From a virus, in the IMG/VR virus record IMGVR_UViG_3300021964_000018, positions 1 to 64,000 of that record: DNA of 64,000 nucleotides; one strand, given 5' to 3'. The notes beneath the pieces were generated by a model. It searched no databases and was not told the origin of the DNA. It saw only the letters and a program-made list of their open reading frames with translations. The position numbers and the translations under genes are program-made. The stretch's first letter is position 1, and each line of letters opens with the position of its first letter. This document shows positions 1 to 64,000 of this stretch, piece after piece.

Positions 1-2286
1 CCTGAAACAAGATTTATATCATCTTCGGTAGGGTTAGGTGTAACAGGATCTGAATACGTTTCTCCTATACGTTCAAAATGTATTAAAACGATTATTGATC
101 CGGGAAATACAGCACCTGAAAAAGGTGTTTTTGATTTAGTAGATTATCAAGTTGTTAATTTATTAGACGATGTAAGTAGTTTAGTGAATCAGTATAATGT
201 TAATGATACATCAACTAGTGTTAATGGCGTTATGTCTAGATACCTTGAAGCTGTTAATGACGCACCTACCGGAATTAAATTTTCAAAAACAATTGATATG
301 TTTCGTTTTGATACACCATTAAGTTATAATCAAAACTTTAATATTAAAAATAATGTAAGAAAAAATCTTATACCGTATCATCAACATAGATATCCTGATG
401 CAGGTTTTCATTATACAAATTACAATACGTTAAATTTTTACACAGGATCTAATAGTCCTGAACATTCTTGTTTGATATATCCTAATTTAAATGATGCATA
501 TACACCTTCATCAGGATTTTGTTTGGACTTTTGGATTAATCCAAGATACACAAATGAAACAGAAAGTTCTCACTATCATGCAGGTACAATATTCCACATG
601 TCTTCATCAATGTGTGTATCATTGGTTTCCGGATCTGGAAGAGATCAAAATAATTTAGTTGACACTTTTAAGATATTAGTACAATTAAGTCAAAGTGCAG
701 ATCTAAAACCAACAAGTGTTAGTCTTTCCTCTCCAGCAGGATCTTATCCTAGTGATTTAATATTTACTTCATCTTACTCATTAAAAAAGAATCATTGGCA
801 CCATGTTTTACTTCAATGGGATTCAAACAACGAAACCGGTGATGTTAATTTATATGTAGATTCCGGGAAAACAACATTTAATATACCGTCAAGCAGTTTA
901 ACAACATCAAACGAAATTATAGTTTTAGGAAACTACCTAAATACAGGATCACTTGCTGCAGCAAAACTTTTCAACACAACAACTGCAAACAATGAAGGCT
1001 TGACAGTTTTGGCTGCTGGATTGGAAGATGCACAAAATCATGATCAAATATTTACAAATCCTTTAAATGCAGAAATACACAATATTAGATTGTTTGATCG
1101 ATATTTAAGCGAAGTTGAAATATCAAAGTTTAAAAATAGTGGAATTACTAACGAAAAGGTTAGAAGTGTCAATGTTTATGATAGTTTGTTGTTTTATGTC
1201 CCACCTTTCTTTTATCCTATTACAAGAGAAAGAGAAGTAATCGTAACACCATTTCAAACAATTACATCAACAACTAACGATCCTTTTAATGTACAGTTTT
1301 CCTTTGGTGTATCTGGCAAAATGATAAATTTGGAAAACTTTACAAGAGAATTTATTCAAGGCGAATTTCCTCGCCTAATGTCTTTAAGCGGATCTACATT
1401 TACAGAAACCATTGAAAATATCACAGCAGACTCTTACGTATATAATACCGGGTCTATAGTTAAGAGAAATACAACAGTATTACCCTGCGATAACGGATTA
1501 TTTACACCTGATTTCTATCCAATTGCAATATCACCTGCATCAAGTAGTGCAACATATAACAATAACAATGGGACGTACGATTATTCTAAGATTAATTTAA
1601 AAGAATTAATTCCAACATCTTCGTTGTTTCCGGGTTTAGTATATCAGGCTGGGTCAATATTTGATGATATTGTTGGTGCAAGTCCGGAAAACCCAGGTGT
1701 AGCACCAGGTTCTGTATTGACAATTGCTCAAAGAACTAAAGACGTGTCTTCAAATGAGATTGTTTTATTTGATATATCAAATCTTTATTATGGTAATAGA
1801 ATCCACCCAGGTTCATTTGAAATAGTAGATTCGAATTTGACCGGATCAAATGGTAGATTATCAATTAAACTTAAGGATAATGAAAGGGGAAGCCTTTATC
1901 GCGCTGATGCATTAACAACACATGCAACATGGAATAATGTAGGCGATATACTTTATGATGAAGGTATGGTTTTGATTAAATCACCTCATTTATTTTATTA
2001 TTGCAAAGACAAAACTGACATTACTTTTAGGGGTGAGCAAAATATTCATACAATGATATTAAATGTGCCTTTTGAGAAAGATTCTTTTAACTCATCATCC
2101 AATGAAACGTTTAAATCGATTGCACCTAGCTATAGTACTTTTGATAAAAGTTTAGATTCTTTATACATCACTGCAGTTAACATTCATGACGATAACTTTA
2201 ATATTATTATGAAAGCTCATTTTGCACAGCCCATTTTAAAAACTGAGGCTGATGAGTTTGTTGTACGTCTTAAAATGGATTTTTAA
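1..2286 (+). CDS. Virion structural protein with LamG/concanavalin-like domain (5'-truncated by the window edge)
   Basis: Frame 1 is open from base 1 (PETRFISSSVG...) into the 184 ORF. LamG-like motifs: LDFWINP, NHWHHVLLQWD, LYVD, IHNIRLFDRYLS. C-terminal YITAVNIHDD...AHFAQPILK...VRLKMDF is typical of baseplate/tail-associated proteins of this phage group. Confidence 0.65.
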   Translation, partial: PETRFISSSVGLGVTGSEYVSPIRSKCIKTIIDPGNTAPEKGVFDLVDYQVVNLLDDVSSLVNQYNVNDTSTSVNGVMSRYLEAVNDAPTGIKFSKTIDMFRFDTPLSYNQNFNIKNNVRKNLIPYHQHRYPDAGFHYTNYNTLNFYTGSNSPEHSCLIYPNLNDAYTPSSGFCLDFWINPRYTNETESSHYHAGTIFHMSSSMCVSLVSGSGRDQNNLVDTFKILVQLSQSADLKPTSVSLSSPAGSYPSDLIFTSSYSLKKNHWHHVLLQWDSNNETGDVNLYVDSGKTTFNIPSSSLTTSNEIIVLGNYLNTGSLAAAKLFNTTTANNEGLTVLAAGLEDAQNHDQIFTNPLNAEIHNIRLFDRYLSEVEISKFKNSGITNEKVRSVNVYDSLLFYVPPFFYPITREREVIVTPFQTITSTTNDPFNVQFSFGVSGKMINLENFTREFIQGEFPRLMSLSGSTFTETIENITADSYVYNTGSIVKRNTTVLPCDNGLFTPDFYPIAISPASSSATYNNNNGTYDYSKINLKELIPTSSLFPGLVYQAGSIFDDIVGASPENPGVAPGSVLTIAQRTKDVSSNEIVLFDISNLYYGNRIHPGSFEIVDSNLTGSNGRLSIKLKDNERGSLYRADALTTHATWNNVGDILYDEGMVLIKSPHLFYYCKDKTDITFRGEQNIHTMILNVPFEKDSFNSSSNETFKSIAPSYSTFDKSLDSLYITAVNIHDDNFNIIMKAHFAQPILKTEADEFVVRLKMDF

Positions 2287-2288
2287 TA

Positions 2289-2840
2289 GTGATATTAGCA
2301 TTAGATATATCTACCTCGATAACTGGGTTCTGCGTTTTTAACGAATTTGATAACATTCATATTGGTCATATTGATTTAAGAAAAGAAAAAGATTTTTTTA
2401 AAAAAATTGATTTAGTAAAAGAAAAAATAGAAGAACTACACAAACAATACAATTTTAAAGAAGTTGCGATTGAAGAAGCTTTTCAGTCGTTTGGCCGCGG
2501 GTTATCATCTGCTAAGACTCTGTTTACACTGGCGAAATTTAACGGAATCATCCAATATATTGTATTCTCATTAGGAATAAAGGCCACAGTGATTAATGTG
2601 AATAATGCTAGAAAACTTGTAGGTATTAAGGTTAATAAAAAAGATAAAACAAAAAATACAAAAGAGCAAGTATTGGAACAAGTTAAAGCTTTAGATTCTA
2701 GAATAATATGGCCAACTCGAGTTTTAAAATCAGGTCCTAGGAAAGGAATGAGAATCCAAGACGACTGTTGTTATGATATGGCTGATGCATATGTGATAGG
2801 TAAAGCATTTTTAATTGAAAATAAAGGTATTGCTAAGTAA
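2289..2840 (+). CDS. RuvC-like Holliday junction resolvase
   Basis: N-terminal ILALDISTSITG, AIEE and C-terminal DMADAY supply the RNase H-fold acidic residues. Confidence 0.8.
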   Translation: MILALDISTSITGFCVFNEFDNIHIGHIDLRKEKDFFKKIDLVKEKIEELHKQYNFKEVAIEEAFQSFGRGLSSAKTLFTLAKFNGIIQYIVFSLGIKATVINVNNARKLVGIKVNKKDKTKNTKEQVLEQVKALDSRIIWPTRVLKSGPRKGMRIQDDCCYDMADAYVIGKAFLIENKGIAK

Positions 2841-2852
2841 AATAACAGTATT

Positions 2853-3812
2853 ATGATTACTGTTAAAGAAAAAATTAGGCTTATTGAGTCATGTTTTGGC
2901 GATGCAAAAATAACTGCCGACAATAAAAATGCTGTTGTTTTTTGCCCAATGTGTAAAGCAAAAGGTAAAGATAAAAGAAAACTTGCAATTGGTATTGATA
3001 ATGGTGTATACCATTGTTGGGTCTGCGAATCAAAAGGCAGGAATATAGGAAGAATTGCTTTAAAATATTCTATTCAAAAGAAGGCTGCAACTGATCTTTA
3101 TACTTATTTTAAAAAGGATACTAAAGATGATGACCAAATTGCAGAGGAAGAGAAAAAAGCTATTAGTCTACCTGAAGATTTTAGACTTGTTGCAAAAGAT
3201 CGATCAGCTCGAACAAGACATGCAGCAGTTTACCTTAAAGATCGAGGCTTTAAAGAAGAAGATTTATGGCGATTCAGAGTCGGAATAAGTGAAGAATATA
3301 GTTTTAGAAATCGTGTAATATTTCCTTCTTATGATGCAGAACAAAATTTAAACTTTTTTACTGCTCGAGCAACATTAAAAGACATAAAGCGAAGATATCA
3401 TAATTGTACAGCAAGTAGAAAAGAAGTAATATTTAGAGAATTTGATATTGACTTTTCAAAAGAATTAATATTGACAGAAGGTGTTTTTGATTTATTGCAT
3501 ACACCTGAAAATTCTACGTGTTTATTAGGTAGTTGGATGGATGAAAAATATGCTTTATTTAAAAAGATAGTTAAAAACAATACACCTGTTATATTATGTT
3601 TAGATGAAGATGCAATGTCAAAAACACAAAAAATAGCTAGTAAATTATATTCTTATAATATTGACGTAAAAATATCCCAGCACACAGGTAAAGATTTTGG
3701 TGATATGGAAAAATCTGAAGTTGAATATTATATTAATAACGCAAAACCTTATGATAATGTTGATCGTGTGTCATATTTAATAAATACAATAAGATCCGGA
3801 TCTATGTTTTAG
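2853..3812 (+). CDS. DNA primase (zinc finger + TOPRIM)
   Basis: CPMC...YHCWVC zinc ribbon, RVIFP, LTEGVFD, CLDED and KDFGD TOPRIM motifs. Confidence 0.85.
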   Translation: MITVKEKIRLIESCFGDAKITADNKNAVVFCPMCKAKGKDKRKLAIGIDNGVYHCWVCESKGRNIGRIALKYSIQKKAATDLYTYFKKDTKDDDQIAEEEKKAISLPEDFRLVAKDRSARTRHAAVYLKDRGFKEEDLWRFRVGISEEYSFRNRVIFPSYDAEQNLNFFTARATLKDIKRRYHNCTASRKEVIFREFDIDFSKELILTEGVFDLLHTPENSTCLLGSWMDEKYALFKKIVKNNTPVILCLDEDAMSKTQKIASKLYSYNIDVKISQHTGKDFGDMEKSEVEYYINNAKPYDNVDRVSYLINTIRSGSMF

Positions 3813-3824
3813 GAGAGAATTAAT

Positions 3825-4427
3825 ATGACTAAGTTAAACAGATCAGCACTTAAACAACTGATTGTTAAAGAAATGAAAAAAATAATGGATGAAGAAATAA
3901 TTTTTTCAAAAAATGCAGCATTAAATAGAGGAATGTTAGGCAGGCATGACGATCCAAGTCGTCAAGCTATGTATACATCATGTTCAGAATGTGGAAGCAA
4001 AATGTATGAAGGTGAGTCTGTATGTGAACAATGTGGTTCAATGTATGAAGCCGAGTTAAATGAAGGTGATTGCGGTTGTGGAACATGTTCAACATGCGCG
4101 CCGAATAATGCAGACCTAGACTATAATTTTATCCCAGATCACATGCAACATGATCTATTGAACCAATTTCCACAAATGAAGAATATTGAAGTTGAAGTTG
4201 AATATGATGACGATGTCAAGATAGGTAATCATAAAATTTTTAAAGGGTCATACATGGCAAAAAGTCATCTTTATAAAGTACACAAATATGCAGAAAAGCT
4301 TTATCATATGATACCTGATGGGCACAATCTTGAAGATTGGATGAGAACAAAATTAGCACAAATTGCTGATGATATTGGTGAAGTTTATCATGCATTAGAT
4401 CATGACATATTTGAAGGTGATGTATAA
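3825..4427 (+). CDS. Hypothetical Cys-rich protein with shared N-terminal leader; probable head-internal protein
   Basis: Leader MTKLNRSALKQLIVKE; CSECG/CEQCG/CGCGTCSTC clusters; helical C-terminal domain MAKSHLYK...LEDWMRTKLAQ; AGGAG RBS. Confidence 0.55.
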   Translation: MTKLNRSALKQLIVKEMKKIMDEEIIFSKNAALNRGMLGRHDDPSRQAMYTSCSECGSKMYEGESVCEQCGSMYEAELNEGDCGCGTCSTCAPNNADLDYNFIPDHMQHDLLNQFPQMKNIEVEVEYDDDVKIGNHKIFKGSYMAKSHLYKVHKYAEKLYHMIPDGHNLEDWMRTKLAQIADDIGEVYHALDHDIFEGDV

Positions 4428-4428
4428 C

Positions 4429-5721
4429 ATGTTATCTTTGACGTCTCTTTTTAAAGAAACAAAAGAAACGCTGACTGAAGAACAAAAAAAGCACAGGGGT
4501 AGAGCTAACAAGTATATAAAGGATACGTCAGTTTTACCTGAACTTAAATGTCCTGAGGTGGGTAGTATTATTCATGATAGAGACGTCGAGATGATTAAAC
4601 ATTATTTTTATAACAAGTCTCTCTCTGATGATTTTTTAGAGGCAGCTCATGATTCTTGTAAGAAAGTTTTTAAAAAGTTTTGCAAACAAAATAATTATAA
4701 GATCAACTGGGAATTAATAGAAGACGGTCTTAAAGATTCCCATGCTATTATTTTTTCTCTTAAAAATAAGTTTAAAAGACCTAGACCTAAAGAATTATTA
4801 AAAATTGAAGATCCTGAATTTGACAATATTGTTGATATGGATTCTTATTCTTTTCCAAGCGGACACACAACAACAGCATTTTTTATAGCAACAGTATTAT
4901 CTGATGTTTTACCTGAAGAAAAAAATCATTTCAAAACAATGGCAGAATTAATAGGTCAATCTAGGATTGAAAATTGTGTCCATTATCCGACTGACGTCAT
5001 ACACGGTCAATTGTTAGGTGAATTATTAGGTCAGCTATTTTTAAATGAAATTAGTAATAAAAAACATGATATAACTGAAATTAAGCTTAAAAGAAAAGAT
5101 GAAAAAGTTTTATCACAAAAATTAAGAGAAAAAGCGTCAGAATTATATGATGAAAACTTTATCGAAAATTATTGTCATGACATGGCAGAATTTATTCAAA
5201 TCTCTTGTAAAATTGAGCAAATAGATTTGCCTTATAATAAATGTTATGAGGCATGTCATGATTTTATAAGCGGATATCCTTTAAAAGATATCGATAATGA
5301 TCACATCAGATCACATTTACAAATGATGTGCATGGCAAACAAATTAGATGATTTAGATAGCGTATTTTCAATTATTAATCTTCATAAACAACTTGATGAT
5401 AAAATTGTTGACAAAGGAAAACCTGGAATGCTGAGGTATTTTAATCGTGCCTCATCGTATGGAAATGAATATAGCTATCCTAATAATATTTTAGTCGATA
5501 TTCAGAAACTAAAAAAGATTGATAATCCTTATATTAAACATATAGTATATGAATGGATTCATCCATTTTGTGATGGAAATGGAAGGTCTGGTCGAATCAA
5601 GTTATTATTTGATTTAGGAATAGACTTTAGAGCAGTTAATCATTTTTGCGGCAAGGATTATTTAAATATCATACAAAAATTTGTTGACAAATATGAAACA
5701 ATTGATAATGTTTTAAATTAG
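4429..5721 (+). CDS. PAP2-superfamily phosphatase fused to a C-terminal Fic domain
   Basis: All three PAP2 motifs are present (KNKFKRPRP, PSGH, SRIENCVHYPTD), plus the Fic motif HPFCDGNGRSGR. Start placed at ATG 4429, just after the previous stop. Confidence 0.85.
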   Translation: MLSLTSLFKETKETLTEEQKKHRGRANKYIKDTSVLPELKCPEVGSIIHDRDVEMIKHYFYNKSLSDDFLEAAHDSCKKVFKKFCKQNNYKINWELIEDGLKDSHAIIFSLKNKFKRPRPKELLKIEDPEFDNIVDMDSYSFPSGHTTTAFFIATVLSDVLPEEKNHFKTMAELIGQSRIENCVHYPTDVIHGQLLGELLGQLFLNEISNKKHDITEIKLKRKDEKVLSQKLREKASELYDENFIENYCHDMAEFIQISCKIEQIDLPYNKCYEACHDFISGYPLKDIDNDHIRSHLQMMCMANKLDDLDSVFSIINLHKQLDDKIVDKGKPGMLRYFNRASSYGNEYSYPNNILVDIQKLKKIDNPYIKHIVYEWIHPFCDGNGRSGRIKLLFDLGIDFRAVNHFCGKDYLNIIQKFVDKYETIDNVLN

Positions 5722-5728
5722 TATATGC

Positions 5729-5757
5729 GTGTAAATTTTATTAATTTTAGTTATAAT
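5729..5757 (+). promoter_or_regulatory. Sigma70-like promoter
   Basis: GTGTAA-17 nt-TATAAT upstream of the 5782 ORF. Confidence 0.55.
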
Positions 5758-5781
5758 ATAAGCATAACCAAGGTGTAATTT

Positions 5782-6174
5782 ATGGCTAAAATTAAAAGAA
5801 GTATTCTTAAAGATATTAAAAAGGCTGCTCGAGAAATTAAAAAACAAGAAAATAATTCACGAAGCAAACCTCAATATCAGACACAGTTATCTTACGATCA
5901 AAGGCGTCAAATAAGGCAAGAAGCTTTTAATGACCATAAAATTAAAGTAACTTGGAACATACATCCTGGTGATTTGGTTAAAATTAAATCAAATCATTCA
6001 CCGACAGGTAATGTAATATACGGTTTAGTAACGTGGGGTGTGCAAGAAACATTCCAAAGAGCGCCTAGCTTAGGTCATAAGAAGAATTTATCTTGGTATG
6101 ATAATAAAATTAGAGTAATGTCATCCGCTGGTTATCTTTTCTTTCCAGCTAGCGGAATGACTGTAATTAGTTAA
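5782..6174 (+). CDS. Hypothetical protein (basic N-terminus, possible SH3/KOW-like C-terminus)
   Basis: Has an RBS and an upstream promoter; IHPGDLVKIK resembles KOW-like segments. Confidence 0.5.
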   Translation: MAKIKRSILKDIKKAAREIKKQENNSRSKPQYQTQLSYDQRRQIRQEAFNDHKIKVTWNIHPGDLVKIKSNHSPTGNVIYGLVTWGVQETFQRAPSLGHKKNLSWYDNKIRVMSSAGYLFFPASGMTVIS

Positions 6175-6182
6175 GGAGAAAC

Positions 6183-9100
6183 ATGAGAATTATTCATATC
6201 GCTGATGTTCATTGGCGCGGATTATCACGCCACGAAGAATATATTTTAGCATTTAAAGACTTTTTTAAAAAAGCAAAAGCACTCAACCCGGATATTATTT
6301 ATATTGGTGGTGATATTGTTCATTCTAAAACACAAGGAATATCTCCAGAATTAATTCAGTGTTTAGCGTGGTGGTTTAATGAAATGGCTAAAGTTGCACC
6401 TACTCACGTCATCCTAGGAAATCACGATGGGCTCATTTTAAACAAAGATAGGCAAGATGCAGTTTCTCCAATCATTAAAGCTCTAAATAATCCAAATATT
6501 TATCTCTATAAAAATAGTGGAAATTATGAAATCCCAGGACACCCTGGTTTTTACTGGAATGTTTTTTCTTGTTTTGACGAAGAAGGCTGGAATAAAGTCT
6601 CTCCAATTCCTGACAATGTTAATATTGCCTTATATCATGGTGCAGCATATGGTTCATTAACAGATACAGATTGGCAACTTGAAGGTGAAATTTCAAAAGG
6701 TATATTTAAGGGATTTGATTTTGCGCTATTAGGTGATATCCATAAACGACAATTTCTTAATGAAGAAAAAACTGTCGCCTATTGTGGATCTACAATACAA
6801 CAGAATTATGGAGAAACCATCGATAAAGGGTTTTTATGCTGGGACATTAGAGGTAAAGGAGACTTCGATGTAGAGTTTCACAGTGTTCAACCAGTACATC
6901 CTTTCTATACAGTTGAATGGTTAGGTAGCGTAGAAGAAACACTTGATTATTGTGAAAATCTTCCTAGACAGTCAAAGATAAGAGTTAGAGCAGATAATTT
7001 TATTTCACAATCTGATACACGTAGATTAAGAAAACTGTTTAAGAAATCTTTAAATGCCGCAGAAGTAGTTTATAAAATCGATTCTAAGTTTGATGCTGAG
7101 CATGTTGTTGACGAAACAAATAAAAATGCAATTAATCTTCGCAATCCGGACACACATAAAGATTTGCTTAGAAATTATTATTCTTCTCAAAAATTTACTA
7201 AAGACGAATGGCAAAAAATAGATAATCTAGTTGATAAGTATATTGATCAAATAGGTGGAGCTGAAGACGGTAGAAATATAAAGTGGACAATTGATAATAT
7301 AGGATTTGATAATGCATTTTCATATGGAAAAGATAACTACATTAATTTTAAATCTTTACCAGGAATTACAGGTATTTTTGGTAGAAACGCAAGAGGAAAA
7401 TCATCTATTATTGGAACAATTGCCTATGCTTTGTTTAATACTTCTGATAGAGGTTCAATAAAAAATCTGCACTTAATTAATACAAGATATAATAATTGCA
7501 AAGCTGAAATTGACATTACTATTAATGGTATACCACATCGAATAATTCGACAAACTGTTAAAAAGGTAACGAAGAAAAACGTGTGGGCTCCTACAACACT
7601 TAAATTTTACCGTTTAGATAAATATGGTGAAATAGTAGAGGACCTTACTGATGAACAACGTCGTGAAACAGAGAAAATAGTCAGATCTAAAATAGGCACT
7701 GCAGAAGAATTTATGATGACTTCTTTGGCTTCTCAAGGTGAAATGAACACTTTTGTCAAAGAAAAAGCAGCTGCCAGAAAGCTACATTTATCAAATTTTC
7801 TTGATTTAGGTGTATTTGATAAACTTTATGATTTGGTTAAAAAAGATTCGAATGAAACACGAGCTAGGGCAAATGCATTATCAGGCGAAAATTGGCAACA
7901 AAAAATAGATAAAAGTCAAGCAAGAATTGATGATTATTTAAAGAAGAAAGCTTTTAAAGAATTAGATGTTTCAGAAAACAAAAAGAGAATTAAAGAGTTA
8001 AATAAAGCATATCATAAAAAAGATACAGCTGAGCTAATTGATGCTAAGACTATTAAGGAAATGCAAAATCAATTGATACAAATTGATAATCAATCAAGAA
8101 AATTATCTCAATTAAAAGGTGAAGCTGAAGACAGTATATCAGAAAAAGAAGAAAAAATTAAAAAAATTAAAGACTTTTTAGCAACTATTGACATTGATGA
8201 AATTAATAAAAAACGAGAAGCTAAAATCAAAATAGAGAAAAATCTAGCAGAGCTACAAGGTCTTTACAATTTAGAAAAAAGAGAATTAGAGATAATTGAA
8301 AAGTCTGTTAAAAAGTTATCTGAAGTACCTTGTGGTGATCGTTTTCCTTCTTGTAAGTTTATTAAAGAGTCTCATAAGAATAAGAAAAAATTAGATACGC
8401 AAGAAAAAAAGGTAACGTTATTGAGTGTAAAAATTGATGATATTTCTGAAACTTTTAAAGTGTATAGCAATGATAATTTGGATGAAAAGATTAGTAAATA
8501 TAATAAGTTATTAAGAAGAAAATCAGAGTTAATAACAGATGTTTCTGATGTTCGTATTAAAATTAGTCAATATACACAAAATATTGAAAGGTTAGCAGAT
8601 CAGTATGAGGATAAACATTCTGAATTTATAAAACTTAGAGAAAAATTTGAGCTTCAAGAAGTTGATGATGAAGTTGCTGAATTATTAAAACTCATTAAAA
8701 AAGAAGAAAGAAGTCTAAAAGAAAATGAAAATAATTTGACTTCAATAATACAACAATTGGCAAATCACAAGGCAAATGTTAAGCTTTTTCAAAAGCAAAA
8801 AGATGAATATGACAAAGCGAATGGTGAACTTAAAATGTATGATGTGTTTGCTCAGGCAGTATCTCGAAGAGGTATACCCGTACAGATAATTCATTCGTTA
8901 TTGCCAAAAATTAATGCTGAAATTGCTAAAATTCTTAATGGGGTTGTTGGGTTTGTAGTTGAGTTAGAGGCAGATTTGGACTCTAATGCAATGGATATAT
9001 ACATCAATTATGGAGATTCACGTCGTATAATAGAATTAGGCTCTGGAATGGAAAAAATGATGGCGTCTTTAGCAATACGTGTGGCATTAATAAATTGTTC

Positions 9101-9314
9101 AACTCTTCCGAAAACAAACATGTTAATGATTGATGAAGGATTTGGTGCTCTAGATGAAACAAACTTAGAAGCTTGTGGTAAACTTCTTCAATCATTAAAA
9201 AAATGGTTTAAAAATATTCTTATAATTTCTCATATTGATGCAATTAAAGATGTTGTTGATAATACAATTGAAATTATGAAAAATGGAGTTGATTCACGTG
9301 TATATCAAGAATAA
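6183..9314 (+). CDS. Mre11/SbcD nuclease fused to Rad50/SbcC ATPase (gp47-gp46 fusion)
   Basis: Phosphoesterase motifs IADVH, GGDIVH, GNHD, GDIH; Walker A GRNARGKSS; long coiled coil with central CGDRFPSC; signature GSGME; Walker B MLMIDEGFGALD; H-loop IISH. Confidence 0.92.
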   Translation: MRIIHIADVHWRGLSRHEEYILAFKDFFKKAKALNPDIIYIGGDIVHSKTQGISPELIQCLAWWFNEMAKVAPTHVILGNHDGLILNKDRQDAVSPIIKALNNPNIYLYKNSGNYEIPGHPGFYWNVFSCFDEEGWNKVSPIPDNVNIALYHGAAYGSLTDTDWQLEGEISKGIFKGFDFALLGDIHKRQFLNEEKTVAYCGSTIQQNYGETIDKGFLCWDIRGKGDFDVEFHSVQPVHPFYTVEWLGSVEETLDYCENLPRQSKIRVRADNFISQSDTRRLRKLFKKSLNAAEVVYKIDSKFDAEHVVDETNKNAINLRNPDTHKDLLRNYYSSQKFTKDEWQKIDNLVDKYIDQIGGAEDGRNIKWTIDNIGFDNAFSYGKDNYINFKSLPGITGIFGRNARGKSSIIGTIAYALFNTSDRGSIKNLHLINTRYNNCKAEIDITINGIPHRIIRQTVKKVTKKNVWAPTTLKFYRLDKYGEIVEDLTDEQRRETEKIVRSKIGTAEEFMMTSLASQGEMNTFVKEKAAARKLHLSNFLDLGVFDKLYDLVKKDSNETRARANALSGENWQQKIDKSQARIDDYLKKKAFKELDVSENKKRIKELNKAYHKKDTAELIDAKTIKEMQNQLIQIDNQSRKLSQLKGEAEDSISEKEEKIKKIKDFLATIDIDEINKKREAKIKIEKNLAELQGLYNLEKRELEIIEKSVKKLSEVPCGDRFPSCKFIKESHKNKKKLDTQEKKVTLLSVKIDDISETFKVYSNDNLDEKISKYNKLLRRKSELITDVSDVRIKISQYTQNIERLADQYEDKHSEFIKLREKFELQEVDDEVAELLKLIKKEERSLKENENNLTSIIQQLANHKANVKLFQKQKDEYDKANGELKMYDVFAQAVSRRGIPVQIIHSLLPKINAEIAKILNGVVGFVVELEADLDSNAMDIYINYGDSRRIIELGSGMEKMMASLAIRVALINCSTLPKTNMLMIDEGFGALDETNLEACGKLLQSLKKWFKNILIISHIDAIKDVVDNTIEIMKNGVDSRVYQE

Positions 9315-9567
9315 AATTAAATTCGTAAATGAAGATACTACAAGTAAAAAAGAGTCTTTTTATTGTCAATTATGTAATTATCCTTTGATCACAATGTTAG
9401 ATTTTGAAAAAAGTAATGAATATAATGCATGTAACGAATGTTATCTTGAATTTATAGAGTCTAGAAGAAAAGATTGGAAAGAAGGTTGGCGTCCAGATAA
9501 ATCAGCATTGCATGAGTATATTTATTTACGTAAACAACTTGACAAAAGAATAAATAATAATAAATAG
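9283..9567 (+). CDS. Small hypothetical zinc-finger protein
   Basis: CQLC...CNEC pairs; start uncertain. Confidence 0.5.
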   Translation: MELIHVYIKNKIKFVNEDTTSKKESFYCQLCNYPLITMLDFEKSNEYNACNECYLEFIESRRKDWKEGWRPDKSALHEYIYLRKQLDKRINNNK

Positions 9568-9577
9568 GAGTATAATT

Positions 9578-10009
9578 ATGCCACTTAATTTTGAAGAAGT
9601 CAACGTTTTAGGAAATATCATTAATGATACGTACGGAAAAGGATCAACAAATTACGGGGAGGGAGGAAGTAGATATACACTAGGAGGACCTGGAAGTCAT
9701 TCTTCAGTCGTTACTAAATCCTCTTTGCAAGGAAACACACTTTCTGTTACGTCTTTGGCGGTTATTAATTTAACTCATCATAGCATGCAACACCAAGAAA
9801 TTGCTAAATGTGAAAATGAGCTAAATCAACATATTAAAAAATATATTGCTGATATTAAGAAAGAATTTAAAAAGAAAGAAAATGCAGGAAGAGTTTTAAA
9901 GTGCAAGCAAGTTAAAAACTCAGAAAGAAATTCTGTTGAAATGATTAATCATTATAATGTTAATAGACCTGCAATAGTGAGAAGAACAATTGACTTTGAG
10001 GTGGATTAA
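9578..10009 (+). CDS. Hypothetical protein directly upstream of terminase
   Basis: AGGAG RBS; abuts TerL. Confidence 0.55.
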   Translation: MPLNFEEVNVLGNIINDTYGKGSTNYGEGGSRYTLGGPGSHSSVVTKSSLQGNTLSVTSLAVINLTHHSMQHQEIAKCENELNQHIKKYIADIKKEFKKKENAGRVLKCKQVKNSERNSVEMINHYNVNRPAIVRRTIDFEVD

Positions 10010-11635
10010 TTGGCAAAAGGAACCAAAAGATCGCAAGTTCAAGAAATTATTAAATGTGGAAAAGATCCAAACTATTTTTTTAAGCATTACTTAAAAATTC
10101 AGCACCCAGTAAAAGGTCTTATCCCGTTTGATACATTTCCTTTTCAAGATGATTGTGTTGATCAATTTAATGATCATCGTTTTAATATTGTTTTAAAGTC
10201 TAGACAGTTAGGTTTGTCAACTTTAGTAGCAGCATATTCTGTATGGATGGCAATATTTCAGCGTGAAAAGAATATCCTTATTATTGCGACAAAACTAGCT
10301 GTTGCACAAAACTTTATTATAAAAGTAAAGACAATGATCAGGTCATTACCAAAGTGGTTGTTAATACCTGAGATTATTGCGAATAACAAACAAGTAATTC
10401 AGTTTAATCACGGATCTCAAATAAAGGCAATACCAACCTCAGAAGATGCAGGTCGTTCAGAAGCATTGTCATTACTTATTGTTGATGAGGCAGCTTTCGT
10501 AAGAAACTTTGATACTATTTGGACAGGTATTTATCCGACAATCTCCACCGGTGGGCGTGTTATTATTCTTTCAACTCCAAATGGTGCAGGAGGACAATAT
10601 TATCAATTGTATTCCAAGGCTGAAGCGGGTTTAAATGAATTTAATGCTATAAAACTACCTTGGGAATGTCATCCAGAACGAGATGACGAATGGTTTGAAA
10701 AAACTACTGCAAACATGTCAAAAAAGCAAATTGCGCAAGAGTACCTTTGTGATTTTGCAGCATCAGGCGAAACGTTTTTAGATAATCAGTCTATTGAATG
10801 GTTAAGAACATGTGTACAACCTCCAATAATGAGAGACGGATTTGATAAAAATGTATGGATATGGAAACAACCACTTTCAGAACATGATTATATACTTTCA
10901 GCTGACGTCGCTAGAGGTGATTCAAAAGACTATTCTACATTTCATATAATAGATAATGCAACTAATGAAGTTGTTGCAGAATATAAAGGAAAAATTAGAC
11001 CTGATAACTTTGCTGATTTAATTAATGAATTCGGACTTCGTTATAATAAAGCATTAGTTTGTCCGGAAAATAATAGCTACGGTTTTGCCACAATTCTTAA
11101 ACTATTAGAAATGAATTACCCAAGAATGTATTACAGAAAAAAGAAAAATTCTGTTTATTTAGGTTCTTATGTTCCCAAGTCTTCTGCAGACTCTGCAGGT
11201 TTCAATACTAACGGAAAGACAAGAGGCACTATTTTAGCTAAACTTGAAGAGGTTATAAGAAACAAACAATTAATATGTTATTCTTCACGCTTTTATGAAG
11301 AACTTAAAGTTTTTACATGGCAAAGTGGTAGAGCGCAAGCAAAGAGAGGTTTTAATGATGACCTGGTAATGAGCCTTGCAATTGGTTCATGGTTATTTGA
11401 TGCATCTACTGATTATAGCAAATCTTCTCGTGCAATTAATGATGCGATGTTAAGTGCATTTAGTGTAAGAAAAAACGAATACAATGATACGCCAAATGCA
11501 GTCTTAGAAGATGTTTCTTCACTTCCACCTTTTATGCCATCTGGGCGTGGTGATAGAAATAATATAAAACAAAATATTAAAGATACATTAAAACGCAGTA
11601 ATATACCTAAAGATATGCTATGGGTAATTAAATAA
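10010..11635 (+). CDS. terL: Terminase large subunit (T4 gp17-like)
   Basis: Walker A KSRQLGLST, Walker B LLIVDEAAF, STPNG coupling motif, nuclease motifs ADVARG...DYS and DDLVMSLAI. Confidence 0.95.
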   Translation: MAKGTKRSQVQEIIKCGKDPNYFFKHYLKIQHPVKGLIPFDTFPFQDDCVDQFNDHRFNIVLKSRQLGLSTLVAAYSVWMAIFQREKNILIIATKLAVAQNFIIKVKTMIRSLPKWLLIPEIIANNKQVIQFNHGSQIKAIPTSEDAGRSEALSLLIVDEAAFVRNFDTIWTGIYPTISTGGRVIILSTPNGAGGQYYQLYSKAEAGLNEFNAIKLPWECHPERDDEWFEKTTANMSKKQIAQEYLCDFAASGETFLDNQSIEWLRTCVQPPIMRDGFDKNVWIWKQPLSEHDYILSADVARGDSKDYSTFHIIDNATNEVVAEYKGKIRPDNFADLINEFGLRYNKALVCPENNSYGFATILKLLEMNYPRMYYRKKKNSVYLGSYVPKSSADSAGFNTNGKTRGTILAKLEEVIRNKQLICYSSRFYEELKVFTWQSGRAQAKRGFNDDLVMSLAIGSWLFDASTDYSKSSRAINDAMLSAFSVRKNEYNDTPNAVLEDVSSLPPFMPSGRGDRNNIKQNIKDTLKRSNIPKDMLWVIK

Positions 11636-11645
11636 AGAGTAAATT

Positions 11646-13739
11646 ATGGCGAATGAGAAAAAAGGAAATCTTTTTAAACAATTAACACGTCTTTTTAGAA
11701 GCGGACCGGTTGTTAAAAGAAATATAATAAAAAGTAAAGCAGATACGAGAACTAGTTCTGCTTTTGAGCAATTTAGAAAAAATCAATCACAAGTGTATTC
11801 AGCAGCTATGTCAGCATACGGTGCATATGACAGAATGGCAAGATATTCAGACTTTAGTGAAATGGAATATACACCTGAGATTGCTTCTGCTTTGGACATA
11901 TACTCTGAAGAATCAGTTGCTGCTGATGAAAACGGAAAGACATTACATATATACTCTGAAAATTCTAAAATAAGACAAATATTAACAGAATTATTCTATG
12001 ATACACTTAATGTAGAATTTAATATGTCGCCATGGATAAGAAACTTAGTTAAATACGGTGATTTCTTTTTATTCAATGATGTACATCCAGAGCAAGGTGT
12101 AATTAATGCATATCCTCTTCCAATATCTGAAATAGAAAGAGAAGAAGGATTCGATCCTAATGATCCAATGGCAGTTCGTTTTAGATGGGTGACGCAAGGT
12201 AATCAAATTCTAGAAAACTGGCAAGTTTCACATATGAGACTGTTAGGTAATGATGCATTTTTGCCGTACGGTTCATCAGTATTAGAGCCGGCTCGTCGAA
12301 TATGGCGACAATTAATACTCTTAGAAGACGCAATGATGGTAATGCGTGTTGTAAGAGCTCCTGATAGAAGAGTTTTTTATATTGACGTAGGCAATGTACC
12401 ACCTGAAGACATACCAAACTATATGGAACAAGCGCAATCTTCTCTTAAAAGATCTGGCGTTGTTGATAAAAGTACAGGACGTGTAGATTTACGTTATAAT
12501 CCACTTTCTATTGATGAAGATTATTTTATTCCAGTGCGAGGATCTGATAGCGGTACAAAAATTGATCAGGTAGGCGGGCAAGGAATTACAGGCGACACAA
12601 ATGATGTTGAATATATTCAGAAGAAACTTTTTGCTGCTCTTAAAATACCTAAGGCTTATCTAGGTTATGATGAAGGTTTAGGTGCAAAAGCAACGCTTTC
12701 TCAAGAAGATATACGTTTTAGTAGAACTATTGCAAGAATTCAAAGAACAATATTATCTGAGATGAATAAAATAGCAATTGTACATTTATATTGCCACGGT
12801 TTCACAGATGAAGATCTTGTCGATTTTACGCTTAAATTATCAAATCCGTCTACTATAGCACAACAACAAAAGCTAGAATTATTTAAAGGTAGATTTGAAG
12901 CTGCGAGCAGCGCATTAAGTACGCCTGGATTGATTGACAGAGCATGGGTACAGAAAAATATTTTAAGATTAAATGACGAAGAAATAAAAGCTGTCAAAAA
13001 AGGATTACTTGAAGATAAATTAACAGATTTAGAAATTGAATCTACGCAGCTTGTTGCTCCTGAAGGTCCAGAAGGAGCTCCTCCACCATTAGACTTAAAC
13101 ATGGGCGGCGGAATGCCTATGCCACCCGATATGGGTGGAGGAATGGAATCAATGCCATCACCTGACACACCTCCTGTTCCAATGCCTGGCCTAGACTTAG
13201 GTGGAGGTCCAGCACTTTCAGAAAAAAATATGTTATCAATACAAGATGATGATATGCCAATAAAGATTCAAAATAAAATCAATGCAAGTTTAAATTTAAT
13301 TAACGAAGATGATAAAAAAAATGAAAATGAAGACGATACTTTAACAGAGTTTGAAAAATGGCAAAAAGATCAAGTAGCGTCAAAAGAAGTTAGTCGTAAA
13401 AAGAAAGAAAAATATGCTCGAAAAAATCATTTATTCTCTGATAATCATTTTAGTGAGTACCAGAGAAATAGAAGACGTGAAAAAGATGTCTTTTATGATG
13501 TACATCATGATTTAAAATCTCCTGCTAAATATAAGGCAGAAAAATTAGATGAGCTAAGTGGTGATAATATTAACATTGACGAATATTTAGATAACAAGAT
13601 TATAAAAAATGCTGAATTAACAAATAGCATTAAATCAACCTTAAAAAGATTTGACAACAATTTTGGAGTTTCGCCAAAAAATAAAATTATAATTTCTGAG
13701 ACAAAAAATTCATCAGGAGAAGAAGGAAGCAATGAGTAA
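11646..13739 (+). CDS. Portal protein (T4 gp20-like) with long C-terminal extension
   Basis: LLEDAM..RVVRAPDRRVFYIDVGNVP, EDYFIPVRG, YIQKKLFAALKIP, EDIRFSRTI; Pro/Gly/Met-rich linker. Confidence 0.95.
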   Translation: MANEKKGNLFKQLTRLFRSGPVVKRNIIKSKADTRTSSAFEQFRKNQSQVYSAAMSAYGAYDRMARYSDFSEMEYTPEIASALDIYSEESVAADENGKTLHIYSENSKIRQILTELFYDTLNVEFNMSPWIRNLVKYGDFFLFNDVHPEQGVINAYPLPISEIEREEGFDPNDPMAVRFRWVTQGNQILENWQVSHMRLLGNDAFLPYGSSVLEPARRIWRQLILLEDAMMVMRVVRAPDRRVFYIDVGNVPPEDIPNYMEQAQSSLKRSGVVDKSTGRVDLRYNPLSIDEDYFIPVRGSDSGTKIDQVGGQGITGDTNDVEYIQKKLFAALKIPKAYLGYDEGLGAKATLSQEDIRFSRTIARIQRTILSEMNKIAIVHLYCHGFTDEDLVDFTLKLSNPSTIAQQQKLELFKGRFEAASSALSTPGLIDRAWVQKNILRLNDEEIKAVKKGLLEDKLTDLEIESTQLVAPEGPEGAPPPLDLNMGGGMPMPPDMGGGMESMPSPDTPPVPMPGLDLGGGPALSEKNMLSIQDDDMPIKIQNKINASLNLINEDDKKNENEDDTLTEFEKWQKDQVASKEVSRKKKEKYARKNHLFSDNHFSEYQRNRRREKDVFYDVHHDLKSPAKYKAEKLDELSGDNINIDEYLDNKIIKNAELTNSIKSTLKRFDNNFGVSPKNKIIISETKNSSGEEGSNE

Positions 13740-14592
13740 AATTAAGCACAATAAAAAAAGAAACGTAGGTATTATTTACGAGCTATTAGTAAGAAATATG
13801 ACCCGCGCTTTAGTGTCAGAAAACATTTCCAAAGTTAATAAAATCAAAGCATTAATCGAAAAACACTTTAATAAAAGTACTGAACTATACCAAGAATATA
13901 GAATTTTTAATGCGCTCTCTAATGGACTTAAAAATTCCGAATACAGCAGAGAAACTGCAACTGCTTTGTTAAATGAATCTAAAAAAGTTTGCAATAAAAT
14001 TAATTCAAAAAAATTAGAAAGAGAAAAATCTTTTTTAATCAAAGAGATAAATTATTCTTTTGGAAAAAAGTTTTATTTTGAACATATTCCTAACTACGTT
14101 GATTTGGCAACAATTCAAATCGTAATGAATGAATGGAAAAAAGATAATTTTAATATTAAAGATGCAGTTATGTTAGAAGAAAAAGTAATTAGCTCATTAG
14201 TTAATGCAAAAAAAGAAGATCAATATACTAATTTGACAGAATCAATTAATAATACTCAGTCTGATAAGATTGTTATGAATATCATGACGAAAAAGATTAA
14301 TGAAAAATATAATCATATGTCTAATGATCAAAAAAACTTAATTAAAAGCTATGCCTTCTTTTTCGAAAAAGATAAAGATAGATTAATATCTTATTTGAGT
14401 GAACAAAAAAATAAATCTGTTAAGTTGCTAGAAGGGTTTAAAGAAAAAAATGAAAGTGCTTACTTGGATAACAAAATTAATACTGTGATTAGTAATGTCA
14501 AATCAATTAATGAAAATAACTTATCTGATGACACAATAATCAAATTTTTAACTGTATCACAGTTAATATCAGAACTTAGTTCGGAGGAATAA
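13732..14592 (+). CDS. Conserved head-module protein (putative prohead core component)
   Basis: Lies between portal and protease; KHNKKRNVGIIYELL N-terminus. Confidence 0.55.
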   Translation: MSKIKHNKKRNVGIIYELLVRNMTRALVSENISKVNKIKALIEKHFNKSTELYQEYRIFNALSNGLKNSEYSRETATALLNESKKVCNKINSKKLEREKSFLIKEINYSFGKKFYFEHIPNYVDLATIQIVMNEWKKDNFNIKDAVMLEEKVISSLVNAKKEDQYTNLTESINNTQSDKIVMNIMTKKINEKYNHMSNDQKNLIKSYAFFFEKDKDRLISYLSEQKNKSVKLLEGFKEKNESAYLDNKINTVISNVKSINENNLSDDTIIKFLTVSQLISELSSEE

Positions 14593-14594
14593 AA

Positions 14595-15194
14595 ATGCAA
14601 TTACTCAGAGAATGGTGTGCTTTTAACATTACCAAAGAAATGATCAACGAGTCCAGAGATCGAAATGGTGGAAAGTTAATACTAAAAGGTCCGATCCAAA
14701 AGTCAAATACTCTTAATCAAAATGGAAGAATATATCCTAAAAACATTTTAGAAAGAGAGATTATGAATTATCAAAAGCTAATTCAAGAAAATAGAGCAAT
14801 GGGTGAATGTGATCATCCAGATTCTTCTGTTGTTGAGCTTAAAAATGTTTCTCACGTTGTGAAGGAAGCCTATATGCAAGGTGATATAGTTTATGGAGCA
14901 ATAGAGATATTAGATACACCATCAGGTAAAATTATTCAATCATTAATTGAAAGTGGTGTGACGCTAGGAATATCTTCTCGTGGAGTAGGATCAACACAAA
15001 AACAAGGAAATACACAAATCGTCCAAGATGATTTTCAATTAATTTGTTTTGATATGGTATCAGAACCTTCTACGCCAGGTGCTTTTGTTATGAAAGAAGG
15101 TAAAGAAATTTCTAAAAAAGAGCTTAATAAATTCTTTAACAAAACAGACAGAATTGATAGAATTTTTAATGATATTATTCGGTGGGATAAATGA
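14595..15194 (+). CDS. Prohead maturation protease (T4 gp21-like)
   Basis: NQNGRIYP, GECDHP, VSH, LDTPSG, GISSRGVGS, DMVSEPSTPGA. Confidence 0.95.
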   Translation: MQLLREWCAFNITKEMINESRDRNGGKLILKGPIQKSNTLNQNGRIYPKNILEREIMNYQKLIQENRAMGECDHPDSSVVELKNVSHVVKEAYMQGDIVYGAIEILDTPSGKIIQSLIESGVTLGISSRGVGSTQKQGNTQIVQDDFQLICFDMVSEPSTPGAFVMKEGKEISKKELNKFFNKTDRIDRIFNDIIRWDK

Positions 15195-15652
15195 GCAAAA
15201 TAACAAAAAACGATCTTAAAGGCATTGTAAAAGAATGTTTAATAGAAATTCTTGCAGAAGGATTAATATCAAGCAATTCAAGATTATCAGAAGGCAGTCA
15301 AAAAAGAAACTCAAGAAAACAAGAACTTAAGTCTGAAATTATGAGAAGGCCTGCTTTAGATACTATATCATATGCTAAAAATCAACAACCTGCAGCAATA
15401 GAAAAAAGGCCTGCTCCAAGAATTAATACAAGTATTTCAGATGACCCAATCTTAAATGAAATATTCGCAGATACAGCTGCTTCTACACTTCAAGAACAAT
15501 TAGCAGCAGAAAATAGAAAAGGACACACTGCAGCGAATGTGTCTGTTCAAGGCGATCAGGCAGCAAAAATAGTGGCAGCAAGTAACCCAGAAGATCTTTT
15601 TGGTGAATCCGCATCCAGGTGGTCAAGATTGGCATTTTCTGATCAAAAATAA
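15191..15652 (+). CDS. Hypothetical head-module protein with shared leader
   Basis: MSKITKNDLKGIVKECLIEILAE; translationally coupled to the protease gene. Confidence 0.6.
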   Translation: MSKITKNDLKGIVKECLIEILAEGLISSNSRLSEGSQKRNSRKQELKSEIMRRPALDTISYAKNQQPAAIEKRPAPRINTSISDDPILNEIFADTAASTLQEQLAAENRKGHTAANVSVQGDQAAKIVAASNPEDLFGESASRWSRLAFSDQK

Positions 15653-15678
15653 AAAAGAACCAAAATTAAAACTTTCGT

Positions 15679-15725
15679 CAAAACATGTTTTTGTGTATAA
15701 TTATTTAATGCAAAAACATGTTTTG
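15679..15725. repeat. 18-bp inverted repeat around late-promoter motif ATAATTA; each arm contains the palindrome AAAACATGTTTT
   Basis: CAAAACATGTTTTTGTGT-ataattattta-ATGCAAAAACATGTTTTG. Confidence 0.8.
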
Positions 15726-15751
15726 AATTGTATTTAAAAGGAGTTATAAAA

Positions 15752-16012
15752 ATGTCAAATAGAAGAATTAGAAAACTAACACCTCAGCTGATTAAACGAT
15801 TAATTGCTGAAGAAAAGCAAAAGATTGCCGATTCTAAAAAGAGACAAGCTCGTAAAAAGAAAAATTTAAGTGAAGCAAAAGTTAAAAAAATTAAAAAGCA
15901 AATCAAAGTATTAAATGAAACAAAAGAAATGCAGAAAGAGTTGGTTTTAAAATTTAAGAAGTTGTATCAGTTGAGACAAAAAATCAAAAATAATCTTATT
16001 AAGAGGGTATAA
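15752..16012 (+). CDS. Small basic coiled-coil protein with leader-like N-terminus
   Basis: AAGGAG RBS before ATG 15752; MSNRRIRKLTPQLIKRLIAEE. Confidence 0.6.
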   Translation: MSNRRIRKLTPQLIKRLIAEEKQKIADSKKRQARKKKNLSEAKVKKIKKQIKVLNETKEMQKELVLKFKKLYQLRQKIKNNLIKRV

Positions 16013-16016
16013 ATAA

Positions 16017-16526
16017 ATGGCTGAACAAAAAAGTATTTTAGTAGAACCACTAATCGTTAATGAGCAACCTAAAGGCACAAGAAATGATGCAAATCTTAAA
16101 TCTGCATTTTACGCTTCCCCTATTCATAATAATGAATTGTCTGACGCTGAAAGATTTGAAACTTTTATAAAATTAACAAAAGGTGTAATTGTTAATGGTA
16201 ATGGAATTAATTCTTTTGACACAAGATATCTTGGTAATGATCAAAATCCATTACCAAATTTAGCAGACGTTGAAACTGGAGGTGGAGGTTTACCTTCAAC
16301 ACCTTATACGCCTAATATTACTGCACCTGGACCAGGATCTTTAAACGCTGCAAATCAACCTGCATATGAAGGTGAATTTAAAGATCCTAATAATGTTTCA
16401 AACTTCGGATCCGGTCTTAATAGTTTAACATCTCCTAGCGAAACAGCTTCAAAAATAGCTGAGCAAACTACATTAGGTAATTATATCATGGGAAGATCTT
16501 ATCAAGGTTCCGACGGAAAAGCATAA
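16017..16526 (+). CDS. Hypothetical head-module protein
   Basis: GAGG RBS; Gly/Pro-rich; operon context. Confidence 0.55.
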   Translation: MAEQKSILVEPLIVNEQPKGTRNDANLKSAFYASPIHNNELSDAERFETFIKLTKGVIVNGNGINSFDTRYLGNDQNPLPNLADVETGGGGLPSTPYTPNITAPGPGSLNAANQPAYEGEFKDPNNVSNFGSGLNSLTSPSETASKIAEQTTLGNYIMGRSYQGSDGKA

Positions 16527-17140
16527 TGTATTTAGGCGGCGGTTATAAATTTGGCAATCTAGATTATTACGGGAAGGGCAGATATAGCCCTTCTTTAGGG
16601 AAACAAACTACCGGAAGAGAAAGAATCATCCATACAGTCAATGTTGATGATATAGAAGAATATGATGAAGAAGAAGATGAAATAGACCAATTTGTTAATG
16701 ATCTGAATGATGAGGTTGGTTCACAGATTAAATCAAAGATTACAAATGGTTTACCTATGACGATCACTGATCCTTATGCTCCTCGTTCAACAGACAGAGC
16801 TGCAGGACAATTAAAAAATACTGGCGGGTCAAATATATTTGAGTTTGCTGGATATCACAGGAATCCGATAAGGAAAGGAATATCACCTTATAGACAACCA
16901 AAACATTCCGGACCTCCATTAGGGACGGGAGGTTCAGGTCAGGCTTTTAGGACAACTGGTAATTTTATAGGTATTGGTACACAATATGGATCTTCAAGAC
17001 CTCACAAGTTATTAACAAGTATAGAAGATAATAATATATTTAATCTTTCTGATATAGATGCTCCAATGTTTAGGGCATTTAAACGTCAACAAAATAAGAT
17101 AAAAAAGGTATTATCTATAATTAAAGAATATTTATTGTAG
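16526..17140 (+). CDS. Hypothetical head-module protein
   Basis: TAATG overlap with the previous gene. Confidence 0.55.
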   Translation: MYLGGGYKFGNLDYYGKGRYSPSLGKQTTGRERIIHTVNVDDIEEYDEEEDEIDQFVNDLNDEVGSQIKSKITNGLPMTITDPYAPRSTDRAAGQLKNTGGSNIFEFAGYHRNPIRKGISPYRQPKHSGPPLGTGGSGQAFRTTGNFIGIGTQYGSSRPHKLLTSIEDNNIFNLSDIDAPMFRAFKRQQNKIKKVLSIIKEYLL

Positions 17141-17168
17141 AAATTAAATTTTGCACGAGGAACAATAT

Positions 17169-18632
17169 ATGTCAAAATTATTTGAAGAAGCTTTAGCAGA
17201 CGCCAAAAGATTAAAGGAAGTCGCTGAAGAAAATGCAAAGAAAGCAATTTTAGAATCGATTACACCTAAAATTAAAAGTTTTATTGATCAGCAGATCATT
17301 GAACAAACTGAGCCTGAAATTGAAGAGGTTGAAGCTGAAGAGGAAGAAGAGGCAAACGAATATGCTAATTTGGACGAAGATTCAATTACATCTTTAATGG
17401 AAATGTTAGGTGTCAAAAAGAATATTGCAGAATCTAATATTAAATCTGCAGTTAATAAAATGAGTCATCAACAACGTAAAAACCTTAGTGAGGCAGCAAA
17501 AAAAGCTAACTCTGATGATAAATTGACACGTAATGAAATAAATAATCAATATAGAAATTTACTTGAGGAGATATCAATGAATAAAGAACGTTATTACGAA
17601 GTTGACTTAAAGGCACTTCGTGAAGCTGTTGAAAAAGAAGCAGATGACATTGCTGCTAAAGAAGAATTAAAACACGAAATGAGTGATCTTTACGAAGAGG
17701 AAGAAGGATCCCATGAAGAAGGTTATGGTCTTGATGAAGAAGAAATCGACAAAGAAGCCATGGATCATCTTATAAATGAAATCAAGCTTGCTCTTGACTT
17801 AGGCGAAGATATCGAAGAAGATATGATTCCTGAGGAACTTAGAGGAATGATCATAGATGACGAAGATGAATCTGACGAAGAACTTGACATGGAAGATTCT
17901 GAAGAAGAGAGTGAAGAAGAAGGAGAGGAGGGCATTGAAGACATGCTTCCACCCCTTGAAGGCGAAGAAGGTGAAGATGCTGAGCCTGCACCTCTTGAAG
18001 AAGTTTTTGAAGTAGATCCTAATATGCTTCGTCAAGAATTAAGAAATATTAGAAATATGTTAAGTGAAGGAAAAGTTGATCATCATTTTGGTGGAAAAGG
18101 TGAATCTAATGCAGGTCATGCTAATGCATTTGGTGGAAAAGGTGCTAAAAAACTTGGACATCAAAAATCATTTGGTGGCGGAGCTCCTGGAAAGGATGTA
18201 TTTGTTAATCCACCCGCTTCACTTAAGAAATTAAACGAAAATATTCGCAATCTGAGACGTCAAAATCGAGCTCAGCAAGAGAAACTGAATAAATACAGAG
18301 GTGCAGTTCAAACACTTCGTGAGCAGTTGGAAGATCTCAACCTATTTAATGCAAAGTTGCTCTACGTAAATAAACTTTTACAGAACAATACTTTGTCTGA
18401 ATCTCAAAAGAAATCAGTTATCAAAGCATTGGACGAAGCAAAAAGTTTGAGTGAAACTAAGTCATTATACACATCACTTACTGAATCTCTATCAGTTTCA
18501 GCATCAAAGAAAACTTTGAGTGAATCAACTAGATTCGGTAGTTCTTCAAGAACAACAACTTCAGCTTCTACACATTCAGATAAAACCGTTGGTGAGTCTG
18601 ATCGTTGGGCAAAGTTGGCTGGTCTTAAATAA
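17169..18632 (+). CDS. Prohead scaffolding/core protein (gp22-like role)
   Basis: Very acidic and coiled-coil; immediately upstream of the MCP; NLFNAKLLYVNKL and terminal RWAKLAGLK; many L-x-E sites; GAGG RBS before ATG 17169. Confidence 0.8.
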   Translation: MSKLFEEALADAKRLKEVAEENAKKAILESITPKIKSFIDQQIIEQTEPEIEEVEAEEEEEANEYANLDEDSITSLMEMLGVKKNIAESNIKSAVNKMSHQQRKNLSEAAKKANSDDKLTRNEINNQYRNLLEEISMNKERYYEVDLKALREAVEKEADDIAAKEELKHEMSDLYEEEEGSHEEGYGLDEEEIDKEAMDHLINEIKLALDLGEDIEEDMIPEELRGMIIDDEDESDEELDMEDSEEESEEEGEEGIEDMLPPLEGEEGEDAEPAPLEEVFEVDPNMLRQELRNIRNMLSEGKVDHHFGGKGESNAGHANAFGGKGAKKLGHQKSFGGGAPGKDVFVNPPASLKKLNENIRNLRRQNRAQQEKLNKYRGAVQTLREQLEDLNLFNAKLLYVNKLLQNNTLSESQKKSVIKALDEAKSLSETKSLYTSLTESLSVSASKKTLSESTRFGSSSRTTTSASTHSDKTVGESDRWAKLAGLK

Positions 18633-18673
18633 ACTGTTCAAACAATTAATTAATTTTATAGGAGATAAAACAA

Positions 18674-20590
18674 ATGTCTAGATCATTTAGTTTAAATCAA
18701 CTGACAGAAGGAATTAGAGAACGCCACTTAGGCGCTGATTCTTCTCGTCTTGTGTCCAAGTGGACACGTACAGGTCTTCTTCGAGGACTTCAAGAAAACA
18801 ACCGCGAAAACATGGCTCGCATGCTTGAAAACCAAGCGTCTCAGCTCCTTCGCGAAGCAAACACTTTAGGTAGCGGTGGATCTGCTGGAAACATTGATGG
18901 TTTTACCAATATCGCTTTTCCAATCGTTCGTCGAGTATTCGGTGGATTGGTAGCAAACGAATTAGTTTCTATTCAACCTATGTCTTTACCTTCCGGACTT
19001 CTTTTCTATCTTGATTATTCATATGGAGCAGATGTTGGTGGTGATGGAACTGGTGATGGAAACACAGATGCTACTTATGCTTCAACTTACAATAGAGGTG
19101 ATTCTCTTTATGGAAATCCTGGTGGTTCTAGTATCCGTACTGGTGCATCTGCAGTTGGTGGTCAATATGATCTTGCAGGTTCAGGATATTCAAAAGTTCA
19201 CGGAACTTATAAATTGAATGAAGGTTTGGCTCATATTGGTAAATTTGGAACCGGTGCTTCTCAATCAGGTGCAAATGGTGTAGCTGGTGTAGAAGGTGCT
19301 GACGGTAAATTACTACAATTTGACCCACAGATCATCAAAAGAATTAATGATGGCGACGCAGAATATGCATTCTTGGTTGCTTCAGCTTCAGTTCTTGTTG
19401 AAGATGCTGCAACTGGACGTTCATTAGACCCAACACAAGTTAAGCAAATTGCTTTATTTAGTGCTCTTGGCACTACAAATGGATTTACAGTACCTCCTGC
19501 TACTGTTCAAGGTGGAAGCAATGTATTGAACGTTCGTCGCCTTAATCAGTTAGGTACTATGGCAGGTGCACAGGACGCAATTACATTCACTCCTGATCCT
19601 CTTAAAGCACTTACTGATCTTGACGCAGGTATTCTTTTTGTAATGGAACTTGCTGATGGCGCAACTCCTGACGCGGATGCCGCTGGATTGGCAGCTGTAA
19701 CTAATCTTACTGCTTCTTTCCCAGTTGCTGATTCAGTATCAGCTGAAGGTGGAACTGGTGGAACTCTTGTTATTCCAAGCTTTGAGTCAGATTTTGCAGC
19801 TTCTCCAAGCCCAGTTATTCCTGAGATTGATATTAAGATTGAGTCTATCGCGGTAACAGCGACCACACGTAAGTTAAGAGCTCGTTGGTCTCCAGAACTT
19901 GCGCAAGATCTTAATGCTTATCACTCAATGGATGCTGAAGTTGAATTGACTCAGATTCTTTCTGAGCAGATTGCACTTGAGATCGATCGTGAGATTCTTA
20001 ATGATCTTCTTACAGAAGCAAAAGCAGCTAACTACTACTGGTCACGTGCTCCTGGTAAATTCGTTAAGAAGGATACTGGTGTCGTTGCATCTAGCACTAT
20101 TGGACCTAATTTCACGGGTACAGTTCGCGAATGGTACGAAACTCTTGTTGAAACCATTATCGACGTTGCTAACGAAATTCACAGAAAGACTCTTCGTGGA
20201 GCAGCTAACTTTATCGTGGTTTCACCTGAAGTAGCTACTATCTTCGAAGCTTCAGTTCTTTACAAGCCTTCTATCAAGATTGATGGACAAGGACAAGTTG
20301 GAACTCCTTTCTCTATCGGTGCAGAAGCTATTGGATCTCTTTCAAATCGCTTTACGGTTTACAAAGATCCTTACTTCCCACGCAACAAGATCCTTGTAGG
20401 ATACAAAGGTGGATCATATCTTGAGTCTGGATACGTCTATGCTCCTTATGTACCACTCATCGTTACTCCTACAATCTTCGCTCCTGAAGATTTCACACCA
20501 AGAAAAGGTGTAATGACTCGTTACGGTAAGAAAATGGTACGTGCCGATTTCTACGGAACAGTTACATGCCTTGACATGGACGTGATCTAA
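18674..20590 (+). CDS. Major capsid protein (T4 gp23-like) with a large internal insertion
   Basis: FPIVRRVF, VSIQPMSLPSGLLFYL, TRKLRARWSPELAQDLNAYH, EIDREIL, YAPYVPL, FTPRKGVMTRYG; propeptide ending LLRE/A. Confidence 0.97.
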   Translation: MSRSFSLNQLTEGIRERHLGADSSRLVSKWTRTGLLRGLQENNRENMARMLENQASQLLREANTLGSGGSAGNIDGFTNIAFPIVRRVFGGLVANELVSIQPMSLPSGLLFYLDYSYGADVGGDGTGDGNTDATYASTYNRGDSLYGNPGGSSIRTGASAVGGQYDLAGSGYSKVHGTYKLNEGLAHIGKFGTGASQSGANGVAGVEGADGKLLQFDPQIIKRINDGDAEYAFLVASASVLVEDAATGRSLDPTQVKQIALFSALGTTNGFTVPPATVQGGSNVLNVRRLNQLGTMAGAQDAITFTPDPLKALTDLDAGILFVMELADGATPDADAAGLAAVTNLTASFPVADSVSAEGGTGGTLVIPSFESDFAASPSPVIPEIDIKIESIAVTATTRKLRARWSPELAQDLNAYHSMDAEVELTQILSEQIALEIDREILNDLLTEAKAANYYWSRAPGKFVKKDTGVVASSTIGPNFTGTVREWYETLVETIIDVANEIHRKTLRGAANFIVVSPEVATIFEASVLYKPSIKIDGQGQVGTPFSIGAEAIGSLSNRFTVYKDPYFPRNKILVGYKGGSYLESGYVYAPYVPLIVTPTIFAPEDFTPRKGVMTRYGKKMVRADFYGTVTCLDMDVI

Positions 20591-20613
20591 TCTTTAGGTA
20601 GATTCTGTTAACT

Positions 20614-20639
20614 AAGGCGACCTTTTGGTCGCCTTTTTT
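20614..20639 (+). terminator. Rho-independent terminator after the MCP gene
   Basis: AAGGCGACC-TTTT-GGTCGCCTT followed by a T run. Confidence 0.9.
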
Positions 20640-20640
20640 A

Positions 20641-20669
20641 TTATACACTTATTAAAAATTTTGTATGAT
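20641..20669 (+). promoter_or_regulatory. Possible sigma70-like promoter
   Basis: TTATAC-17 nt-TATGAT. Confidence 0.35.
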
Positions 20670-20721
20670 TATTTTGTATCATTTAGATACATTCACACAC
20701 AATACACACACGGAGAATATC

Positions 20722-20913
20722 ATGGCTAGTAATCCATATGAACTGCGCCAAGGTCTTTTAGGCCAAGCCCAACAAATTTTAGTAGAAGCATACCATAGTG
20801 AAGTGCAACGATGTCGAGATCAAGGTGTTGCTGCTCATAATGTAAAATTTCCTTCAACAGAAGATATTATTGCTGAAGCTGAAAAACTTTATGCTTTTGT
20901 TCAGAAAAAATAA
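20722..20913 (+). CDS. Small conserved T4-like phage protein (PYELR...FPSTEDIIAEAEKLYAFV)
   Basis: GGAG RBS before ATG 20722, preceded by a CA-repeat leader; a better start than 20665. Confidence 0.65.
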   Translation: MASNPYELRQGLLGQAQQILVEAYHSEVQRCRDQGVAAHNVKFPSTEDIIAEAEKLYAFVQKK

Positions 20914-20935
20914 GAATAAATAAAGTTTATTAAAG

Positions 20936-20974
20936 CATACTTATTTTTAACAAGTTAAGTTAGGAGTAAGTATG
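20936..20974 (+). promoter_or_regulatory. RBS/start-codon-sequestering hairpin containing late-promoter motif ATACTTA
   Basis: CATACTTATTTTTAAC pairs with GTTAGGAGTAAGTATG over 16 bp (three G-U pairs), 7-nt loop. Confidence 0.7.
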
Positions 20975-21571
20975 TTTTTTTTATTATTTTTGTTAAGTTT
21001 TTTGTCAATTGCAGGTGAACCCAAACCTGATATGTCGATTACAATAACTGCAGTCAAAGGCATCACAATATTTATTGACAAGCCAGTAGTAATAGGTGGT
21101 GGTAAAACATATCAGTCTTCAGAGATTGAATCTTTAATTACAGGTTTTGCAACTATTCATAAAGCAACATTTGTTAAAGACCCAAGAATGATTAATAGCA
21201 TTTATAATGCATCATCAGCAACGTTTGTTAATGAAGATTGCAATTGGTTATCAAGGGCTGTGAAATGCGCAACTTCAGAATACATGTATGTGCTAAAAAC
21301 ACAGGTAGTTATTAATCCTGTTAGAGCATATGTTACGATTACGCTGCATGATCATGAAATGAATGCTGTTTCATCAGCTACAGTATCTAATAAACACCAA
21401 AGAAGTGTAATACAGTTAACAAAACAGAAACAATCACAAGGTCTTTTAGGTAATACAACAACTACAACCGAGGAACAAATGCCTGAAATATTTAGTATTG
21501 AACCTTATCTTTATGAAAAAGATTTTCGCCAGGCTGTTATTTTAATGTATAGTTCATTTCGATTAGAATAA
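20972..21571 (+). CDS. Exported/membrane protein with signal-peptide-like N-terminus
   Basis: Hydrophobic N-terminus MFFLLFLLSFLSIA-GE. Confidence 0.6.
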   Translation: MFFLLFLLSFLSIAGEPKPDMSITITAVKGITIFIDKPVVIGGGKTYQSSEIESLITGFATIHKATFVKDPRMINSIYNASSATFVNEDCNWLSRAVKCATSEYMYVLKTQVVINPVRAYVTITLHDHEMNAVSSATVSNKHQRSVIQLTKQKQSQGLLGNTTTTTEEQMPEIFSIEPYLYEKDFRQAVILMYSSFRLE

Positions 21572-21604
21572 TTAATATTGTCCAAATTTTTAAAAGGAGA
21601 AAAA

Positions 21605-22051
21605 ATGAAATTAAATAGGAATTCACTAAGAAAAATGATTTTAAACGAAATTAGGAACTTACAAGAAGGTAGGTATACTAGCTCTGGACCTAATCTTAGC
21701 CAACTTTTTGGCCATCTGTGGGGCAGAAGATTCGATTGGAATTTTGTTACAAATGCTTCAATCCAAAGTGCTATGAAAATGTCCGGGATGGATGCTATGA
21801 CATTTTTTGAAACTGTTAAAGCTGTTGGTCATGAATGGCAATTGAAAAAAGTTGCTGAAGCATTATCAGAAGTTGATACAAACTTTTATGATTATGCAAA
21901 AAGAGAATTAGGAACACAACTTTTCCATGATACGCCAGGAAGCAAGATAAGATTACCAAAACTTACAAAAAGCACATCACCCTTAGCAGATGATGAATTT
22001 GACTTTGATGACGACGATGATGATGTTTATCCAGGTCCTTTAGTACCTTAG
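21605..22051 (+). CDS. Hypothetical protein with shared leader and acidic tail
   Basis: AAGGAG RBS; MKLNRNSLRKMILNEIRNLQE/G. Confidence 0.6.
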   Translation: MKLNRNSLRKMILNEIRNLQEGRYTSSGPNLSQLFGHLWGRRFDWNFVTNASIQSAMKMSGMDAMTFFETVKAVGHEWQLKKVAEALSEVDTNFYDYAKRELGTQLFHDTPGSKIRLPKLTKSTSPLADDEFDFDDDDDDVYPGPLVP

Positions 22052-22386
22052 GAAAAATCACGCCATGCATGTGGTTTTCTTGTTTTAAGATAACCTAAAT
22101 TTTTTTGATGCGTATATGCTTCTTTCTCAAATGGAATGGCATAATACGCATCAGCTCCGTTCAAACCTTTAAATCTTGCTTTAAGCCAATACCATATATA
22201 AAGAAGGTAAAAACCAACCACCCAGAGTTCTCTCTGTTGAACGAGGTGAATCTTTTCGTGGTTATATATAGTAATATCAAGCTGTTCTTTTGCAATAATA
22301 AACGGGTATAACGTAATCGCATAAACATCAATAAAAAGGCTCATTGCTTTGCAAAAACGTGGGCTAATAATTACTTTAGGTTTCAT
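22048..22386 (-). CDS. Small HExxH putative zinc metallopeptidase-like membrane protein
   Basis: NHEKIH, hydrophobic helix, FEKEAY; AGGAG RBS on the minus strand. Confidence 0.6.
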   Translation of the reverse strand: MKPKVIISPRFCKAMSLFIDVYAITLYPFIIAKEQLDITIYNHEKIHLVQQRELWVVGFYLLYIWYWLKARFKGLNGADAYYAIPFEKEAYTHQKNLGYLKTRKPHAWRDFS

Positions 22387-23315
22387 TACATTCTCCTTTT
22401 ATATGGGTATTTAGGTCTAAGTGTATCAACCGCAAATCGACCACCCCTATTTGGGTCTTGAAGATATTGCAATGTTTTATAAAGGACTTCCATTGTCATT
22501 CCAATATCAGCAGTTGCTTCATGCCATGACTCATTATCAATTTCAAATGCTGTCGCCATCATACCAAGCCGGCTAGCAAGATAAGGTTTCCCTTTATAAG
22601 ATAGTGCCGTAATGCTGTCAATGATGTGTTTATCTTCAGCATTCATTTCAGCTTCATTTTTTTGTACATATTGCAGTACAGCTTTTAGATAATTATCAAT
22701 AATTGCAATTGAATCCATCACAGCAATATCTGGTGCGTTTAAACCACCTCTTTGATAAAAAAGATTTGTCATTTTTGCATCAAATGGAGAATTGTGGGCC
22801 CAAAAGACCAGCTTACCTGTTGGGCTGGCAGTTTTTTGTGCTTGTATATATTGATTAAACATTTCAGCACCATCTGCTTGATTAACGCGCGGTACATCTT
22901 CTCCGCCATAATAATCATTCATGTCTAAAAGACCTGGAATCGAGTATTTAGGATCGCCTTTATAAGTTCCTGCGTCTAGCTGTGCTTGTTGATTTTTTAT
23001 TTCAGCTTCTGTGTCTGGTGTTAAGACTATTTTAACATTGAACATTCCGTCGTTTACAGGAGAAGGTATTTGGTCGAGATTATTTGTTTTGTATGCTATG
23101 GCTGCCAGTTGAGTTATTTGAACAAAATTTGGAACTGATCCGTCTTTATTTGGTAGACCTGTTGTTTCTGTGTCGAAGAAAACCCAGTTATGTTGTGCAA
23201 GTTCTTTAAGCTTTTTAATCATTTCAGAGAACTGAGGAGGATAAAAACTAGGATCGACTGATCTTTCGTTTAGGAATTTGCGCCATTCTGTCAAGATTTG
23301 TTTCATGTTATTCAT
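22386..23315 (-). CDS. DEDDh (DnaQ-like) 3'-5' exonuclease with N-terminal leader
   Basis: ExoI FFDTETTG, ExoII AHNSPFD, ExoIII WHEATAD; leader MKQILTEWRKFLNE. Confidence 0.85.
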   Translation of the reverse strand: MNNMKQILTEWRKFLNERSVDPSFYPPQFSEMIKKLKELAQHNWVFFDTETTGLPNKDGSVPNFVQITQLAAIAYKTNNLDQIPSPVNDGMFNVKIVLTPDTEAEIKNQQAQLDAGTYKGDPKYSIPGLLDMNDYYGGEDVPRVNQADGAEMFNQYIQAQKTASPTGKLVFWAHNSPFDAKMTNLFYQRGGLNAPDIAVMDSIAIIDNYLKAVLQYVQKNEAEMNAEDKHIIDSITALSYKGKPYLASRLGMMATAFEIDNESWHEATADIGMTMEVLYKTLQYLQDPNRGGRFAVDTLRPKYPYKRRM

Positions 23316-23346
23316 ATACTCTCCTTTATAACTTTCTTTATTTATG

Positions 23347-23358
23347 ATATAATTATAT
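23347..23358. promoter_or_regulatory. Palindromic (bidirectional) late-promoter-like motif between divergent genes
   Basis: ATATAATTATAT reads ATAATTA on both strands. Confidence 0.45.
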
Positions 23359-23392
23359 TTATTAACGGCTATTTTAACATAAGGAGAATATT

Positions 23393-23611
23393 ATGCCTAC
23401 AAAAAAAGAAGAAGCAGCACACGATTGTAAAAAAGATTGTGAATTATTGCATAAAGAAATCGCAGCATTGAAAAAAGAAGTCGCAGCACTTAAAGCAGAA
23501 CTTAAAAAAGCACCAAAAGGTGGTGGTGGAGCAGATCCAAGAGTTGACAAATTAATAGAAGCATTAAAAGACAATCCTAAATTTTTTCTTTCAAAAGTAT
23601 TTTTAAGTTAA
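23393..23611 (+). CDS. Small coiled-coil protein
   Basis: AAGGAG RBS; heptad repeats EIAALKKEVAALKAEL. Confidence 0.6.
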   Translation: MPTKKEEAAHDCKKDCELLHKEIAALKKEVAALKAELKKAPKGGGGADPRVDKLIEALKDNPKFFLSKVFLS

Positions 23612-23626
23612 TAATTAATATTAGGC

Positions 23627-23675
23627 CCAACACACAGCATAAAGCTGATATCGCCAGCGTGTTGGAATCTTGCGA
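23627..23675 (+). ncRNA. Candidate structured 5' leader RNA
   Basis: CCAACAC/GTGTTGG stem enclosing alternative CAGC/GCTG/CAGC pairings; possible TCGC/GCGA pseudoknot; GC-rich island in AT-rich DNA. Confidence 0.4.
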
Positions 23676-23704
23676 ACACATAATCTCATTTTAAGGAGGA
23701 AATT

Positions 23705-24172
23705 ATGCCAACAATTATAGTAGATAATAAAAAAGGTCTATTTCAAAAAGCAGCTACCACAGCAAATCCAGCAGGAACATTAGCAGGTCATAAATCAGTT
23801 GTTAAAACTGTTAACGGTGGCTTAGCTAATCAAACATTGTCTCAAGAAGACAGTGGAAAAATCTTTCTTGTCGGAGGAGACGCAGGACCTATTACATTTC
23901 CAGTAGGCGAAGCCGGATGGGAAGGAACTTTTGTTGCAACAGGATCATTTCATGCAGCATTGGTAATATCAGGAGCAGCAGCTGCTACAACATCTGGTGT
24001 TACAGTCGTAGGACAAGAATTAGGTGCAGATGCAAGTACTGATGCCATTGCAATTACTGCAGGTGTTGGTGCAACTTTTGGAACATCAGCTGTAACTGCA
24101 GGTGACACATTAAAGGTAAAAGTTTTAAAAGCTAATTCTTTAATTTTAATGGAATCAAGAACTGCAACTTAA
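23705..24172 (+). CDS. Putative capsid decoration/structural protein
   Basis: Strong AAGGAGG RBS, its own late motif and terminator; Ala/Gly/Thr-rich; TLSQEDSGKIFLV motif. Confidence 0.5.
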   Translation: MPTIIVDNKKGLFQKAATTANPAGTLAGHKSVVKTVNGGLANQTLSQEDSGKIFLVGGDAGPITFPVGEAGWEGTFVATGSFHAALVISGAAAATTSGVTVVGQELGADASTDAIAITAGVGATFGTSAVTAGDTLKVKVLKANSLILMESRTAT

Positions 24173-24195
24173 TCGGCTTGAAATGACTTGAAATT

Positions 24196-24223
24196 AAGGC
24201 ATCCATCTCGGGTGTCTTTTTTT
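24196..24223 (+). terminator. Rho-independent terminator
   Basis: AAGGCATCC-ATCTC-GGGTGTCTT followed by a T run. Confidence 0.8.
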
Positions 24224-24313
24224 ATGTTTGCAAGAAGCTACTGCTTAGTTTATGTGATACTTTAAGGCATTAGGTGATAATTATTAAGGACATATATTTT
24301 GGAGGTTACAGAG

Positions 24314-24655
24314 ATGTCTCAGTTAAACAGAAAGCAGTTAAAAAGAATGCTCTTAAAAGAATTTAAAATGATGGGAATGGCACCTATGGGTGCAGCAATG
24401 ATAGGACATTCTCCATATCAAAACCCGCATGGGTGTGATGCATGTGGCAAGTCTCCTTGTGAGTGTGATGAATACGAAGATCATGGTGATCATAGCATGC
24501 AATCATCACATGTTGATTATGTAGGTGGTCATAAAGGACAAGTTTCAAAAGAAGATTGCTGCAAGGCTGTTCTTTGCCTCATTGAATGTTGTGATTGTCC
24601 GGAAACTAAGGCATTGATTCGAGAATGCTGTGAAGATATTCTTTCTCGTTGTTAA
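24314..24655 (+). CDS. Cys/His-rich (metallothionein-like) protein with shared leader
   Basis: GGAGG RBS before ATG 24314; MSQLNRKQLKRMLLKE; CDACGKSPCEC, CCKAVLCLIECCDC, CCEDILSRC. Confidence 0.6.
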   Translation: MSQLNRKQLKRMLLKEFKMMGMAPMGAAMIGHSPYQNPHGCDACGKSPCECDEYEDHGDHSMQSSHVDYVGGHKGQVSKEDCCKAVLCLIECCDCPETKALIRECCEDILSRC

Positions 24656-24663
24656 TTTTATAA

Positions 24664-25887
24664 ATGGAATTAACCGAGGCACAACTTCGTTTTTTAATTC
24701 GTGAGGTTATACGCAAAGTAAAGGGTGGGTGGAAAGTTTACCCTAAAAAACCTCGCAAGGGAGAGAAGCGTCGTCGTGCTTTGTCAAAAAAACCTTTAAG
24801 TTATAAACGTGCATTGGCACAACTTCGTGCAATTGAAAGAGGAAAAAGTTTAAAGGAAGGTCGTGAACATACAATAGTATCCGGCGATTATCTTGGTAAG
24901 ATAGCGAAAAAATATGGCGTAACAACTAGTCAGATTCAAAAAGCAAATCCTGATTTAAATCCTAATTCATTACAGCTAGGTCAAAAAATAATAATTCCTG
25001 ATGCTTTAAAGCGATTAAATAAAGATTTAAAACCTAGTAAAAAATTAATTGACTGGATGAAATACGAAGAAGGAAAAGTTAATAGATTAGGAGTGGCCAC
25101 GGGAGAACCTTATCTTGAATCTTATGATGACGGTGTAGGAAACTTGACAATAGGTTACGGTCGCAATCAAAAAAGTCAAAGAAAACAAACAATAGATACG
25201 GGTTATGCAGAAAATTTACTTAAATCTGATTTGAGCGATGCTGCTTCCTTATTGCAACAGTCAACTAAAGATTCTGTTAGCGAAAAAATAACAATTCCTT
25301 TTAAGTTAGATCAAAATCAATTTGATGCATTAACTAGTATAATTTTTAATGCAGGTAGAGGCGGATATATTAAGACGGGTTTACATCAAAAATTTATTAG
25401 TAAAGGAATAACATCAGGCAGTGAGTTTGAAAAAGCCTTTTTAGAAGCTAGAACTAGTAAAAAACTAGGTGGTTTAAAAGGAAGAAGAAAAAGAGAATTA
25501 GAAATATTTAAAAACAATAATTATCTTAACAAAAAAGATGATGAAAAAAGTGTTTTAAAAGAAGGTGATCCAAAAGTAGGAACAGGTAAAAAACCAAAAG
25601 GATCAGGTCGAAGGTTGTATACAGACGAAAATCCTAAAGATACAGTTCCAGTAAAGTTTAGAACGGCTTCAGATATTAGAAAGACATTTTCGCAAAAAAG
25701 TTTTAAATCAAAATCACATAATAGGCAGTCTCAAATAATTAATTTGGTGCATCAAAGGGTTCGAGCAGCATATCAAAATGCTAAAGATCCGGATACAAAA
25801 AAGAGATTGAAAAAAGCATATGATTATGCAAAAAAACGAAAAGCAGCTAGCAAAAAGAAAACTCAAAGAATGAGAAAGAAAAAATGA
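24664..25887 (+). CDS. Multidomain protein: leader + small basic domain + LysM + GH24 lysozyme + basic C-terminal domain
   Basis: LysM HTIVSGDYLGKIAKKYGVT...ANPDLNPNSLQLGQKIIIP; lysozyme YEEG...DDGVGNLTIGYG...NQFDALTSIIFNAG...RRKRE. Confidence 0.85.
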   Translation: MELTEAQLRFLIREVIRKVKGGWKVYPKKPRKGEKRRRALSKKPLSYKRALAQLRAIERGKSLKEGREHTIVSGDYLGKIAKKYGVTTSQIQKANPDLNPNSLQLGQKIIIPDALKRLNKDLKPSKKLIDWMKYEEGKVNRLGVATGEPYLESYDDGVGNLTIGYGRNQKSQRKQTIDTGYAENLLKSDLSDAASLLQQSTKDSVSEKITIPFKLDQNQFDALTSIIFNAGRGGYIKTGLHQKFISKGITSGSEFEKAFLEARTSKKLGGLKGRRKRELEIFKNNNYLNKKDDEKSVLKEGDPKVGTGKKPKGSGRRLYTDENPKDTVPVKFRTASDIRKTFSQKSFKSKSHNRQSQIINLVHQRVRAAYQNAKDPDTKKRLKKAYDYAKKRKAASKKKTQRMRKKK

Positions 25888-27017
25888 AAATTACAAAAAA
25901 ACAATTAAATTTACTTGCTGAGTCTGTTATTCTTGACTCAAAAAAAGAAGATACGATAGAAGATCTGGTTGAAAAAAGATTATCAATACAAGAAAAAAGA
26001 ATCCAGTTGTTAAAAGAAGGATATAATCTAGAATTGATAAAAGAGTTTAACGTTCAAGTGTCCGGTCCTAGAATCGAAACAGATGATATAACAGTTGAAG
26101 CTGGCAATGTGTCGATAGAGACAAATTTTGGAAAATGGGCAACTTACCTAGGCATAACAAAAGCAGTTTGTGCAACTGCAGTTCATATTGCATTGATATC
26201 TGCAGGCTGGGAAGGCGTATTAGCAATATTAATACCTGTTGCAATTCCTGTTTTAACTAGCCCAGTTATTATGGGTTCAATTGCATTGTTTTTATCTCGT
26301 TATTCGTTTTTTAGAAAAATAGCAGGATTTTTATTTAAAATGCTAATAGGAAAAAAGAATTATCAAAGAATTAACAATATGATAGATAACATAACTAATA
26401 TTATGATGAGTTCAACTGATAATGCAATTGAAAAGAAAGATGCATTAACTTTGTTTGTACAATCAGCCGGTTATGTTTTAGGACAACCAGAATTTAGAAA
26501 AAAATTAAAAGAATTGGCATATGCTTACATGTCAAGAAATAAAGAAAAAGTTAAACAAATCATGTCTGAATTAGATGTGATGGTTAGAAGTTTTGCACCA
26601 AGCCAATCTTCTTTAACTTTAGATGTTAAAGAAGACGAATTAACATTACCAGATAATTCACCTAAGCATGATGATATTGAAAATTTAGAAGCTGAATTAG
26701 ATAAGTCTGAACTAATACAAGAAAAAAGAAAGAGTAAAAAGAAAAAGGTTGATTATAAAAAATCCTATAAGAAATATCATAGTTCAAAAAAAGCTAAGCG
26801 AGAACGTGCACAAAGAAACGCAGCTGGACGAAAGATTAAAAATGAATTAGGGATAGAAATACCAAAGGGATATGAAATTGATCATAAAACAGCTATAGCG
26901 CACGGCGGATCTAACGATTTATCAAACTTAAGAATTATTCCTCGCAGCAAAAATAGGGCATTAGGCCAAAAAATAACAACTCGAAAAAGAAAAAAGAACG
27001 GGAGCTATAAAAAGTGA
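25884..27017 (+). CDS. Leader-bearing protein with hydrophobic segments and C-terminal HNH nuclease domain
   Basis: MKITKKQLNLLAE; central TM-like stretch; YEIDHKTAIAHGGSNDLSNLRIIPRSKN. Confidence 0.7.
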   Translation: MKITKKQLNLLAESVILDSKKEDTIEDLVEKRLSIQEKRIQLLKEGYNLELIKEFNVQVSGPRIETDDITVEAGNVSIETNFGKWATYLGITKAVCATAVHIALISAGWEGVLAILIPVAIPVLTSPVIMGSIALFLSRYSFFRKIAGFLFKMLIGKKNYQRINNMIDNITNIMMSSTDNAIEKKDALTLFVQSAGYVLGQPEFRKKLKELAYAYMSRNKEKVKQIMSELDVMVRSFAPSQSSLTLDVKEDELTLPDNSPKHDDIENLEAELDKSELIQEKRKSKKKKVDYKKSYKKYHSSKKAKRERAQRNAAGRKIKNELGIEIPKGYEIDHKTAIAHGGSNDLSNLRIIPRSKNRALGQKITTRKRKKNGSYKK

Positions 27018-28153
27018 AATTATCTATAAGTAAATTAAGGCAATTAATTCGAGAAAGTTTGGAAAAAAGAATCGCTTTTGCTAACGATATGATTAAATTA
27101 GGATTAACTCCGGAAGAAGCAGAAAAAAAAGGTGTTTTTAACATAAATCAGTTCGGAATGCCAGGGAAAAAAGAATTATCACCTTCAGGAAAATCTTTAT
27201 TTGATGATAAAAAAGCAATATATGCAACTAAAGATGTTGAAAAAGAAACAACTTATATGGGAAAACCTTATAAATACATTGAATCTGAAGAAGCGTTATT
27301 TATGGGTGCGATGGAAGCAATTAGAGCTGCGACTAAAAGAGGTAAAATGATGAAGCAGCTTTTTAGAAAATATGTTGATCCCAACTTTATGAATCAATTA
27401 ATTTTAATTCATTATGCTTCACCTGACCAGGTTTTAAAAAATATTAAGGCACAAAAAGGTAATTATGAATTAAGTTCTGTTGCATTAGCCCCTGAAGATT
27501 TTACCAAAAATAAAATCCAAGTGTTAAAAACAGCAATGATTTTAGATGGACATATAACTTATTTTGCAAACAATCAAGATGACGTATATTCTGGAAAAGG
27601 TTCTGACTATGTTCAGGCATTTTCTTCTCAAAAGGGATATGAACCATGGATCGAAGGTAATCCTGATCTGCTAGACTGGGAAGATGAAGTGATAGAACGT
27701 GGAAGAGCTGAAAGGCCCTACGCAGGAACAGATAGAACTAAATCATCGGGTGTTAATAAAACAGTTGTTAATATTAGAGGTGTAGAGAGATTTAAATCTC
27801 CTGCAATGTCCAGGTCAAATTATTTGCAAGATCCGGGTTTCGAACATTTTAAACAAGCTCCTGATGCACCTCGAGGTGTACCTCAAACTTCACGTGGCGA
27901 ACCACCTGTTGTTTTAGACAAAGAAGACTATTTGCCTAGATTTGATCAAGCAGCCGGCTCAGATTCAGCAATACCTGGAAATGAAGCGTTAGTTGATAAT
28001 TGGTCTGTGAAAGCAATTATTTTAAATCATGGTAAAGAAAACGAAAAATATGAAAAAATGTTTCGTGATGCAGGATATCAAGGACAGATAATGACATTTG
28101 ACGAAGCAGTTGCACAAAAATCATTATTAATAAATAAAGGACATAAAAGATGA
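27014..28153 (+). CDS. Hypothetical protein with shared leader
   Basis: GTG start overlapping the upstream stop; MKLSISKLRQLIRE. Confidence 0.6.
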   Translation: MKLSISKLRQLIRESLEKRIAFANDMIKLGLTPEEAEKKGVFNINQFGMPGKKELSPSGKSLFDDKKAIYATKDVEKETTYMGKPYKYIESEEALFMGAMEAIRAATKRGKMMKQLFRKYVDPNFMNQLILIHYASPDQVLKNIKAQKGNYELSSVALAPEDFTKNKIQVLKTAMILDGHITYFANNQDDVYSGKGSDYVQAFSSQKGYEPWIEGNPDLLDWEDEVIERGRAERPYAGTDRTKSSGVNKTVVNIRGVERFKSPAMSRSNYLQDPGFEHFKQAPDAPRGVPQTSRGEPPVVLDKEDYLPRFDQAAGSDSAIPGNEALVDNWSVKAIILNHGKENEKYEKMFRDAGYQGQIMTFDEAVAQKSLLINKGHKR

Positions 28154-28824
28154 AAATAACAAGAAGTGCATTAAGAAAAATAATTTTAGAAGTTGTTGTT
28201 GCAAGTAATGATACTAAAGAAAAAGTAGAAGATTTAGAAAAAAGTATTAAACAGGACAACCCAGAAGCGTCTGACGAAGATATTGATGATGCAATTAATA
28301 AATTAACAAAAAAACAAATGCAGGAAGAGCTTAAGCGTTTGTCTTATGTAAGCAAAGAACAAGGCCATACATACGGACTAGAACATCTACCTGATCAATA
28401 TGACCAAAAGAAAGCAGATGATATCATAGGACACACCTGACTGACTCATGTTCGGAAGAAGGGTTCTTCTTTAAATGAAGTTGGTTATGTTCTTTGGCAC
28501 TCTTTAAATGAAAGCGGTCACGTTGCTGTTTACGATGTTGAATGGCCTGATGGGACGATTGAAAGAAATATACCTGCACGTCTTTTAGAAAAAGTAAAAG
28601 ACAGCAATGATAATGTTGACGAACATGATGAACATGGTGTCGTTGGTCATGAAGAAGAATCGTTATTAGGTGAAAGAAAATACAAGAAAAGAAAAGGTAA
28701 AAAGAAAAAGAAAGCATCAAAGAAAAAGCCTAAGTATTGGTATTTAGGTGGTTATGGGATAGACCATGATCATGATTTTGCCGATTTTGGCGGCGACTTT
28801 GGTGGTGATGGAGGCGGAGAATGA
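28150..28824 (+). CDS. Putative selenoprotein (224 aa; UGA at codon 97 recoded as Sec) with shared leader
   Basis: The frame stays open for 127 codons after TGA 28438-28440 (GHT-U-LTHVRKKG...WHSLNESGHVAVYDVEWPDGTIERNIPARLLE...). It ends at TGA 28822-28824, which overlaps the next ATG (ATGA coupling). A SECIS-like hairpin follows the UGA. Confidence 0.75.
28441..28484 (+). promoter_or_regulatory. Bacterial-type SECIS-like stem-loop
   Basis: CTGACT/AGTTGG and CAT/ATG lower stem, internal loop, GGAAGAA/TTCTTCT upper stem, G-only apical loop 20 nt after the UGA. Confidence 0.7.
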
Positions 28825-29483
28825 AAATAAAAAGAAAAGATCTCAACATGTTAATTGAAAGATTCCTAAATGAAGAAGGAACAGATCCTAAAGGTGAAAC
28901 AGTTGATGATGTATTGTCTGATGAGTTGGAGCAAACAGAAGTTGGTGATACTTTTATGGCTAATCAAATGAGACAACATGGCGGTAGGCAGCCAATGAGT
29001 CCTGAGAAAAGAGCACAAGCAATCACAGATTTTAGGAAAGGCAGTGATCGAGGACAATTTCCTCCTTTAACATTTGGGCCAGGCGTTGACGAAGAAGGAA
29101 ATTTGGAAGGTGATAAATTTACAACTGTTCATGATTACCATGATCCGGATCCTTATGATCAAGCTGCTGTTAGAAGATATAAAAAACAACATTATTTAGG
29201 ACCGAATGAAAAGTCTGTTGATGACCCTGAAATTACAATGCAAGGTCTAGGCGACTTTGATTTTGATGATGAAGATACTGAAGAAGATTTAAGATATCAG
29301 GAACAAGAATTTTTTCAAGACGATGAAGATACAGAAGATTCGTATGAAGTTGAAGGCCCTAGTGTAATTACTTATGAAGACGAAGAAGGCGGAGAAAGAA
29401 CGTTTATAGACGATGAAGAAGTAACGCCTGGTTATAATAAAGGAATAATTAGCAGGTTGCGAGATTATTTTTCAAAAAAATAG
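28821..29483 (+). CDS. Very acidic, probably disordered protein with shared leader
   Basis: MKIKRKDLNMLIERFLNE/E; D/E-rich. Confidence 0.6.
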   Translation: MKIKRKDLNMLIERFLNEEGTDPKGETVDDVLSDELEQTEVGDTFMANQMRQHGGRQPMSPEKRAQAITDFRKGSDRGQFPPLTFGPGVDEEGNLEGDKFTTVHDYHDPDPYDQAAVRRYKKQHYLGPNEKSVDDPEITMQGLGDFDFDDEDTEEDLRYQEQEFFQDDEDTEDSYEVEGPSVITYEDEEGGERTFIDDEEVTPGYNKGIISRLRDYFSKK

Positions 29484-29581
29484 AAATAAATCTGTTTTTC
29501 GTTAATATATGTTAATGAGCTAAGTTGGTTGTGAAGTCTTGTTGTATGTGTCATATATAGTATTATATCAACGAGGTTTAA

Positions 29582-30739
29582 ATGGCTACATTTTCACAAA
29601 TATCAAATCCAACTCCTTTTGGAGTCTACGATAACGAATCAGACTTTCAAGGTGATGCTGATAACATGTATACCTTTGTCAAAAGAAGGTTAGGTGATGA
29701 CATATTATCAGTAGAATTAACAAAAAAACAAATATTTGCAAATTTTGAAGAAGCTGTATTAGAATACAGTTCTATATTGAATCAGTATCAGGCCAAATCT
29801 CAACTGGTTAATTATTTAGGTTTTCCCACAGGGAGTGCATTAAGTGGAAGTGAAAATAAATTTCCACGAGAAAACTTAGAATATTTAACACGGTTCGCCG
29901 AACCTTACGCAATGGAGGCTGGTATCGGAGGATCTTACAATTTTTCGAGTGGATCCATCACCCTCGAGAGCGGCCGACAGGACTATGATCTTTACACAGA
30001 ACTAAAAGATGCCTCAGGTACTGCTTTGTTTGACAACACAAAAGGAAAACTTAGGGTTGTTGAAGTATTTCATTATAATCCTCAAGCTGCATATAGATTT
30101 TTTGACACTACATCAGCAATAAACTATCTAAACAATGAATTCAGTTTTGAATCATTTACTCCTGAAACTATATTTTATGTACTCCCTGTCTTTGAAGATA
30201 TTTTACGTGCAGGTCAGCTAGACCTTTCAAATAGAGTAAGAAGATCAAATTATAGTTATAAGGTGTCAGGAACTAAAATTAGAATATTTCCAATTCCCAC
30301 AACAGATACAAAACAATTATGGGTAAATGTTAGACAATATCCAGATCCTAATTCCCCTGCATATTCAGACCCATCAATTTATGGTGTGTCAAATATGAGC
30401 AATATTCCGTTTGGCAATATTCCTTATTCTAATATTAATTCAATAGGACGTCAATGGATTAGACAATATACATTAGCAATATCAATGGAACTATTAGGAT
30501 ATATTAGAGGTAAATTTGGAAGCATCCCGGTTCCTGGTGATTCTGTTACGTTAAATAGCAGTGATATGATATCTAACGGTAGGTCAGATAAGGAAAAATT
30601 AGTAACGACTTTAAAAGAAATGTTAGATACAATGACTTATGATAAGTTAGCTGAGTTGCAAGCAACTAGAGCAGAAAACGTTCAAAAACAGTTGAGATAT
30701 GTTCCTGTTCCAAATGGTTATGCAATCACAATTAAATAA
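29582..30739 (+). CDS. Neck/head-tail adaptor (T4 gp13-like)
   Basis: RRLGDDILSVELT, WIRQYTLA...LGYIRGKFGSIPVPG...LN; first gene of the neck-tail block. Confidence 0.8.
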   Translation: MATFSQISNPTPFGVYDNESDFQGDADNMYTFVKRRLGDDILSVELTKKQIFANFEEAVLEYSSILNQYQAKSQLVNYLGFPTGSALSGSENKFPRENLEYLTRFAEPYAMEAGIGGSYNFSSGSITLESGRQDYDLYTELKDASGTALFDNTKGKLRVVEVFHYNPQAAYRFFDTTSAINYLNNEFSFESFTPETIFYVLPVFEDILRAGQLDLSNRVRRSNYSYKVSGTKIRIFPIPTTDTKQLWVNVRQYPDPNSPAYSDPSIYGVSNMSNIPFGNIPYSNINSIGRQWIRQYTLAISMELLGYIRGKFGSIPVPGDSVTLNSSDMISNGRSDKEKLVTTLKEMLDTMTYDKLAELQATRAENVQKQLRYVPVPNGYAITIK

Positions 30740-30750
30740 AGGAAATAAAA

Positions 30751-31419
30751 ATGGGAAGACTTTTTATTACACAAAGAGAAATAAATTTTATCAATGATGT
30801 TGCGAAAGAAGTCGTTAAAGATGTTATTGGCCAAAAAATATATTATTTCCCAATTAGTGAAATCAAATCAAATGTTCATGACATTTATGAAGAATCACCA
30901 GAAAAAATATTTGACAGCCCAATAGAAATAGAATGCCTAGTAAAATACACAGCTCCTGAAATTAGAGCAAATCAATTCGGTTTTGAAAAATACTTCACGG
31001 TAGAAGCATATATTCAGTCCAAAGATTTATTAGATAAAAATATTGAAATATTAGAAGGAGACTTTTTCTCATATGGGTCAGTATTTTTCGAAGTAATTCA
31101 AGCACCGGCATCTGAAGTTATTATGGGGCAAATAGAACACGGTAGATTTATTACAATAACAGGAAAACAGTCAAGAAAAGGACAATTCTTATCAAAGGTA
31201 TTTGGACCTACATCAGATACTTACTCAGATGATGATGCTATTCAAGATACATTTGTCCAACAAAGAGGATTTGAAAATAATAGATTAGGTGAAACAGCAG
31301 ATGTTAGAGATTTACAAAAGAATGGTGTTTTAGAAGCTCCAATATCAGGACCAAAAGAAGTTTCTGAGAAAGGTGATGATACTTCAAGAGGCGCTTCTTC
31401 TTTTTATGGAGATGAATAA
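30751..31419 (+). CDS. Neck/head-closure protein (T4 gp14-like)
   Basis: GQKIYYF...IYEES, EGDFF; synteny. Confidence 0.7.
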   Translation: MGRLFITQREINFINDVAKEVVKDVIGQKIYYFPISEIKSNVHDIYEESPEKIFDSPIEIECLVKYTAPEIRANQFGFEKYFTVEAYIQSKDLLDKNIEILEGDFFSYGSVFFEVIQAPASEVIMGQIEHGRFITITGKQSRKGQFLSKVFGPTSDTYSDDDAIQDTFVQQRGFENNRLGETADVRDLQKNGVLEAPISGPKEVSEKGDDTSRGASSFYGDE

Positions 31420-32609
31420 TGACAAAAAAAGGTGAACAAACGTTTACTAACTTTGATGGAACTAACACACCTGACGGTTTTGATTTTCCATCAATTGAAA
31501 TCGAAGATATTGATCGCGCTGTTTTTAATTTATTCGACAAGCAACTTAGATTTGAAGTAGAACAAAGTGGAAAATCAAAAAAGATACCTGTTATTTTTTC
31601 ATCTGGTGAAAGATTTGCATTAACAAGAAGAAAAGATCCGATTAGAGATAGAAATGATGCAATTATTCTTCCTATTATTGCTGTTGAAAGAGGTACGATT
31701 GATACTTCACATAATCAGCACGGAAAAGGAACAGCAATTGCATTCGGTGATCAGCCAGGTTATTATATTAAAAGAAAATTGGCAAAAAGCGATAGAAATT
31801 ATCAAAATATTATTAATAAAGCAGGATTAAAAAATCAAGATAATGTGTCTGCAAAGAAAAATTTTGGAGGCAGTTTAATTTATCCTGGATTTACAGCAAA
31901 ACCTGGTACAGTGGCGTCTAGAAGAAATAAAGCAAATGGTTATATACAAAAGAATATAAATTTAGAAGATAATCTTGGTGATAACATATTTGAAATTATT
32001 GAAATACCTTATCCTAAATTTGTAGCAATTCAATATGACGTTACTTTTTGGTGTCAATATATGACTCAAATGAATCAAGTTATTCAAAATATTTTTATTA
32101 ACTATCGCGGGCAAGGACATGAGATACCTATTAAAACTGATGATGGTTTTGAAATGGTTGCTTTCTTTTCCGATAATATTGTTTTAGACTCTAATTTTAG
32201 TTCTTTTACAGGTGAAGAAAGAATAATCAAGTATAAAACTCAAATAACAGTTAATGGTTATATGCTAAATCCTAAATCTATAAAAGGAGTACCAAATAAT
32301 CTTAGGTCTTATTTTTCAGCTCCTAAGATAGATTTTGGTTATAAAGAGTTTTCAAAAGAAAGCAATATTGTTAATGTTCAAAATAGAGAAGATAAAAATA
32401 AATTTATTTTAAGCGACATCAAAAATATTAATGAGTTAAAAGGGCCAGTTAAAGGAGAATCATCGGAATCTGTTGAATATTTTGTTGAAAATCCTTTTAC
32501 TGGAGACAAGGAAAGAAAATTATCAAAAGTTATATCTAACAATAGGAGAACAGGTGAGTCTGTTATTTCCCCTTTAGTAATAAAGGAAATAGATAGACAA
32601 TATGAATAG
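31419..32609 (+). CDS. Tail terminator/sheath stabilizer (T4 gp15-like)
   Basis: IPVIFSSGERF, LPIIAVER, YDVTFWCQYMTQMNQVIQ; located before the sheath genes. Confidence 0.7.
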   Translation: MTKKGEQTFTNFDGTNTPDGFDFPSIEIEDIDRAVFNLFDKQLRFEVEQSGKSKKIPVIFSSGERFALTRRKDPIRDRNDAIILPIIAVERGTIDTSHNQHGKGTAIAFGDQPGYYIKRKLAKSDRNYQNIINKAGLKNQDNVSAKKNFGGSLIYPGFTAKPGTVASRRNKANGYIQKNINLEDNLGDNIFEIIEIPYPKFVAIQYDVTFWCQYMTQMNQVIQNIFINYRGQGHEIPIKTDDGFEMVAFFSDNIVLDSNFSSFTGEERIIKYKTQITVNGYMLNPKSIKGVPNNLRSYFSAPKIDFGYKEFSKESNIVNVQNREDKNKFILSDIKNINELKGPVKGESSESVEYFVENPFTGDKERKLSKVISNNRRTGESVISPLVIKEIDRQYE

Positions 32610-32661
32610 TCTTTTCGTTTTTTAGTTGATAGTTATAATATGAATTTTAGGAGTTTTTAAT

Positions 32662-35600
32662 ATGGCAGAGAGAACCTTTAGATCCCCCGGAGTATTTGAA
32701 AGAGAAATAGACTTAACTGAGAGAACAACTAGTGTTTCTGGGACTCCAGCTGGTGTTGTAGGAACCGCTGAGAAAGGACCAGCATTTGTTCCAAAAACAG
32801 TTGGGTCTATAAATGAGTTTAAAAATAAGTTCGGAAAATTATCAGCAGAAAGATTTGGTCCTTATGCTGCAGAAGCATTCTTAAAAAACCAAAGTGCACT
32901 GACTTATGTTAGAGTATTAGGTGCAGGTGCAAATTTAACAATTACAGATATACAAAATACAGCGGCAAAAGGAACAGTAAAAAATGCAGGTTTTCGATTA
33001 AGCGGGTCATTACCTACAGTTGCTCCAAGCGGAGAAGTAAGAGATGTTGGTGCTGTACAATTTCTTGCTGGTATTCATCAAGTTGATTCAGCTGAAGCAG
33101 CTGGTTATCCTATCTTTACTGATAATCAATCAAAAAGTCAAACTGACGTTCAATTAATTCGTTCGATGTTTTTATTAGCATCCGGTGCTAGATTAGAAGT
33201 AATGGATGAAAATGAGTTTTATCCTGCGGGAGGAAAAACTGCAAATGATTCCGCACATATTAGATCTTATGACGGGACCCCTGAAGAAGGTATGTTCAAA
33301 TTAGTTCTTTCATCTGCATTAGGGACTACATTTGGTAACGATGAAGGTAAAGCTGGTATTCGAATTTATACTGCTTCTTTAGATCCTAACAGTGTACATT
33401 ATGTTGGTAAAATATTTAACAAGAATCCAGACCGTTTTCAAGACGAACAACATCTTCTTTATGCAGATTTCCCAATGGAATCTGAAATTGCTAAAATTAA
33501 AAAAGACAGCACAAATGATGTTGTTGCTGTGGTATCCGGATCTCAAAATACATCATCAACTTCTGGAGATACGTCATTATACTTTAGAGAAATATTTGGT
33601 TCCTTTAATACAAGATATCAAACTGCTAAGTCGACATATTTTATATCTCAACCTTATGGTGATAAAGAATATGATTTATTTTATTTCGAAGCTTTAGACG
33701 ATGGCGAAGCAGGAAATCAAAGAGTTAAAATATCGATATCAAATATAAAAAGATCAACAGACTCAAATGATCCATACGGAAGCTTTACAGTTGAAGTAAG
33801 AGATTATTATGATTCAGATTTAGATCCTGTTGTATTAGAAAGATATCCTCAATGTACCTTAAATCCTGGTGATGAAAACTATATTGCTAACAAAATTGGT
33901 GATCTTAAAGAATACTACAATTTTGATGCTGAGTCTGAGTCTGAGCAAAGAATTAATGTATCAGGAAAAAGACGCAATCAATCAAATTATGTAAGAATTA
34001 TCATGTCAGCTGATGTTGAAGATGCAAAAATTCCTCAAGATGCAATACCTTTCGGATTCAGAGGATTGCCTGCATTAAAAACGTCTGATACATTAACTGA
34101 TTCTACAACAACTTTAGCTTTAGGCGCAGATCAAAAAAGATTAAGTTTTGCAGCTGGAACAATGAGTAATAACTTTTTAGAATATGCAATTGTACCTCCA
34201 GTTCCATTTACATTTAAAGCAACAAGAAATAAAGCTAATTCTACATCTACATTTACAGGTTTCCCTGGCGACTTGGAATTAGCTGATTCCAGAATTTATT
34301 GGGGTATTAAAAATTCGCGAGTTCCTGTATTAAGCAAAACGACAGATCCTTTATTAAGATCAAATGCGGCATCAGATTTAAGAAACGAACTGATCGATTC
34401 CTATAGTAAAATGTTAGGGATTGCAAAACTAGATGCTTTAGTCACTGGTTCGGCAGCAGATGAATTTCACAATAATAAGTTTACATTAGCAAAAGTTGCT
34501 TTAAATAATCAAAGCGATGCAACCGATACTCTTGAAACTGCTATTTCAACTGAAATTACAGGAACTATAGACTCACACATCAGAGAGGCTGCTTACATCA
34601 GAAATGCGTCTATTGTATCTCCTAATTATACCATTAATGATAAAGGAACATACACACGTCGTTTAACTCTCGCATCTCTAGCAGCTAGTAATTCAGCTAC
34701 TAAGTTTAATCAATTCACTAATTACCTTAAGTTTACAAATATTCTTTTTGGTGGTTTTGATGGTGTGAATATTCTTGATAAAGACCAACGTTATATCAAT
34801 GATAAAGCAAGTTCACAAGATGCAGGAGGAAAAGCAGCTGGAGACGCATTAGGTTATCAAAATTTAAAGTCTGTTTCTTCACCTGGTGCTGGTACTGAGA
34901 ATAACGCAGTTAACTCGTATCGTGCAGGTATTAAAATAATAACTGATGAATTAGAATCAAGAGTTAATATTGTATCTGTTCCAGGTATTAGAGACTCAAA
35001 CGTAACAGATTATGCAATTGACAAAGTTAAAGAGTATAGCAAAGCAATTTATTTAATGGATATTGCAAACTATGATTCTAGTACTAGTCGTCTTTATGAT
35101 GATTCTACAAATAGACCTAGCGTTAGAAAGACGATTGAGCAATTTGAAGGAAGAAATATTGATAACAACTATGTTGCAACATATTTTCCTGATATTATTA
35201 AACTATATGCACAAGAAGATGGAGGTACAGTTAATTTACCTGCTTCTATTGCGGCGTTAGGTGCTTTAGGATATAATGATGCAGTTTCATTTCCTTGGTT
35301 TGCACCAGCTGGTTTTAATCGAGGTGGTTTAGAAAACGTTATTAATACAAAAGTAAGATTAAATACTGAGGATCGTAATTTACTTTATGAATCTAGAATT
35401 AATCCAATTGCTAATTTCAATATTAATGACTTTGTAATTTTTGGACAAAAAACACTACAAAAAAGCAGATCAGCATTAGATCGAGTTAATGTAAGAAGAA
35501 TGTTATTGGAAGTCAAGAGAATTGTTTCAAATGCAGCAAACAATATTATTTTCGAACAAAATGTAAAAGCTACTAGAGATGGCTTTGTATCGGTGGTGAC

Positions 35601-35793
35601 ACCACAACTTGCATTAATTCAGTCCCAGCAAGGAATTGAACAATTTAGAGTTATAATGAATGATACAAATAATACTCAGGCTGATATTGAGCAAAATAAA
35701 CTAAACGGAAGAATTGTTTTGGTTCCAACAAGAGCGGTTGAGTTCATTGCACTAGACTTTATTATAACAAATTCAGGTGTAAGTTTTGAATAG
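32662..35793 (+). CDS. Contractile tail sheath protein, paralog 1
   Basis: SPGVFEREID, GTAEKGPAFVP, PWFAPAGFNRG, INPI, GQKTLQ, ALDRVNVRR, PTRAVEFIALDF. Confidence 0.93.
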   Translation: MAERTFRSPGVFEREIDLTERTTSVSGTPAGVVGTAEKGPAFVPKTVGSINEFKNKFGKLSAERFGPYAAEAFLKNQSALTYVRVLGAGANLTITDIQNTAAKGTVKNAGFRLSGSLPTVAPSGEVRDVGAVQFLAGIHQVDSAEAAGYPIFTDNQSKSQTDVQLIRSMFLLASGARLEVMDENEFYPAGGKTANDSAHIRSYDGTPEEGMFKLVLSSALGTTFGNDEGKAGIRIYTASLDPNSVHYVGKIFNKNPDRFQDEQHLLYADFPMESEIAKIKKDSTNDVVAVVSGSQNTSSTSGDTSLYFREIFGSFNTRYQTAKSTYFISQPYGDKEYDLFYFEALDDGEAGNQRVKISISNIKRSTDSNDPYGSFTVEVRDYYDSDLDPVVLERYPQCTLNPGDENYIANKIGDLKEYYNFDAESESEQRINVSGKRRNQSNYVRIIMSADVEDAKIPQDAIPFGFRGLPALKTSDTLTDSTTTLALGADQKRLSFAAGTMSNNFLEYAIVPPVPFTFKATRNKANSTSTFTGFPGDLELADSRIYWGIKNSRVPVLSKTTDPLLRSNAASDLRNELIDSYSKMLGIAKLDALVTGSAADEFHNNKFTLAKVALNNQSDATDTLETAISTEITGTIDSHIREAAYIRNASIVSPNYTINDKGTYTRRLTLASLAASNSATKFNQFTNYLKFTNILFGGFDGVNILDKDQRYINDKASSQDAGGKAAGDALGYQNLKSVSSPGAGTENNAVNSYRAGIKIITDELESRVNIVSVPGIRDSNVTDYAIDKVKEYSKAIYLMDIANYDSSTSRLYDDSTNRPSVRKTIEQFEGRNIDNNYVATYFPDIIKLYAQEDGGTVNLPASIAALGALGYNDAVSFPWFAPAGFNRGGLENVINTKVRLNTEDRNLLYESRINPIANFNINDFVIFGQKTLQKSRSALDRVNVRRMLLEVKRIVSNAANNIIFEQNVKATRDGFVSVVTPQLALIQSQQGIEQFRVIMNDTNNTQADIEQNKLNGRIVLVPTRAVEFIALDFIITNSGVSFE

Positions 35794-35827
35794 ATATAAT
35801 TATGAATATGAATCATGGAGACAATAA

Positions 35828-38800
35828 ATGGCAGAGTTAACATTTAAATCAGCTGGCGTTAGCACAAGAGAAATAGATTTATCCCAACCTTCTGTTTCCT
35901 CACCTTCTGGAGTACCTGCAGGGGTAATTGGAACAGCTAATCAAGGACCTGCTTTTGTACCCATAACTGTTGGAAACTTTAATGATTTTACAACTCTTTT
36001 TGGTGCAACTGACGGTGCTAAATTTGGCCCTTTAGCAGTTAATGAATGGCTTAAAAATGCAGGTTCTGCCACTTTCGTTAGAGTTTTAGGCGCAGGAAAT
36101 GGTCAACAAAGAAATACCACAACAGGTATCGTAACAAATGCAGGTTATTTTGTAGGTGATAGAAATCTTCAATTAAACGGTACAATTGGAAACAACCCTT
36201 ATGCAAATTCAGGTGCAGGAGCAGTAAAAGGAAGAACTTACTTCTTAGGCTGCTTTATGTCAGAATCAAATGGTTCAACAATATTTTCAGATGCTGGAAT
36301 ACAAGTTAATAATGCGTTTGCATCTACAACATTAACAATTGGAAATGATACAACTTCGACTAATCTTCTTGCTGAAAATGATACATTAACATTAATAGAT
36401 GCAACAGGAACATCAAAAACTTTTGAGTTTCTTGACAATGGAAGCTCTGCAACTGGCGATAATATTGCAGTCGAATCAGCTGCTGCAGTTACAGCTGATA
36501 CTGGTGTAACGCTGGCTACAACTTTAAGTACAGTAATTTCATCAAACTTATCAATATCAGTTGATCGTACAGATAATGTATTAACGCTTACACAAAATAT
36601 CTTTGGTCCAATTGGCAATACCTCATATTCAGATAGTGTTGCAGGCGAAGATAATCTAACAGGGTCTAATTTTTCTGGTGGCGCTGGAGGCGCTGCTCCT
36701 ATTCTTCGTGGTGTTCTTCTTGCACCAAGTGGAGTTATTCTTCATCTTAGCGGAAACTCAGCAGCAAATGGTTCTGATGCACCAGGTACTTCAGATACAG
36801 CAGCATCTGCGGCTGGCGTCATCATGGGAAGAGAAGGTTCTTTAACCGGGTCTATTGATTTAAGATCTGGAAAAGAAGAATTTGTCATGCTTTTAAATGG
36901 TCATAAAAATACGTCAGCATATCCTAATGTTTTGACTGCATCTTTTGACCCTATTGCACCTAACTACCTAACACGTGTTTTAAATACTGATCCTTTAAAA
37001 CTTGAAAAAGCAGGGCATTTACTTTATAATCACTATCCACTTCATGGTAATGTTGCAACGATTACAGGATCAGGAGTCGTTTCTGCAGGGCATTTTTCAA
37101 AAGGTTCAGCACTTGGTAATCATGAAGATATCGCATTTTTGTTGTCATCTTCTTTAGGGAGAGCTGCAGCAACAGATGGAAGCATACCTGATTATGAAGA
37201 TTTTCAAGATAGATTCTCTCATGCTGAAACTCCATATGTAATATCACAGAAATTTGGTAATCGTCCTTATAATCTATTTAAAATTGTTGCTTTAAGTGCA
37301 GGTGCAGGATTTGCTGATGATTTTAAATTTTCAATTACAAATATTGTTAGATCAACTTCAAATGTTAATAAATTTGGTAAATTTGATCTCTTGGTCAGAA
37401 AAGGCGGAGATAATGATGACGAACAAGTAGTTTTAGAATCATTTAGAGGATTAGATCTAGATCCGGATTCAGTTAATTATATCGGTAGAAGAATTGGTGA
37501 TCAATACGCAAAATTTGATTTTGATACTTCTTTAGATTCTCAAAAAATCGTTGTTGAAGGAACACATCCAGTTCTTTCTAGATACATAAGAGTGCAAATT
37601 CACCCAGATGTTGCTAATAGAAATATTCCTGATGAATCTTTACCTGTTGGTTATCGAGGACCAAAACACTTAGTAACGTCAGGTTCTTTATTATCTGGTG
37701 AATCTGATGGTCTTTATTCTTCAACTGATCTATTACAAAGAATTATTGAGCCTCCTGTACCTTATCGAGAAAATATAACTTTAGGTACCGGAATCAACAA
37801 AAAGGTTAATTCAAATCTTTTCTGGGGTGCTCAATCAACATTAAAAATTAATGCAACACAACCTAACTTAATTACAACTAATGACGCATTAGCTTCTTTA
37901 ACTCCTGTCACACAAAATTATCAGGTACATTTTCCAACGCATCGAAAAGATACAACTGCAGTTTTTGTAGGTGATAATGAAGGCGCTGCTAATGTTAACG
38001 GTTCTGTTTTAGACGCAGATTTGTTTAACTATAATAAGTTTAGTTTGGAAAATATTCAAGTTAGAACCGGTTCCAATTCAGATGCAACGCAAACAGCAGC
38101 GGATTCTGAATATTGGGTTAGTGCTTCTTATGTAAGAGATGGTGTGATCGCTGTCAATGCTACTAATAAAACTCGTGCATTCAAGGTAGAAGATTTAGAC
38201 GTAGTAGCAAATAGAAAGTTTGCTAAGTTTACATTCTTTGCACAAGGTGGTTTTGATGGAGTTAATATATTCAATCAAGAAAAAGCTAACTTATCAAATA
38301 ACGCTGCCAAATATGAAATTGATGATTCGACAAATCAAGGTGGAACTTCAGGACCTACAATTGCAGCATATAGAAAAGCAGTTGATATTATGGGTTCAAC
38401 TTCAGATACAAATATTCAATTATTAGCAATACCAGGAATTAGAAACTCTGTTATTACAGATTATGCAATTTCAGCAGTTGAAAATAGATTTGATTGTTTA
38501 TACTTAATGGACATTGAAGAAAGAGATCAGGTTAACTCTGTGATTACATCTTCAGTTCAAACACCTCACGTTAAAAATACAATTAACAGCTTTAAAGATA
38601 GAAACCTTAATACATCTTTTGCAGCTGCATATTTCCCTGACGTTACCATAACAGATCCTGGTACAAATACATTTGTAAGTGTTCCTCCGTCAGTCGCAGT
38701 ATTAGGAGGTTATTCATTCAATGACAAAGTATCAGCGCCATGGAACGCCCCCGCTGGAAAAAGTAGAGGCGCTTTAAATGCTGTGGAAACAACATCGGTT

Positions 38801-39235
38801 AAATTAAATCGATCAAACCTTGATGATTTGTATGATGCAGATATTAATCCGATCACTTCTTTTCCTGGTACTAATGTTATTATATGGGGACAAAAAACAT
38901 TACTCTCGAATGATTCTGCATTGGACAGAGTTAATGTTAGAAGATTACTTATAAGTGTTAGAAGATCAATTAGAACTATTGCTAATTCTCTCTTGTTTGA
39001 ACCAAATAGAGAATCAACATTGAGTAAATTTAGTGCTTTAGTTGAGCCGGTTCTTCAAAATGTTCAAGAAAGAAATGGTGTTTCAAGATATAAGGTGGTA
39101 ATTGATTCTACTACTACAACACAAGCTGATATTGAAAATAATACAATAAGAGGCAAAATATATCTTCAACCTACAAGAACAGTTGAGTTTGTTGCTTTAG
39201 ATTTTGTTGTTACAAATTCTGGTGCAGAAATTTAA
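35828..39235 (+). CDS. Contractile tail sheath protein, paralog 2
   Basis: SAGVSTREID, GPAFVP, PWNAPAGKSRG, GQKTL, ALDRVNVRR, PTRTVEFVALDF. Confidence 0.93.
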   Translation: MAELTFKSAGVSTREIDLSQPSVSSPSGVPAGVIGTANQGPAFVPITVGNFNDFTTLFGATDGAKFGPLAVNEWLKNAGSATFVRVLGAGNGQQRNTTTGIVTNAGYFVGDRNLQLNGTIGNNPYANSGAGAVKGRTYFLGCFMSESNGSTIFSDAGIQVNNAFASTTLTIGNDTTSTNLLAENDTLTLIDATGTSKTFEFLDNGSSATGDNIAVESAAAVTADTGVTLATTLSTVISSNLSISVDRTDNVLTLTQNIFGPIGNTSYSDSVAGEDNLTGSNFSGGAGGAAPILRGVLLAPSGVILHLSGNSAANGSDAPGTSDTAASAAGVIMGREGSLTGSIDLRSGKEEFVMLLNGHKNTSAYPNVLTASFDPIAPNYLTRVLNTDPLKLEKAGHLLYNHYPLHGNVATITGSGVVSAGHFSKGSALGNHEDIAFLLSSSLGRAAATDGSIPDYEDFQDRFSHAETPYVISQKFGNRPYNLFKIVALSAGAGFADDFKFSITNIVRSTSNVNKFGKFDLLVRKGGDNDDEQVVLESFRGLDLDPDSVNYIGRRIGDQYAKFDFDTSLDSQKIVVEGTHPVLSRYIRVQIHPDVANRNIPDESLPVGYRGPKHLVTSGSLLSGESDGLYSSTDLLQRIIEPPVPYRENITLGTGINKKVNSNLFWGAQSTLKINATQPNLITTNDALASLTPVTQNYQVHFPTHRKDTTAVFVGDNEGAANVNGSVLDADLFNYNKFSLENIQVRTGSNSDATQTAADSEYWVSASYVRDGVIAVNATNKTRAFKVEDLDVVANRKFAKFTFFAQGGFDGVNIFNQEKANLSNNAAKYEIDDSTNQGGTSGPTIAAYRKAVDIMGSTSDTNIQLLAIPGIRNSVITDYAISAVENRFDCLYLMDIEERDQVNSVITSSVQTPHVKNTINSFKDRNLNTSFAAAYFPDVTITDPGTNTFVSVPPSVAVLGGYSFNDKVSAPWNAPAGKSRGALNAVETTSVKLNRSNLDDLYDADINPITSFPGTNVIIWGQKTLLSNDSALDRVNVRRLLISVRRSIRTIANSLLFEPNRESTLSKFSALVEPVLQNVQERNGVSRYKVVIDSTTTTQADIENNTIRGKIYLQPTRTVEFVALDFVVTNSGAEI

Positions 39236-39275
39236 AATAAGATATATATATTTATAAACTGATAAGGAGATAGAA

Positions 39276-39767
39276 ATGGCAGAAACGCTTTCAGTAACAG
39301 ACTTACTTCCCAATAAATTCGAACCAAAAAGACAGTATCGATGGGTTCTTGCAATTGAAGGAATTGACAGCTTTTTAATTAAATCAGCAGCTAGACCTAG
39401 TATTACTTTAGCTCAAGAAGAAATTAAGTATATTAACAGCTATAGAAAAATTGGCGGAAGAGTAACGTTTGGTAATATGTCTGTTACACTTCATGATCCA
39501 ATTGCTCCATCTGGGGCACAGCAAGTAATGGAATGGGTAAGAACTCATTACGAATCTGTTTCAGGACGTGCAGGTTATGTTGACTTTTACAAAAGAGATA
39601 TACAGATAAAAATGCTTGATCCAGTAGGAACTGTTATAGAATTATGGGATATTAAAGGTGCATTCTTGTCTAATGCTAATTTTAATCAACTCACCTATAC
39701 GGGTGGTGAAACTCCAATGGAGATATCTTTGACAATTGAATTTGACAATTGTGTATTGCAATTCTAA
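39276..39767 (+). CDS. Tail tube protein (gp19-like)
   Basis: EPKRQYRW, LHDPIAPSGAQQVMEW, YKRDIQIKMLDPVGTVIELWDIKGAF. Confidence 0.9.
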   Translation: MAETLSVTDLLPNKFEPKRQYRWVLAIEGIDSFLIKSAARPSITLAQEEIKYINSYRKIGGRVTFGNMSVTLHDPIAPSGAQQVMEWVRTHYESVSGRAGYVDFYKRDIQIKMLDPVGTVIELWDIKGAFLSNANFNQLTYTGGETPMEISLTIEFDNCVLQF

Positions 39768-39784
39768 AATAATTTTTAAAATAT

Positions 39785-39813
39785 TTTACAGACAATATGT
39801 AATTCCATACAAT
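39785..39813 (+). promoter_or_regulatory. Sigma70-like promoter of the tail chaperone gene
   Basis: TTTACA-17 nt-TACAAT. Confidence 0.55.
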
Positions 39814-39842
39814 TAGTATGGAATTTTTTTTATGGAGAATTA

Positions 39843-40670
39843 ATGTCGTCAGATGTTCTAAACACAGAAGTAGCACAGCATGTAATGAAAAACAATATCA
39901 TGAAAGATGATTTTGGATGGGAAGTACCTGTTGAATCTGTTCCTTTACCTTCAAAGGGAGTTATATATTCACCTAATTCTATTTTGCATGGTAAAGAAAC
40001 TCTTCAAATAAAAGCAATGACTGCGCAAGAAGAAGATATTCTTATGTCTCCTGCTTTAGCTAAGGATGGGAGTACAATTATTCATTTAATTAAGTCATGT
40101 TTAATTGATAAATCAATTGATGTAAATGAATTAATAGCAGGTGATAGAAATGCTTTAATGATATCAATACGCGTAACAGGATATGGTACACATTATCCGA
40201 TCAATATTAATTGTGAAAACTGCAGTAAATTAAATGAAGTTGATGTTGATTTATCTACATTGGAAATTAAAAGACTTAATATTTCACCTATTGAAATAGG
40301 GAAAAATGAGTTTAGTTTCGATTTGCCTGTGATGAAAAAGCAAGTTATTTTTAAGTATTTAAACGCAAATGATGATAAAAATAGGCAGGCAAAAGTTGAT
40401 TTTATTGAAAAGCACTCACAAGGTTTAAGAACCAATAACGTAACTTCATTTTTAGAAGAATCAATTGTATCTATTGATGGTATTAAAGACAAAAACAAAA
40501 TTGTTCATTTTGTTAAAAACATGCCAGCATTTGATTCAAAGTCTTTGAGAAAATATATCAATGAAAATGCGCCAGGCATTAACATGAAGCAAGAGTGCAC
40601 TTGTAGTTATTGCGGTCATAAAAACGAATTTAATCTTCCAATTAATTCTAATTTTTTTTGGCCTAGATAG
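39843..40670 (+). CDS. Baseplate hub/tail assembly chaperone (T4 gp26-like)
   Basis: LPSKG, MTAQEEDIL, GDRNALMISIR, two CxxC motifs, ends FFWP; lies between tube and tape-measure genes. Confidence 0.85.
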   Translation: MSSDVLNTEVAQHVMKNNIMKDDFGWEVPVESVPLPSKGVIYSPNSILHGKETLQIKAMTAQEEDILMSPALAKDGSTIIHLIKSCLIDKSIDVNELIAGDRNALMISIRVTGYGTHYPININCENCSKLNEVDVDLSTLEIKRLNISPIEIGKNEFSFDLPVMKKQVIFKYLNANDDKNRQAKVDFIEKHSQGLRTNNVTSFLEESIVSIDGIKDKNKIVHFVKNMPAFDSKSLRKYINENAPGINMKQECTCSYCGHKNEFNLPINSNFFWPR

Positions 40671-40923
40671 TAGTTTTAAAGAATTACAACTTGAACAAAT
40701 TTATATTTTAGTTAAGCATCTTGGTTTTAATTATAGAGACGCAAGATGTTTAAACGTAGCATATCGGAAATGGTTTATTGATAGATATGTAAAAGAATTA
40801 AAAGAGATAAATGAAAAAAGATCCGGCGGCAGCGACGTTAATCAAGATGTAAATAATGACAATATAAGCAACTTGCGCCAATACGAATCATTATTAAATA
40901 AAAAATTCTCAAATGATATTTAG
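40660..40923 (+). CDS. Startless frameshift extension (gp51-like / TAC second frame)
   Basis: 87 open codons (GLDSSFKELQLEQIYILVKHLGFNYRDARCLNVAYRKWFIDRYVKE...) in the +1 frame after T8 at 40652-40659, with no ATG/GTG/TTG start upstream in that frame. Confidence 0.7.
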   Translation, partial: GLDSSFKELQLEQIYILVKHLGFNYRDARCLNVAYRKWFIDRYVKELKEINEKRSGGSDVNQDVNNDNISNLRQYESLLNKKFSNDI

Positions 40924-40960
40924 TAATATATTATTTGTATTTATCAAGAGGTTTTAAGAT

Positions 40961-43081
40961 ATGTCTCCACCTGACGTTAATTTATCATCTGAGTCAATTG
41001 ACAAATTAGTTACCGCGATGATGGGCAGGCAACAATCTTTCAATAACGTAAATACTTCAGACCCTTCTAGTGCTTTTACCGGTGGTAATGTTAGATCTGG
41101 AAGAACTGACCAAGAAAGTTTAGCATTAAGTGCAACTTATTTTTCAGGTCTTGCAGGTAAAATGGAAACAGCAACTGACACATATCTTAAGGGTATCAAT
41201 GATATGTTTATGGGTCACGCTAAAAACTATGAAATGATTAATGAATCAATTGGCGGGTACTTAGATCATTCAAAATTAGCAGAATCATCAGCAACAACAA
41301 TGAAACAGTATGTTGAAAGATATGATCAAATGATCGATGCATACGGTACTTCTACTGATGAATTTGTAAAATTGCAAAAAGATGCAGGTGTTGAAATAAC
41401 TGCTGAACAAGAAGCTCGTATGGGTGAAGTAGGAACCGATTTTATAACAAAATACTTTAAAAGTGGAGAAGCGGCCGCTAAAGTCCAGAACGAAGTATTG
41501 AATGAATTAGTAACGCAAAATGCGCAAGCCATTAATGATATGGATGAATTTTCAAGAATGGAGCTAGCTTTAATTAATAGAAATACAGGTATTGGCGCCA
41601 AGCGAATAGCTCAAATCATGGAAAACGAGTTAGTCAGAACAGGTGAGGCAACTAACAATGCAATGTTTAAGGTTGCTGGCTTTTCTAAAAAAATGTCAGA
41701 AGAAACTGGTTTGTCTCTAAAATTAATTCAGGACTCTACAACGCGTGTAATGGAAAATATTCAACAATTTGGCCATGTCACAGAAGAAGAAGCAACAAGA
41801 ATATCAGTTCAAATACAACAGTTAGGAATGAAATTCGAGACTTTTGAAGGTTTGACTCAAAAATTTCAAGATTTTGATACAGCTGCTAGTGCAATGGGAG
41901 ACATATCTCAATTGACAGGAGGCGCTGTACAATTTGATGCACAAGAAATGGCATATCTTGCTAGTGAAGATCAAGATGAATTTTTAAGAGTATTAAGGGG
42001 TAGCTTTCTCGAGTCTGGATTTGACAAAGATCAATTTCTTGATATGACTAATGCTGAGCAACGCGCAATTGCTGAATCTATGGGAATGCAAAGAAATGAA
42101 TTCGCGATGTTAATTGATCGTGAAAGAGATATATCTTCAAAAGAACAATTAGATCAGATTATGAAAGAAGCAACTGAAGAAGGTTTAACGACTGAAAAAG
42201 GTGCTATGGAGGTGATTAAAGAACAGAAAAAAGCACTGGATAATTCTATTAAATCCTCACAAGAGCTAATGGATGCTGCAAGAAAAAGAGAAATGGACAG
42301 AAATAGAAAATTTTCTACTGAAACTATAGAAAACATGGTTGATTTTAGAAAAAATGCTTTAATAGCTTTAGATGTTCCTGAAATAGCTGAGTCCATAAAT
42401 AAAAGTATTGCTGGTGCCATGAAAAGCTCGTCAACAGTTTTAAAAGACGTAACAGAAAAAATTATCGACAAAGGTGGAATTATTAAAGGAATTGAGTCCA
42501 TAGGTACAGATTTAATGCAGCCAATGTTCGACGTATTTAAAGGTGGAGGTGAATCAGCAGTTTCCGGCATGAAAGAAGGGTCAGTAGAATTACAGCCAAG
42601 TTCATTACCACCTTTATTTCAAAAAGTAGTAGATGAAACAGGAAAGTATTTAGGGCCTGGTTTTTATGACGTATTTAAAATAGCCGGCGAAATGTCAGCA
42701 AAAGGAATGACAGATGGTTTAGGTGATATGGGTATTGATCCATTAACAGTTTTAAAAGGTGTTAAGGCTATTAAAGACATAAAGACAAAACCAATGATGT
42801 TGCAAAATAATATTGATAGAGTTTTAACAGCTTTAGAAGAGGTTAAAAAACAAGATATAGAAAAGTATGGAGCTGCAATTGAACAATTGACAGAAAATAT
42901 AAAAATTATTAATGAAACCACAGGTAAGTTAAGTGATAATCAGACTAGTTTGTTGGAAATGTTAGGTAAGGGAAAAGAAATTGTATTAAATATTGATGGC
43001 AAAAAAGTAGGTGAAGCAATACTTGATCGGTCTCCTGATATAGAAAATATTGCTGGAATTAAATTTGTGACAGAGGGATAG
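40961..43081 (+). CDS. Tape measure protein
   Basis: Long helical Ala/Met/Glu-rich protein after the chaperone gene; C-terminal IVLNIDGKKVG. Confidence 0.75.
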   Translation: MSPPDVNLSSESIDKLVTAMMGRQQSFNNVNTSDPSSAFTGGNVRSGRTDQESLALSATYFSGLAGKMETATDTYLKGINDMFMGHAKNYEMINESIGGYLDHSKLAESSATTMKQYVERYDQMIDAYGTSTDEFVKLQKDAGVEITAEQEARMGEVGTDFITKYFKSGEAAAKVQNEVLNELVTQNAQAINDMDEFSRMELALINRNTGIGAKRIAQIMENELVRTGEATNNAMFKVAGFSKKMSEETGLSLKLIQDSTTRVMENIQQFGHVTEEEATRISVQIQQLGMKFETFEGLTQKFQDFDTAASAMGDISQLTGGAVQFDAQEMAYLASEDQDEFLRVLRGSFLESGFDKDQFLDMTNAEQRAIAESMGMQRNEFAMLIDRERDISSKEQLDQIMKEATEEGLTTEKGAMEVIKEQKKALDNSIKSSQELMDAARKREMDRNRKFSTETIENMVDFRKNALIALDVPEIAESINKSIAGAMKSSSTVLKDVTEKIIDKGGIIKGIESIGTDLMQPMFDVFKGGGESAVSGMKEGSVELQPSSLPPLFQKVVDETGKYLGPGFYDVFKIAGEMSAKGMTDGLGDMGIDPLTVLKGVKAIKDIKTKPMMLQNNIDRVLTALEEVKKQDIEKYGAAIEQLTENIKIINETTGKLSDNQTSLLEMLGKGKEIVLNIDGKKVGEAILDRSPDIENIAGIKFVTEG

Positions 43082-43082
43082 A

Positions 43083-43298
43083 ATGAGTAAGTTATTAGAT
43101 GAATCTTATAAATCTTTAAAAAACTTTACAAAAAATAATGATATGACAGATTCTGAATTAAAAGAACTTGATGAATTTATCAAATTAATCGATCAAAAGC
43201 TAATAGAGATTAATTCTAAAAAAGATAAAAATTTTATTGTAAACTTAGGAAAAGCTTTTAAATATTTAATAGAGAGAGAGGATAAAGATGACAACTAG
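43083..43298 (+). CDS. Small hypothetical protein
   Basis: ORF with RBS between the tape-measure and baseplate genes. Confidence 0.5.
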   Translation: MSKLLDESYKSLKNFTKNNDMTDSELKELDEFIKLIDQKLIEINSKKDKNFIVNLGKAFKYLIEREDKDDN

Positions 43299-46200
43299 AG
43301 AAACATTAAAAAACTTTCTCAATAAACTAAATTTATCTTCTGATAAAATATCTTATCAAGTTAATCCTGCATCAGGAGACCCCAACGATACAGACTCATT
43401 ATTAGAAAGAGGATTATCTGACTTAGGCGCAGACCCAAATACTGGGAAAGAATTATTAAATTTTGAAAAAGAAGAAAGTTTACTTAACGATTATGTGAAT
43501 TTTATAACAGATAGAAATGAATATTCTATCAACAAAGGAATTACACAAGGAATTGCACAAAAAAGAGGCGATAGTTTATCATCAGATCATGGTGCAGAAA
43601 CTTTTACAGATAATAATAGCGTATTAGAAGAGAGGTTAAGTAGTTATTCTAATTCAAAGTATTTTCAAAATTTATCAGAGATTGTCGATAAAACATCAAA
43701 GGAAAAAACAAATCACAATTTACTTAAGAATATACCTGGGAGTGATTTAAATGACTCTGGTGAAACTTTAATTCCTAATAACAGTGATAATATAGTTTTA
43801 AATTCAGTTGATACTGTCTTGAAACAGAATAATCGTTTCGCTAGTGTTAAAACCGGTACTGCTTTTGCTCCTCGTGGTATAAATGAAGCAGATTTTGAAG
43901 GTGAATCTGAAAGTGGTAGTCATTTAATTCAAAATAAGTTTGGTACTTTTGATAAAAGAGAATTAAAATATGATATTGACATGCTTAAAAAAGTAGGATT
44001 AAGTATGTTATATAAATCTTCTGGTTATGATACAGGACAAATTCCTGGAGAAAGCATCGATCCTGAAAAACTGGAAGGTTCTGATGGTTATGGAGATATT
44101 GGAAATCAGACAGTTTTGCCAGACTTTATTTTAAATAATAGATTTGTCAAAAGAGACTTTAAAAGTGTAAGAGCTTTAAACTCAGAAAGTGCACCAAAAA
44201 ATAGTTCTGGTCGTCCTTTCAATGAAGATCCTGAAATTTTAGGTCAAGAAGAAGGAAACAATTCAAAAACTTTTGGTTCAGTTTACAATGATTCTGTACA
44301 TTTTGACGGCAAAAATAGAAAAATTCTTATGATTAAAGCTTCAATTGCATGCAAATCTGTGATTAATATTGCAAAAGAATTTTATGAAGAAATTAAAGCT
44401 TCAATAACAACAACGCCAGACGAAACTAATCCGAGTTTTGCCAATTTAACTCAATCAAAAACAACTACTGGACCTTATTTTTTAGGAAGTTCAAGAGGGG
44501 TTCTGTCAGCCAATTTAGATTTAATTAGAAAATCATTAATTACTGCAACAAAACATGATTATACAAATTGTATAGATGCAGGAATTGAAGTAATGTTTGG
44601 TAATCTAGAATCAGAAAATTTAGATAGTATCGTATTTAAACAGTCTCCAGGTCAGTTATTAGCAATTTGTTTATCAGCAATTAAGTCATATGAAAAAATG
44701 ATAGATTTAATTAATGAAAGAACTTTGAATCAACCTGAGAATATTGCATCATCTGTTATTGGAATTTTAAATACTTTAAAAGATAACAACCTTATTAAAT
44801 TTTTAAATGTACTTGCTACAATTGGTGATCGAGCACTAATGGCTTCTGGTGGTAATAAAGACTTAAGCGTCAAACAATCTATTAGAAATGTAGATAGTTT
44901 AAGTGATGCTGCCGGTAATCGCCCTGGAAAACATAGAAAACGTAACGGGAGAACAATAACACAGGTTGCATGGAATCAAAACGAAACAATTAATTCCTAT
45001 ATATTACCTTTGAATATAGTAAGAGCTAGTGCAAAGTTATCACAAGGAAATAATTCTCCTAATCCTGTTAAATCCATGTTAGGTTCTGGACTTTATGAAA
45101 ATACATATTTGTCTGTGAATAATGACGGAGCCGGCTCAAGAATACCAAATGAAGTAGTTAAAGAAATAGAAGATCGTCTAGACGCTGAATATGTTCCTTT
45201 TTATATACAAGATTTAAGAACTAATGAAATCATATCTTTTCATGCTTTTTTATCATCTTTATCTGATACTATTACACCAAACTTTAACTCTACTCAAGGT
45301 TATGGACGAATGGATCCAGTACAGATATACTCTGATACAAAAAGATCAATCACGGTTTCTTTTACTTTAATGGCGACTTCAAGAGAAGATTTTGATTTAA
45401 TGTGGTATAAAATTAATAAATTAACAACATTAGTATATCCGCAATGGACACAAGGTACAAAAGTTTCTAATGGTGGCGATAATGTTTTTATTCAACCATT
45501 TAGTCAAGTTATTGGAGCATCACCATTGGTAAGATTAAGAGTAGGTGATGTTGTTAAATCAAACTATTCTAGGTTTAATTTGTCAAGAATATTTGGCATT
45601 GGTGATTCAAATATTACAACAAAACCTCAAGGTCAATCTTTATTATCACAAGGATTAGATTTTGTTGAAGATAATACACCGATTAATTTTGATGCAATCC
45701 AAGAAGCTGCAATTAAAACCCTAACATTGGCTTTTGGTTCTCCAGCACAATATTTAAATATAGGAAATGTTCAAGACACTGCATTGGATCAATTATCAGT
45801 TTTAAATTTTAACCTTGGAGCAGCTGCTCAGAAAACATTGTCAGCTGCTCAGGAAACATTGTTAACATTATTACACAATGGATTTGTTAATCCACTTTTG
45901 ATGACAGCAGTGATTAATAAAATAAGTACACCTAATCTAAGTATTGACAATTTAAACGAGGTAAATTTATTGGGTATCGGTAATGCGGCTGATATTGTAA
46001 ATGCCGCTTTGGAATCGTCAGGAGTATCTGATGCTTTAGATTTAATTGGGTCGACTTTTCAAAAGCCAGTGGTGAAAGCAAATACAAATCAAGGATATAG
46101 GACACCAGATCAAAGAATAATTTATCTTTCAAAAAATACAACAATTAAAATTTTAGAAGATAGTAATACATCTGGAGAAAACCAAAAAATATTCAAAGCT

Positions 46201-46794
46201 CTAATATCAGATTCAAATTCTGATTTAGATGGAGAAGAAATATTTCTTCAATTTTCAGATTTATATTTTAGTCCTGATTATTTATTTAGAGCATCTGGTG
46301 TCGGTAATTTATTTTTTGCAGCAGAAGGAATAGAATCTTTTGCTGACGAAGGTGTTGACATACTTCAAGAAAACAATGCTAAATATGGTGCAACTCCAGG
46401 ATTAGCAGATTTAGCAAAAAATCTTTATAAGAAAGACGAAGTAATGTTTATGGAACCAAAAGAAAATCCATTTACACGTGCTTATGAAACAACAGCAGGA
46501 AGAGGTTTAGCAGGAACTTTAGGAGGATTAACATTTGACTGGGGGAATGGAGATACTTTTACATGGGAAATCGATCATAATGCACGTGCTCCAAAAGGTG
46601 TAAAGATTACTTTTAATCTGGCAGTCATACATGATATTCCACCTGGAATGGATCATAGCGGATATAATCGTGCACCTCTTTATAATGTTGGTGAAATAAT
46701 GAAACATGTCGCCGGCGATCCTTATTCAGATGGAGCTGCTATGAGCAGATTTAGGTACGAGTCGGCAAGAAAAGACAAAAAATCTGGAGAATAA
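43288..46794 (+). CDS. Baseplate/tail tube initiator protein (gp48/gp54-like domain)
   Basis: ISFHAFLSSLSD...GYGRMDPVQIY..TKRSITVSF, LVYPQ, PLVRLRVGD. Confidence 0.7.
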   Translation: MTTRETLKNFLNKLNLSSDKISYQVNPASGDPNDTDSLLERGLSDLGADPNTGKELLNFEKEESLLNDYVNFITDRNEYSINKGITQGIAQKRGDSLSSDHGAETFTDNNSVLEERLSSYSNSKYFQNLSEIVDKTSKEKTNHNLLKNIPGSDLNDSGETLIPNNSDNIVLNSVDTVLKQNNRFASVKTGTAFAPRGINEADFEGESESGSHLIQNKFGTFDKRELKYDIDMLKKVGLSMLYKSSGYDTGQIPGESIDPEKLEGSDGYGDIGNQTVLPDFILNNRFVKRDFKSVRALNSESAPKNSSGRPFNEDPEILGQEEGNNSKTFGSVYNDSVHFDGKNRKILMIKASIACKSVINIAKEFYEEIKASITTTPDETNPSFANLTQSKTTTGPYFLGSSRGVLSANLDLIRKSLITATKHDYTNCIDAGIEVMFGNLESENLDSIVFKQSPGQLLAICLSAIKSYEKMIDLINERTLNQPENIASSVIGILNTLKDNNLIKFLNVLATIGDRALMASGGNKDLSVKQSIRNVDSLSDAAGNRPGKHRKRNGRTITQVAWNQNETINSYILPLNIVRASAKLSQGNNSPNPVKSMLGSGLYENTYLSVNNDGAGSRIPNEVVKEIEDRLDAEYVPFYIQDLRTNEIISFHAFLSSLSDTITPNFNSTQGYGRMDPVQIYSDTKRSITVSFTLMATSREDFDLMWYKINKLTTLVYPQWTQGTKVSNGGDNVFIQPFSQVIGASPLVRLRVGDVVKSNYSRFNLSRIFGIGDSNITTKPQGQSLLSQGLDFVEDNTPINFDAIQEAAIKTLTLAFGSPAQYLNIGNVQDTALDQLSVLNFNLGAAAQKTLSAAQETLLTLLHNGFVNPLLMTAVINKISTPNLSIDNLNEVNLLGIGNAADIVNAALESSGVSDALDLIGSTFQKPVVKANTNQGYRTPDQRIIYLSKNTTIKILEDSNTSGENQKIFKALISDSNSDLDGEEIFLQFSDLYFSPDYLFRASGVGNLFFAAEGIESFADEGVDILQENNAKYGATPGLADLAKNLYKKDEVMFMEPKENPFTRAYETTAGRGLAGTLGGLTFDWGNGDTFTWEIDHNARAPKGVKITFNLAVIHDIPPGMDHSGYNRAPLYNVGEIMKHVAGDPYSDGAAMSRFRYESARKDKKSGE

Positions 46795-46796
46795 AT

Positions 46797-47099
46797 ATGG
46801 GACTTTCAAGATACTCATTTTCAAAAAAAATTACCTTTAATGGTAAAACAATTTATGGAACAAACAGATTAAGTGCAAACATTTATAATGCTGTAGAAAA
46901 TAATTCAATTTCTTTTCAAACTTATACTTTAACTGAAGGTGAAAGATTAGATGTTATTGCTGGTAAGTTTTACGGAGATGCAAGTTATTGGTGGATAATT
47001 GCCGCGGCATCTGGTATCGGCTGGCCGCTTCAAGTTCCTCCCGGTACTTTTTTAAGAATTCCGCAAAATTTAAATGATGTATTTGGATTAATTTTATGA
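46797..47099 (+). CDS. LysM-like baseplate wedge protein (gp53/gpX-like)
   Basis: GERLDVIAGKFYGDASYWWIIAAAS...GTFLRIP. Confidence 0.8.
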   Translation: MGLSRYSFSKKITFNGKTIYGTNRLSANIYNAVENNSISFQTYTLTEGERLDVIAGKFYGDASYWWIIAAASGIGWPLQVPPGTFLRIPQNLNDVFGLIL

Positions 47100-50000
47100 G
47101 CAGTGATTATATTTCAAACAACCCTAATGTAAGAATCAATATTCTTAGAAAAATAGCAAAAGAATATGAAGGTTATATAGCGGGAATTGGAGGAGATAAT
47201 ACTTTATACAAGTTTTCACCAGACTCAGAATTAAAAGCATTATTAAAACCAGGTGAAGAAAGCAGAACAAAAAACAACATGTCTGAAGAACAAAAGCAGA
47301 TACGCCTAATTGAACAAGCTTTAAATGCAATATTAGATACTGCAAATGGAGCATATCTAACTAAAGATTATTTATCAAAAAGTAAAATATATAATGGTAT
47401 TGATATATCAAAATTAGGTGATAATGCAACCTCATCAGAAGAAGCTTTATTATTAGGTAAAAGTTTAAAAATATTAACTCAAAAAAAGTTAATCAATAGT
47501 ATTATAGATGCTCCATTGAATTTAACGCCTAGTACAGGTATAATCACTACTAGTACATCTCCGTTTAATGATGTATCAGAAAGAGGATTAATATTTACAC
47601 CAACAGAAGCTTCAAAAAAAGAATCAGATTTAACTGAAGAAGAGAAAAAAGATAGAAAAAAACAATCAAAAATTGATAAGCTAAAAAGCAAATATAACAC
47701 TTTCGATAAATTTAATGAATTAAAGCCAGATCAAAAAGAAGCAATTGCAAAAGATTTAGATTTAAAAGTTTCTGAAATAGAGTCAGCACTTAAAAAAAGA
47801 GATGCAGAAAAAAACACATCTCAAAATGCAAAAGAAAAACTAATTCAAGCAAGAAAAGATGCTGTTGCAAAATCAAATAATGGTTCTTTAAGAACTGACA
47901 ATGTCAATATTGCAGACATTGATAATTTTATTTTAGAAAACCCAGGAAGACAAACAGAAGAAGTAAAAGACAACTCAGGAAAAGTAATCAGTTCAAATTC
48001 TGCAGTACTTGTTTCTTTACCGATTAATAATGATCAATCAGGAAATCAAAAAAATCCTAATTTTGCAATGAGTGCATATGTTTTTTGCAACCAAAGTATT
48101 CAAAGGTCTGGAAAATCAAAAGATTACTTGAGTCTTTTTCTAAATGGAATTCCTCCTATTGAAATGTCAAGATGTACTCCCTATCTAGATATTACTGTAT
48201 ATCATAAAAACAAGTCAAAAAACAAAAAAAGGTTTTTAAATCATGAATATCATATGCGATTTATTAAACAAGAAAACGGAGAATTTGTTTTATCTGAAGG
48301 TGCAATATCTAATGCAAAAAGATTAAATGGAGCTCCAAGAGAAAGTGGTCTAGATTCAAGTTTTATGTCGATTTTTACATCCCCACAGACCATGGCAAAT
48401 GGAAATATTAATAAAGGCGTAAATGCAGACAATATATTTAAAAACTACACAACTTCAGATAAAAATTCTATAGGGGACCAAAGATTTTTAGAACCTATTG
48501 TTCCTTTATTAACTTTAAACTCTTTTCAGGTCACGATTGCTGGCATGGGATATGGAATGGTTTCCTCCAGAAAAGGAAGTATGTCTTTGGTGTTGCATGA
48601 TAGAAGTCGATTGCAAGATTTTGCACCTTTGATTAGTTTAAATCAATTATCAGGTACTAGCATAAGGGTAGAATTTGGTTGGAGTCATCCAGATGGTAAT
48701 CCTTTGACTAGTAAAAACGAAATAGGTAAATTTTTAAATGCAATGAGAGATGTCCAGTTTTATAATTTGCTAGGGTCAAATCTTTCATTTCAAAATAATT
48801 CTGTAAATATTGAAGTTCAATTAGCTTCTGCTGGATTTGAGTTCATGTCAGACGTATCTGCTGCAGCAGGTTATTATTCTCCGCTCAATTTTATTAATAA
48901 AAAGCTTAATAAAATTATTAATGACATTATTGAAAAAGAATCAAATACCAATCAGCCAATAGAAAATTCTCCTCAAGAAAAAGTGCTTAAACAAATGAAG
49001 ATAATAAGGACAGCAATTACTTCACAAACAGCTGTAGTAAAGTCTGAAGATTATAAAAAAGTTTTGTCTGAGTTAGAATCAGATAAATCAAACATTAGCA
49101 AGTTAAATACAGTGTTGAAAACATTGGGATATGTCAATGATGAATCAAAAGAAGTTAAAAACGCAAGTGAATTAATTAGTTTAATTAATGAGGATGAACT
49201 TAAAAAATCTTCAAAAGAAAGATCTTTGTACACATCCAAGCTAATAAAAGATAAAATTGCAATTGCAAGATTGACCGAAGATTTTGACCTTTTAGAAACA
49301 ACAAACACAGCTTTTCAAAATAAAATAATGAATTCAGGAGATTTGACAAAAGCACCAGATGAAGCAAACGTATTAGATGATTTAGGTTTAAGATTTAGTG
49401 AAACAATAAGCTTTGGAAAATTAGTGCTAATGTATTGTGCATTACCAATGATGTCAACTTGTGAATTTGCTGATGTTCAAGTTTTCTTTTATCCGATTAA
49501 TAATAGAGCAGGTGGAGCTAGAAGATTTACAACTGCATCTTTACCTATTGAATATAGCATTGTTCGTAATGCTATTGATGAAAGATTTAAAAATGAAGGA
49601 AATATTTCTGTAAAAGGTATGTTTAATTTTTTAGCAAATCTTTTTGAAGACACAGGTTTAAAAACTTATGGCATCGGAGAAACTTTTGACTTTGACAAAG
49701 AAAACGAAAAGCTTTCAAAAGAAGATCAAGAAAAGAAAAAACAGGAAGCAATCGATGATTATTTAAAAGATAATCAAGAAAAATTAACTCCCGAAGAAGA
49801 AGCAAAAGGTAAAAACAAAGAATTGACTGAAGAGAAAAAAGAAGCAATTTATAAATTAAGTCTTAAAAAAGCTTTTAGAAATCGCTCAAAAGAAAAAATA
49901 GCACAATTTTATGAAAATGATAATTTGCCTGCTGAAAATTCTAATGAGTTAGTTTTACCTAATTTGCAAATGCATATGGAAGTCTTGCCTGCAATTGATC

Positions 50001-50758
50001 CGGAAATTTCAGCTAAAAGCGCGTCAACAATTGAAAATTTCTTTTTTGGTGCAATCAAAAAGCAAAATGAAGACGGATACTTGGATGATAAAAAAATATT
50101 AAGAATTCATGTTTATGATACTAGATCGAATGGAAATCCTCGTGGAGAGTTATTAAACAAAATATTAAATGATGATGTTGCAAATTTTTTAACAGGAAAC
50201 TTATCTCATGTTGCAAATGATACTGATAAAGTAAAAATAGTAAGAGAAGATACTAAGTCGTCAAAACTTGTTAGTAAGATACCTACAAGAGAACTTAAAT
50301 ATTATGTTAAAAGAAGCTATCCTAACGTTACATGGGGTGCATCAAGCTCTGTGATAAAATCATTATCAGTTTCAAGTAATACTAGCGATAAAGTTTCAAA
50401 ACTGATAATGATTAGAAGGCAAGCAGACGAGAGAGCCGCGGGCGGAGCAAAAAATAGAGTAGGTCCAGAAGAAGAAGTTTCAATTAACCCATCATCAATT
50501 AGTTTAGAAATATTAGGATGTCCTTTTATTGATAGAGGAACTCAGATATTTGTAGATACTGGAACCGGAACTGATTTAGATAATGTTTATACTGTAAATA
50601 ATATAACACACAGTGTAAACTCAGGTATGTTTATGACTAGTTTAAGTTTAACTTTAACTGCGCAAGGTGCAATATCTAGTACGAGGAAAAATCTTGCAAA
50701 TAAACTTAAAACTGCAGTCAAAGTAATAGAAGAAAACTCTGAAACAAAAACAACATGA
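47096..50758 (+). CDS. Large baseplate hub protein (gp27/VgrG-like)
   Basis: VEFGWS, ISLEILGCP...GTQIFVD, YTVNNITHSV...FMTSL; synteny. Confidence 0.65.
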   Translation: MSSDYISNNPNVRINILRKIAKEYEGYIAGIGGDNTLYKFSPDSELKALLKPGEESRTKNNMSEEQKQIRLIEQALNAILDTANGAYLTKDYLSKSKIYNGIDISKLGDNATSSEEALLLGKSLKILTQKKLINSIIDAPLNLTPSTGIITTSTSPFNDVSERGLIFTPTEASKKESDLTEEEKKDRKKQSKIDKLKSKYNTFDKFNELKPDQKEAIAKDLDLKVSEIESALKKRDAEKNTSQNAKEKLIQARKDAVAKSNNGSLRTDNVNIADIDNFILENPGRQTEEVKDNSGKVISSNSAVLVSLPINNDQSGNQKNPNFAMSAYVFCNQSIQRSGKSKDYLSLFLNGIPPIEMSRCTPYLDITVYHKNKSKNKKRFLNHEYHMRFIKQENGEFVLSEGAISNAKRLNGAPRESGLDSSFMSIFTSPQTMANGNINKGVNADNIFKNYTTSDKNSIGDQRFLEPIVPLLTLNSFQVTIAGMGYGMVSSRKGSMSLVLHDRSRLQDFAPLISLNQLSGTSIRVEFGWSHPDGNPLTSKNEIGKFLNAMRDVQFYNLLGSNLSFQNNSVNIEVQLASAGFEFMSDVSAAAGYYSPLNFINKKLNKIINDIIEKESNTNQPIENSPQEKVLKQMKIIRTAITSQTAVVKSEDYKKVLSELESDKSNISKLNTVLKTLGYVNDESKEVKNASELISLINEDELKKSSKERSLYTSKLIKDKIAIARLTEDFDLLETTNTAFQNKIMNSGDLTKAPDEANVLDDLGLRFSETISFGKLVLMYCALPMMSTCEFADVQVFFYPINNRAGGARRFTTASLPIEYSIVRNAIDERFKNEGNISVKGMFNFLANLFEDTGLKTYGIGETFDFDKENEKLSKEDQEKKKQEAIDDYLKDNQEKLTPEEEAKGKNKELTEEKKEAIYKLSLKKAFRNRSKEKIAQFYENDNLPAENSNELVLPNLQMHMEVLPAIDPEISAKSASTIENFFFGAIKKQNEDGYLDDKKILRIHVYDTRSNGNPRGELLNKILNDDVANFLTGNLSHVANDTDKVKIVREDTKSSKLVSKIPTRELKYYVKRSYPNVTWGASSSVIKSLSVSSNTSDKVSKLIMIRRQADERAAGGAKNRVGPEEEVSINPSSISLEILGCPFIDRGTQIFVDTGTGTDLDNVYTVNNITHSVNSGMFMTSLSLTLTAQGAISSTRKNLANKLKTAVKVIEENSETKTT

Positions 50759-51789
50759 CCTGGATAAAACCTATTATGAATATTGGTATAAAAATAACTA
50801 AAGGATACAATTTCTCAGATAACACACTAGTAATAGGAAACAAAAAAAATATATTATCCCTAAACGAAATAAACGAAATAAACAGATTGTTAAATCTGAA
50901 ACAAATTAAAAACAAAAAACAATATTTTGATAAATTATTAACTTCTTTGAATGCATCAAAACAGGATGTGAATCGTTTAATTAACGTAAAAAATAAAAAT
51001 ATTTATTTGAAATACCTAAAAGAAGAAATAGAAAAGTCTAAAAATTACATTACTAGATATTTTTTTGAAACTTTACCATTAAGACTAGAATTATTTGAAA
51101 AGATTATAACACTAGAAAATTGTAAACCAACTATTTATGATCACAATACAACGACAGGAAGACTAAAAGTAATTGGTGGTACTAATTTTTTAACAATGAA
51201 AAGTGAAGATAGAAATAGATTAAAACATAAAGATGATAAAAAGATCATTCAAGAAATAGACTTTAAATCTTGCGAACCTAATTTTTATTTAAAAAGTAAA
51301 GGAATAGAATTTAATGGATCAGATGTTTATAATTTTTTAATGAAAAAATTAAATATTGAGTGTGAAAGATCAAGCTTTAAAAGAGGCGTACTTTCAATAA
51401 TTTATGGTGCAAATGAAATAACAGTATCAAAAATATCTAAAATACCTGTTAAGAAAATAAAAGAAATAAAACAAATATTCGATATTGATAATTTTTCAAA
51501 TAGTCTAGAAAAAGAATATAAAGAAAAAGGTTATATTGAGAATTATTATGGACGTCCTTTATTCTCAAAAAACAATTTAGTAAATCACTGGATTCAATCT
51601 TCTGCAGCTGATTATTGTTGTTTAGCATTTAGAGAATATTTAAATAAAAATACATCAATCGAATTGCACGGAGTAATTCATGACGCGATTATTGTTTCTG
51701 ATTATCAAAAAATAGATATTAATACAATAAAAGAGTCAATATCAAATATAGAAATCCCAGTATCAATTAAGAGTTTAGGAGATAATTAA
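50755..51789 (+). CDS. Minimal family A DNA polymerase (polymerase domain only)
   Basis: TTTGRL, motif A IDFKSCEP, motif B RSSFKRGVLSIIYGA, NHWIQSSAAD, motif C IHDAII. Confidence 0.8.
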   Translation: MTWIKPIMNIGIKITKGYNFSDNTLVIGNKKNILSLNEINEINRLLNLKQIKNKKQYFDKLLTSLNASKQDVNRLINVKNKNIYLKYLKEEIEKSKNYITRYFFETLPLRLELFEKIITLENCKPTIYDHNTTTGRLKVIGGTNFLTMKSEDRNRLKHKDDKKIIQEIDFKSCEPNFYLKSKGIEFNGSDVYNFLMKKLNIECERSSFKRGVLSIIYGANEITVSKISKIPVKKIKEIKQIFDIDNFSNSLEKEYKEKGYIENYYGRPLFSKNNLVNHWIQSSAADYCCLAFREYLNKNTSIELHGVIHDAIIVSDYQKIDINTIKESISNIEIPVSIKSLGDN

Positions 51790-51793
51790 TATT

Positions 51794-52288
51794 ATGAAAA
51801 AATTAAAAGAATTAAATTTAAACGTAGGCAGATCACCTGCAGAATACCCAGGAACGTCAACTAAATTTCCAATTGGTTATAATGGACAATTTATAGGAAA
51901 TGCTGATACTTCAAATAGTAGAAGAATGCAAGTTGTGGCTAATTCAAATGAAGAAGCCGGTTTAGAAGAAGAAGAATTATTAGAGCAAGAGGATGACATG
52001 ATAAAAGAAATTTTAAATGCTAGAGTTAAAAAAGAAAACAAATATTCATTATTAGAAACTTTAGAAAATATATCTGAAGTTGAGTCAGAAGAAGTTGAAG
52101 AAGAATCATATGAAGAAGTTAATTTAGAAGAGTTTTCAGGATCTGCGGCTGTTGTTGGTGCAACCGGTCCATTTGGTGACGAAAAAAGAAAAAATATATC
52201 ATCAGCAGAATATCTTCAAAAAGAACAAATTGAAAGAATGAGAATATTGGAAGCTTATCATCAAAAAACTTCAAATAGATTAAAATAA
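51794..52288 (+). CDS. Acidic hypothetical protein with several L-x-E sites
   Basis: Late motif upstream; LLE and NLEE/FSG sites. Confidence 0.5.
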   Translation: MKKLKELNLNVGRSPAEYPGTSTKFPIGYNGQFIGNADTSNSRRMQVVANSNEEAGLEEEELLEQEDDMIKEILNARVKKENKYSLLETLENISEVESEEVEEESYEEVNLEEFSGSAAVVGATGPFGDEKRKNISSAEYLQKEQIERMRILEAYHQKTSNRLK

Positions 52289-52290
52289 TT

Positions 52291-52319
52291 TTGTACCTTA
52301 CACACACACACTATATAAT
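52291..52319 (+). promoter_or_regulatory. Sigma70-like promoter of the SSB gene
   Basis: TTGTAC-17 nt (CA repeat)-TATAAT. Confidence 0.6.
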
Positions 52320-52327
52320 TGCTAAGC

Positions 52328-52378
52328 AATTAAAAATTAAAAATTAAACATTAACAATTGCAAATTAAACATTAAAAC
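52328..52378 (+). promoter_or_regulatory. Unstructured ATTAAA-repeat leader (gene 32-type translational operator)
   Basis: aattaaaaattaaaaattaaacattaacaattgcaaattaaacattaaaac directly before the GGAG RBS. Confidence 0.55.
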
Positions 52379-52389
52379 GGAGAAAAATC

Positions 52390-53175
52390 ATGGCTATTGA
52401 TTTTGAAGCTATCAAGCGCAAACTAGAACGACTCAGCGGAAACAATAAATCACAAAATGTAATGTGGAAACCACAACCAGATGAAGAATATAATGTTCGT
52501 CTTATGAGTTTTCCAGATAATGACGGTCAACCCTTTAAAGAGTTGATGTTTTATTACAATATTCCTGGGCAACGTGGTCTTTTGGCACCATCTCAATTTG
52601 GTGAAAGAGATCCAGTTCAAGAATTAATTAACAAACTTCGTGATGAAGGTACAAAAGAAAGCTATGAAATGGCAAAGAAATTGTATCCTAAAATGCGAGT
52701 TTATGCTGCAGTAGTTGTAAGAGGCGAAGAAGATAAAGGTGTACAGCTTTGGGGTTTTGGAAAGCTTGTTTATCAAAAACTTCTTGGTATTATGCTTGAC
52801 GAAGATTACGGAGATATCACTGACCCCAAATCAGGTCGTGATATTAAAGTAATTTGTTCTAAACCACCCGGTCAACAATGGGCAAAAACAGAAATTCTTC
52901 CTCGTGGACGATCAACAAAACTATCTGATGATACATCAAAAGCAAAGGAATGGATGACTAATATTCCTGACATTAAAGGTATATTTAAAACAAAGTCTTA
53001 CGATGAACTTAGTAAAATTGTAAATGACTGGCTCAATGGCGACAACGAAGATGATGAAGGTACTGAAAAGTTTGGAAGTAATACTTCTAACGATGATGAT
53101 ACACCTAAATCAGGCGGTGGAAGCGGAAAATCTTATAATGACTTAGACGATGCATTCGCAGACTTGATGTCATAA
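52390..53175 (+). CDS. Single-stranded DNA-binding protein (T4 gp32-like)
   Basis: WKP, GVQLWGFGK, YGDITDPKSGRDI, acidic C-terminal tail DLDDAFADLMS. Confidence 0.85.
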   Translation: MAIDFEAIKRKLERLSGNNKSQNVMWKPQPDEEYNVRLMSFPDNDGQPFKELMFYYNIPGQRGLLAPSQFGERDPVQELINKLRDEGTKESYEMAKKLYPKMRVYAAVVVRGEEDKGVQLWGFGKLVYQKLLGIMLDEDYGDITDPKSGRDIKVICSKPPGQQWAKTEILPRGRSTKLSDDTSKAKEWMTNIPDIKGIFKTKSYDELSKIVNDWLNGDNEDDEGTEKFGSNTSNDDDTPKSGGGSGKSYNDLDDAFADLMS

Positions 53176-53207
53176 ATAAGCAATCAATAAAAGATTAATC
53201 TTTTTTC

Positions 53208-53237
53208 GGGGAAGTATGAAAATACTTCCCCATTTTT
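53208..53237 (+). terminator. Rho-independent terminator
   Basis: GGGGAAGTAT-GAAA-ATACTTCCCC followed by ATTTTT. Confidence 0.85.
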
Positions 53238-53276
53238 ATATTTATGTAGTGATAGATTACTAAAAAAGAGAAACAA

Positions 53277-55430
53277 ATGAATAATGTCACTGCAAATAGT
53301 ATCGATAGACGTTTATTAAGAGAACAAATAAAAAGAAAGATGTTGACTGAAGCAAGACACAATCTTGCGCAAAAAGTAATAGAAGAAAGATATGAAAAAG
53401 GAATAACTAGCCTGTCTATATTTGATTTTGCGCCAAAAGAAGATATAAAAGAAATTATTAATTTTGCGCAGGAAAACTTAAATGAAGTTAAATATGCTGC
53501 AAGAATATTAAGAGAGCAAGTATACTCAGGTCAGTTAACCAATTCTAAGCATAAAGTAAGTCAAGTATTAAGCAATGATATAGAGCTTAAAGGTCAAAAA
53601 ATTAGACTTCATGAGATATCAGACTTTGCATTAGATATGCTTTTTGGTTTCGGTCCAATGTTAGGATTAATTCCTTTGCCGGGTTTTGAAATAGCAGGTA
53701 GTGGTATTGCTATAGCAGGATTATTGTATTATGGATATAAGTTATATCAAGCAGTTAGAGCTGAAGATGGTTTGGAAATATTCATACAGGGAATATCAGT
53801 TTTATTTGCAGCTGCTGCTGTCTTTCCAAGAGTTGGAGCAGCTTTTGCTGCAGCAGCAAAAAAGGTATTTGATTTCTTTAAAGGCTTTAAAGGAGTCGCT
53901 TCAAAATCTTTATTGTCTGTTGCAACAGGAGGTGTTTCTAATGTGGTTGCAAAATTTGGTAAAGAAGCAGTAGAACAAGGGGCCAAGGAAGTAATTGAAC
54001 AAGGAACAGTAAACGCTATGAAAGAACTTGGGGAAGAAATTATCACAAATCAAGAAACCCTTAAAAAAGGTGCTGAAATTGCTTCTAGCGGCGCGAAATA
54101 TTTAGATTATGCCAAAGACTTATTAAAAGGAATGAAAGATGGTGCTGCAACAAAATATTTAGGAAAAATACCTGTTATTGGTCCTAAATTAAGTAGTATA
54201 GTTGATAATTTATTAGAAGTCTTCCTAGCGGGTGGGTCTAAATTAAAAGATATAATTATTAAGAATACAAAAACAATGGCAGAAGTTTCAGAAGTAGCTG
54301 TAAAAGAAGGTGTTGATAAAGTAGGTACTGGTGCATTGACAACAATTGCAGTTGCGACTACCCAAGCTGAAAAAAAGGCAGCACAAGAAACTTTAGAAGC
54401 TTTAGCAAAAGAAAGTGATGAGCTAGCGGCCGCAGCACGTCAATTAGGTTATTTAGATGAAGCTTTCGAAACAGCAGCAAAAGCCACAACAAAAGGAAAA
54501 TCTGGTGCCAAAGGAATTCACAAAGCTGGAGAAAAACTTCTTGGTGAGTTTGATGTAGTAATGTCAAAAATGAGTCAAGAAGCTGCCAGTATAGGAAAAA
54601 ACGCTAGTGGTGATGCAATTGAATTAGTACAAAGAGAAATATTTAAGGCAGGAGAAAAATTAGCAGGGGTTGGAATAAAAAATAAGTCAACATACGCATC
54701 TGTAACAAAAATATATAAAGGACTATTTCAAACAGCACAAGATATTGCTGTTATATCAAAAACAAGTATATCATCTGCAATTAAAGAGTTACCATCAGCG
54801 GCAAAAACTATAAATTTTGGGAATTTAAAGATAACTGGTCAAGCCGTTACGAAAGGCGGATCTAAAGTTGTAATTAAAGAAATAGTAGAAGAAGAAGGTA
54901 AAATTATGGTGAGGGCAGTAGCAAAAAATGGTAAAGTATATGCAAGAGAAATGACAGGAGATATTGCCAAACAATTGTCTGATAAAGGTATTTTTAAATC
55001 TATTTTTGGTAAAATGAATAATAATTTAGGCCGACAAGCAAAAGTTTTGGAAAGAAGAACTTTAAAAGCATCATTTTCAAGAACAGCTGCAAAAGAAGCA
55101 GAAGAAGCATCACTTAAACTTGCTGACGATATAACAACACAAACAGTAGGTGAAATAACTGAAGAAGTAGGTCAAGTAGCAGCAAAAGTTACTGCAGAAA
55201 ATGCAGACAGCGTTATTAAAACGCTTATATCTCCTGAAAAATTAATGAAGGCTGATTGGTGGGTAAAATTAACAGGAGGCCTCTGGAATACTTTCTTAAG
55301 CGGGCTAGATGTTTCTGGAAAAACTAAACTTTCTAGAGTTGTAGATTCACAATCTTCAGATTATTATAATGTGGATCGATCAGAACTTGATGAAACCCTT
55401 AGACGGAAAAGTTTAAAATTTTTATATTGA
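53277..55430 (+). CDS. Large Ala/Lys-rich protein with hydrophobic hairpin and leader-like N-terminus
   Basis: RRLLREQIKRKMLTE/A; TM-like segments (GSGIAIAGLLYYGY, IFIQGISVLFAAAAVF); late motif ATATTTA at 53238. Confidence 0.55.
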   Translation: MNNVTANSIDRRLLREQIKRKMLTEARHNLAQKVIEERYEKGITSLSIFDFAPKEDIKEIINFAQENLNEVKYAARILREQVYSGQLTNSKHKVSQVLSNDIELKGQKIRLHEISDFALDMLFGFGPMLGLIPLPGFEIAGSGIAIAGLLYYGYKLYQAVRAEDGLEIFIQGISVLFAAAAVFPRVGAAFAAAAKKVFDFFKGFKGVASKSLLSVATGGVSNVVAKFGKEAVEQGAKEVIEQGTVNAMKELGEEIITNQETLKKGAEIASSGAKYLDYAKDLLKGMKDGAATKYLGKIPVIGPKLSSIVDNLLEVFLAGGSKLKDIIIKNTKTMAEVSEVAVKEGVDKVGTGALTTIAVATTQAEKKAAQETLEALAKESDELAAAARQLGYLDEAFETAAKATTKGKSGAKGIHKAGEKLLGEFDVVMSKMSQEAASIGKNASGDAIELVQREIFKAGEKLAGVGIKNKSTYASVTKIYKGLFQTAQDIAVISKTSISSAIKELPSAAKTINFGNLKITGQAVTKGGSKVVIKEIVEEEGKIMVRAVAKNGKVYAREMTGDIAKQLSDKGIFKSIFGKMNNNLGRQAKVLERRTLKASFSRTAAKEAEEASLKLADDITTQTVGEITEEVGQVAAKVTAENADSVIKTLISPEKLMKADWWVKLTGGLWNTFLSGLDVSGKTKLSRVVDSQSSDYYNVDRSELDETLRRKSLKFLY

Positions 55431-55455
55431 AAATTATTCCGGAATAATGTATAAT
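55427..55455 (+). promoter_or_regulatory. Sigma70-like promoter of recA with a perfect 16-bp palindrome in the spacer
   Basis: TTGAAA-ATTATTCCGGAATAAT-G-TATAAT (17-nt spacer). Confidence 0.65.
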
Positions 55456-55484
55456 TCTTTATGTTAATAGATAAAGGAGAATAC

Positions 55485-56639
55485 ATGCCAAGTGATGATT
55501 TTACTAAAGACTTAATTAAGTCTCTCAATAAAGAAAAAGGAGCAAGAGTAGCTTATAATCTTGCAGTTGATGATAGCCCAACCCATGTTAAACGTTGGAT
55601 CAGTACTGGTAGTCAAATGTTAGATTATATTTGTGCCAATCAAAAAGATGGCGGTTTACCTGAAGGTCGTATTGTAGAAATATTTGGACCTCCCTCAATT
55701 GGTAAGTCCCATATAGCAACACAACTAGCTCGTTCGACCCAACAAATGGGAGGAATTGTTGTTTATATCGACACAGAAAATGCAACATCAGTTGATAATC
55801 TTCGTGCTTTAGGGGTAGATGTTTCTTCTCGTTTTGTTTATGTTGATACACATTGTACTGAAGAGGTGTTGTCAATAGCAGAAAAAACAATCTTAAAAGC
55901 AAAAGCTCTTGATAAAGACGTTCCCGTTACAATTATTTGGGATTCTGTTGCTGCAACTTCACCAAAAGCTGAATTGTTGGGTGATTATGACAAAGAATCA
56001 ATTGGACTTCAAGCCCGGGCAATTTCAAAAGGTATGCGGAAAATAACAGGTGTTATTGGGCAAACTAATTCACTTTTGATATGCCTTAATCAAATCCGAA
56101 CTAAAGTAGGTGTAATGTATGGTGATCCAACAACGACACCAGGTGGTAAGGCAATTCCATTTCATAGTTCGATCCGGATTAAATTAGGCGCAGGACAACC
56201 GATTAAAGATGGTGATGATGTAATTGGTATTAATGTATCAGCAAAAACAATAAAAAATAAGGTTGCACCACCTTTCCGGGTTGCAAAGTTTCAAATACAT
56301 TTTGGAAAAGGGATTGTTGAGCACGAAGAGCTTTTTGATTTGTTAAGAAAGCATGGCGAAGAGATAATTAATAATAAATCAATCAAGGTGTCAGGAAGTG
56401 GTCAATGGAAGAATTTTCAAGTTGTTTGTTGCGAGTCTGGTGAAGTTTTGATTGAGAAAAAATTTAGAAAAACAGCTTTTAATGAACTAATGAAAGATCC
56501 GGATTACAAACCTTATTTAGATCAGTTAGTAGAAAAAGCAATGGTAAAAGTTATGACAACAACTGACGGCGTTGATATCGATACAGAATCATTAGCAGAA
56601 TTAGAAGCATTACAACAGGAAATGTTTGATAATGAATAG
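55485..56639 (+). CDS. recA: RecA/UvsX recombinase
   Basis: ISTGS, GGLPEGRIVEIFG, Walker A GPPSIGKS, YIDTE, WDSVAA, NQIR, TTPGGKAIPFHSSIRI, KNKVAPPF; AAGGAG RBS before ATG 55485. Confidence 0.95.
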   Translation: MPSDDFTKDLIKSLNKEKGARVAYNLAVDDSPTHVKRWISTGSQMLDYICANQKDGGLPEGRIVEIFGPPSIGKSHIATQLARSTQQMGGIVVYIDTENATSVDNLRALGVDVSSRFVYVDTHCTEEVLSIAEKTILKAKALDKDVPVTIIWDSVAATSPKAELLGDYDKESIGLQARAISKGMRKITGVIGQTNSLLICLNQIRTKVGVMYGDPTTTPGGKAIPFHSSIRIKLGAGQPIKDGDDVIGINVSAKTIKNKVAPPFRVAKFQIHFGKGIVEHEELFDLLRKHGEEIINNKSIKVSGSGQWKNFQVVCCESGEVLIEKKFRKTAFNELMKDPDYKPYLDQLVEKAMVKVMTTTDGVDIDTESLAELEALQQEMFDNE

Positions 56640-57582
56640 ATGTCTTATAATAGACGCATACAATCTTTTTATAAGACATTATGTTGCGAATCCTGCAATG
56701 TCAAAAAACGGCGAACAAGTCGGTGGCATTGTAGGATTTTACAATAACATGACAAAGTTAATTGACAAATGCAATCCCACAGATGTTTATGTTATTTGGG
56801 AAGGTGGCGGTTCTATTAGAAAAAAAGCAGTGTATAAAGATTATAAGCGTCAATCTCGTCCGGTTAAGTTGAATCGATATTATGATGATATACCCGATAC
56901 AATGGAAAATAGAAATTATCAAATTAAAACATTGATAAAACTTCTAGATAACTTTCCGATCACACAGTTGTATGTAGAGGGATCCGAAGCCGATGATGTT
57001 ATTGGATACCTATGTAAATATCGTTTTAAATCCAGGCCTAAGGTAATCCTTTCCTCTGATCATGATTATTATCAGCTGCTTGACAATTTGACGATAATTT
57101 ATTCACCTACACTCAAGACATTTGTTAATGAAAAGTTTGTAATTGATAAATTCGGAATACATCCACAAAATTTTGCATTGGCAAAGGCAATTGTTGGTGA
57201 TAATTCAGATAATATCCCAGGAGTTCCAGGTGCAGGATTTAAGACTTTAGTTAGAGAATACGGTCATCTATTTCAAAATCCTGAGTTTGATTCGAATCGA
57301 TTTGAACTTTTTATTGAGAATTCTGTTAAAATGGAAAAATCAAAAAAGAAAATATATAAATCAATTAAAGAAAATGAAGATATGATTGAAAGAAATTTTA
57401 AAGTTATTAATCTAGATGTTGACAATTTGGCACATTACCAAGTAAATAAGATTGAACAAAAACTTGAAAACCATCAAAAAACATATAATAATATAAACAT
57501 ACACAAACTACTAAATGAAAATGCAATTAATAGCATTGACGTCTACAACACAAAAATAATTTATAATAGATTATTGAGGTAA
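56626..57582 (+). CDS. 5'-3' exonuclease / T4 RNase H-like flap nuclease
   Basis: IIDAYNLFIR, YKRQ, EADDVIG, SSDHDYYQL, GDNSDNIPGVPGAG. Confidence 0.9.
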   Translation: MIMNRCLIIDAYNLFIRHYVANPAMSKNGEQVGGIVGFYNNMTKLIDKCNPTDVYVIWEGGGSIRKKAVYKDYKRQSRPVKLNRYYDDIPDTMENRNYQIKTLIKLLDNFPITQLYVEGSEADDVIGYLCKYRFKSRPKVILSSDHDYYQLLDNLTIIYSPTLKTFVNEKFVIDKFGIHPQNFALAKAIVGDNSDNIPGVPGAGFKTLVREYGHLFQNPEFDSNRFELFIENSVKMEKSKKKIYKSIKENEDMIERNFKVINLDVDNLAHYQVNKIEQKLENHQKTYNNINIHKLLNENAINSIDVYNTKIIYNRLLR

Positions 57583-57586
57583 AAAT

Positions 57587-58975
57587 ATGAATATGACCCC
57601 CGACCATGTGGAAAGTTATTTTTCCAAATATGGAAGAACGTTTCAAGAAAAAATCTTCCAAGCAATGTTAACAGATCACACATGGTCTGCGCAAATGATT
57701 GAAGTAATGACCCCTGAATACTTTGAATTAAAGTATCTATCTTATCTTTGTGATCGTCATTTTAATTTTTATCACAAATATAAGAATTTTCCAACAATGC
57801 AGCTTCTTGTTTCTATTATTAGAGATGAATTAACAACAGGAGATGACGTCGTTTTACGTGAGCAAGTAATTGAATATCTTTCACGTGTTAAAAATTCGCC
57901 AAATCAAGGTGATTTAGAATTTGTTAAAGAAAAAACTCTTGATTTTTGCAAAAAACAAGTATTACGTCAAGCTTTAGAAGACTGCGTACAAGCAATCACA
58001 GCAGAAAATTATGAGTCGGTTTTGAGTATCATGAAAGATGCTGTTTCTAAAGGTACACCTGCTACAATTGGTCATGATTTCTTTGAAGATTATGAAGCAC
58101 GTTTTACTCGTTTAACTCGTATTTGCTGCCCAACAGGACTTGATGCATTGGACAAAAAAGAAGTTTTAAATGGAGGTCTTGCACGTGGTGAAATTGGAGT
58201 TATAACAGCACCAACAGGAGTTGGAAAATCTCACTGGTTGGTTCACTGTGGTGCTGAAGCTCTGAAGCGAGGCAAAAATGTTTTGCATTATACATTCGAG
58301 CTAACTGAAACAGCTGTAGGTGTTCGATATGACTCTCACCTTTGTGGTATTAACTCAACTGATGTGATCGAGAAAAAAGATGAAATTTTGAGTAGGTATG
58401 AAGGTAATGATTACGGTCGATTGATAATTAAAGAATACCCAACTGGATCAGCAAGTATCGTGACTATTAAAAATCATTTAGAAAAATTGGCAATGAGAGA
58501 CTTTAAACCTGGATTAATTGTAATTGATTATGCGGATATTATGAGGTCAACACGTCAATATGATTCTTTGCGTCATGAACTTAAGTTGATTTATGAGGAA
58601 TTAAGAAACTTAGCGATGGAACTAAAAATACCAATTTGGACAGCATCGCAAGCAAATAGAGAAGCCTCTGATAAAGAAGTTGTAGGACTTGGCAATATGT
58701 CTGAAGCATATGGAAAAGCTATGGTTGCCGACGTTGTTCTTTCAATATCACGCAAACAATTAGAAAAAGCAACAGGAGCTGCACGCCTGTTCGTTGCAAA
58801 AAATCGTGCGGGACAAGACGGAATTCTATTCCCAATCAGGATTGATACGGCAAGAAGTCATTTTGAAATAATTGACGATCCTAATTCACTTTCTGTATTG
58901 GACATGGTAGAATCCGCGCATACAGGCACCAAAGACATGCTTAAGTCTAAATGGAAAGAAATAACAGGAAAATAA
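57587..58975 (+). CDS. Replicative DnaB-like helicase (gp41-like)
   Basis: GGLARGE, APTGVGKS, IKEYPTG, VIDYAD, WTASQANR, KNRAG. Confidence 0.92.
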   Translation: MNMTPDHVESYFSKYGRTFQEKIFQAMLTDHTWSAQMIEVMTPEYFELKYLSYLCDRHFNFYHKYKNFPTMQLLVSIIRDELTTGDDVVLREQVIEYLSRVKNSPNQGDLEFVKEKTLDFCKKQVLRQALEDCVQAITAENYESVLSIMKDAVSKGTPATIGHDFFEDYEARFTRLTRICCPTGLDALDKKEVLNGGLARGEIGVITAPTGVGKSHWLVHCGAEALKRGKNVLHYTFELTETAVGVRYDSHLCGINSTDVIEKKDEILSRYEGNDYGRLIIKEYPTGSASIVTIKNHLEKLAMRDFKPGLIVIDYADIMRSTRQYDSLRHELKLIYEELRNLAMELKIPIWTASQANREASDKEVVGLGNMSEAYGKAMVADVVLSISRKQLEKATGAARLFVAKNRAGQDGILFPIRIDTARSHFEIIDDPNSLSVLDMVESAHTGTKDMLKSKWKEITGK

Positions 58976-58993
58976 CTTATCGGAGAAAAATAG

Positions 58994-61468
58994 ATGTACG
59001 ATTACAATCAAGTATATCAAGCCAGCCTTGAGTATTTCAAAGGCGATGAACTTGCAGCCAGCGTTTTTGCTGGCAAATATGCACTACAAGATGCAGAAGG
59101 AAATTATTTAGAATCAAACCCAGATGATATGCATAGAAGATTAGCTAGGGAATTTGCAAGGATTGAAAGAAAATATCCTAACGGTATGGATCTAGAAGAA
59201 ATTTATCAGTTACTTAAAGATTTTAAATATATTGTGCCTCAAGGCTCACCAATGAGCGGTATTGGTAACGAATCAAAAATACAATCTTTATCAAATTGTT
59301 TTGTAATTAAAGAACCTTACGACAGCTATGCAGGTATTTTAACAACAGATCAAGAGCAAGTTCAAATTATGAAACGACGAGGTGGTGTAGGGTTTGATGT
59401 TTCTACAATTCGACCAAAAGGCCTTAATACTTCTAACGCTGCAAAAACAACAGACGGTATTGAAGTCTTTATGGAAAGATTTTCTAATTCATGCCGCGAA
59501 GTTGCACAAGGCGGCCGGCGTGGTGCATTAATGCTGTCAATTTCAGTTCATCACCCTCAAGTTATGGATTTTATTAAGATTAAACGCGATCTTAAAAAAG
59601 TAACAGGTGCAAATATATCTGTCAGAGTTTCTGATGAATTTATGGACGCTGTTAAAGGCGATCACAAATACCAACAAAGATGGCCTGTTGAAAATAAAAT
59701 CGAACCTGAAGTTGAAAACTATGTAGAAGCTAAAGAAGTTTGGGATGCATTAATTGAGTCCGCACATGCATCAGCCGAACCCGGTGTTTTATTTTGGGAC
59801 ACTGCAAAGCGCAATACACCTTCTGACATTTATACAAAAGAAGGTTTTGGTTCTGTTTCTACCAACCCATGTGGTGAAATTATACTTTCTCCTTATGATT
59901 CATGTCGTTTAATGCTTGTTAATCTTACATCTTTTGTTCAAAATGCATGGACACAAGAAGCTTATTTCGAATGGGGTAAATTTGCCGACATTGTTCAAAA
60001 GGCTCAAAGGCTTATGGATGACATGATCGATCTTGAAATTGAACAAATTGACAAGATCATGGAAAAGATACGTAGGGATCCTGAACCTGATAATGTAAAA
60101 GAAGTAGAACTTTCTTTGTGGCACAAAATAAAACAAGCAGCCGGTATAGGTAGAAGAACCGGATTAGGAATTACCGGATTAGGTGATTGTATTGCAATGT
60201 TAAATCAACAATACGGAGATCCACTCTCAATTAAGACAACTGAAGAAATCTACAAATGGTTGGCTTTGAACTCATATGAAGCGTCAATCCAATTAGCAAA
60301 AGAACGTGGAGCATTTACTTGCTGGATGCACGAAAAAGAAAAAGATCATCCGTTTCTTCAAAGAATTATTTCAAATCTACTTCCTGAGCGTCAAGAAGAT
60401 TATAAAAAATATGGACGACGAAATATTGCAAATACAACAACAGCACCTGCCGGTTCTGTTTCATGTTTGACTCAAACAACAAGTGGTATTGAACCTGCTT
60501 TTATGCTTTATTATAAGCGTCGTAAGAAGGTTCAGAATAATGAAGAAGTAACTTTTGTTGATGACCTAGGTGATAAATGGACAGAGTTTTTAGTGTATCA
60601 TCATAAGTTCAAAGAGTGGATGGATCATGCAATGTATAATGATCTTGAAATAGATGCAGCTGTTCAGAATAGTCCCTATTATAAAGCAATTGCAAATGAG
60701 ATCGATTGGGTGTCCAAAGTAGATCTTCAAGCCGCAGCACAAAAATGGGTATGTCACGCCATTTCAAATACAACCAACCTTCCTAACGATATCGATGTAG
60801 AAACTGTTAAGCAAGTATATATGAAAGGTTGGGAAACTGGTTGTAAAGGCATAACAGTTTATCGTGACGGATCTCGCTCAGGTGTTCTTGTTTCAGCAGA
60901 CGAAAAGAAAGAAACAAAATTTGAACAACGACAAGCACCAAAACGACCTGAAATTTTAGATTGTGACATCTTTCATACAAGCGTTAAAGGTGAACGCTGG
61001 GTGGTTATGGTAGGACTTTTAGAAGGTAAGCCTTATGAGGTATTAGGCGGTGAAGCAAAGCTTATAGAAATACCACGGAAGCTATCTAAAGGAACGTTAA
61101 CAAAGCGTGTATTTAAAACTACAAATAGCAAATATGATCTAACAGTTGGAGAAGGAGACGAAGAACTTTCTATTAAAGATGTAGTTTCTGTATTTGACAA
61201 TCCCAATCATGCGGGTTATACACGTGTTATTTCAACATCTCTTCGCCATGGCGTTCCTGTTCAATTTCTTGTTGAGCAAATGCAAAAGGATAAAAATGCT
61301 GACTTGTTCTCTTTTAGCAAGGTAATATCTAGATGTTTAAAAACGTATATTCAGGACGGAACTAAATCAAGTAAAAAAGTTTGCCAAAATTGTGGGGCAG
61401 AAGATAGTATAGTTTATCAAGAAGGTTGTGAAATGTGCAAGGCATGTGGTAGTTCTAAATGCGGATAA
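58994..61468 (+). CDS. nrdJ: Ribonucleotide reductase, class II (adenosylcobalamin-dependent)
   Basis: LSNCF, GGVG, QGGRRGALM, TNPCGE, RRTGLG, APAGSVS, KGITVYRDGSR, C-terminal Cys ribbon; no small subunit adjacent. Confidence 0.85.
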   Translation: MYDYNQVYQASLEYFKGDELAASVFAGKYALQDAEGNYLESNPDDMHRRLAREFARIERKYPNGMDLEEIYQLLKDFKYIVPQGSPMSGIGNESKIQSLSNCFVIKEPYDSYAGILTTDQEQVQIMKRRGGVGFDVSTIRPKGLNTSNAAKTTDGIEVFMERFSNSCREVAQGGRRGALMLSISVHHPQVMDFIKIKRDLKKVTGANISVRVSDEFMDAVKGDHKYQQRWPVENKIEPEVENYVEAKEVWDALIESAHASAEPGVLFWDTAKRNTPSDIYTKEGFGSVSTNPCGEIILSPYDSCRLMLVNLTSFVQNAWTQEAYFEWGKFADIVQKAQRLMDDMIDLEIEQIDKIMEKIRRDPEPDNVKEVELSLWHKIKQAAGIGRRTGLGITGLGDCIAMLNQQYGDPLSIKTTEEIYKWLALNSYEASIQLAKERGAFTCWMHEKEKDHPFLQRIISNLLPERQEDYKKYGRRNIANTTTAPAGSVSCLTQTTSGIEPAFMLYYKRRKKVQNNEEVTFVDDLGDKWTEFLVYHHKFKEWMDHAMYNDLEIDAAVQNSPYYKAIANEIDWVSKVDLQAAAQKWVCHAISNTTNLPNDIDVETVKQVYMKGWETGCKGITVYRDGSRSGVLVSADEKKETKFEQRQAPKRPEILDCDIFHTSVKGERWVVMVGLLEGKPYEVLGGEAKLIEIPRKLSKGTLTKRVFKTTNSKYDLTVGEGDEELSIKDVVSVFDNPNHAGYTRVISTSLRHGVPVQFLVEQMQKDKNADLFSFSKVISRCLKTYIQDGTKSSKKVCQNCGAEDSIVYQEGCEMCKACGSSKCG

Positions 61469-61490
61469 GGTAACAGCTAATAAAATTTTG

Positions 61491-61516
61491 AGGTACATGT
61501 AAATGTGCCTTTTTTT
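61491..61516 (+). terminator. Rho-independent terminator overlapping a sigma70-like promoter (ATGTAA-17-TATAAT, 61497-61525)
   Basis: AGGTACAT-GTAA-ATGTGCCT followed by a T run. Confidence 0.7.
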
Positions 61517-61548
61517 GTATATAATAAAATTATAATAAAGGAGTAAAA

Positions 61549-62151
61549 ATGCTTTGGACATTTAATACAGATCAAAGAATAAAAGAATGTGAATTAAGAG
61601 ATAACCCAATTATTATTCGGGTAAATAAATTTGATGAACAAAGTGCACAAGAGTTTTGCACTAATATGTCTCTTGCACACTGTACAGGACAAGAAATTAT
61701 ACCGATCGTAATTGACTCATACGGCGGCCAAGTATACAGTTTAATGAGAATGATTGGCGCAATTAAGGCTTCACGTCTTCCTGTTGCAACAATTGTTGAA
61801 GGTAAAGCAATGAGCTGCGGCGCCATCTTATTTTCTTTTGGTGAAGAAGGCAGAAGATACATGGATCCTCACGCAACTGTTATGATTCATGATGTTTCAT
61901 CTGGGGCAATTGGAAAAATTGAAGAAATTAAGGCAAATGCAAAAGAATCGGAAAGATTAAACGATCAGGTTTATGAAATGATGGCACGTAACTGTGGGCA
62001 ACCTGATGATTTCTTTAAAAATAAAGTACATGAAATAGGGCATGCAGATCTTTATGTTGCACCAAAAGATGCAAAAGAATGGAATTTAGCAAATCATCTT
62101 AGAATGCCAAAATTTGATATTAATATCAAAGTTGAAATGCAGTTTTCATAA
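61549..62151 (+). CDS. clpP: ClpP-like serine protease
   Basis: IDSYGG, GKAMSCG (catalytic Ser), MIHD (His). Confidence 0.85.
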   Translation: MLWTFNTDQRIKECELRDNPIIIRVNKFDEQSAQEFCTNMSLAHCTGQEIIPIVIDSYGGQVYSLMRMIGAIKASRLPVATIVEGKAMSCGAILFSFGEEGRRYMDPHATVMIHDVSSGAIGKIEEIKANAKESERLNDQVYEMMARNCGQPDDFFKNKVHEIGHADLYVAPKDAKEWNLANHLRMPKFDINIKVEMQFS

Positions 62152-62164
62152 TAAAATGATTAAA

Positions 62165-62191
62165 TCCTCCTAATTATATTAGAAAGGAGGA
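62165..62191 (+). promoter_or_regulatory. Anti-SD hairpin overlapping a late-promoter-like motif
   Basis: TCCTCCT (62165-71) pairs with the RBS AGGAGGA (62185-91); CTAATTA at 62170-76. Confidence 0.65.
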
Positions 62192-62194
62192 ATT

Positions 62195-62647
62195 ATGATT
62201 TCTGATTTATTATTAACTTACATTGCTTGTACAAAAGCAACTGAAATGTGGTTTCACGCTGCTCATCATGTCACTAAAGGCAAAGGGTTTGCGGGAGACC
62301 ACAATATTTTATATTCAAAAATATATGAATTACTTGGTGATGATTTAGACTCTTTAGTTGAAAAAGGCATTGGTCTTTATGATGAAGAACAATTAGCCTG
62401 TCCTATTATTATATCTAAACTAGCATCAAAGATGGTATGCAATTTTGACTCACCTGCAAATAGAAGCGATGATGAAATTGCTGGCATATCTTTACATGTC
62501 TTAGGTTTTCACTTAAGCCATTTAGAAGATTTCTACCACAGAATACAAAACAGTCATGATTTTTCTATCGGTTTTGACGATCTCTTGGCATCAATGGCAA
62601 ATCAATATGAGAGATATATATACATGTTAAAGCAAAGAATTAAATAG
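62195..62647 (+). CDS. Dps/ferritin-like protein
   Basis: HHVTKGKGFAGDH..YSKIYE...DSLVEK parallels the Dps motif HWNVxGxxFxxxH...YE...DxxAER. Confidence 0.7.
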   Translation: MISDLLLTYIACTKATEMWFHAAHHVTKGKGFAGDHNILYSKIYELLGDDLDSLVEKGIGLYDEEQLACPIIISKLASKMVCNFDSPANRSDDEIAGISLHVLGFHLSHLEDFYHRIQNSHDFSIGFDDLLASMANQYERYIYMLKQRIK

Positions 62648-62655
62648 GAGATAGC

Positions 62656-63555
62656 ATGGCAATAGATAAAGTATTTTATAATGAAGCATCAGCAGCCAAA
62701 TTAGGTTGGACACCTGAATGGTTTGGATGTAGTGATTTTGACAATAAACTTGTGAAGGCAATTAGAGACTGGCAGAAAAAATCAGGAATAACTGCAGATG
62801 GTTTATGTGGTCCCGGGACACATAGAAGGATTATGGCTGAAAGATTATCCAAGATAGATGATTATGAACCTGATTTAATTCCTGACAAAGAAGAAAATTT
62901 TATTGTCCATCAAGGTAATTTTATTCCTATTGAATGGCCTAAAGTTGTTTTATGGTCCGAGCCTAACGGGCTTAAAATTGAAAAGGCTTATACTCCATAT
63001 TTTGAAAAACGCAAAATTAACATGTTTGTCAATCACTGGGACGTCTGTTTAGACTCTAAATCATGCGCAAGAGTATTAAACAATAGGGGCGTCTCAGTCC
63101 ATTTTTGCATTGACAATGATGGAACGATATATCAATTGCTCGATACAAATCATGCAGCATGGCATGGCAGTACAAGAAAAGTAAATCATAGATCCATAGG
63201 GGTTGAAATTGCAAACGCCTATTATCCTAAATATCAGCCTTGGTATGAGAAAAAAGGATTTGGAAAGCGACCAATAATATCAGGAGCCAAAGTTCATGGG
63301 AAAACTTTGGAGCCATTTACTTGGTTTTACCCTAAACAAATTCAGGCTTTACAAGCTTTATGGAAGGCCGTACATGATGCAACAGGTATACCATATGAAT
63401 GTCCTACAGACAATTCTGGTAATACATCTTCTAACGTAGATAGAAAAGTTGCAGCAGGTACTTTTAAAGGATTTGTTAGTCATTACCACGTAACAAAAAA
63501 GAAAATTGATTGTGCTGGATTAGACATTAAAAAATTACTTAATGAAATTAAATAA
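62656..63555 (+). CDS. N-acetylmuramoyl-L-alanine amidase with PG-binding domain (endolysin candidate)
   Basis: PGBD AIRDWQKKSGITADGLCGPGT; Amidase_2 motifs VNHW, SVHFCIDNDGTIYQ, AWHG, NHRSIGVEI, SHY, KIDC. Confidence 0.88.
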   Translation: MAIDKVFYNEASAAKLGWTPEWFGCSDFDNKLVKAIRDWQKKSGITADGLCGPGTHRRIMAERLSKIDDYEPDLIPDKEENFIVHQGNFIPIEWPKVVLWSEPNGLKIEKAYTPYFEKRKINMFVNHWDVCLDSKSCARVLNNRGVSVHFCIDNDGTIYQLLDTNHAAWHGSTRKVNHRSIGVEIANAYYPKYQPWYEKKGFGKRPIISGAKVHGKTLEPFTWFYPKQIQALQALWKAVHDATGIPYECPTDNSGNTSSNVDRKVAAGTFKGFVSHYHVTKKKIDCAGLDIKKLLNEIK

Positions 63556-63699
63556 TTAGCGTAATAATTAATAGATAAGTTTAGTAACTTATCAAGTTAA
63601 AGTTTAAGTCTGTTGAGTCATTAATGTTAGCGTACAGTTCGTCGTGTATTAAAGTATCTTGTGTATTCCTTCAAAAATATTTTAGGCTAGGAGTGCGCA

Positions 63700-64000
63700 A
63701 TGCCTAAAGTTAGTAGAGAAAAATACTTTAAAAACGATAAAATTGTTGTAAAAAACAACAAAACAGGAAAAATAAGAAAACTAATTTTTCCACACGAAGT
63801 TGATTTTGGTCTTTCTGATTATCCTGAGTTTGCTGAAAAAGTTAGGTTTTACAATGGTTTGAGCGGTACCCTACAGCAATTACCCGATGGTACTTCTTAT
63901 TTGATTGCTGGTGGCGGAGTTGAAATTACAACCGGTTCAAATGGGGCAGTAACAATAGCCTTAGATGGTTCTGCTGGTGGCGGTACTATAACTAGTGTGA
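63700..64000 (+). CDS. Tail fibre-like structural protein, 3'-truncated
   Basis: AGGAG RBS, ATG 63700; MPKVSREKYF...GLSGTLQQLPDGTSYLIAGGGVEITTGSNGAVTI, open to the window end. Confidence 0.55.
   Translation, partial: MPKVSREKYFKNDKIVVKNNKTGKIRKLIFPHEVDFGLSDYPEFAEKVRFYNGLSGTLQQLPDGTSYLIAGGGVEITTGSNGAVTIALDGSAGGGTITSV

Follow-up and report, generated by a model that had tools for sequence, protein, structure and literature searches.

A shared N-terminal leader on otherwise unrelated proteins of a marine jumbo phage, probably a T4-like capsid-targeting tag

Twenty open reading frames (ORFs) of a 141-kb viral contig begin with the same leader of 14 residues, M-K-[LI]-[TN]-[RK]-x-x-L-[RK]-x-[LI]-[IL]-x-E, and this shared leader is real. 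In our judgement it is probably a capsid-targeting and cleavage tag of the T4 kind, recruited from a head-core protein and greatly expanded. An enlarged T4-style tag for loading and subsequent clipping appears the most likely explanation because the leader copies the start of a head-core protein and ends in a protease motif. This interpretation is supported by the N-terminal placement of the leader, by the presence of [LIVM]-x-E in all leaders and by an intact S77 protease, and likewise by an L-x-E site in the major capsid protein (MCP), by the identity of the leader with a core-protein helix and by a hypervariable island of leader cassettes.

The contig, estimated to be 54% complete, belongs to a marine jumbo phage, as yet uncultured, whose head is of the T4 type. 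The stretch analysed here (the window; 64,000 nucleotides, positions 1 to 64,000 of IMG/VR record IMGVR_UViG_3300021964_000018) contains eight leader-bearing ORFs, at 3825, 21605, 24314, 24664, 25884, 27014, 28150 and 28821, and the remaining 12 of the 20 strong leaders are found elsewhere on the contig. A preliminary description of this DNA had listed about a dozen such ORFs: all N-termini quoted there were found in the sequence at the coordinates given, and the eight ORFs named above match the consensus, but those at 15191 and 15752 belong to a distinct class, and those at 23315 (minus strand) and 53277 are not statistically significant. A Shine-Dalgarno-like AGGAG/GGAG box precedes most of the quoted N-termini.

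A leader PSSM of 13 residues, trained on the 20 leaders and used in a six-frame scan of the 141-kb contig, gave 20 matches of at least 19.9 bits, each beginning at residue 3-4 of an ORF; the chance expectation from shuffled proteomes is 0.01 leader matches. One comparable match, the sole one away from ORF starts, is C-terminal in ORF 139695, and ORF 133008 likewise has a leader-like motif at its C-terminus. Under leave-one-out scoring, 18 of the 20 leaders reached 11.8 bits or more, for which the reference is 0.39 matches of at least 12 bits per shuffled proteome. Similarly, a minimal 7-residue core is 14.4-fold enriched within the first 25 residues of proteins (19/3800 vs 14/40445 positions, p = 1.3e-12). 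The motif [LIVM]-x-E is present in all 22 leaders examined, ending at residues 13-20 and most commonly at residue 14; since it is short and part of the leader definition, it does not constitute independent evidence for cleavage. Conservation of the leader is at the protein level only: the underlying DNA differs between leaders, which encode Leu, Arg and Lys by varying codons. Beyond residue 22, BLASTP among 24 proteins revealed no mutual similarity, save one marginal match (E = 0.006) located in a Gly/Pro linker.

The eight leader proteins of the window, all encoded on the plus strand, are diverse. The first (3825..4427; 200 aa, 26.5 bits at residue 4) is Cys-rich with a weak zinc-ribbon match (Pfam Zn_Ribbon_1, E = 0.0016); its gene adjoins the primase gene, outside the head module, and its orthologue in the relative G001 (L092) retains the leader. 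The product of 21605..22051 (148 aa, 27.7 bits) has only a weak family match, to phrog_528, while that of 24314..24655 (113 aa, 27.0 bits) is very Cys-rich and has leader-bearing orthologues in the related loci L013 (77% identity) and L014 (44%). In the protein of 24664..25887 (407 aa, 28.2 bits) the leader is followed by a basic linker, a LysM domain (E = 4.6e-13), a phage lysozyme domain (Phage_lysozyme, E = 2.3e-16) and a conserved, very basic C-terminal module; its L013 counterpart measures 129 aa, and here the C-terminal module (86% identity) comes straight after the leader. The next gene (25884..27017; 377 aa, 21.1 bits) encodes the leader, an insert of ~250 aa with hydrophobic segments, a basic stretch and an HNH / endonuclease VII-like domain (phrog_4590, E = 2.4e-18; phrog_1035, endonuclease VII, E = 3.2e-6; Pfam HNH, E = 0.0017), and its L013 orthologue of 116 aa consists of leader and HNH only. 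No family match was obtained for the product of 27014..28153 (379 aa, GTG start, 23.6 bits). The ORF at 28150..28440 (31.9 bits) encodes 96 aa up to an in-frame TGA, after which the frame remains open to 28824; the product may reach ~224 aa if the TGA is recoded, and the TGA together with the downstream frame is conserved at the protein level in L013. Finally, the acidic protein of 28821..29483 (220 aa, 24.1 bits) has an L013 orthologue with leader and 61% identity.

The LysM-lysozyme, the HNH protein and the Cys-rich proteins carry the leader, as described earlier. The DEDDh exonuclease (22386..23315, minus strand; RNase_T, E = 5.9e-5; phrog_192, E = 2.7e-11), named with them, is not secure cargo, since its N-terminus, regarded before as a variant leader, scores -10.7 bits and is not significant. 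It does match the minimal core regex, and its motif W-R-K-F-L-x-E may be a divergent short form of the leader; an ORF after the protease gene of Flavobacterium phage immuto begins with a similar motif, W-x-K-F-L-K-E. The second putative variant, a protein of 717 aa (53277..55430, plus strand; no family match), is not a member either: its 1.5 bits are not significant, and the leader protein at the equivalent position in G001 bears no relation to it. A possible weak additional leader, absent from the earlier list, was found on a basic protein of 130 aa (5782..6174, plus strand), whose N-terminus scores 15.0 bits with a PSSM built from the core-protein N-termini of other phages and 0.8 bits with the cargo PSSM.

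Two proteins formerly counted among the variable cargo, those at 15191 and 15752, receive only ~5.6 bits from the cargo PSSM and are conserved head-core proteins, forming a related but distinct class. The larger one (15191..15652, plus strand; 153 aa) is encoded directly after the gp21-type protease gene, and its homologues occupy the same position, between protease and scaffold genes, in 47 related loci; among 50,697 phage records no homologue of the family was found. Its most conserved part is the leader, with the N-terminal consensus x-K-L-T-R-x-x-L-K-x-I-V-K-E-C-L. The N-terminal helix of 15191, which an AF2 model places at residues 6-29 (pLDDT ~90) ahead of a disordered stretch, contains [IVL]-x-E three times in succession, at residues 15, 19 and 23. 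A PSSM trained solely on N-termini of this family from 23 other phages, ranks the cargo leaders of the present genome top (12 matches of at least 8 bits vs 1.22 in shuffles). Across at least 47 related phages, the leader has its prototype in the N-terminus of the 15191 family. The second protein (15752..16012, plus strand; 86 aa) is small and very basic, and its residues 9-21 form a leader-like segment with I-A-E at the end; positional orthologues with the same motif are present in L013, L014, L085 and L068, and in L010, L045 and L055 the PSSM matches land on a 15752-type gene.

A gp21 homologue, which the preliminary description had correctly recognised, is encoded at 14595..15194 (plus strand; Peptidase_S77, PF03420, E = 3e-26; phrog_207, E = 1.4e-52). 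The protein shares 30% identity with T4 gp21 (E = 2e-22), its His74 and Ser127 align with the catalytic positions (PDB 5jbl), and L-R-E at residue 6 of its own N-terminus corresponds to L-I-E at residue 9 of T4 gp21. This S77 protease is presumed to be the enzyme that removes the leader. The MCP (18674..20590, plus strand; Pfam Gp23, E = 3.6e-76) is predicted to be cut during maturation after Glu61 (L-R-E, window base 18856): every relative inspected keeps L-[RK]-E at the site corresponding to the gp23 cut of T4, 25-35 residues ahead of a conserved P-I-V-R-R motif, as in T4 gp23. Directly upstream of the MCP gene, 17151..18632 (plus strand) encodes an acidic coiled-coil protein, presumably a gp22-type scaffold according to its position, its composition and its many [LI]-x-E sites, an assignment made by inference because Pfam and PHROG gave no match. 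This acidic protein is a candidate binding partner for the basic leader.

Seven of the leader genes in the window lie between the MCP gene and that of a gp13-like head-tail adaptor (29582..30739, plus strand; phrog_211, E = 3.5e-9). The adaptor gene is conserved in relatives, was used as anchor for comparing this interval and marks its downstream boundary. Among relatives the interval ranges from 204 bp to ~9 kb and from 0 to 7 leader genes, and is a hypervariable island of leader cassettes, within which orthologue alignments show leader and C-terminal module to be constant and inserts to be swapped. A second hypervariable locus of leader genes is the cluster at 122-128 kb, and in a distant relative (257 kb; MCP 62% identical) at least 11 ORFs carry that phage's own version of the leader. 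A location of most leader genes between capsid and neck, as first proposed, is therefore correct for these seven but not for the 12 beyond the window nor for 3825. Terminator-like hairpins were located on the plus strand after the MCP gene (20614..20635) and just upstream of the leader-gene array 24314-29483 (24196..24218). Late-type motifs said to govern leader genes could not be substantiated: no enrichment was seen for the T4 late promoter TATAAATA (5 on the plus, 6 on the minus strand), which is in no case positioned as promoter for a leader gene, and sigma-70-like sites are about as frequent as chance predicts (36 vs 34.8 expected).

Alternatively, the leader could be a general-purpose, uncleaved amphipathic helix without a capsid role, serving oligomerisation, membrane or DNA association, or partner binding, and its likeness to the core protein would then reflect exon-like shuffling of a handy helix. 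Indeed, the leader is basic (net charge +2 to +5) and moderately amphipathic (mean hydrophobic moment ~0.4 vs a background of 0.25), the head module contains fewer than half of the leader genes, many of the others being far from it, and the C-termini of ORFs 133008 and 139695 have similar motifs. We nevertheless consider this explanation unlikely, as it accounts neither for the strict confinement of the motif, start Met included, to residues 1-14, nor for the Glu retained in [LIVM]-x-E of every member, nor for the helix ranking as the best-conserved part of a protein encoded between protease and scaffold genes, nor for the build-up of cassettes between MCP and adaptor genes.

The capsid-targeting sequence (CTS) of T4 internal proteins was reportedly described by Mullaney and Black in 1996. 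Like the T4 CTS, the present leader is a short N-terminal peptide and the only feature common to otherwise unrelated proteins, it has an L/I-x-E end in a genome that likewise carries a gp21-family protease, a gp20 portal and a gp23 MCP, and the cargo set differs between relatives; similar peptides also open the core and scaffold proteins of the phage itself, just as short peptides ending in L/I-x-E open the T4 head proteins gp22, gp24 and gp67. T4 internal proteins are a diverse set with the CTS as sole conserved feature (PMC3012670); the CTS of IPI, IPII, IPIII and Alt is removed by the prohead protease gp21 (PMC9026906, PMC3012670), which has the cleavage specificity L/I-x-E (PMC9026906). 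By contrast, the CTS has 10 residues in T4 and the leader ~14, the former is slightly acidic and the latter net basic, about four proteins are tagged in T4 and at least 20 here in half a genome, and the leader is derived from, or common to, a conserved core protein without detectable T4 counterpart. Between the leader and the T4 CTS, gp67 or gp68 no homology was detectable.

The ip loci of T-even phages are polymorphic and encode diverse defence proteins with only the CTS conserved (PMC3012670). As in these loci, the MCP-adaptor interval and the 122-128 kb cluster keep the leader and swap the bodies, but on a larger scale, with up to seven cassettes per island plus several other clusters, with domains inserted within leader proteins, and with the island inside the head-neck gene block. 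In the jumbo phages phiKZ, 201phi2-1 and SPN3US, many head-internal proteins are cut after Glu by a gp21-related protease (PMC5694885, PMC9026906), and SPN3US gp53 and gp54 are diverged paralogues with conserved N-termini. Their propeptides, however, mostly exceed 100 residues, their cleavage motif is S/A-x-E instead of [LIVM]-x-E, and their N-termini are common to paralogues, whereas the carriers described here are unrelated.

The leader might also bring proteins into the prohead core as assembly accessories and not as injected effectors, i.e. as extra core or scaffold components, size determinants or DNA-condensing proteins that are degraded or expelled at maturation, or else kept in the head. 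The prototype carriers 15191 and 15752 are indeed conserved core proteins and not variable cargo, several cargos possess very basic, low-complexity tails that look DNA-binding, and most lack a recognisable enzymatic domain. We think this quite unlikely, as rapid cargo turnover between close relatives characterises host-interaction genes and is uncommon among assembly factors, and a LysM-lysozyme and an HNH nuclease are easier to understand as acting on host or DNA. A leader recognised by a modifying enzyme is highly improbable: one leader for many substrates follows RiPP logic, but no radical-SAM domain was found in the 141-kb contig (estimated 54% complete), no enzyme gene recurs next to leader clusters here, in G001 or in G003, and among enzyme genes only that of the prohead protease is consistently found next to a leader carrier.

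For the T4-like targeting and cleavage tag, we infer core binding, cleavage, retention in the head and injection of the leader proteins. The basic amphipathic N-terminal helix of ~14 residues would dock the freshly synthesised protein onto the prohead core while this assembles, probably onto acidic scaffold or core, and the shell would then close around the core. The gp21-type serine protease would cut the leader at its terminal [LIVM]-x-E, after the Glu, and set the mature protein free inside the head, where it would remain with the DNA; at least some of these proteins may enter the host at infection. Such a tag would be portable, the MCP-adaptor interval and other genome clusters holding cassettes that vary between related phages, with enzymatic modules (LysM-lysozyme; a hydrophobic segment plus HNH) inserted behind the constant leader. 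If this is true, each head would receive at least 20 cargo species, some of them of 400-900 aa, which would be far beyond anything shown for T4.

A 13-residue position-specific scoring matrix (PSSM), built from 20 copies of the basic N-terminal leader (M-K-[LI]-[TN]-[RK]-x-x-L-[RK]-x-[LI]-[IL]-x-E), was scanned against all six frames of the whole contig, of which the window forms the first 64 kb (141,038 bp, estimated to be 54% complete; GC ~32%). The scan returned 20 matches of at least 19.9 bits, each running from ORF residue 3 or 4 and preceded by M-K, or by M-T-K, M-S-Q or M-E, and one comparable match elsewhere; shuffled proteomes give a chance expectation of 0.01 for such matches. Leave-one-out scores stay high for 18 of the 20 leaders, and a minimal 7-residue core is enriched 14-fold within the first 25 residues (p = 1.3e-12). 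Eight strong leaders lie in the window, on the ORFs starting at 3825, 21605, 24314, 24664, 25884, 27014, 28150 and 28821, while 12 more are found beyond it, with a dense cluster at 122-128 kb. Every N-terminus quoted in the preliminary description is present in the sequence. The two ORFs that it had counted as variant leaders, 23315(-) and 53277, have to be removed from the set, as they reach only -10.7 and 1.5 bits, respectively. The possibility that 53277 is orthologous to the leader protein encoded at its position in a related contig (G001) was also rejected, as the two proteins are unrelated.

Past residue 22, the 24 carriers compared by BLASTP show no mutual similarity. The codons of the leader DNA differ throughout, so that conservation acts at the protein level, and DNA-level origins of the leader (recent duplication, a recombination hotspot or an mRNA element) were rejected for this reason. 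A Sec or Tat signal peptide was likewise rejected from the sequence itself, because the leader, a charged amphipathic peptide, lacks a hydrophobic core. Two proteins encoded beyond the window also have leader-like motifs, in their case at the very C-terminus (139695-140975, 19.8 bits; 133008-133232, 14.3 bits). Since Alt and gp21 of T4 undergo C-terminal processing too, these motifs could, by analogy, be C-terminal targeting or cleavage segments.

According to Pfam and PHROG matches, the contig carries a T4-type head module, which comprises the large terminase (10010-11635), the gp20 portal (11646-13739), a gp21-type protease of family Peptidase_S77 (14595-15194) and the gp23 major capsid protein (MCP; 18674-20590). 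Genes for a gp13-like adaptor (from 29582), sheath and tube are located downstream. In this downstream part, two adjacent and very large ORFs (32662-35793, 1043 aa; 35828-39235, 1135 aa) have near-identical N-termini, the first with a match to the tail sheath family phrog_23 (E = 1.9e-60), which suggests that the sheath gene may have been duplicated and enlarged. Upstream of the head module, a single 439-aa ORF (4402-5721) joins a PAP2 phosphatase domain (E = 1.3e-16) to a Fic/DOC domain (E = 4.2e-6). This ORF overlaps the 3' end of leader gene 3825, its immediate upstream neighbour.

Two of the proteins that the preliminary description had listed as variable cargo, 15191 and 15752, are instead conserved head-core proteins. 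In 47 related loci, a 15191-family gene directly follows the one for the protease. The N-terminus, by far the best-conserved part of the protein, fits the leader pattern and is followed by two more [LI]-x-E sites. AF2, run on the family alignment, predicts a confident helix at residues 6-29 (pLDDT ~90) and then ~55 disordered residues. The neighbouring small basic protein, 15752, has a similar segment in every relative inspected. To avoid circularity, a second PSSM was trained solely on 15191-family N-termini from 23 other phages and scanned against this contig. Below 15191 itself, nine of the ten next matches are N-terminal leaders, and 12 matches reach 8 bits or more (vs 1.22 in shuffles). 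The N-terminal pattern shared by 15191, 15752 and the cargo argues that the cargo leader is a copy of the putative docking end of the phage's own core proteins. When the 15191 family profile was aligned with those of T4 gp67 and gp68, no homology was detected (hhalign probabilities 0.2% and 0.1%), and tblastn of 15191 against cultured phages yielded spurious tape-measure matches only.

The protease encoded at 14595 matches PF03420 (E = 3e-26) and shares 30% identity with T4 gp21 (E = 2e-22). Its His74 and Ser127 are conserved and correspond to the His and Ser mutated in crystal structure 5jbl. T4 gp21 cleaves after L/I-x-E (PMC9026906), and an [LIVM]-x-E motif ends at residues 13-20 in all 22 leaders examined, a count that is partly circular because the Glu belongs to the motif definition. 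Similar sites occur in other head proteins. For example, every relative inspected keeps an L-[RK]-E in the MCP (residue 61), 25-35 residues before a conserved P-I-V-R-R, at the position equivalent to the T4 gp23 cut. The protease itself has L-R-E at residue 6, where its T4 counterpart has L-I-E at residue 9, and both the scaffold-like and the core proteins are rich in L/I-x-E-type sites. Indirectly, the MCP, scaffold-like and core sites suggest that the protease of this lineage may share the L/I-x-E specificity. In T4, a Glu-to-Asp change at the cut site blocks processing.

Several features are thus shared with the capsid targeting sequence (CTS) of T4 internal proteins: a short peptide is placed at the extreme N-terminus of otherwise unrelated proteins, it ends in an L/I-x-E-type motif (with the Glu of the 22 leaders again being part of the definition), a gp21-family Peptidase S77 with its catalytic residues kept is encoded, and the peptide is similar to the start of core proteins of this phage itself, as the CTS is to the N-termini of gp22, gp24 and gp67, which were read from T4 DNA. 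However, the present leader is longer than the CTS, basic and without homology to it, so that the system appears to be CTS-like in its working but not in the descent of the peptide. The propeptides of phiKZ and SPN3US, by contrast, mostly exceed 100 residues and are cut at S/A-x-E (PMC5694885). A long propeptide of this type was rejected on length and cleavage motif, as the conserved part here is only ~14-20 residues long, with [LIVM]-x-E at its end.

The interval between the MCP and adaptor genes forms a cassette island, which ranges among relatives from 204 bp without any gene to ~9 kb in the window; its leader genes number 0, 1, 2-3 or 7 in different lineages. In orthologue alignments the leader and the C-terminal module are constant and the inserts between them differ. 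The 407-aa LysM-lysozyme protein of the window, for instance, has a very basic C-terminal part of 111 residues with 86% identity to a 129-aa protein of the related locus L013, in which this basic module directly follows the leader. Similarly, the L013 counterpart of the 377-aa HNH protein has only 116 aa, made up of leader and HNH domain; the 250 extra residues of the window protein include hydrophobic segments. Between leader and HNH (25884-27017, residues ~80-175), several long hydrophobic stretches resemble transmembrane helices, and this insert recalls the SPN3US ejection protein gp47, a likeness drawn from sequence. Most cargos have no domain recognisable in family searches, and ten leader proteins outside the window gave no Pfam match above curated cut-offs.

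Other genes share the island. A minus-strand pair, 22048-22386(-) and 22386-23315(-), interrupts the otherwise plus-strand head block, is kept in L013 and in a further related locus (L014), and encodes, respectively, a small protein with a match to phrog_15610 ('protease', E = 6.6e-25) and a DEDDh exonuclease. The ~150-aa product of 23705-24172 begins with a conserved sequence (M-P-K-V-x-Y-T-x-x-K-G-L-V-Q) and recurs in the majority of related loci; no other gene is found nearly always between those for the MCP and the adaptor. The protein has no family match and may serve in head decoration or head completion.

Leader genes had also been placed under late-type motifs, a claim that did not survive the promoter scans. 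The T4 late promoter TATAAATA occurs five times on the plus and six times on the minus strand, which is not above chance, and none of these sites is positioned as a leader-gene promoter; matches to the sigma-70 consensus are at chance level as well. Terminator-like hairpins lie 3' of the MCP gene and 5' of the array 24314-29483, which makes this array look like a single operon. Within it, ORF 28150 contains an in-frame TGA stop, after which the frame stays open for ~127 codons up to the ATG of the next gene (window 28150-28824). Both the TGA and the downstream protein sequence are conserved in L013 (17312-18540), whose MCP is 70% identical, which argues for readthrough or recoding of this codon and makes the product a selenoprotein candidate.

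A related MCP is encoded at no fewer than 598 IMG/VR loci, and a megablast search of 50,697 phage records with 20 kb of window sequence gave no match, i.e. no close cultured relative, which together indicates a large uncultured clade. The nearest cultured MCP is that of Flavobacterium phage immuto (45% identity), where a single weak leader match occurs. In a distant relative on a 257-kb contig (MCP 62% identical), a leader dialect of its own is found on at least 11 ORFs, which are clustered too. On the distantly related contig G003, at least five tandem paralogues of 160-180 aa (locus L087, 222001-236000; N-terminus M-x-x-Y-T-L-I-[DN]-P) adjoin the leader-gene cluster and bear no leader. Between the present contig and G003, K-L/I-T stands against R-I/V-T, a hint, confounded by GC content, that the leader consensus may co-vary with the start of the 15191 orthologue.

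The core observation of the preliminary description, a leader shared by unrelated proteins, stands without its variants, its late motifs and its two core proteins, and the interpretation as a modular T4-like packaging tag is supported in part. By analogy with T4, the leader is probably a load-and-clip tag that took shape independently out of a core protein and has spread to 20 or more carriers in half a genome. In a milder version, the leader proteins would enter the head as assembly or DNA-condensing accessories and not as injected effectors. Outside the head, the leader may be a generic amphipathic helix with a cytoplasmic role, but this would not explain why the motif keeps so strictly to the protein start, why its Glu always stands in the same context, why it is identical to part of a core protein whose gene lies between those of the protease and the scaffold, or why the cassette island is located inside the head block. 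Finally, a RiPP-like system, in which a radical-SAM enzyme or another maturase would recognise the leader, finds no counterpart among the genes, as PF04055 had no match in the contig (~54% complete) while all control genomes matched, and no enzyme gene recurs beside the leader clusters.

The load-and-clip reading extends, more tentatively, to a large clade of uncultured jumbo phages from the sea, which occurs worldwide and is represented in IMG/VR by at least 598 MCP loci. Here, the N-terminal helix of a conserved protein of the prohead core might have become a portable address label, so that any gene gaining it would have its product loaded into the head. Through hypervariable cassette islands, each phage would then be equipped with 20-40 different proteins made in advance, among them wall hydrolases, nucleases and many of unknown function. 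This protein-level arsenal for counter-defence and take-over would be delivered together with the DNA and exceed that of T4 by an order of magnitude.

In laboratory phage engineering, the leader may, by analogy, offer a second, unrelated candidate peptide with which T4-type heads could be loaded with foreign proteins. Copying of a core-protein docking helix would be a route by which such tags originate, and cassette islands, together with the insertion of domains after an unchanged leader, would diversify the cargo repertoires. Provided that the tag functions in this way, the head-internal, and probably injected, proteome of an abundant clade of uncultured ocean phages could be read from sequence alone, and dozens of unknown proteins would become candidate factors for host take-over or anti-defence in the first minute of infection.

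What the first reader, a model, noticed from the sequence alone, without database searches (positions are those of the whole stretch)
28150..28824. Phage-encoded selenoprotein: in-frame UGA followed by a bacterial SECIS hairpin
Seen in sequence: the 96-aa ORF stops at TGA 28438-28440, but the same frame continues for 127 sense codons. This fills the otherwise empty ~380-nt gap exactly, and the final TGA overlaps the next gene's ATG (ATGA), the same stop/start overlap used by the neighbouring genes. The UGA lies in the motif G-H-T-U-L-T-H-V, a His-x-Sec-x-x-His metal/redox-like site. More His and acidic residues follow (WHSL...YDVEWPDG.IERNIP, EHDEH), then a Lys tract and a Gly/Asp tail. Directly 3' of the UGA the RNA folds into CUGACU-CAU-[guuc]-GGAAGAA-(GGG)-UUCUUCU-[uuaa]-AUG-a-AGUUGG, with the apical loop 20 nt from the UGA. 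Established knowledge: bacterial SECIS elements lie immediately 3' of the Sec UGA inside the CDS and have a G in a small apical loop roughly 16-37 nt downstream. Inference: the phage borrows the host SelA/SelB/tRNA-Sec machinery to make a selenoprotein that also carries the putative capsid-targeting leader, so it may be packaged in the virion. From memory (unverified), T4-like marine phage proteins with H-x-C-x-x-H-V...YDV...ExNVP have Cys at this position, the usual Sec/Cys homolog signature. Phage selenoproteins are very rarely reported.
Basis: partly seen in the sequence, partly recalled or inferred. Interest (0 to 1): 0.95.

Follow-up and report, generated by a model that had tools for sequence, protein, structure and literature searches.

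The report
Phage gene encoding a selenocysteine protein
A small head-module gene of this uncultured estuarine/marine jumbo phage has an internal UGA "stop" that every related phage sequence keeps, followed by a co-varying RNA hairpin, at a position where distant relatives have cysteine; this is the signature of selenocysteine, which I found reported for no virus of bacteria.

Summary
ORF 28150-28440 ends at TGA 28438-28440. The same frame then runs 127 codons with no start codon and ends at TGA 28822-28824, which overlaps the next ATG.

The TGA is not an error. It is TGA in all 32 related viral loci, in 5 distant metagenome homologues, and in contigs of 4 independent sequencing runs. No relative has TGG.

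Six distant homologues (39-46% identical in the core) have Cys (TGC/TGT) at this codon, in H-x-C-x-x-H.

A 7-8 bp hairpin starts 10-16 nt after every TGA (window 28454-28470). Its loop contains G, and three pairs co-vary, with Arg and Ser/Ala codon choices changing together. None of the six Cys forms has a hairpin there.

TGA is an ordinary stop in 28 of 139 ORFs of this genome, so the genetic code is not reassigned. Five related phage records, one of them complete, hold no suppressor tRNA, tRNA-Sec or selA/B/D.

Best reading (about 0.86): a real phage selenoprotein decoded by the host's SelB machinery.

The host is unknown. The function is unknown: a small SH3-like barrel with four conserved His. 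Packaging into the virion is untested.

Earlier follow-ups of this scan reported similar phage selenoproteins on other DNA.

The parts
28150..28824 (+). Whole selenoprotein gene: 224 codons plus stop, with Sec at codon 97. It overlaps both neighbours by ATGA.
   Evidence: Homologues span the TGA.
28150..28191 (+). N-terminal leader MKITRSALRKIILE. It belongs to the MK[IL]T..L[RK]..LI.E family carried by about 18 genes of this genome. It is a putative capsid-targeting or cleavage tag (inference).
   Evidence: regex over all ORFs; neighbours and homologues.
28432..28449 (+). H95-T-U97-L-T-H100 motif. H95 is invariant and H100 is nearly invariant. Position 97 is TGA or Cys across the family.
28438..28440 (+). 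In-frame UGA, read as selenocysteine (inferred).
   Evidence: TGA in 32/32 viral loci and 5/5 distant homologues. No variant in 4 independent runs.
28441..28453 (+). 13-nt spacer between the UGA and the hairpin.
   Evidence: The spacer is 10-16 nt across the family.
28454..28470 (+). SECIS-like hairpin: 5' arm 28454-28460, loop GGG 28461-28463, 3' arm 28464-28470.
   Evidence: All 7 pairs form in 31 distinct sequences. Three pairs co-vary: AU/GC/GU, CG/AU (17:14), GU/AU/GC. T28470C, which turns the G.U pair into G-C, is common in the population.
28447..28599 (+). Conserved core: a small SH3/Tudor/KOW-like beta-barrel (residues about 100-150) carrying H117, G123, Y128 and D129.
   Evidence: AlphaFold models, pLDDT about 85-94 in the core. 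Fold searches gave Z <= 5.6 and only generic small barrels.
28675..28734 (+). Lys/Arg-rich tract (residues 176-195), followed by a Gly/Asp-rich acidic tail that runs to the stop.
   Evidence: The tract and tail are missing in the short forms of the family.

Best explanation
Gene 28150-28824 encodes one 224-residue protein. Its codon 97, UGA, is read as selenocysteine.

Proposed mechanism: the 17-nt stem-loop that starts 13 nt after the UGA acts as a bacterial-type SECIS. It recruits the host's SelB-GTP-Sec-tRNA(Sec) to the ribosome in competition with RF2. The phage supplies only the mRNA signal.

The product belongs to a purely viral family. A Sec (or, rarely, Cys) sits in an H-x-U/C-x-x-H motif at the entry to a small beta-barrel with further conserved His (H117, H159). 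This suggests a metal-binding or redox site.

The protein carries the N-terminal leader shared by about 18 genes of this phage and lies in the head module. It is therefore probably a packaged internal head protein.

Shown here: conservation of the TGA, the Sec/Cys pairing, the co-varying hairpin, and the absence of a code change or a phage suppressor tRNA. Inferred: SelB dependence, selenium incorporation, the chemistry of the site, and packaging.
For: 1. The codon is TGA in 32 of 32 related viral loci, with synonymous changes all around it. It is TGA at the same H-x-U position in 5 of 5 distant metagenome homologues. None has TGG.

2. In a search of 1.8 billion representative proteins, 55 family members end exactly at ..GHT. 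So gene callers cut the gene at the TGA.

3. Six homologues have Cys there, encoded by TGC or TGT and translatable by table 11. They are 39-46% identical over the core. hhalign against P0145 gives probability 98%, E = 1.4e-13, with Sec aligned to Cys.

4. All 7 hairpin pairs form in all 31 distinct close sequences, and 3 of the 7 pairs co-vary. No shuffle out of 500 reached the observed covariation score. The Arg codon (CGG vs AGG/AAG) changes together with the Ser/Ala codon (GCU vs UCU). This is an RNA-level constraint.

5. The five distant TGA forms have unrelated hairpin sequences at the same place: 7-8 bp, spacer 10-16 nt, loops GGG, CGUGA, GUC, AGUU and GUU, dG -6.2 to -9.0. All six Cys forms lack a stable hairpin there. 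Random positions of this genome reach dG <= -6 in 1.9% of cases.

6. The downstream 127 codons have no start codon.

7. TGA ends 28 of 139 ORFs, and no other gene has a gap-filling TGA extension.

8. No tRNA-Sec, UCA-anticodon tRNA, selA, selB or selD was found in this record or in four related ones, including a complete 284-kb genome.

9. These are the published criteria for bacterial selenoproteins: Sec/Cys pairs, conserved flanks, and a downstream stem-loop with G in the apical loop (PMC2398784).
Against: There is no direct evidence of selenium incorporation or of SelB binding.

The host is unknown, so its Sec machinery could not be checked. The only hint is indirect. The phage's own tmRNA has the tag ANNNKHFALAA. 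That tag is identical in 18 MAG species, mostly labelled Myxococcota or Deltaproteobacteria (ARAGORN confirmed a tmRNA with this tag in 7 of the 8 loci checked). Of these, 17 have selB and/or tRNA-Sec above the curated cut-offs. But those MAGs are mostly 60-73% GC against 33% for the phage, and the rest of the tmRNA is at most 71% identical.

The hairpin has no bulged U like the E. coli fdhF SECIS (from memory). It matches no Rfam family, though bacterial SECIS elements are poorly represented there (bioRxiv 10.64898/2026.04.03.716425).

The window's own hairpin is the weakest of the family because it has a closing G.U pair (dG about -5).

Cys forms are rare (6), which is unusual for a selenoprotein family.
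Confidence: 0.86

Rival explanations
1. Programmed UGA read-through without selenium. A near-cognate tRNA (normally tRNA-Trp) reads the UGA at low frequency, helped by the downstream hairpin. The result is a short 96-residue product and a long one, as for the Q-beta A1 protein.
For: UGA followed by C is a leaky context (established knowledge). The databases show W at this position, but only because gene callers used code 4. A hairpin could slow termination.
Against: Non-TGA relatives have Cys, never Trp. No sequence has TGG among 37 DNA-checked sequences, although TGG is one transition away from TGA. The UGA lies inside the most conserved motif of the protein, not at a domain boundary, so the short product would lack the whole conserved domain. 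The hairpin disappears exactly when the codon is Cys.
Confidence: 0.08
2. TGA is a sense codon for this phage, either through code 4 or through a phage suppressor tRNA. On this view the gene is ordinary.
For: Some gene callers translated the contigs with TGA=W (ends reading 'GGGEWK'; 'with_TGA=W'). Stop-codon-recoded phages exist (established knowledge).
Against: 28 of 139 ORFs end in TGA, including both neighbours at ATGA overlaps. This is the only gene with an in-frame TGA. ARAGORN found no tRNA in this record. The tRNAs of three related records, one from a complete genome, include no UCA anticodon.
Confidence: 0.02
3. A broken gene or an assembly error, or two separate genes with the second starting downstream of the TGA.
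For: By table 11 the ORF simply stops at 28440.
Against: TGA is present in 32 independent viral contigs, in 5 distant ones, and in contigs of 4 independent runs. Many third-codon-position (mostly synonymous) differences among strains lie on both sides of the TGA. There is no in-frame ATG, GTG or TTG in the 127 downstream codons.
Confidence: 0.01

Closest known systems
Bacterial selenoprotein genes with an in-ORF SECIS read by SelB (prototype E. coli fdhF; bSECIS criteria as used in PMC2398784)
   Same: In-frame UGA. A stem-loop immediately downstream within the coding sequence. G in a small apical loop, with the loop about 20 nt from the UGA. Cys at the same position in homologues. Conserved flanks. 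The hairpin is 17 nt, similar to the minimal fdhF element (from memory).
   Different: The gene is carried by a phage. The protein family is exclusively viral: it was not found in one genome each of 185,579 prokaryote species. There is no bulged U in the stem. Sec forms greatly outnumber Cys forms. The function is unknown.
Poxvirus glutathione-peroxidase selenoproteins (molluscum contagiosum virus, fowlpox virus; PMC1802603 listed, details from memory)
   Same: A virus encodes a selenoprotein and relies on the host's Sec machinery.
   Different: Those are viruses of animals with eukaryotic-type SECIS elements, and the genes are captured cellular GPx genes. Here the virus infects bacteria, the SECIS is of the bacterial type, and the family has no cellular homologue.
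Q-beta A1 read-through protein (UGA read as Trp; established knowledge)
   Same: A phage gene in which a UGA is passed to make a longer product.
   Different: In Q-beta the stop lies at a domain boundary, both products function, and Trp is inserted. Here the UGA is inside the conserved motif, relatives have Cys, and a co-varying SECIS-like hairpin follows.
T4 internal proteins IPI/IPII/IPIII with a capsid-targeting sequence cleaved at L/I-x-E by the prohead protease (established knowledge, from memory)
   Same: A short N-terminal leader ending in [LI]-x-E is shared by many unrelated small proteins of a phage with a T4-like capsid. The gene lies in the head module.
   Different: The leader sequence is different. 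Neither cleavage nor packaging was tested here.
Stop-codon-recoded phages (TGA=Trp or TAG=Gln across late genes; established knowledge)
   Same: An in-frame stop codon in a phage structural-module gene.
   Different: Recoded phages carry many in-frame stops and often suppressor tRNAs. Here there is a single site per genome, and TGA is a normal stop elsewhere.

Membership tests
Bacterial-type selenoprotein gene (UGA + in-ORF SECIS) | In-frame UGA conserved at the same codon among homologues | tested here: met
   32/32 viral loci and 5/5 distant homologues. 55 database proteins end exactly before it.
Bacterial-type selenoprotein gene (UGA + in-ORF SECIS) | Homologues with Cys aligned to the UGA | tested here: met
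   Six Cys forms (TGC/TGT) with H-x-C-x-x-H. hhalign probability 98%, E = 1.4e-13.
Bacterial-type selenoprotein gene (UGA + in-ORF SECIS) | Stem-loop just 3' of the UGA with G in a small apical loop, loop roughly 16-37 nt from the UGA | tested here: met
   A 7-8 bp stem, spacer 10-16 nt, loops GGG/GGA/GUC/AGUU/GUU/CGUGA. The distance range is quoted from memory.
Bacterial-type selenoprotein gene (UGA + in-ORF SECIS) | Structure supported by covariation and tied to the UGA (absent in Cys forms) | tested here: met
   Three of 7 pairs show compensatory changes and all cells pair. None of the 6 Cys forms has a hairpin, and the background rate is 1.9%.
Bacterial-type selenoprotein gene (UGA + in-ORF SECIS) | Host has selA, selB, selC and selD | tested here: inconclusive
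   The host is unknown. The 18 MAG species whose tmRNA tag is identical to the phage's mostly have selB and/or tRNA-Sec (17/18). Their GC content and tmRNA body do not fit a direct host.
Bacterial-type selenoprotein gene (UGA + in-ORF SECIS) | SelB binds the hairpin; selenium is found in the protein | not testable with these tools
   This needs 75Se labelling, mass spectrometry or binding assays.
Rfam SECIS families | Match to a curated covariance model | tested here: not met
   cmscan of 28380-28540 at E <= 10 gave only two chance hits. Bacterial SECIS elements are poorly covered by Rfam.
Genome-wide TGA reassignment (code 4/25) | Many in-frame TGAs, and TGA not used as a stop | tested here: not met
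   TGA ends 28 of 139 ORFs and there is a single in-frame TGA.
T4-type capsid-targeted internal proteins | Shared N-terminal leader ending L/I-x-E on unrelated proteins, cleaved by the prohead protease and packaged | tested here: inconclusive
   The leader recurs on about 18 ORFs, and the gene lies between the major head protein and the head-tail adaptor. Cleavage and packaging were not tested.

The most novel reading that the evidence does not exclude
This is one member of a widespread family of phage proteins in which Sec forms greatly outnumber Cys forms. The proteins are packaged in the capsid through a shared leader and delivered into the host with the DNA. There, a selenocysteine held among four conserved histidines acts as a metal or redox centre. 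It would be the first selenoenzyme of a virus of bacteria. It would also tie the phage's infectivity to the host's Sec machinery and to selenium supply.
Probability: 0.3. Interest if true: 0.92.

Novelty: new variant of a known kind. Interest (0 to 1): 0.85.

Why it matters
Selenoproteins are known from cells and from a few poxviruses. In the literature I could search I found none described for a virus of bacteria. This motif is also absent from the supplementary sequence files of the large marine selenoproteome survey.

A phage gene that can only be completed by the host's SelB system has several consequences:
- The phage is restricted to Sec-using hosts, which gives a new handle for host prediction.
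- Standard gene calling truncates the gene or mistranslates it as Trp in every database copy seen here.
- Selenium availability could affect phage production in estuaries and the sea, where this phage occurs in many independent samples.
- A new H-x-U-x-x-H site on a small beta-barrel awaits biochemical study.

The family is also a natural set of compact SECIS variants of 17 nt or slightly more, inside coding sequence.

Tried and rejected
- tblastn of the read-through product against 50,697 deposited phage genomes gave no match. No cultured relative carries the gene.
- Pfam and PHROGs found no family for this protein.
- Foldseek against the PDB and VIA-align wide found only generic SH3/Tudor/KOW small barrels (E >= 0.1, Z <= 5.6). 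They give no functional lead.
- The ESM Atlas feature search returned only viral hypothetical clusters at 0.84-0.87.
- Rfam gave no SECIS match.
- The genome-contig scan for the family found nothing. The scan with alignment A3 failed because no stretch was conserved enough.
- Host search by tmRNA: the tag is identical in 18 MAG species, but the tmRNA body is at most 71% identical. About 400 genomes of the phylum of those MAGs gave nothing closer. 'Relatives' cannot be drawn for a virus record.
- A scan of the whole 141-kb record for other in-frame TGAs with a hairpin gave two candidates. Both lie antisense to long ORFs, so I rejected them.
- The tRNA-Sec model hits in related phages were below the cut-off and turned out to be tRNA-Leu and tRNA-Ser.
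- The Rdx-like gene next to a Cys form (L067) has no in-frame TGA.

Full report
**Observation**

The window is the first 64 kb of a 141-kb IMG/VR virus record, 33% GC, estimated 54% complete. ORF 28150-28440 (96 codons) starts at an ATGA overlap with the preceding gene and ends at TGA 28438-28440. The same frame continues for 127 codons to TGA 28822-28824, which overlaps the ATG of the next gene at 28821.

The 127 downstream codons contain no in-frame ATG, GTG or TTG. They cannot be a separate gene with a usual start. With about 7.5% stop codons expected per random codon at this composition, an open stretch of this length has a chance of about 5e-5 (my arithmetic).

The 60-nt region folds at -16 kcal/mol, z = -2.5 against shuffles.

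**Is the TGA real and conserved?**

A search of 5.8 billion proteins found 77 relatives. In an alignment of 24 of them the position reads W. Several end in 'GGGEWK', which is the window's terminal TGA-AAA read by code 4, so the W is an artefact of gene calling.

I fetched DNA for 33 related viral contigs; one of them (L034) has no recognisable motif. All 32 loci with the motif IIGHT?LTHV have TGA at that codon. The neighbouring His, Thr and Leu codons vary synonymously.

A profile search of 1.84 billion cluster representatives found 138 family members. Of the family proteins gathered, 55 end exactly at ..GHT and many others start just after it. The gene is routinely cut in two at the TGA.

Five divergent members that read W translate only with TGA=W, and the TGA is at the same H-x-U position.

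Contigs from four independent estuary, marine and seawater runs show many third-position differences among strains across the gene, but none at 28438-28440. No sequence with TGG was found.

**Cys homologues**

Six distant members have Cys at this position, in HSCATHV, HACANHV, HSCASHV, HSCATHA, HDCPKHV and HACASHV. The codons are TGC or TGT, and the genes translate by table 11.

They share 39-46% identity with the nearest TGA forms over the roughly 70-residue core. The profile of the close family aligns to one of them with probability 98% and E = 1.4e-13, placing the Sec position on its Cys. Several carry the same N-terminal leader.

**The hairpin**

In an alignment of 33 sequences (31 distinct) around the TGA, all seven upper-stem pairs form in every sequence. 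Three pairs change on both sides or through G.U intermediates: AU/GC/GU; CG/AU at 17:14; GU/AU/GC. No shuffle out of 500 reached the observed covariation score, and sliding the partners by 1-3 columns drops pairing from 85% to 27-47%.

The changes run through the protein sequence. R-K-K-G-S-S, K-R-K-D-S-A and K-R-K-G-S-S alternate, so that the Arg codon (CGG against AGG/AAG) always matches the Ser/Ala codon opposite it. Third positions inside the stem (AAG, never AAA; GGU/GAU) are invariant in a 33% GC genome.

The long lower stem is not supported: 77% of cells pair and nothing is compensatory.

The five divergent TGA forms carry hairpins of unrelated sequence at the same place. They have 7-8 bp, spacer 10-16 nt, loops GGG, CGUGA, GUC, AGUU and GUU, and dG from -6.2 to -9.0. 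All six Cys forms lack any stable hairpin there, and one has a 9-residue insertion at that very spot. Random positions of this genome reach dG <= -6 in 1.9% of cases.

In the population, T28470C is common. It converts the window's closing G.U pair into G-C.

**Alternatives**

Code 4 or 25 is excluded. TGA ends 28 of 139 ORFs, both neighbours use it in ATGA overlaps, and no other gene has an in-frame TGA with a gap-filling extension.

A phage suppressor tRNA is unlikely. ARAGORN finds no tRNA in this record. The tRNAs of three related records, including a complete 284-kb genome whose homologue also has TGA plus hairpin, read Lys, Met, Leu, Thr, Arg, Gly and Ser only.

No tRNA-Sec, selA, selB or selD is present in these five phage records. 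Decoding must therefore use host factors.

Plain read-through by tRNA-Trp does not explain three facts. The only alternative residue in the family is Cys. TGG never occurs. The hairpin is lost exactly when the codon is Cys.

Together these features meet the published criteria for bacterial selenoproteins (PMC2398784).

**Context and function**

The phage has a T4-like major head protein. The closest cultured match is a Flavobacterium phage at 45% identity. It also has a terminase, a portal, UvsX and DnaB.

The gene lies between the major head protein (18674-20590) and a head-tail adaptor (29582-30739). It sits in a run of genes whose products start with the same leader, MK[IL]T..L[RK]..LI.E. 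These include a lysozyme-LysM protein and an HNH/EndoVII-like protein. About 18 ORFs of the record carry the leader. By analogy with T4 internal proteins (from memory) this suggests capsid targeting and cleavage. That is inference only.

The conserved core is H95-x-U97-x-x-H100, followed by a small five-stranded barrel (pLDDT about 90) with H117, G123 and Y128-D129, then H159. Fold searches return only generic SH3/Tudor/KOW barrels. A His-rich Sec site suggests metal binding or redox chemistry, but I could not test this.

The family was not found in one genome each of 185,579 prokaryote species or in deposited phage genomes.

**Host**

The host is unresolved. The record encodes its own tmRNA (117285-117652, outside the window) with the tag ANNNKHFALAA. 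Exactly this tag occurs in 18 species genomes, mostly MAGs labelled Myxococcota, Deltaproteobacteria or Oligoflexia. ARAGORN confirmed a tmRNA with this tag in 7 of the 8 loci I checked; the eighth (L084) gave none. Thirteen of the 18 have selB and 13 have tRNA-Sec above the curated cut-offs, and 17 of 18 have at least one.

However, their loci are mostly 60-73% GC, and the rest of the tmRNA is at most 71% identical to the phage's. About 400 genomes of their phylum gave nothing closer. This only hints at a Sec-using lineage.

According to a recent preprint, Pelagibacter lacks selC, whereas the abundant marine lineage Actinomarina has the full machinery. So Sec-competent hosts exist in these waters.

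**Novelty**

Five full-text searches found no phage-encoded selenoprotein. The motif is absent from the supplementary sequences of the GOS selenoproteome paper.

Earlier follow-ups of this scan reported similar phage selenoprotein candidates on other DNA. Two of them are 'leader-family' genes of marine jumbo or T4-like phages and may be the same family. Those are AI notes, not independent evidence. A look-up by sequence found no near-identical stretch.

**Verdict**

This is a genuine, conserved recoding site, most likely selenocysteine (0.86). The decoding mechanism is known, but the carrier (a phage) and the protein family are new.

Noticed in passing
G000:C1:117285-117652 (same record, outside the window; locus L091): The phage encodes its own tmRNA with the tag ANNNKHFALAA. 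A related complete 284-kb phage (L065) also has one, with the tag ANDNVEYDYALAA. The tag of this phage is identical to that of 18 MAG species, mostly labelled Myxococcota or Deltaproteobacteria.
   Followed up: partly
window 3825, 15191, 21605, 25884, 27014, 28150, 28821 and 11 more ORF starts in the record: About 18 otherwise unrelated ORFs start with the same leader, MK[IL]T..L[RK]..LI.E. This is a candidate capsid-targeting or protease-cleavage tag. Some homologues of the selenoprotein carry two copies in tandem.
   Followed up: partly
window 24664-25887 and 25884-27017: Two leader-bearing neighbours carry enzyme domains. One has LysM plus phage lysozyme. The other has an HNH/endonuclease-VII-like C-terminus (phrog_4590, phrog_1035). 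If packaged, they would be virion-borne enzymes.
   Followed up: no
window 28470: A common population variant, T>C (61 of 81 depth in one run), turns the closing G.U pair of the hairpin into G-C. The window's own allele is the weaker, minority form in that run.
   Followed up: yes
L067:216-428: On the contig of a Cys-form homologue, a 70-residue neighbour has a weak hit to Pfam Rdx (the SelW/SelT fold family). It reads C-Q-L-S where that family has CxxC/U, and it has no in-frame TGA.
   Followed up: partly
G016:C30:122656-123858 (a Myxococcota MAG): A GTPase matching the N-terminal half of the selB profile has one in-frame TGA. It may be a bacterial selenoprotein or a broken gene.
   Followed up: no
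window 28424-28720, minus strand: A 98-codon ORF lies antisense to the selenoprotein's downstream half. It is most likely a by-product of the gap left by table-11 calling, and it could be mis-annotated as a gene.
   Followed up: no
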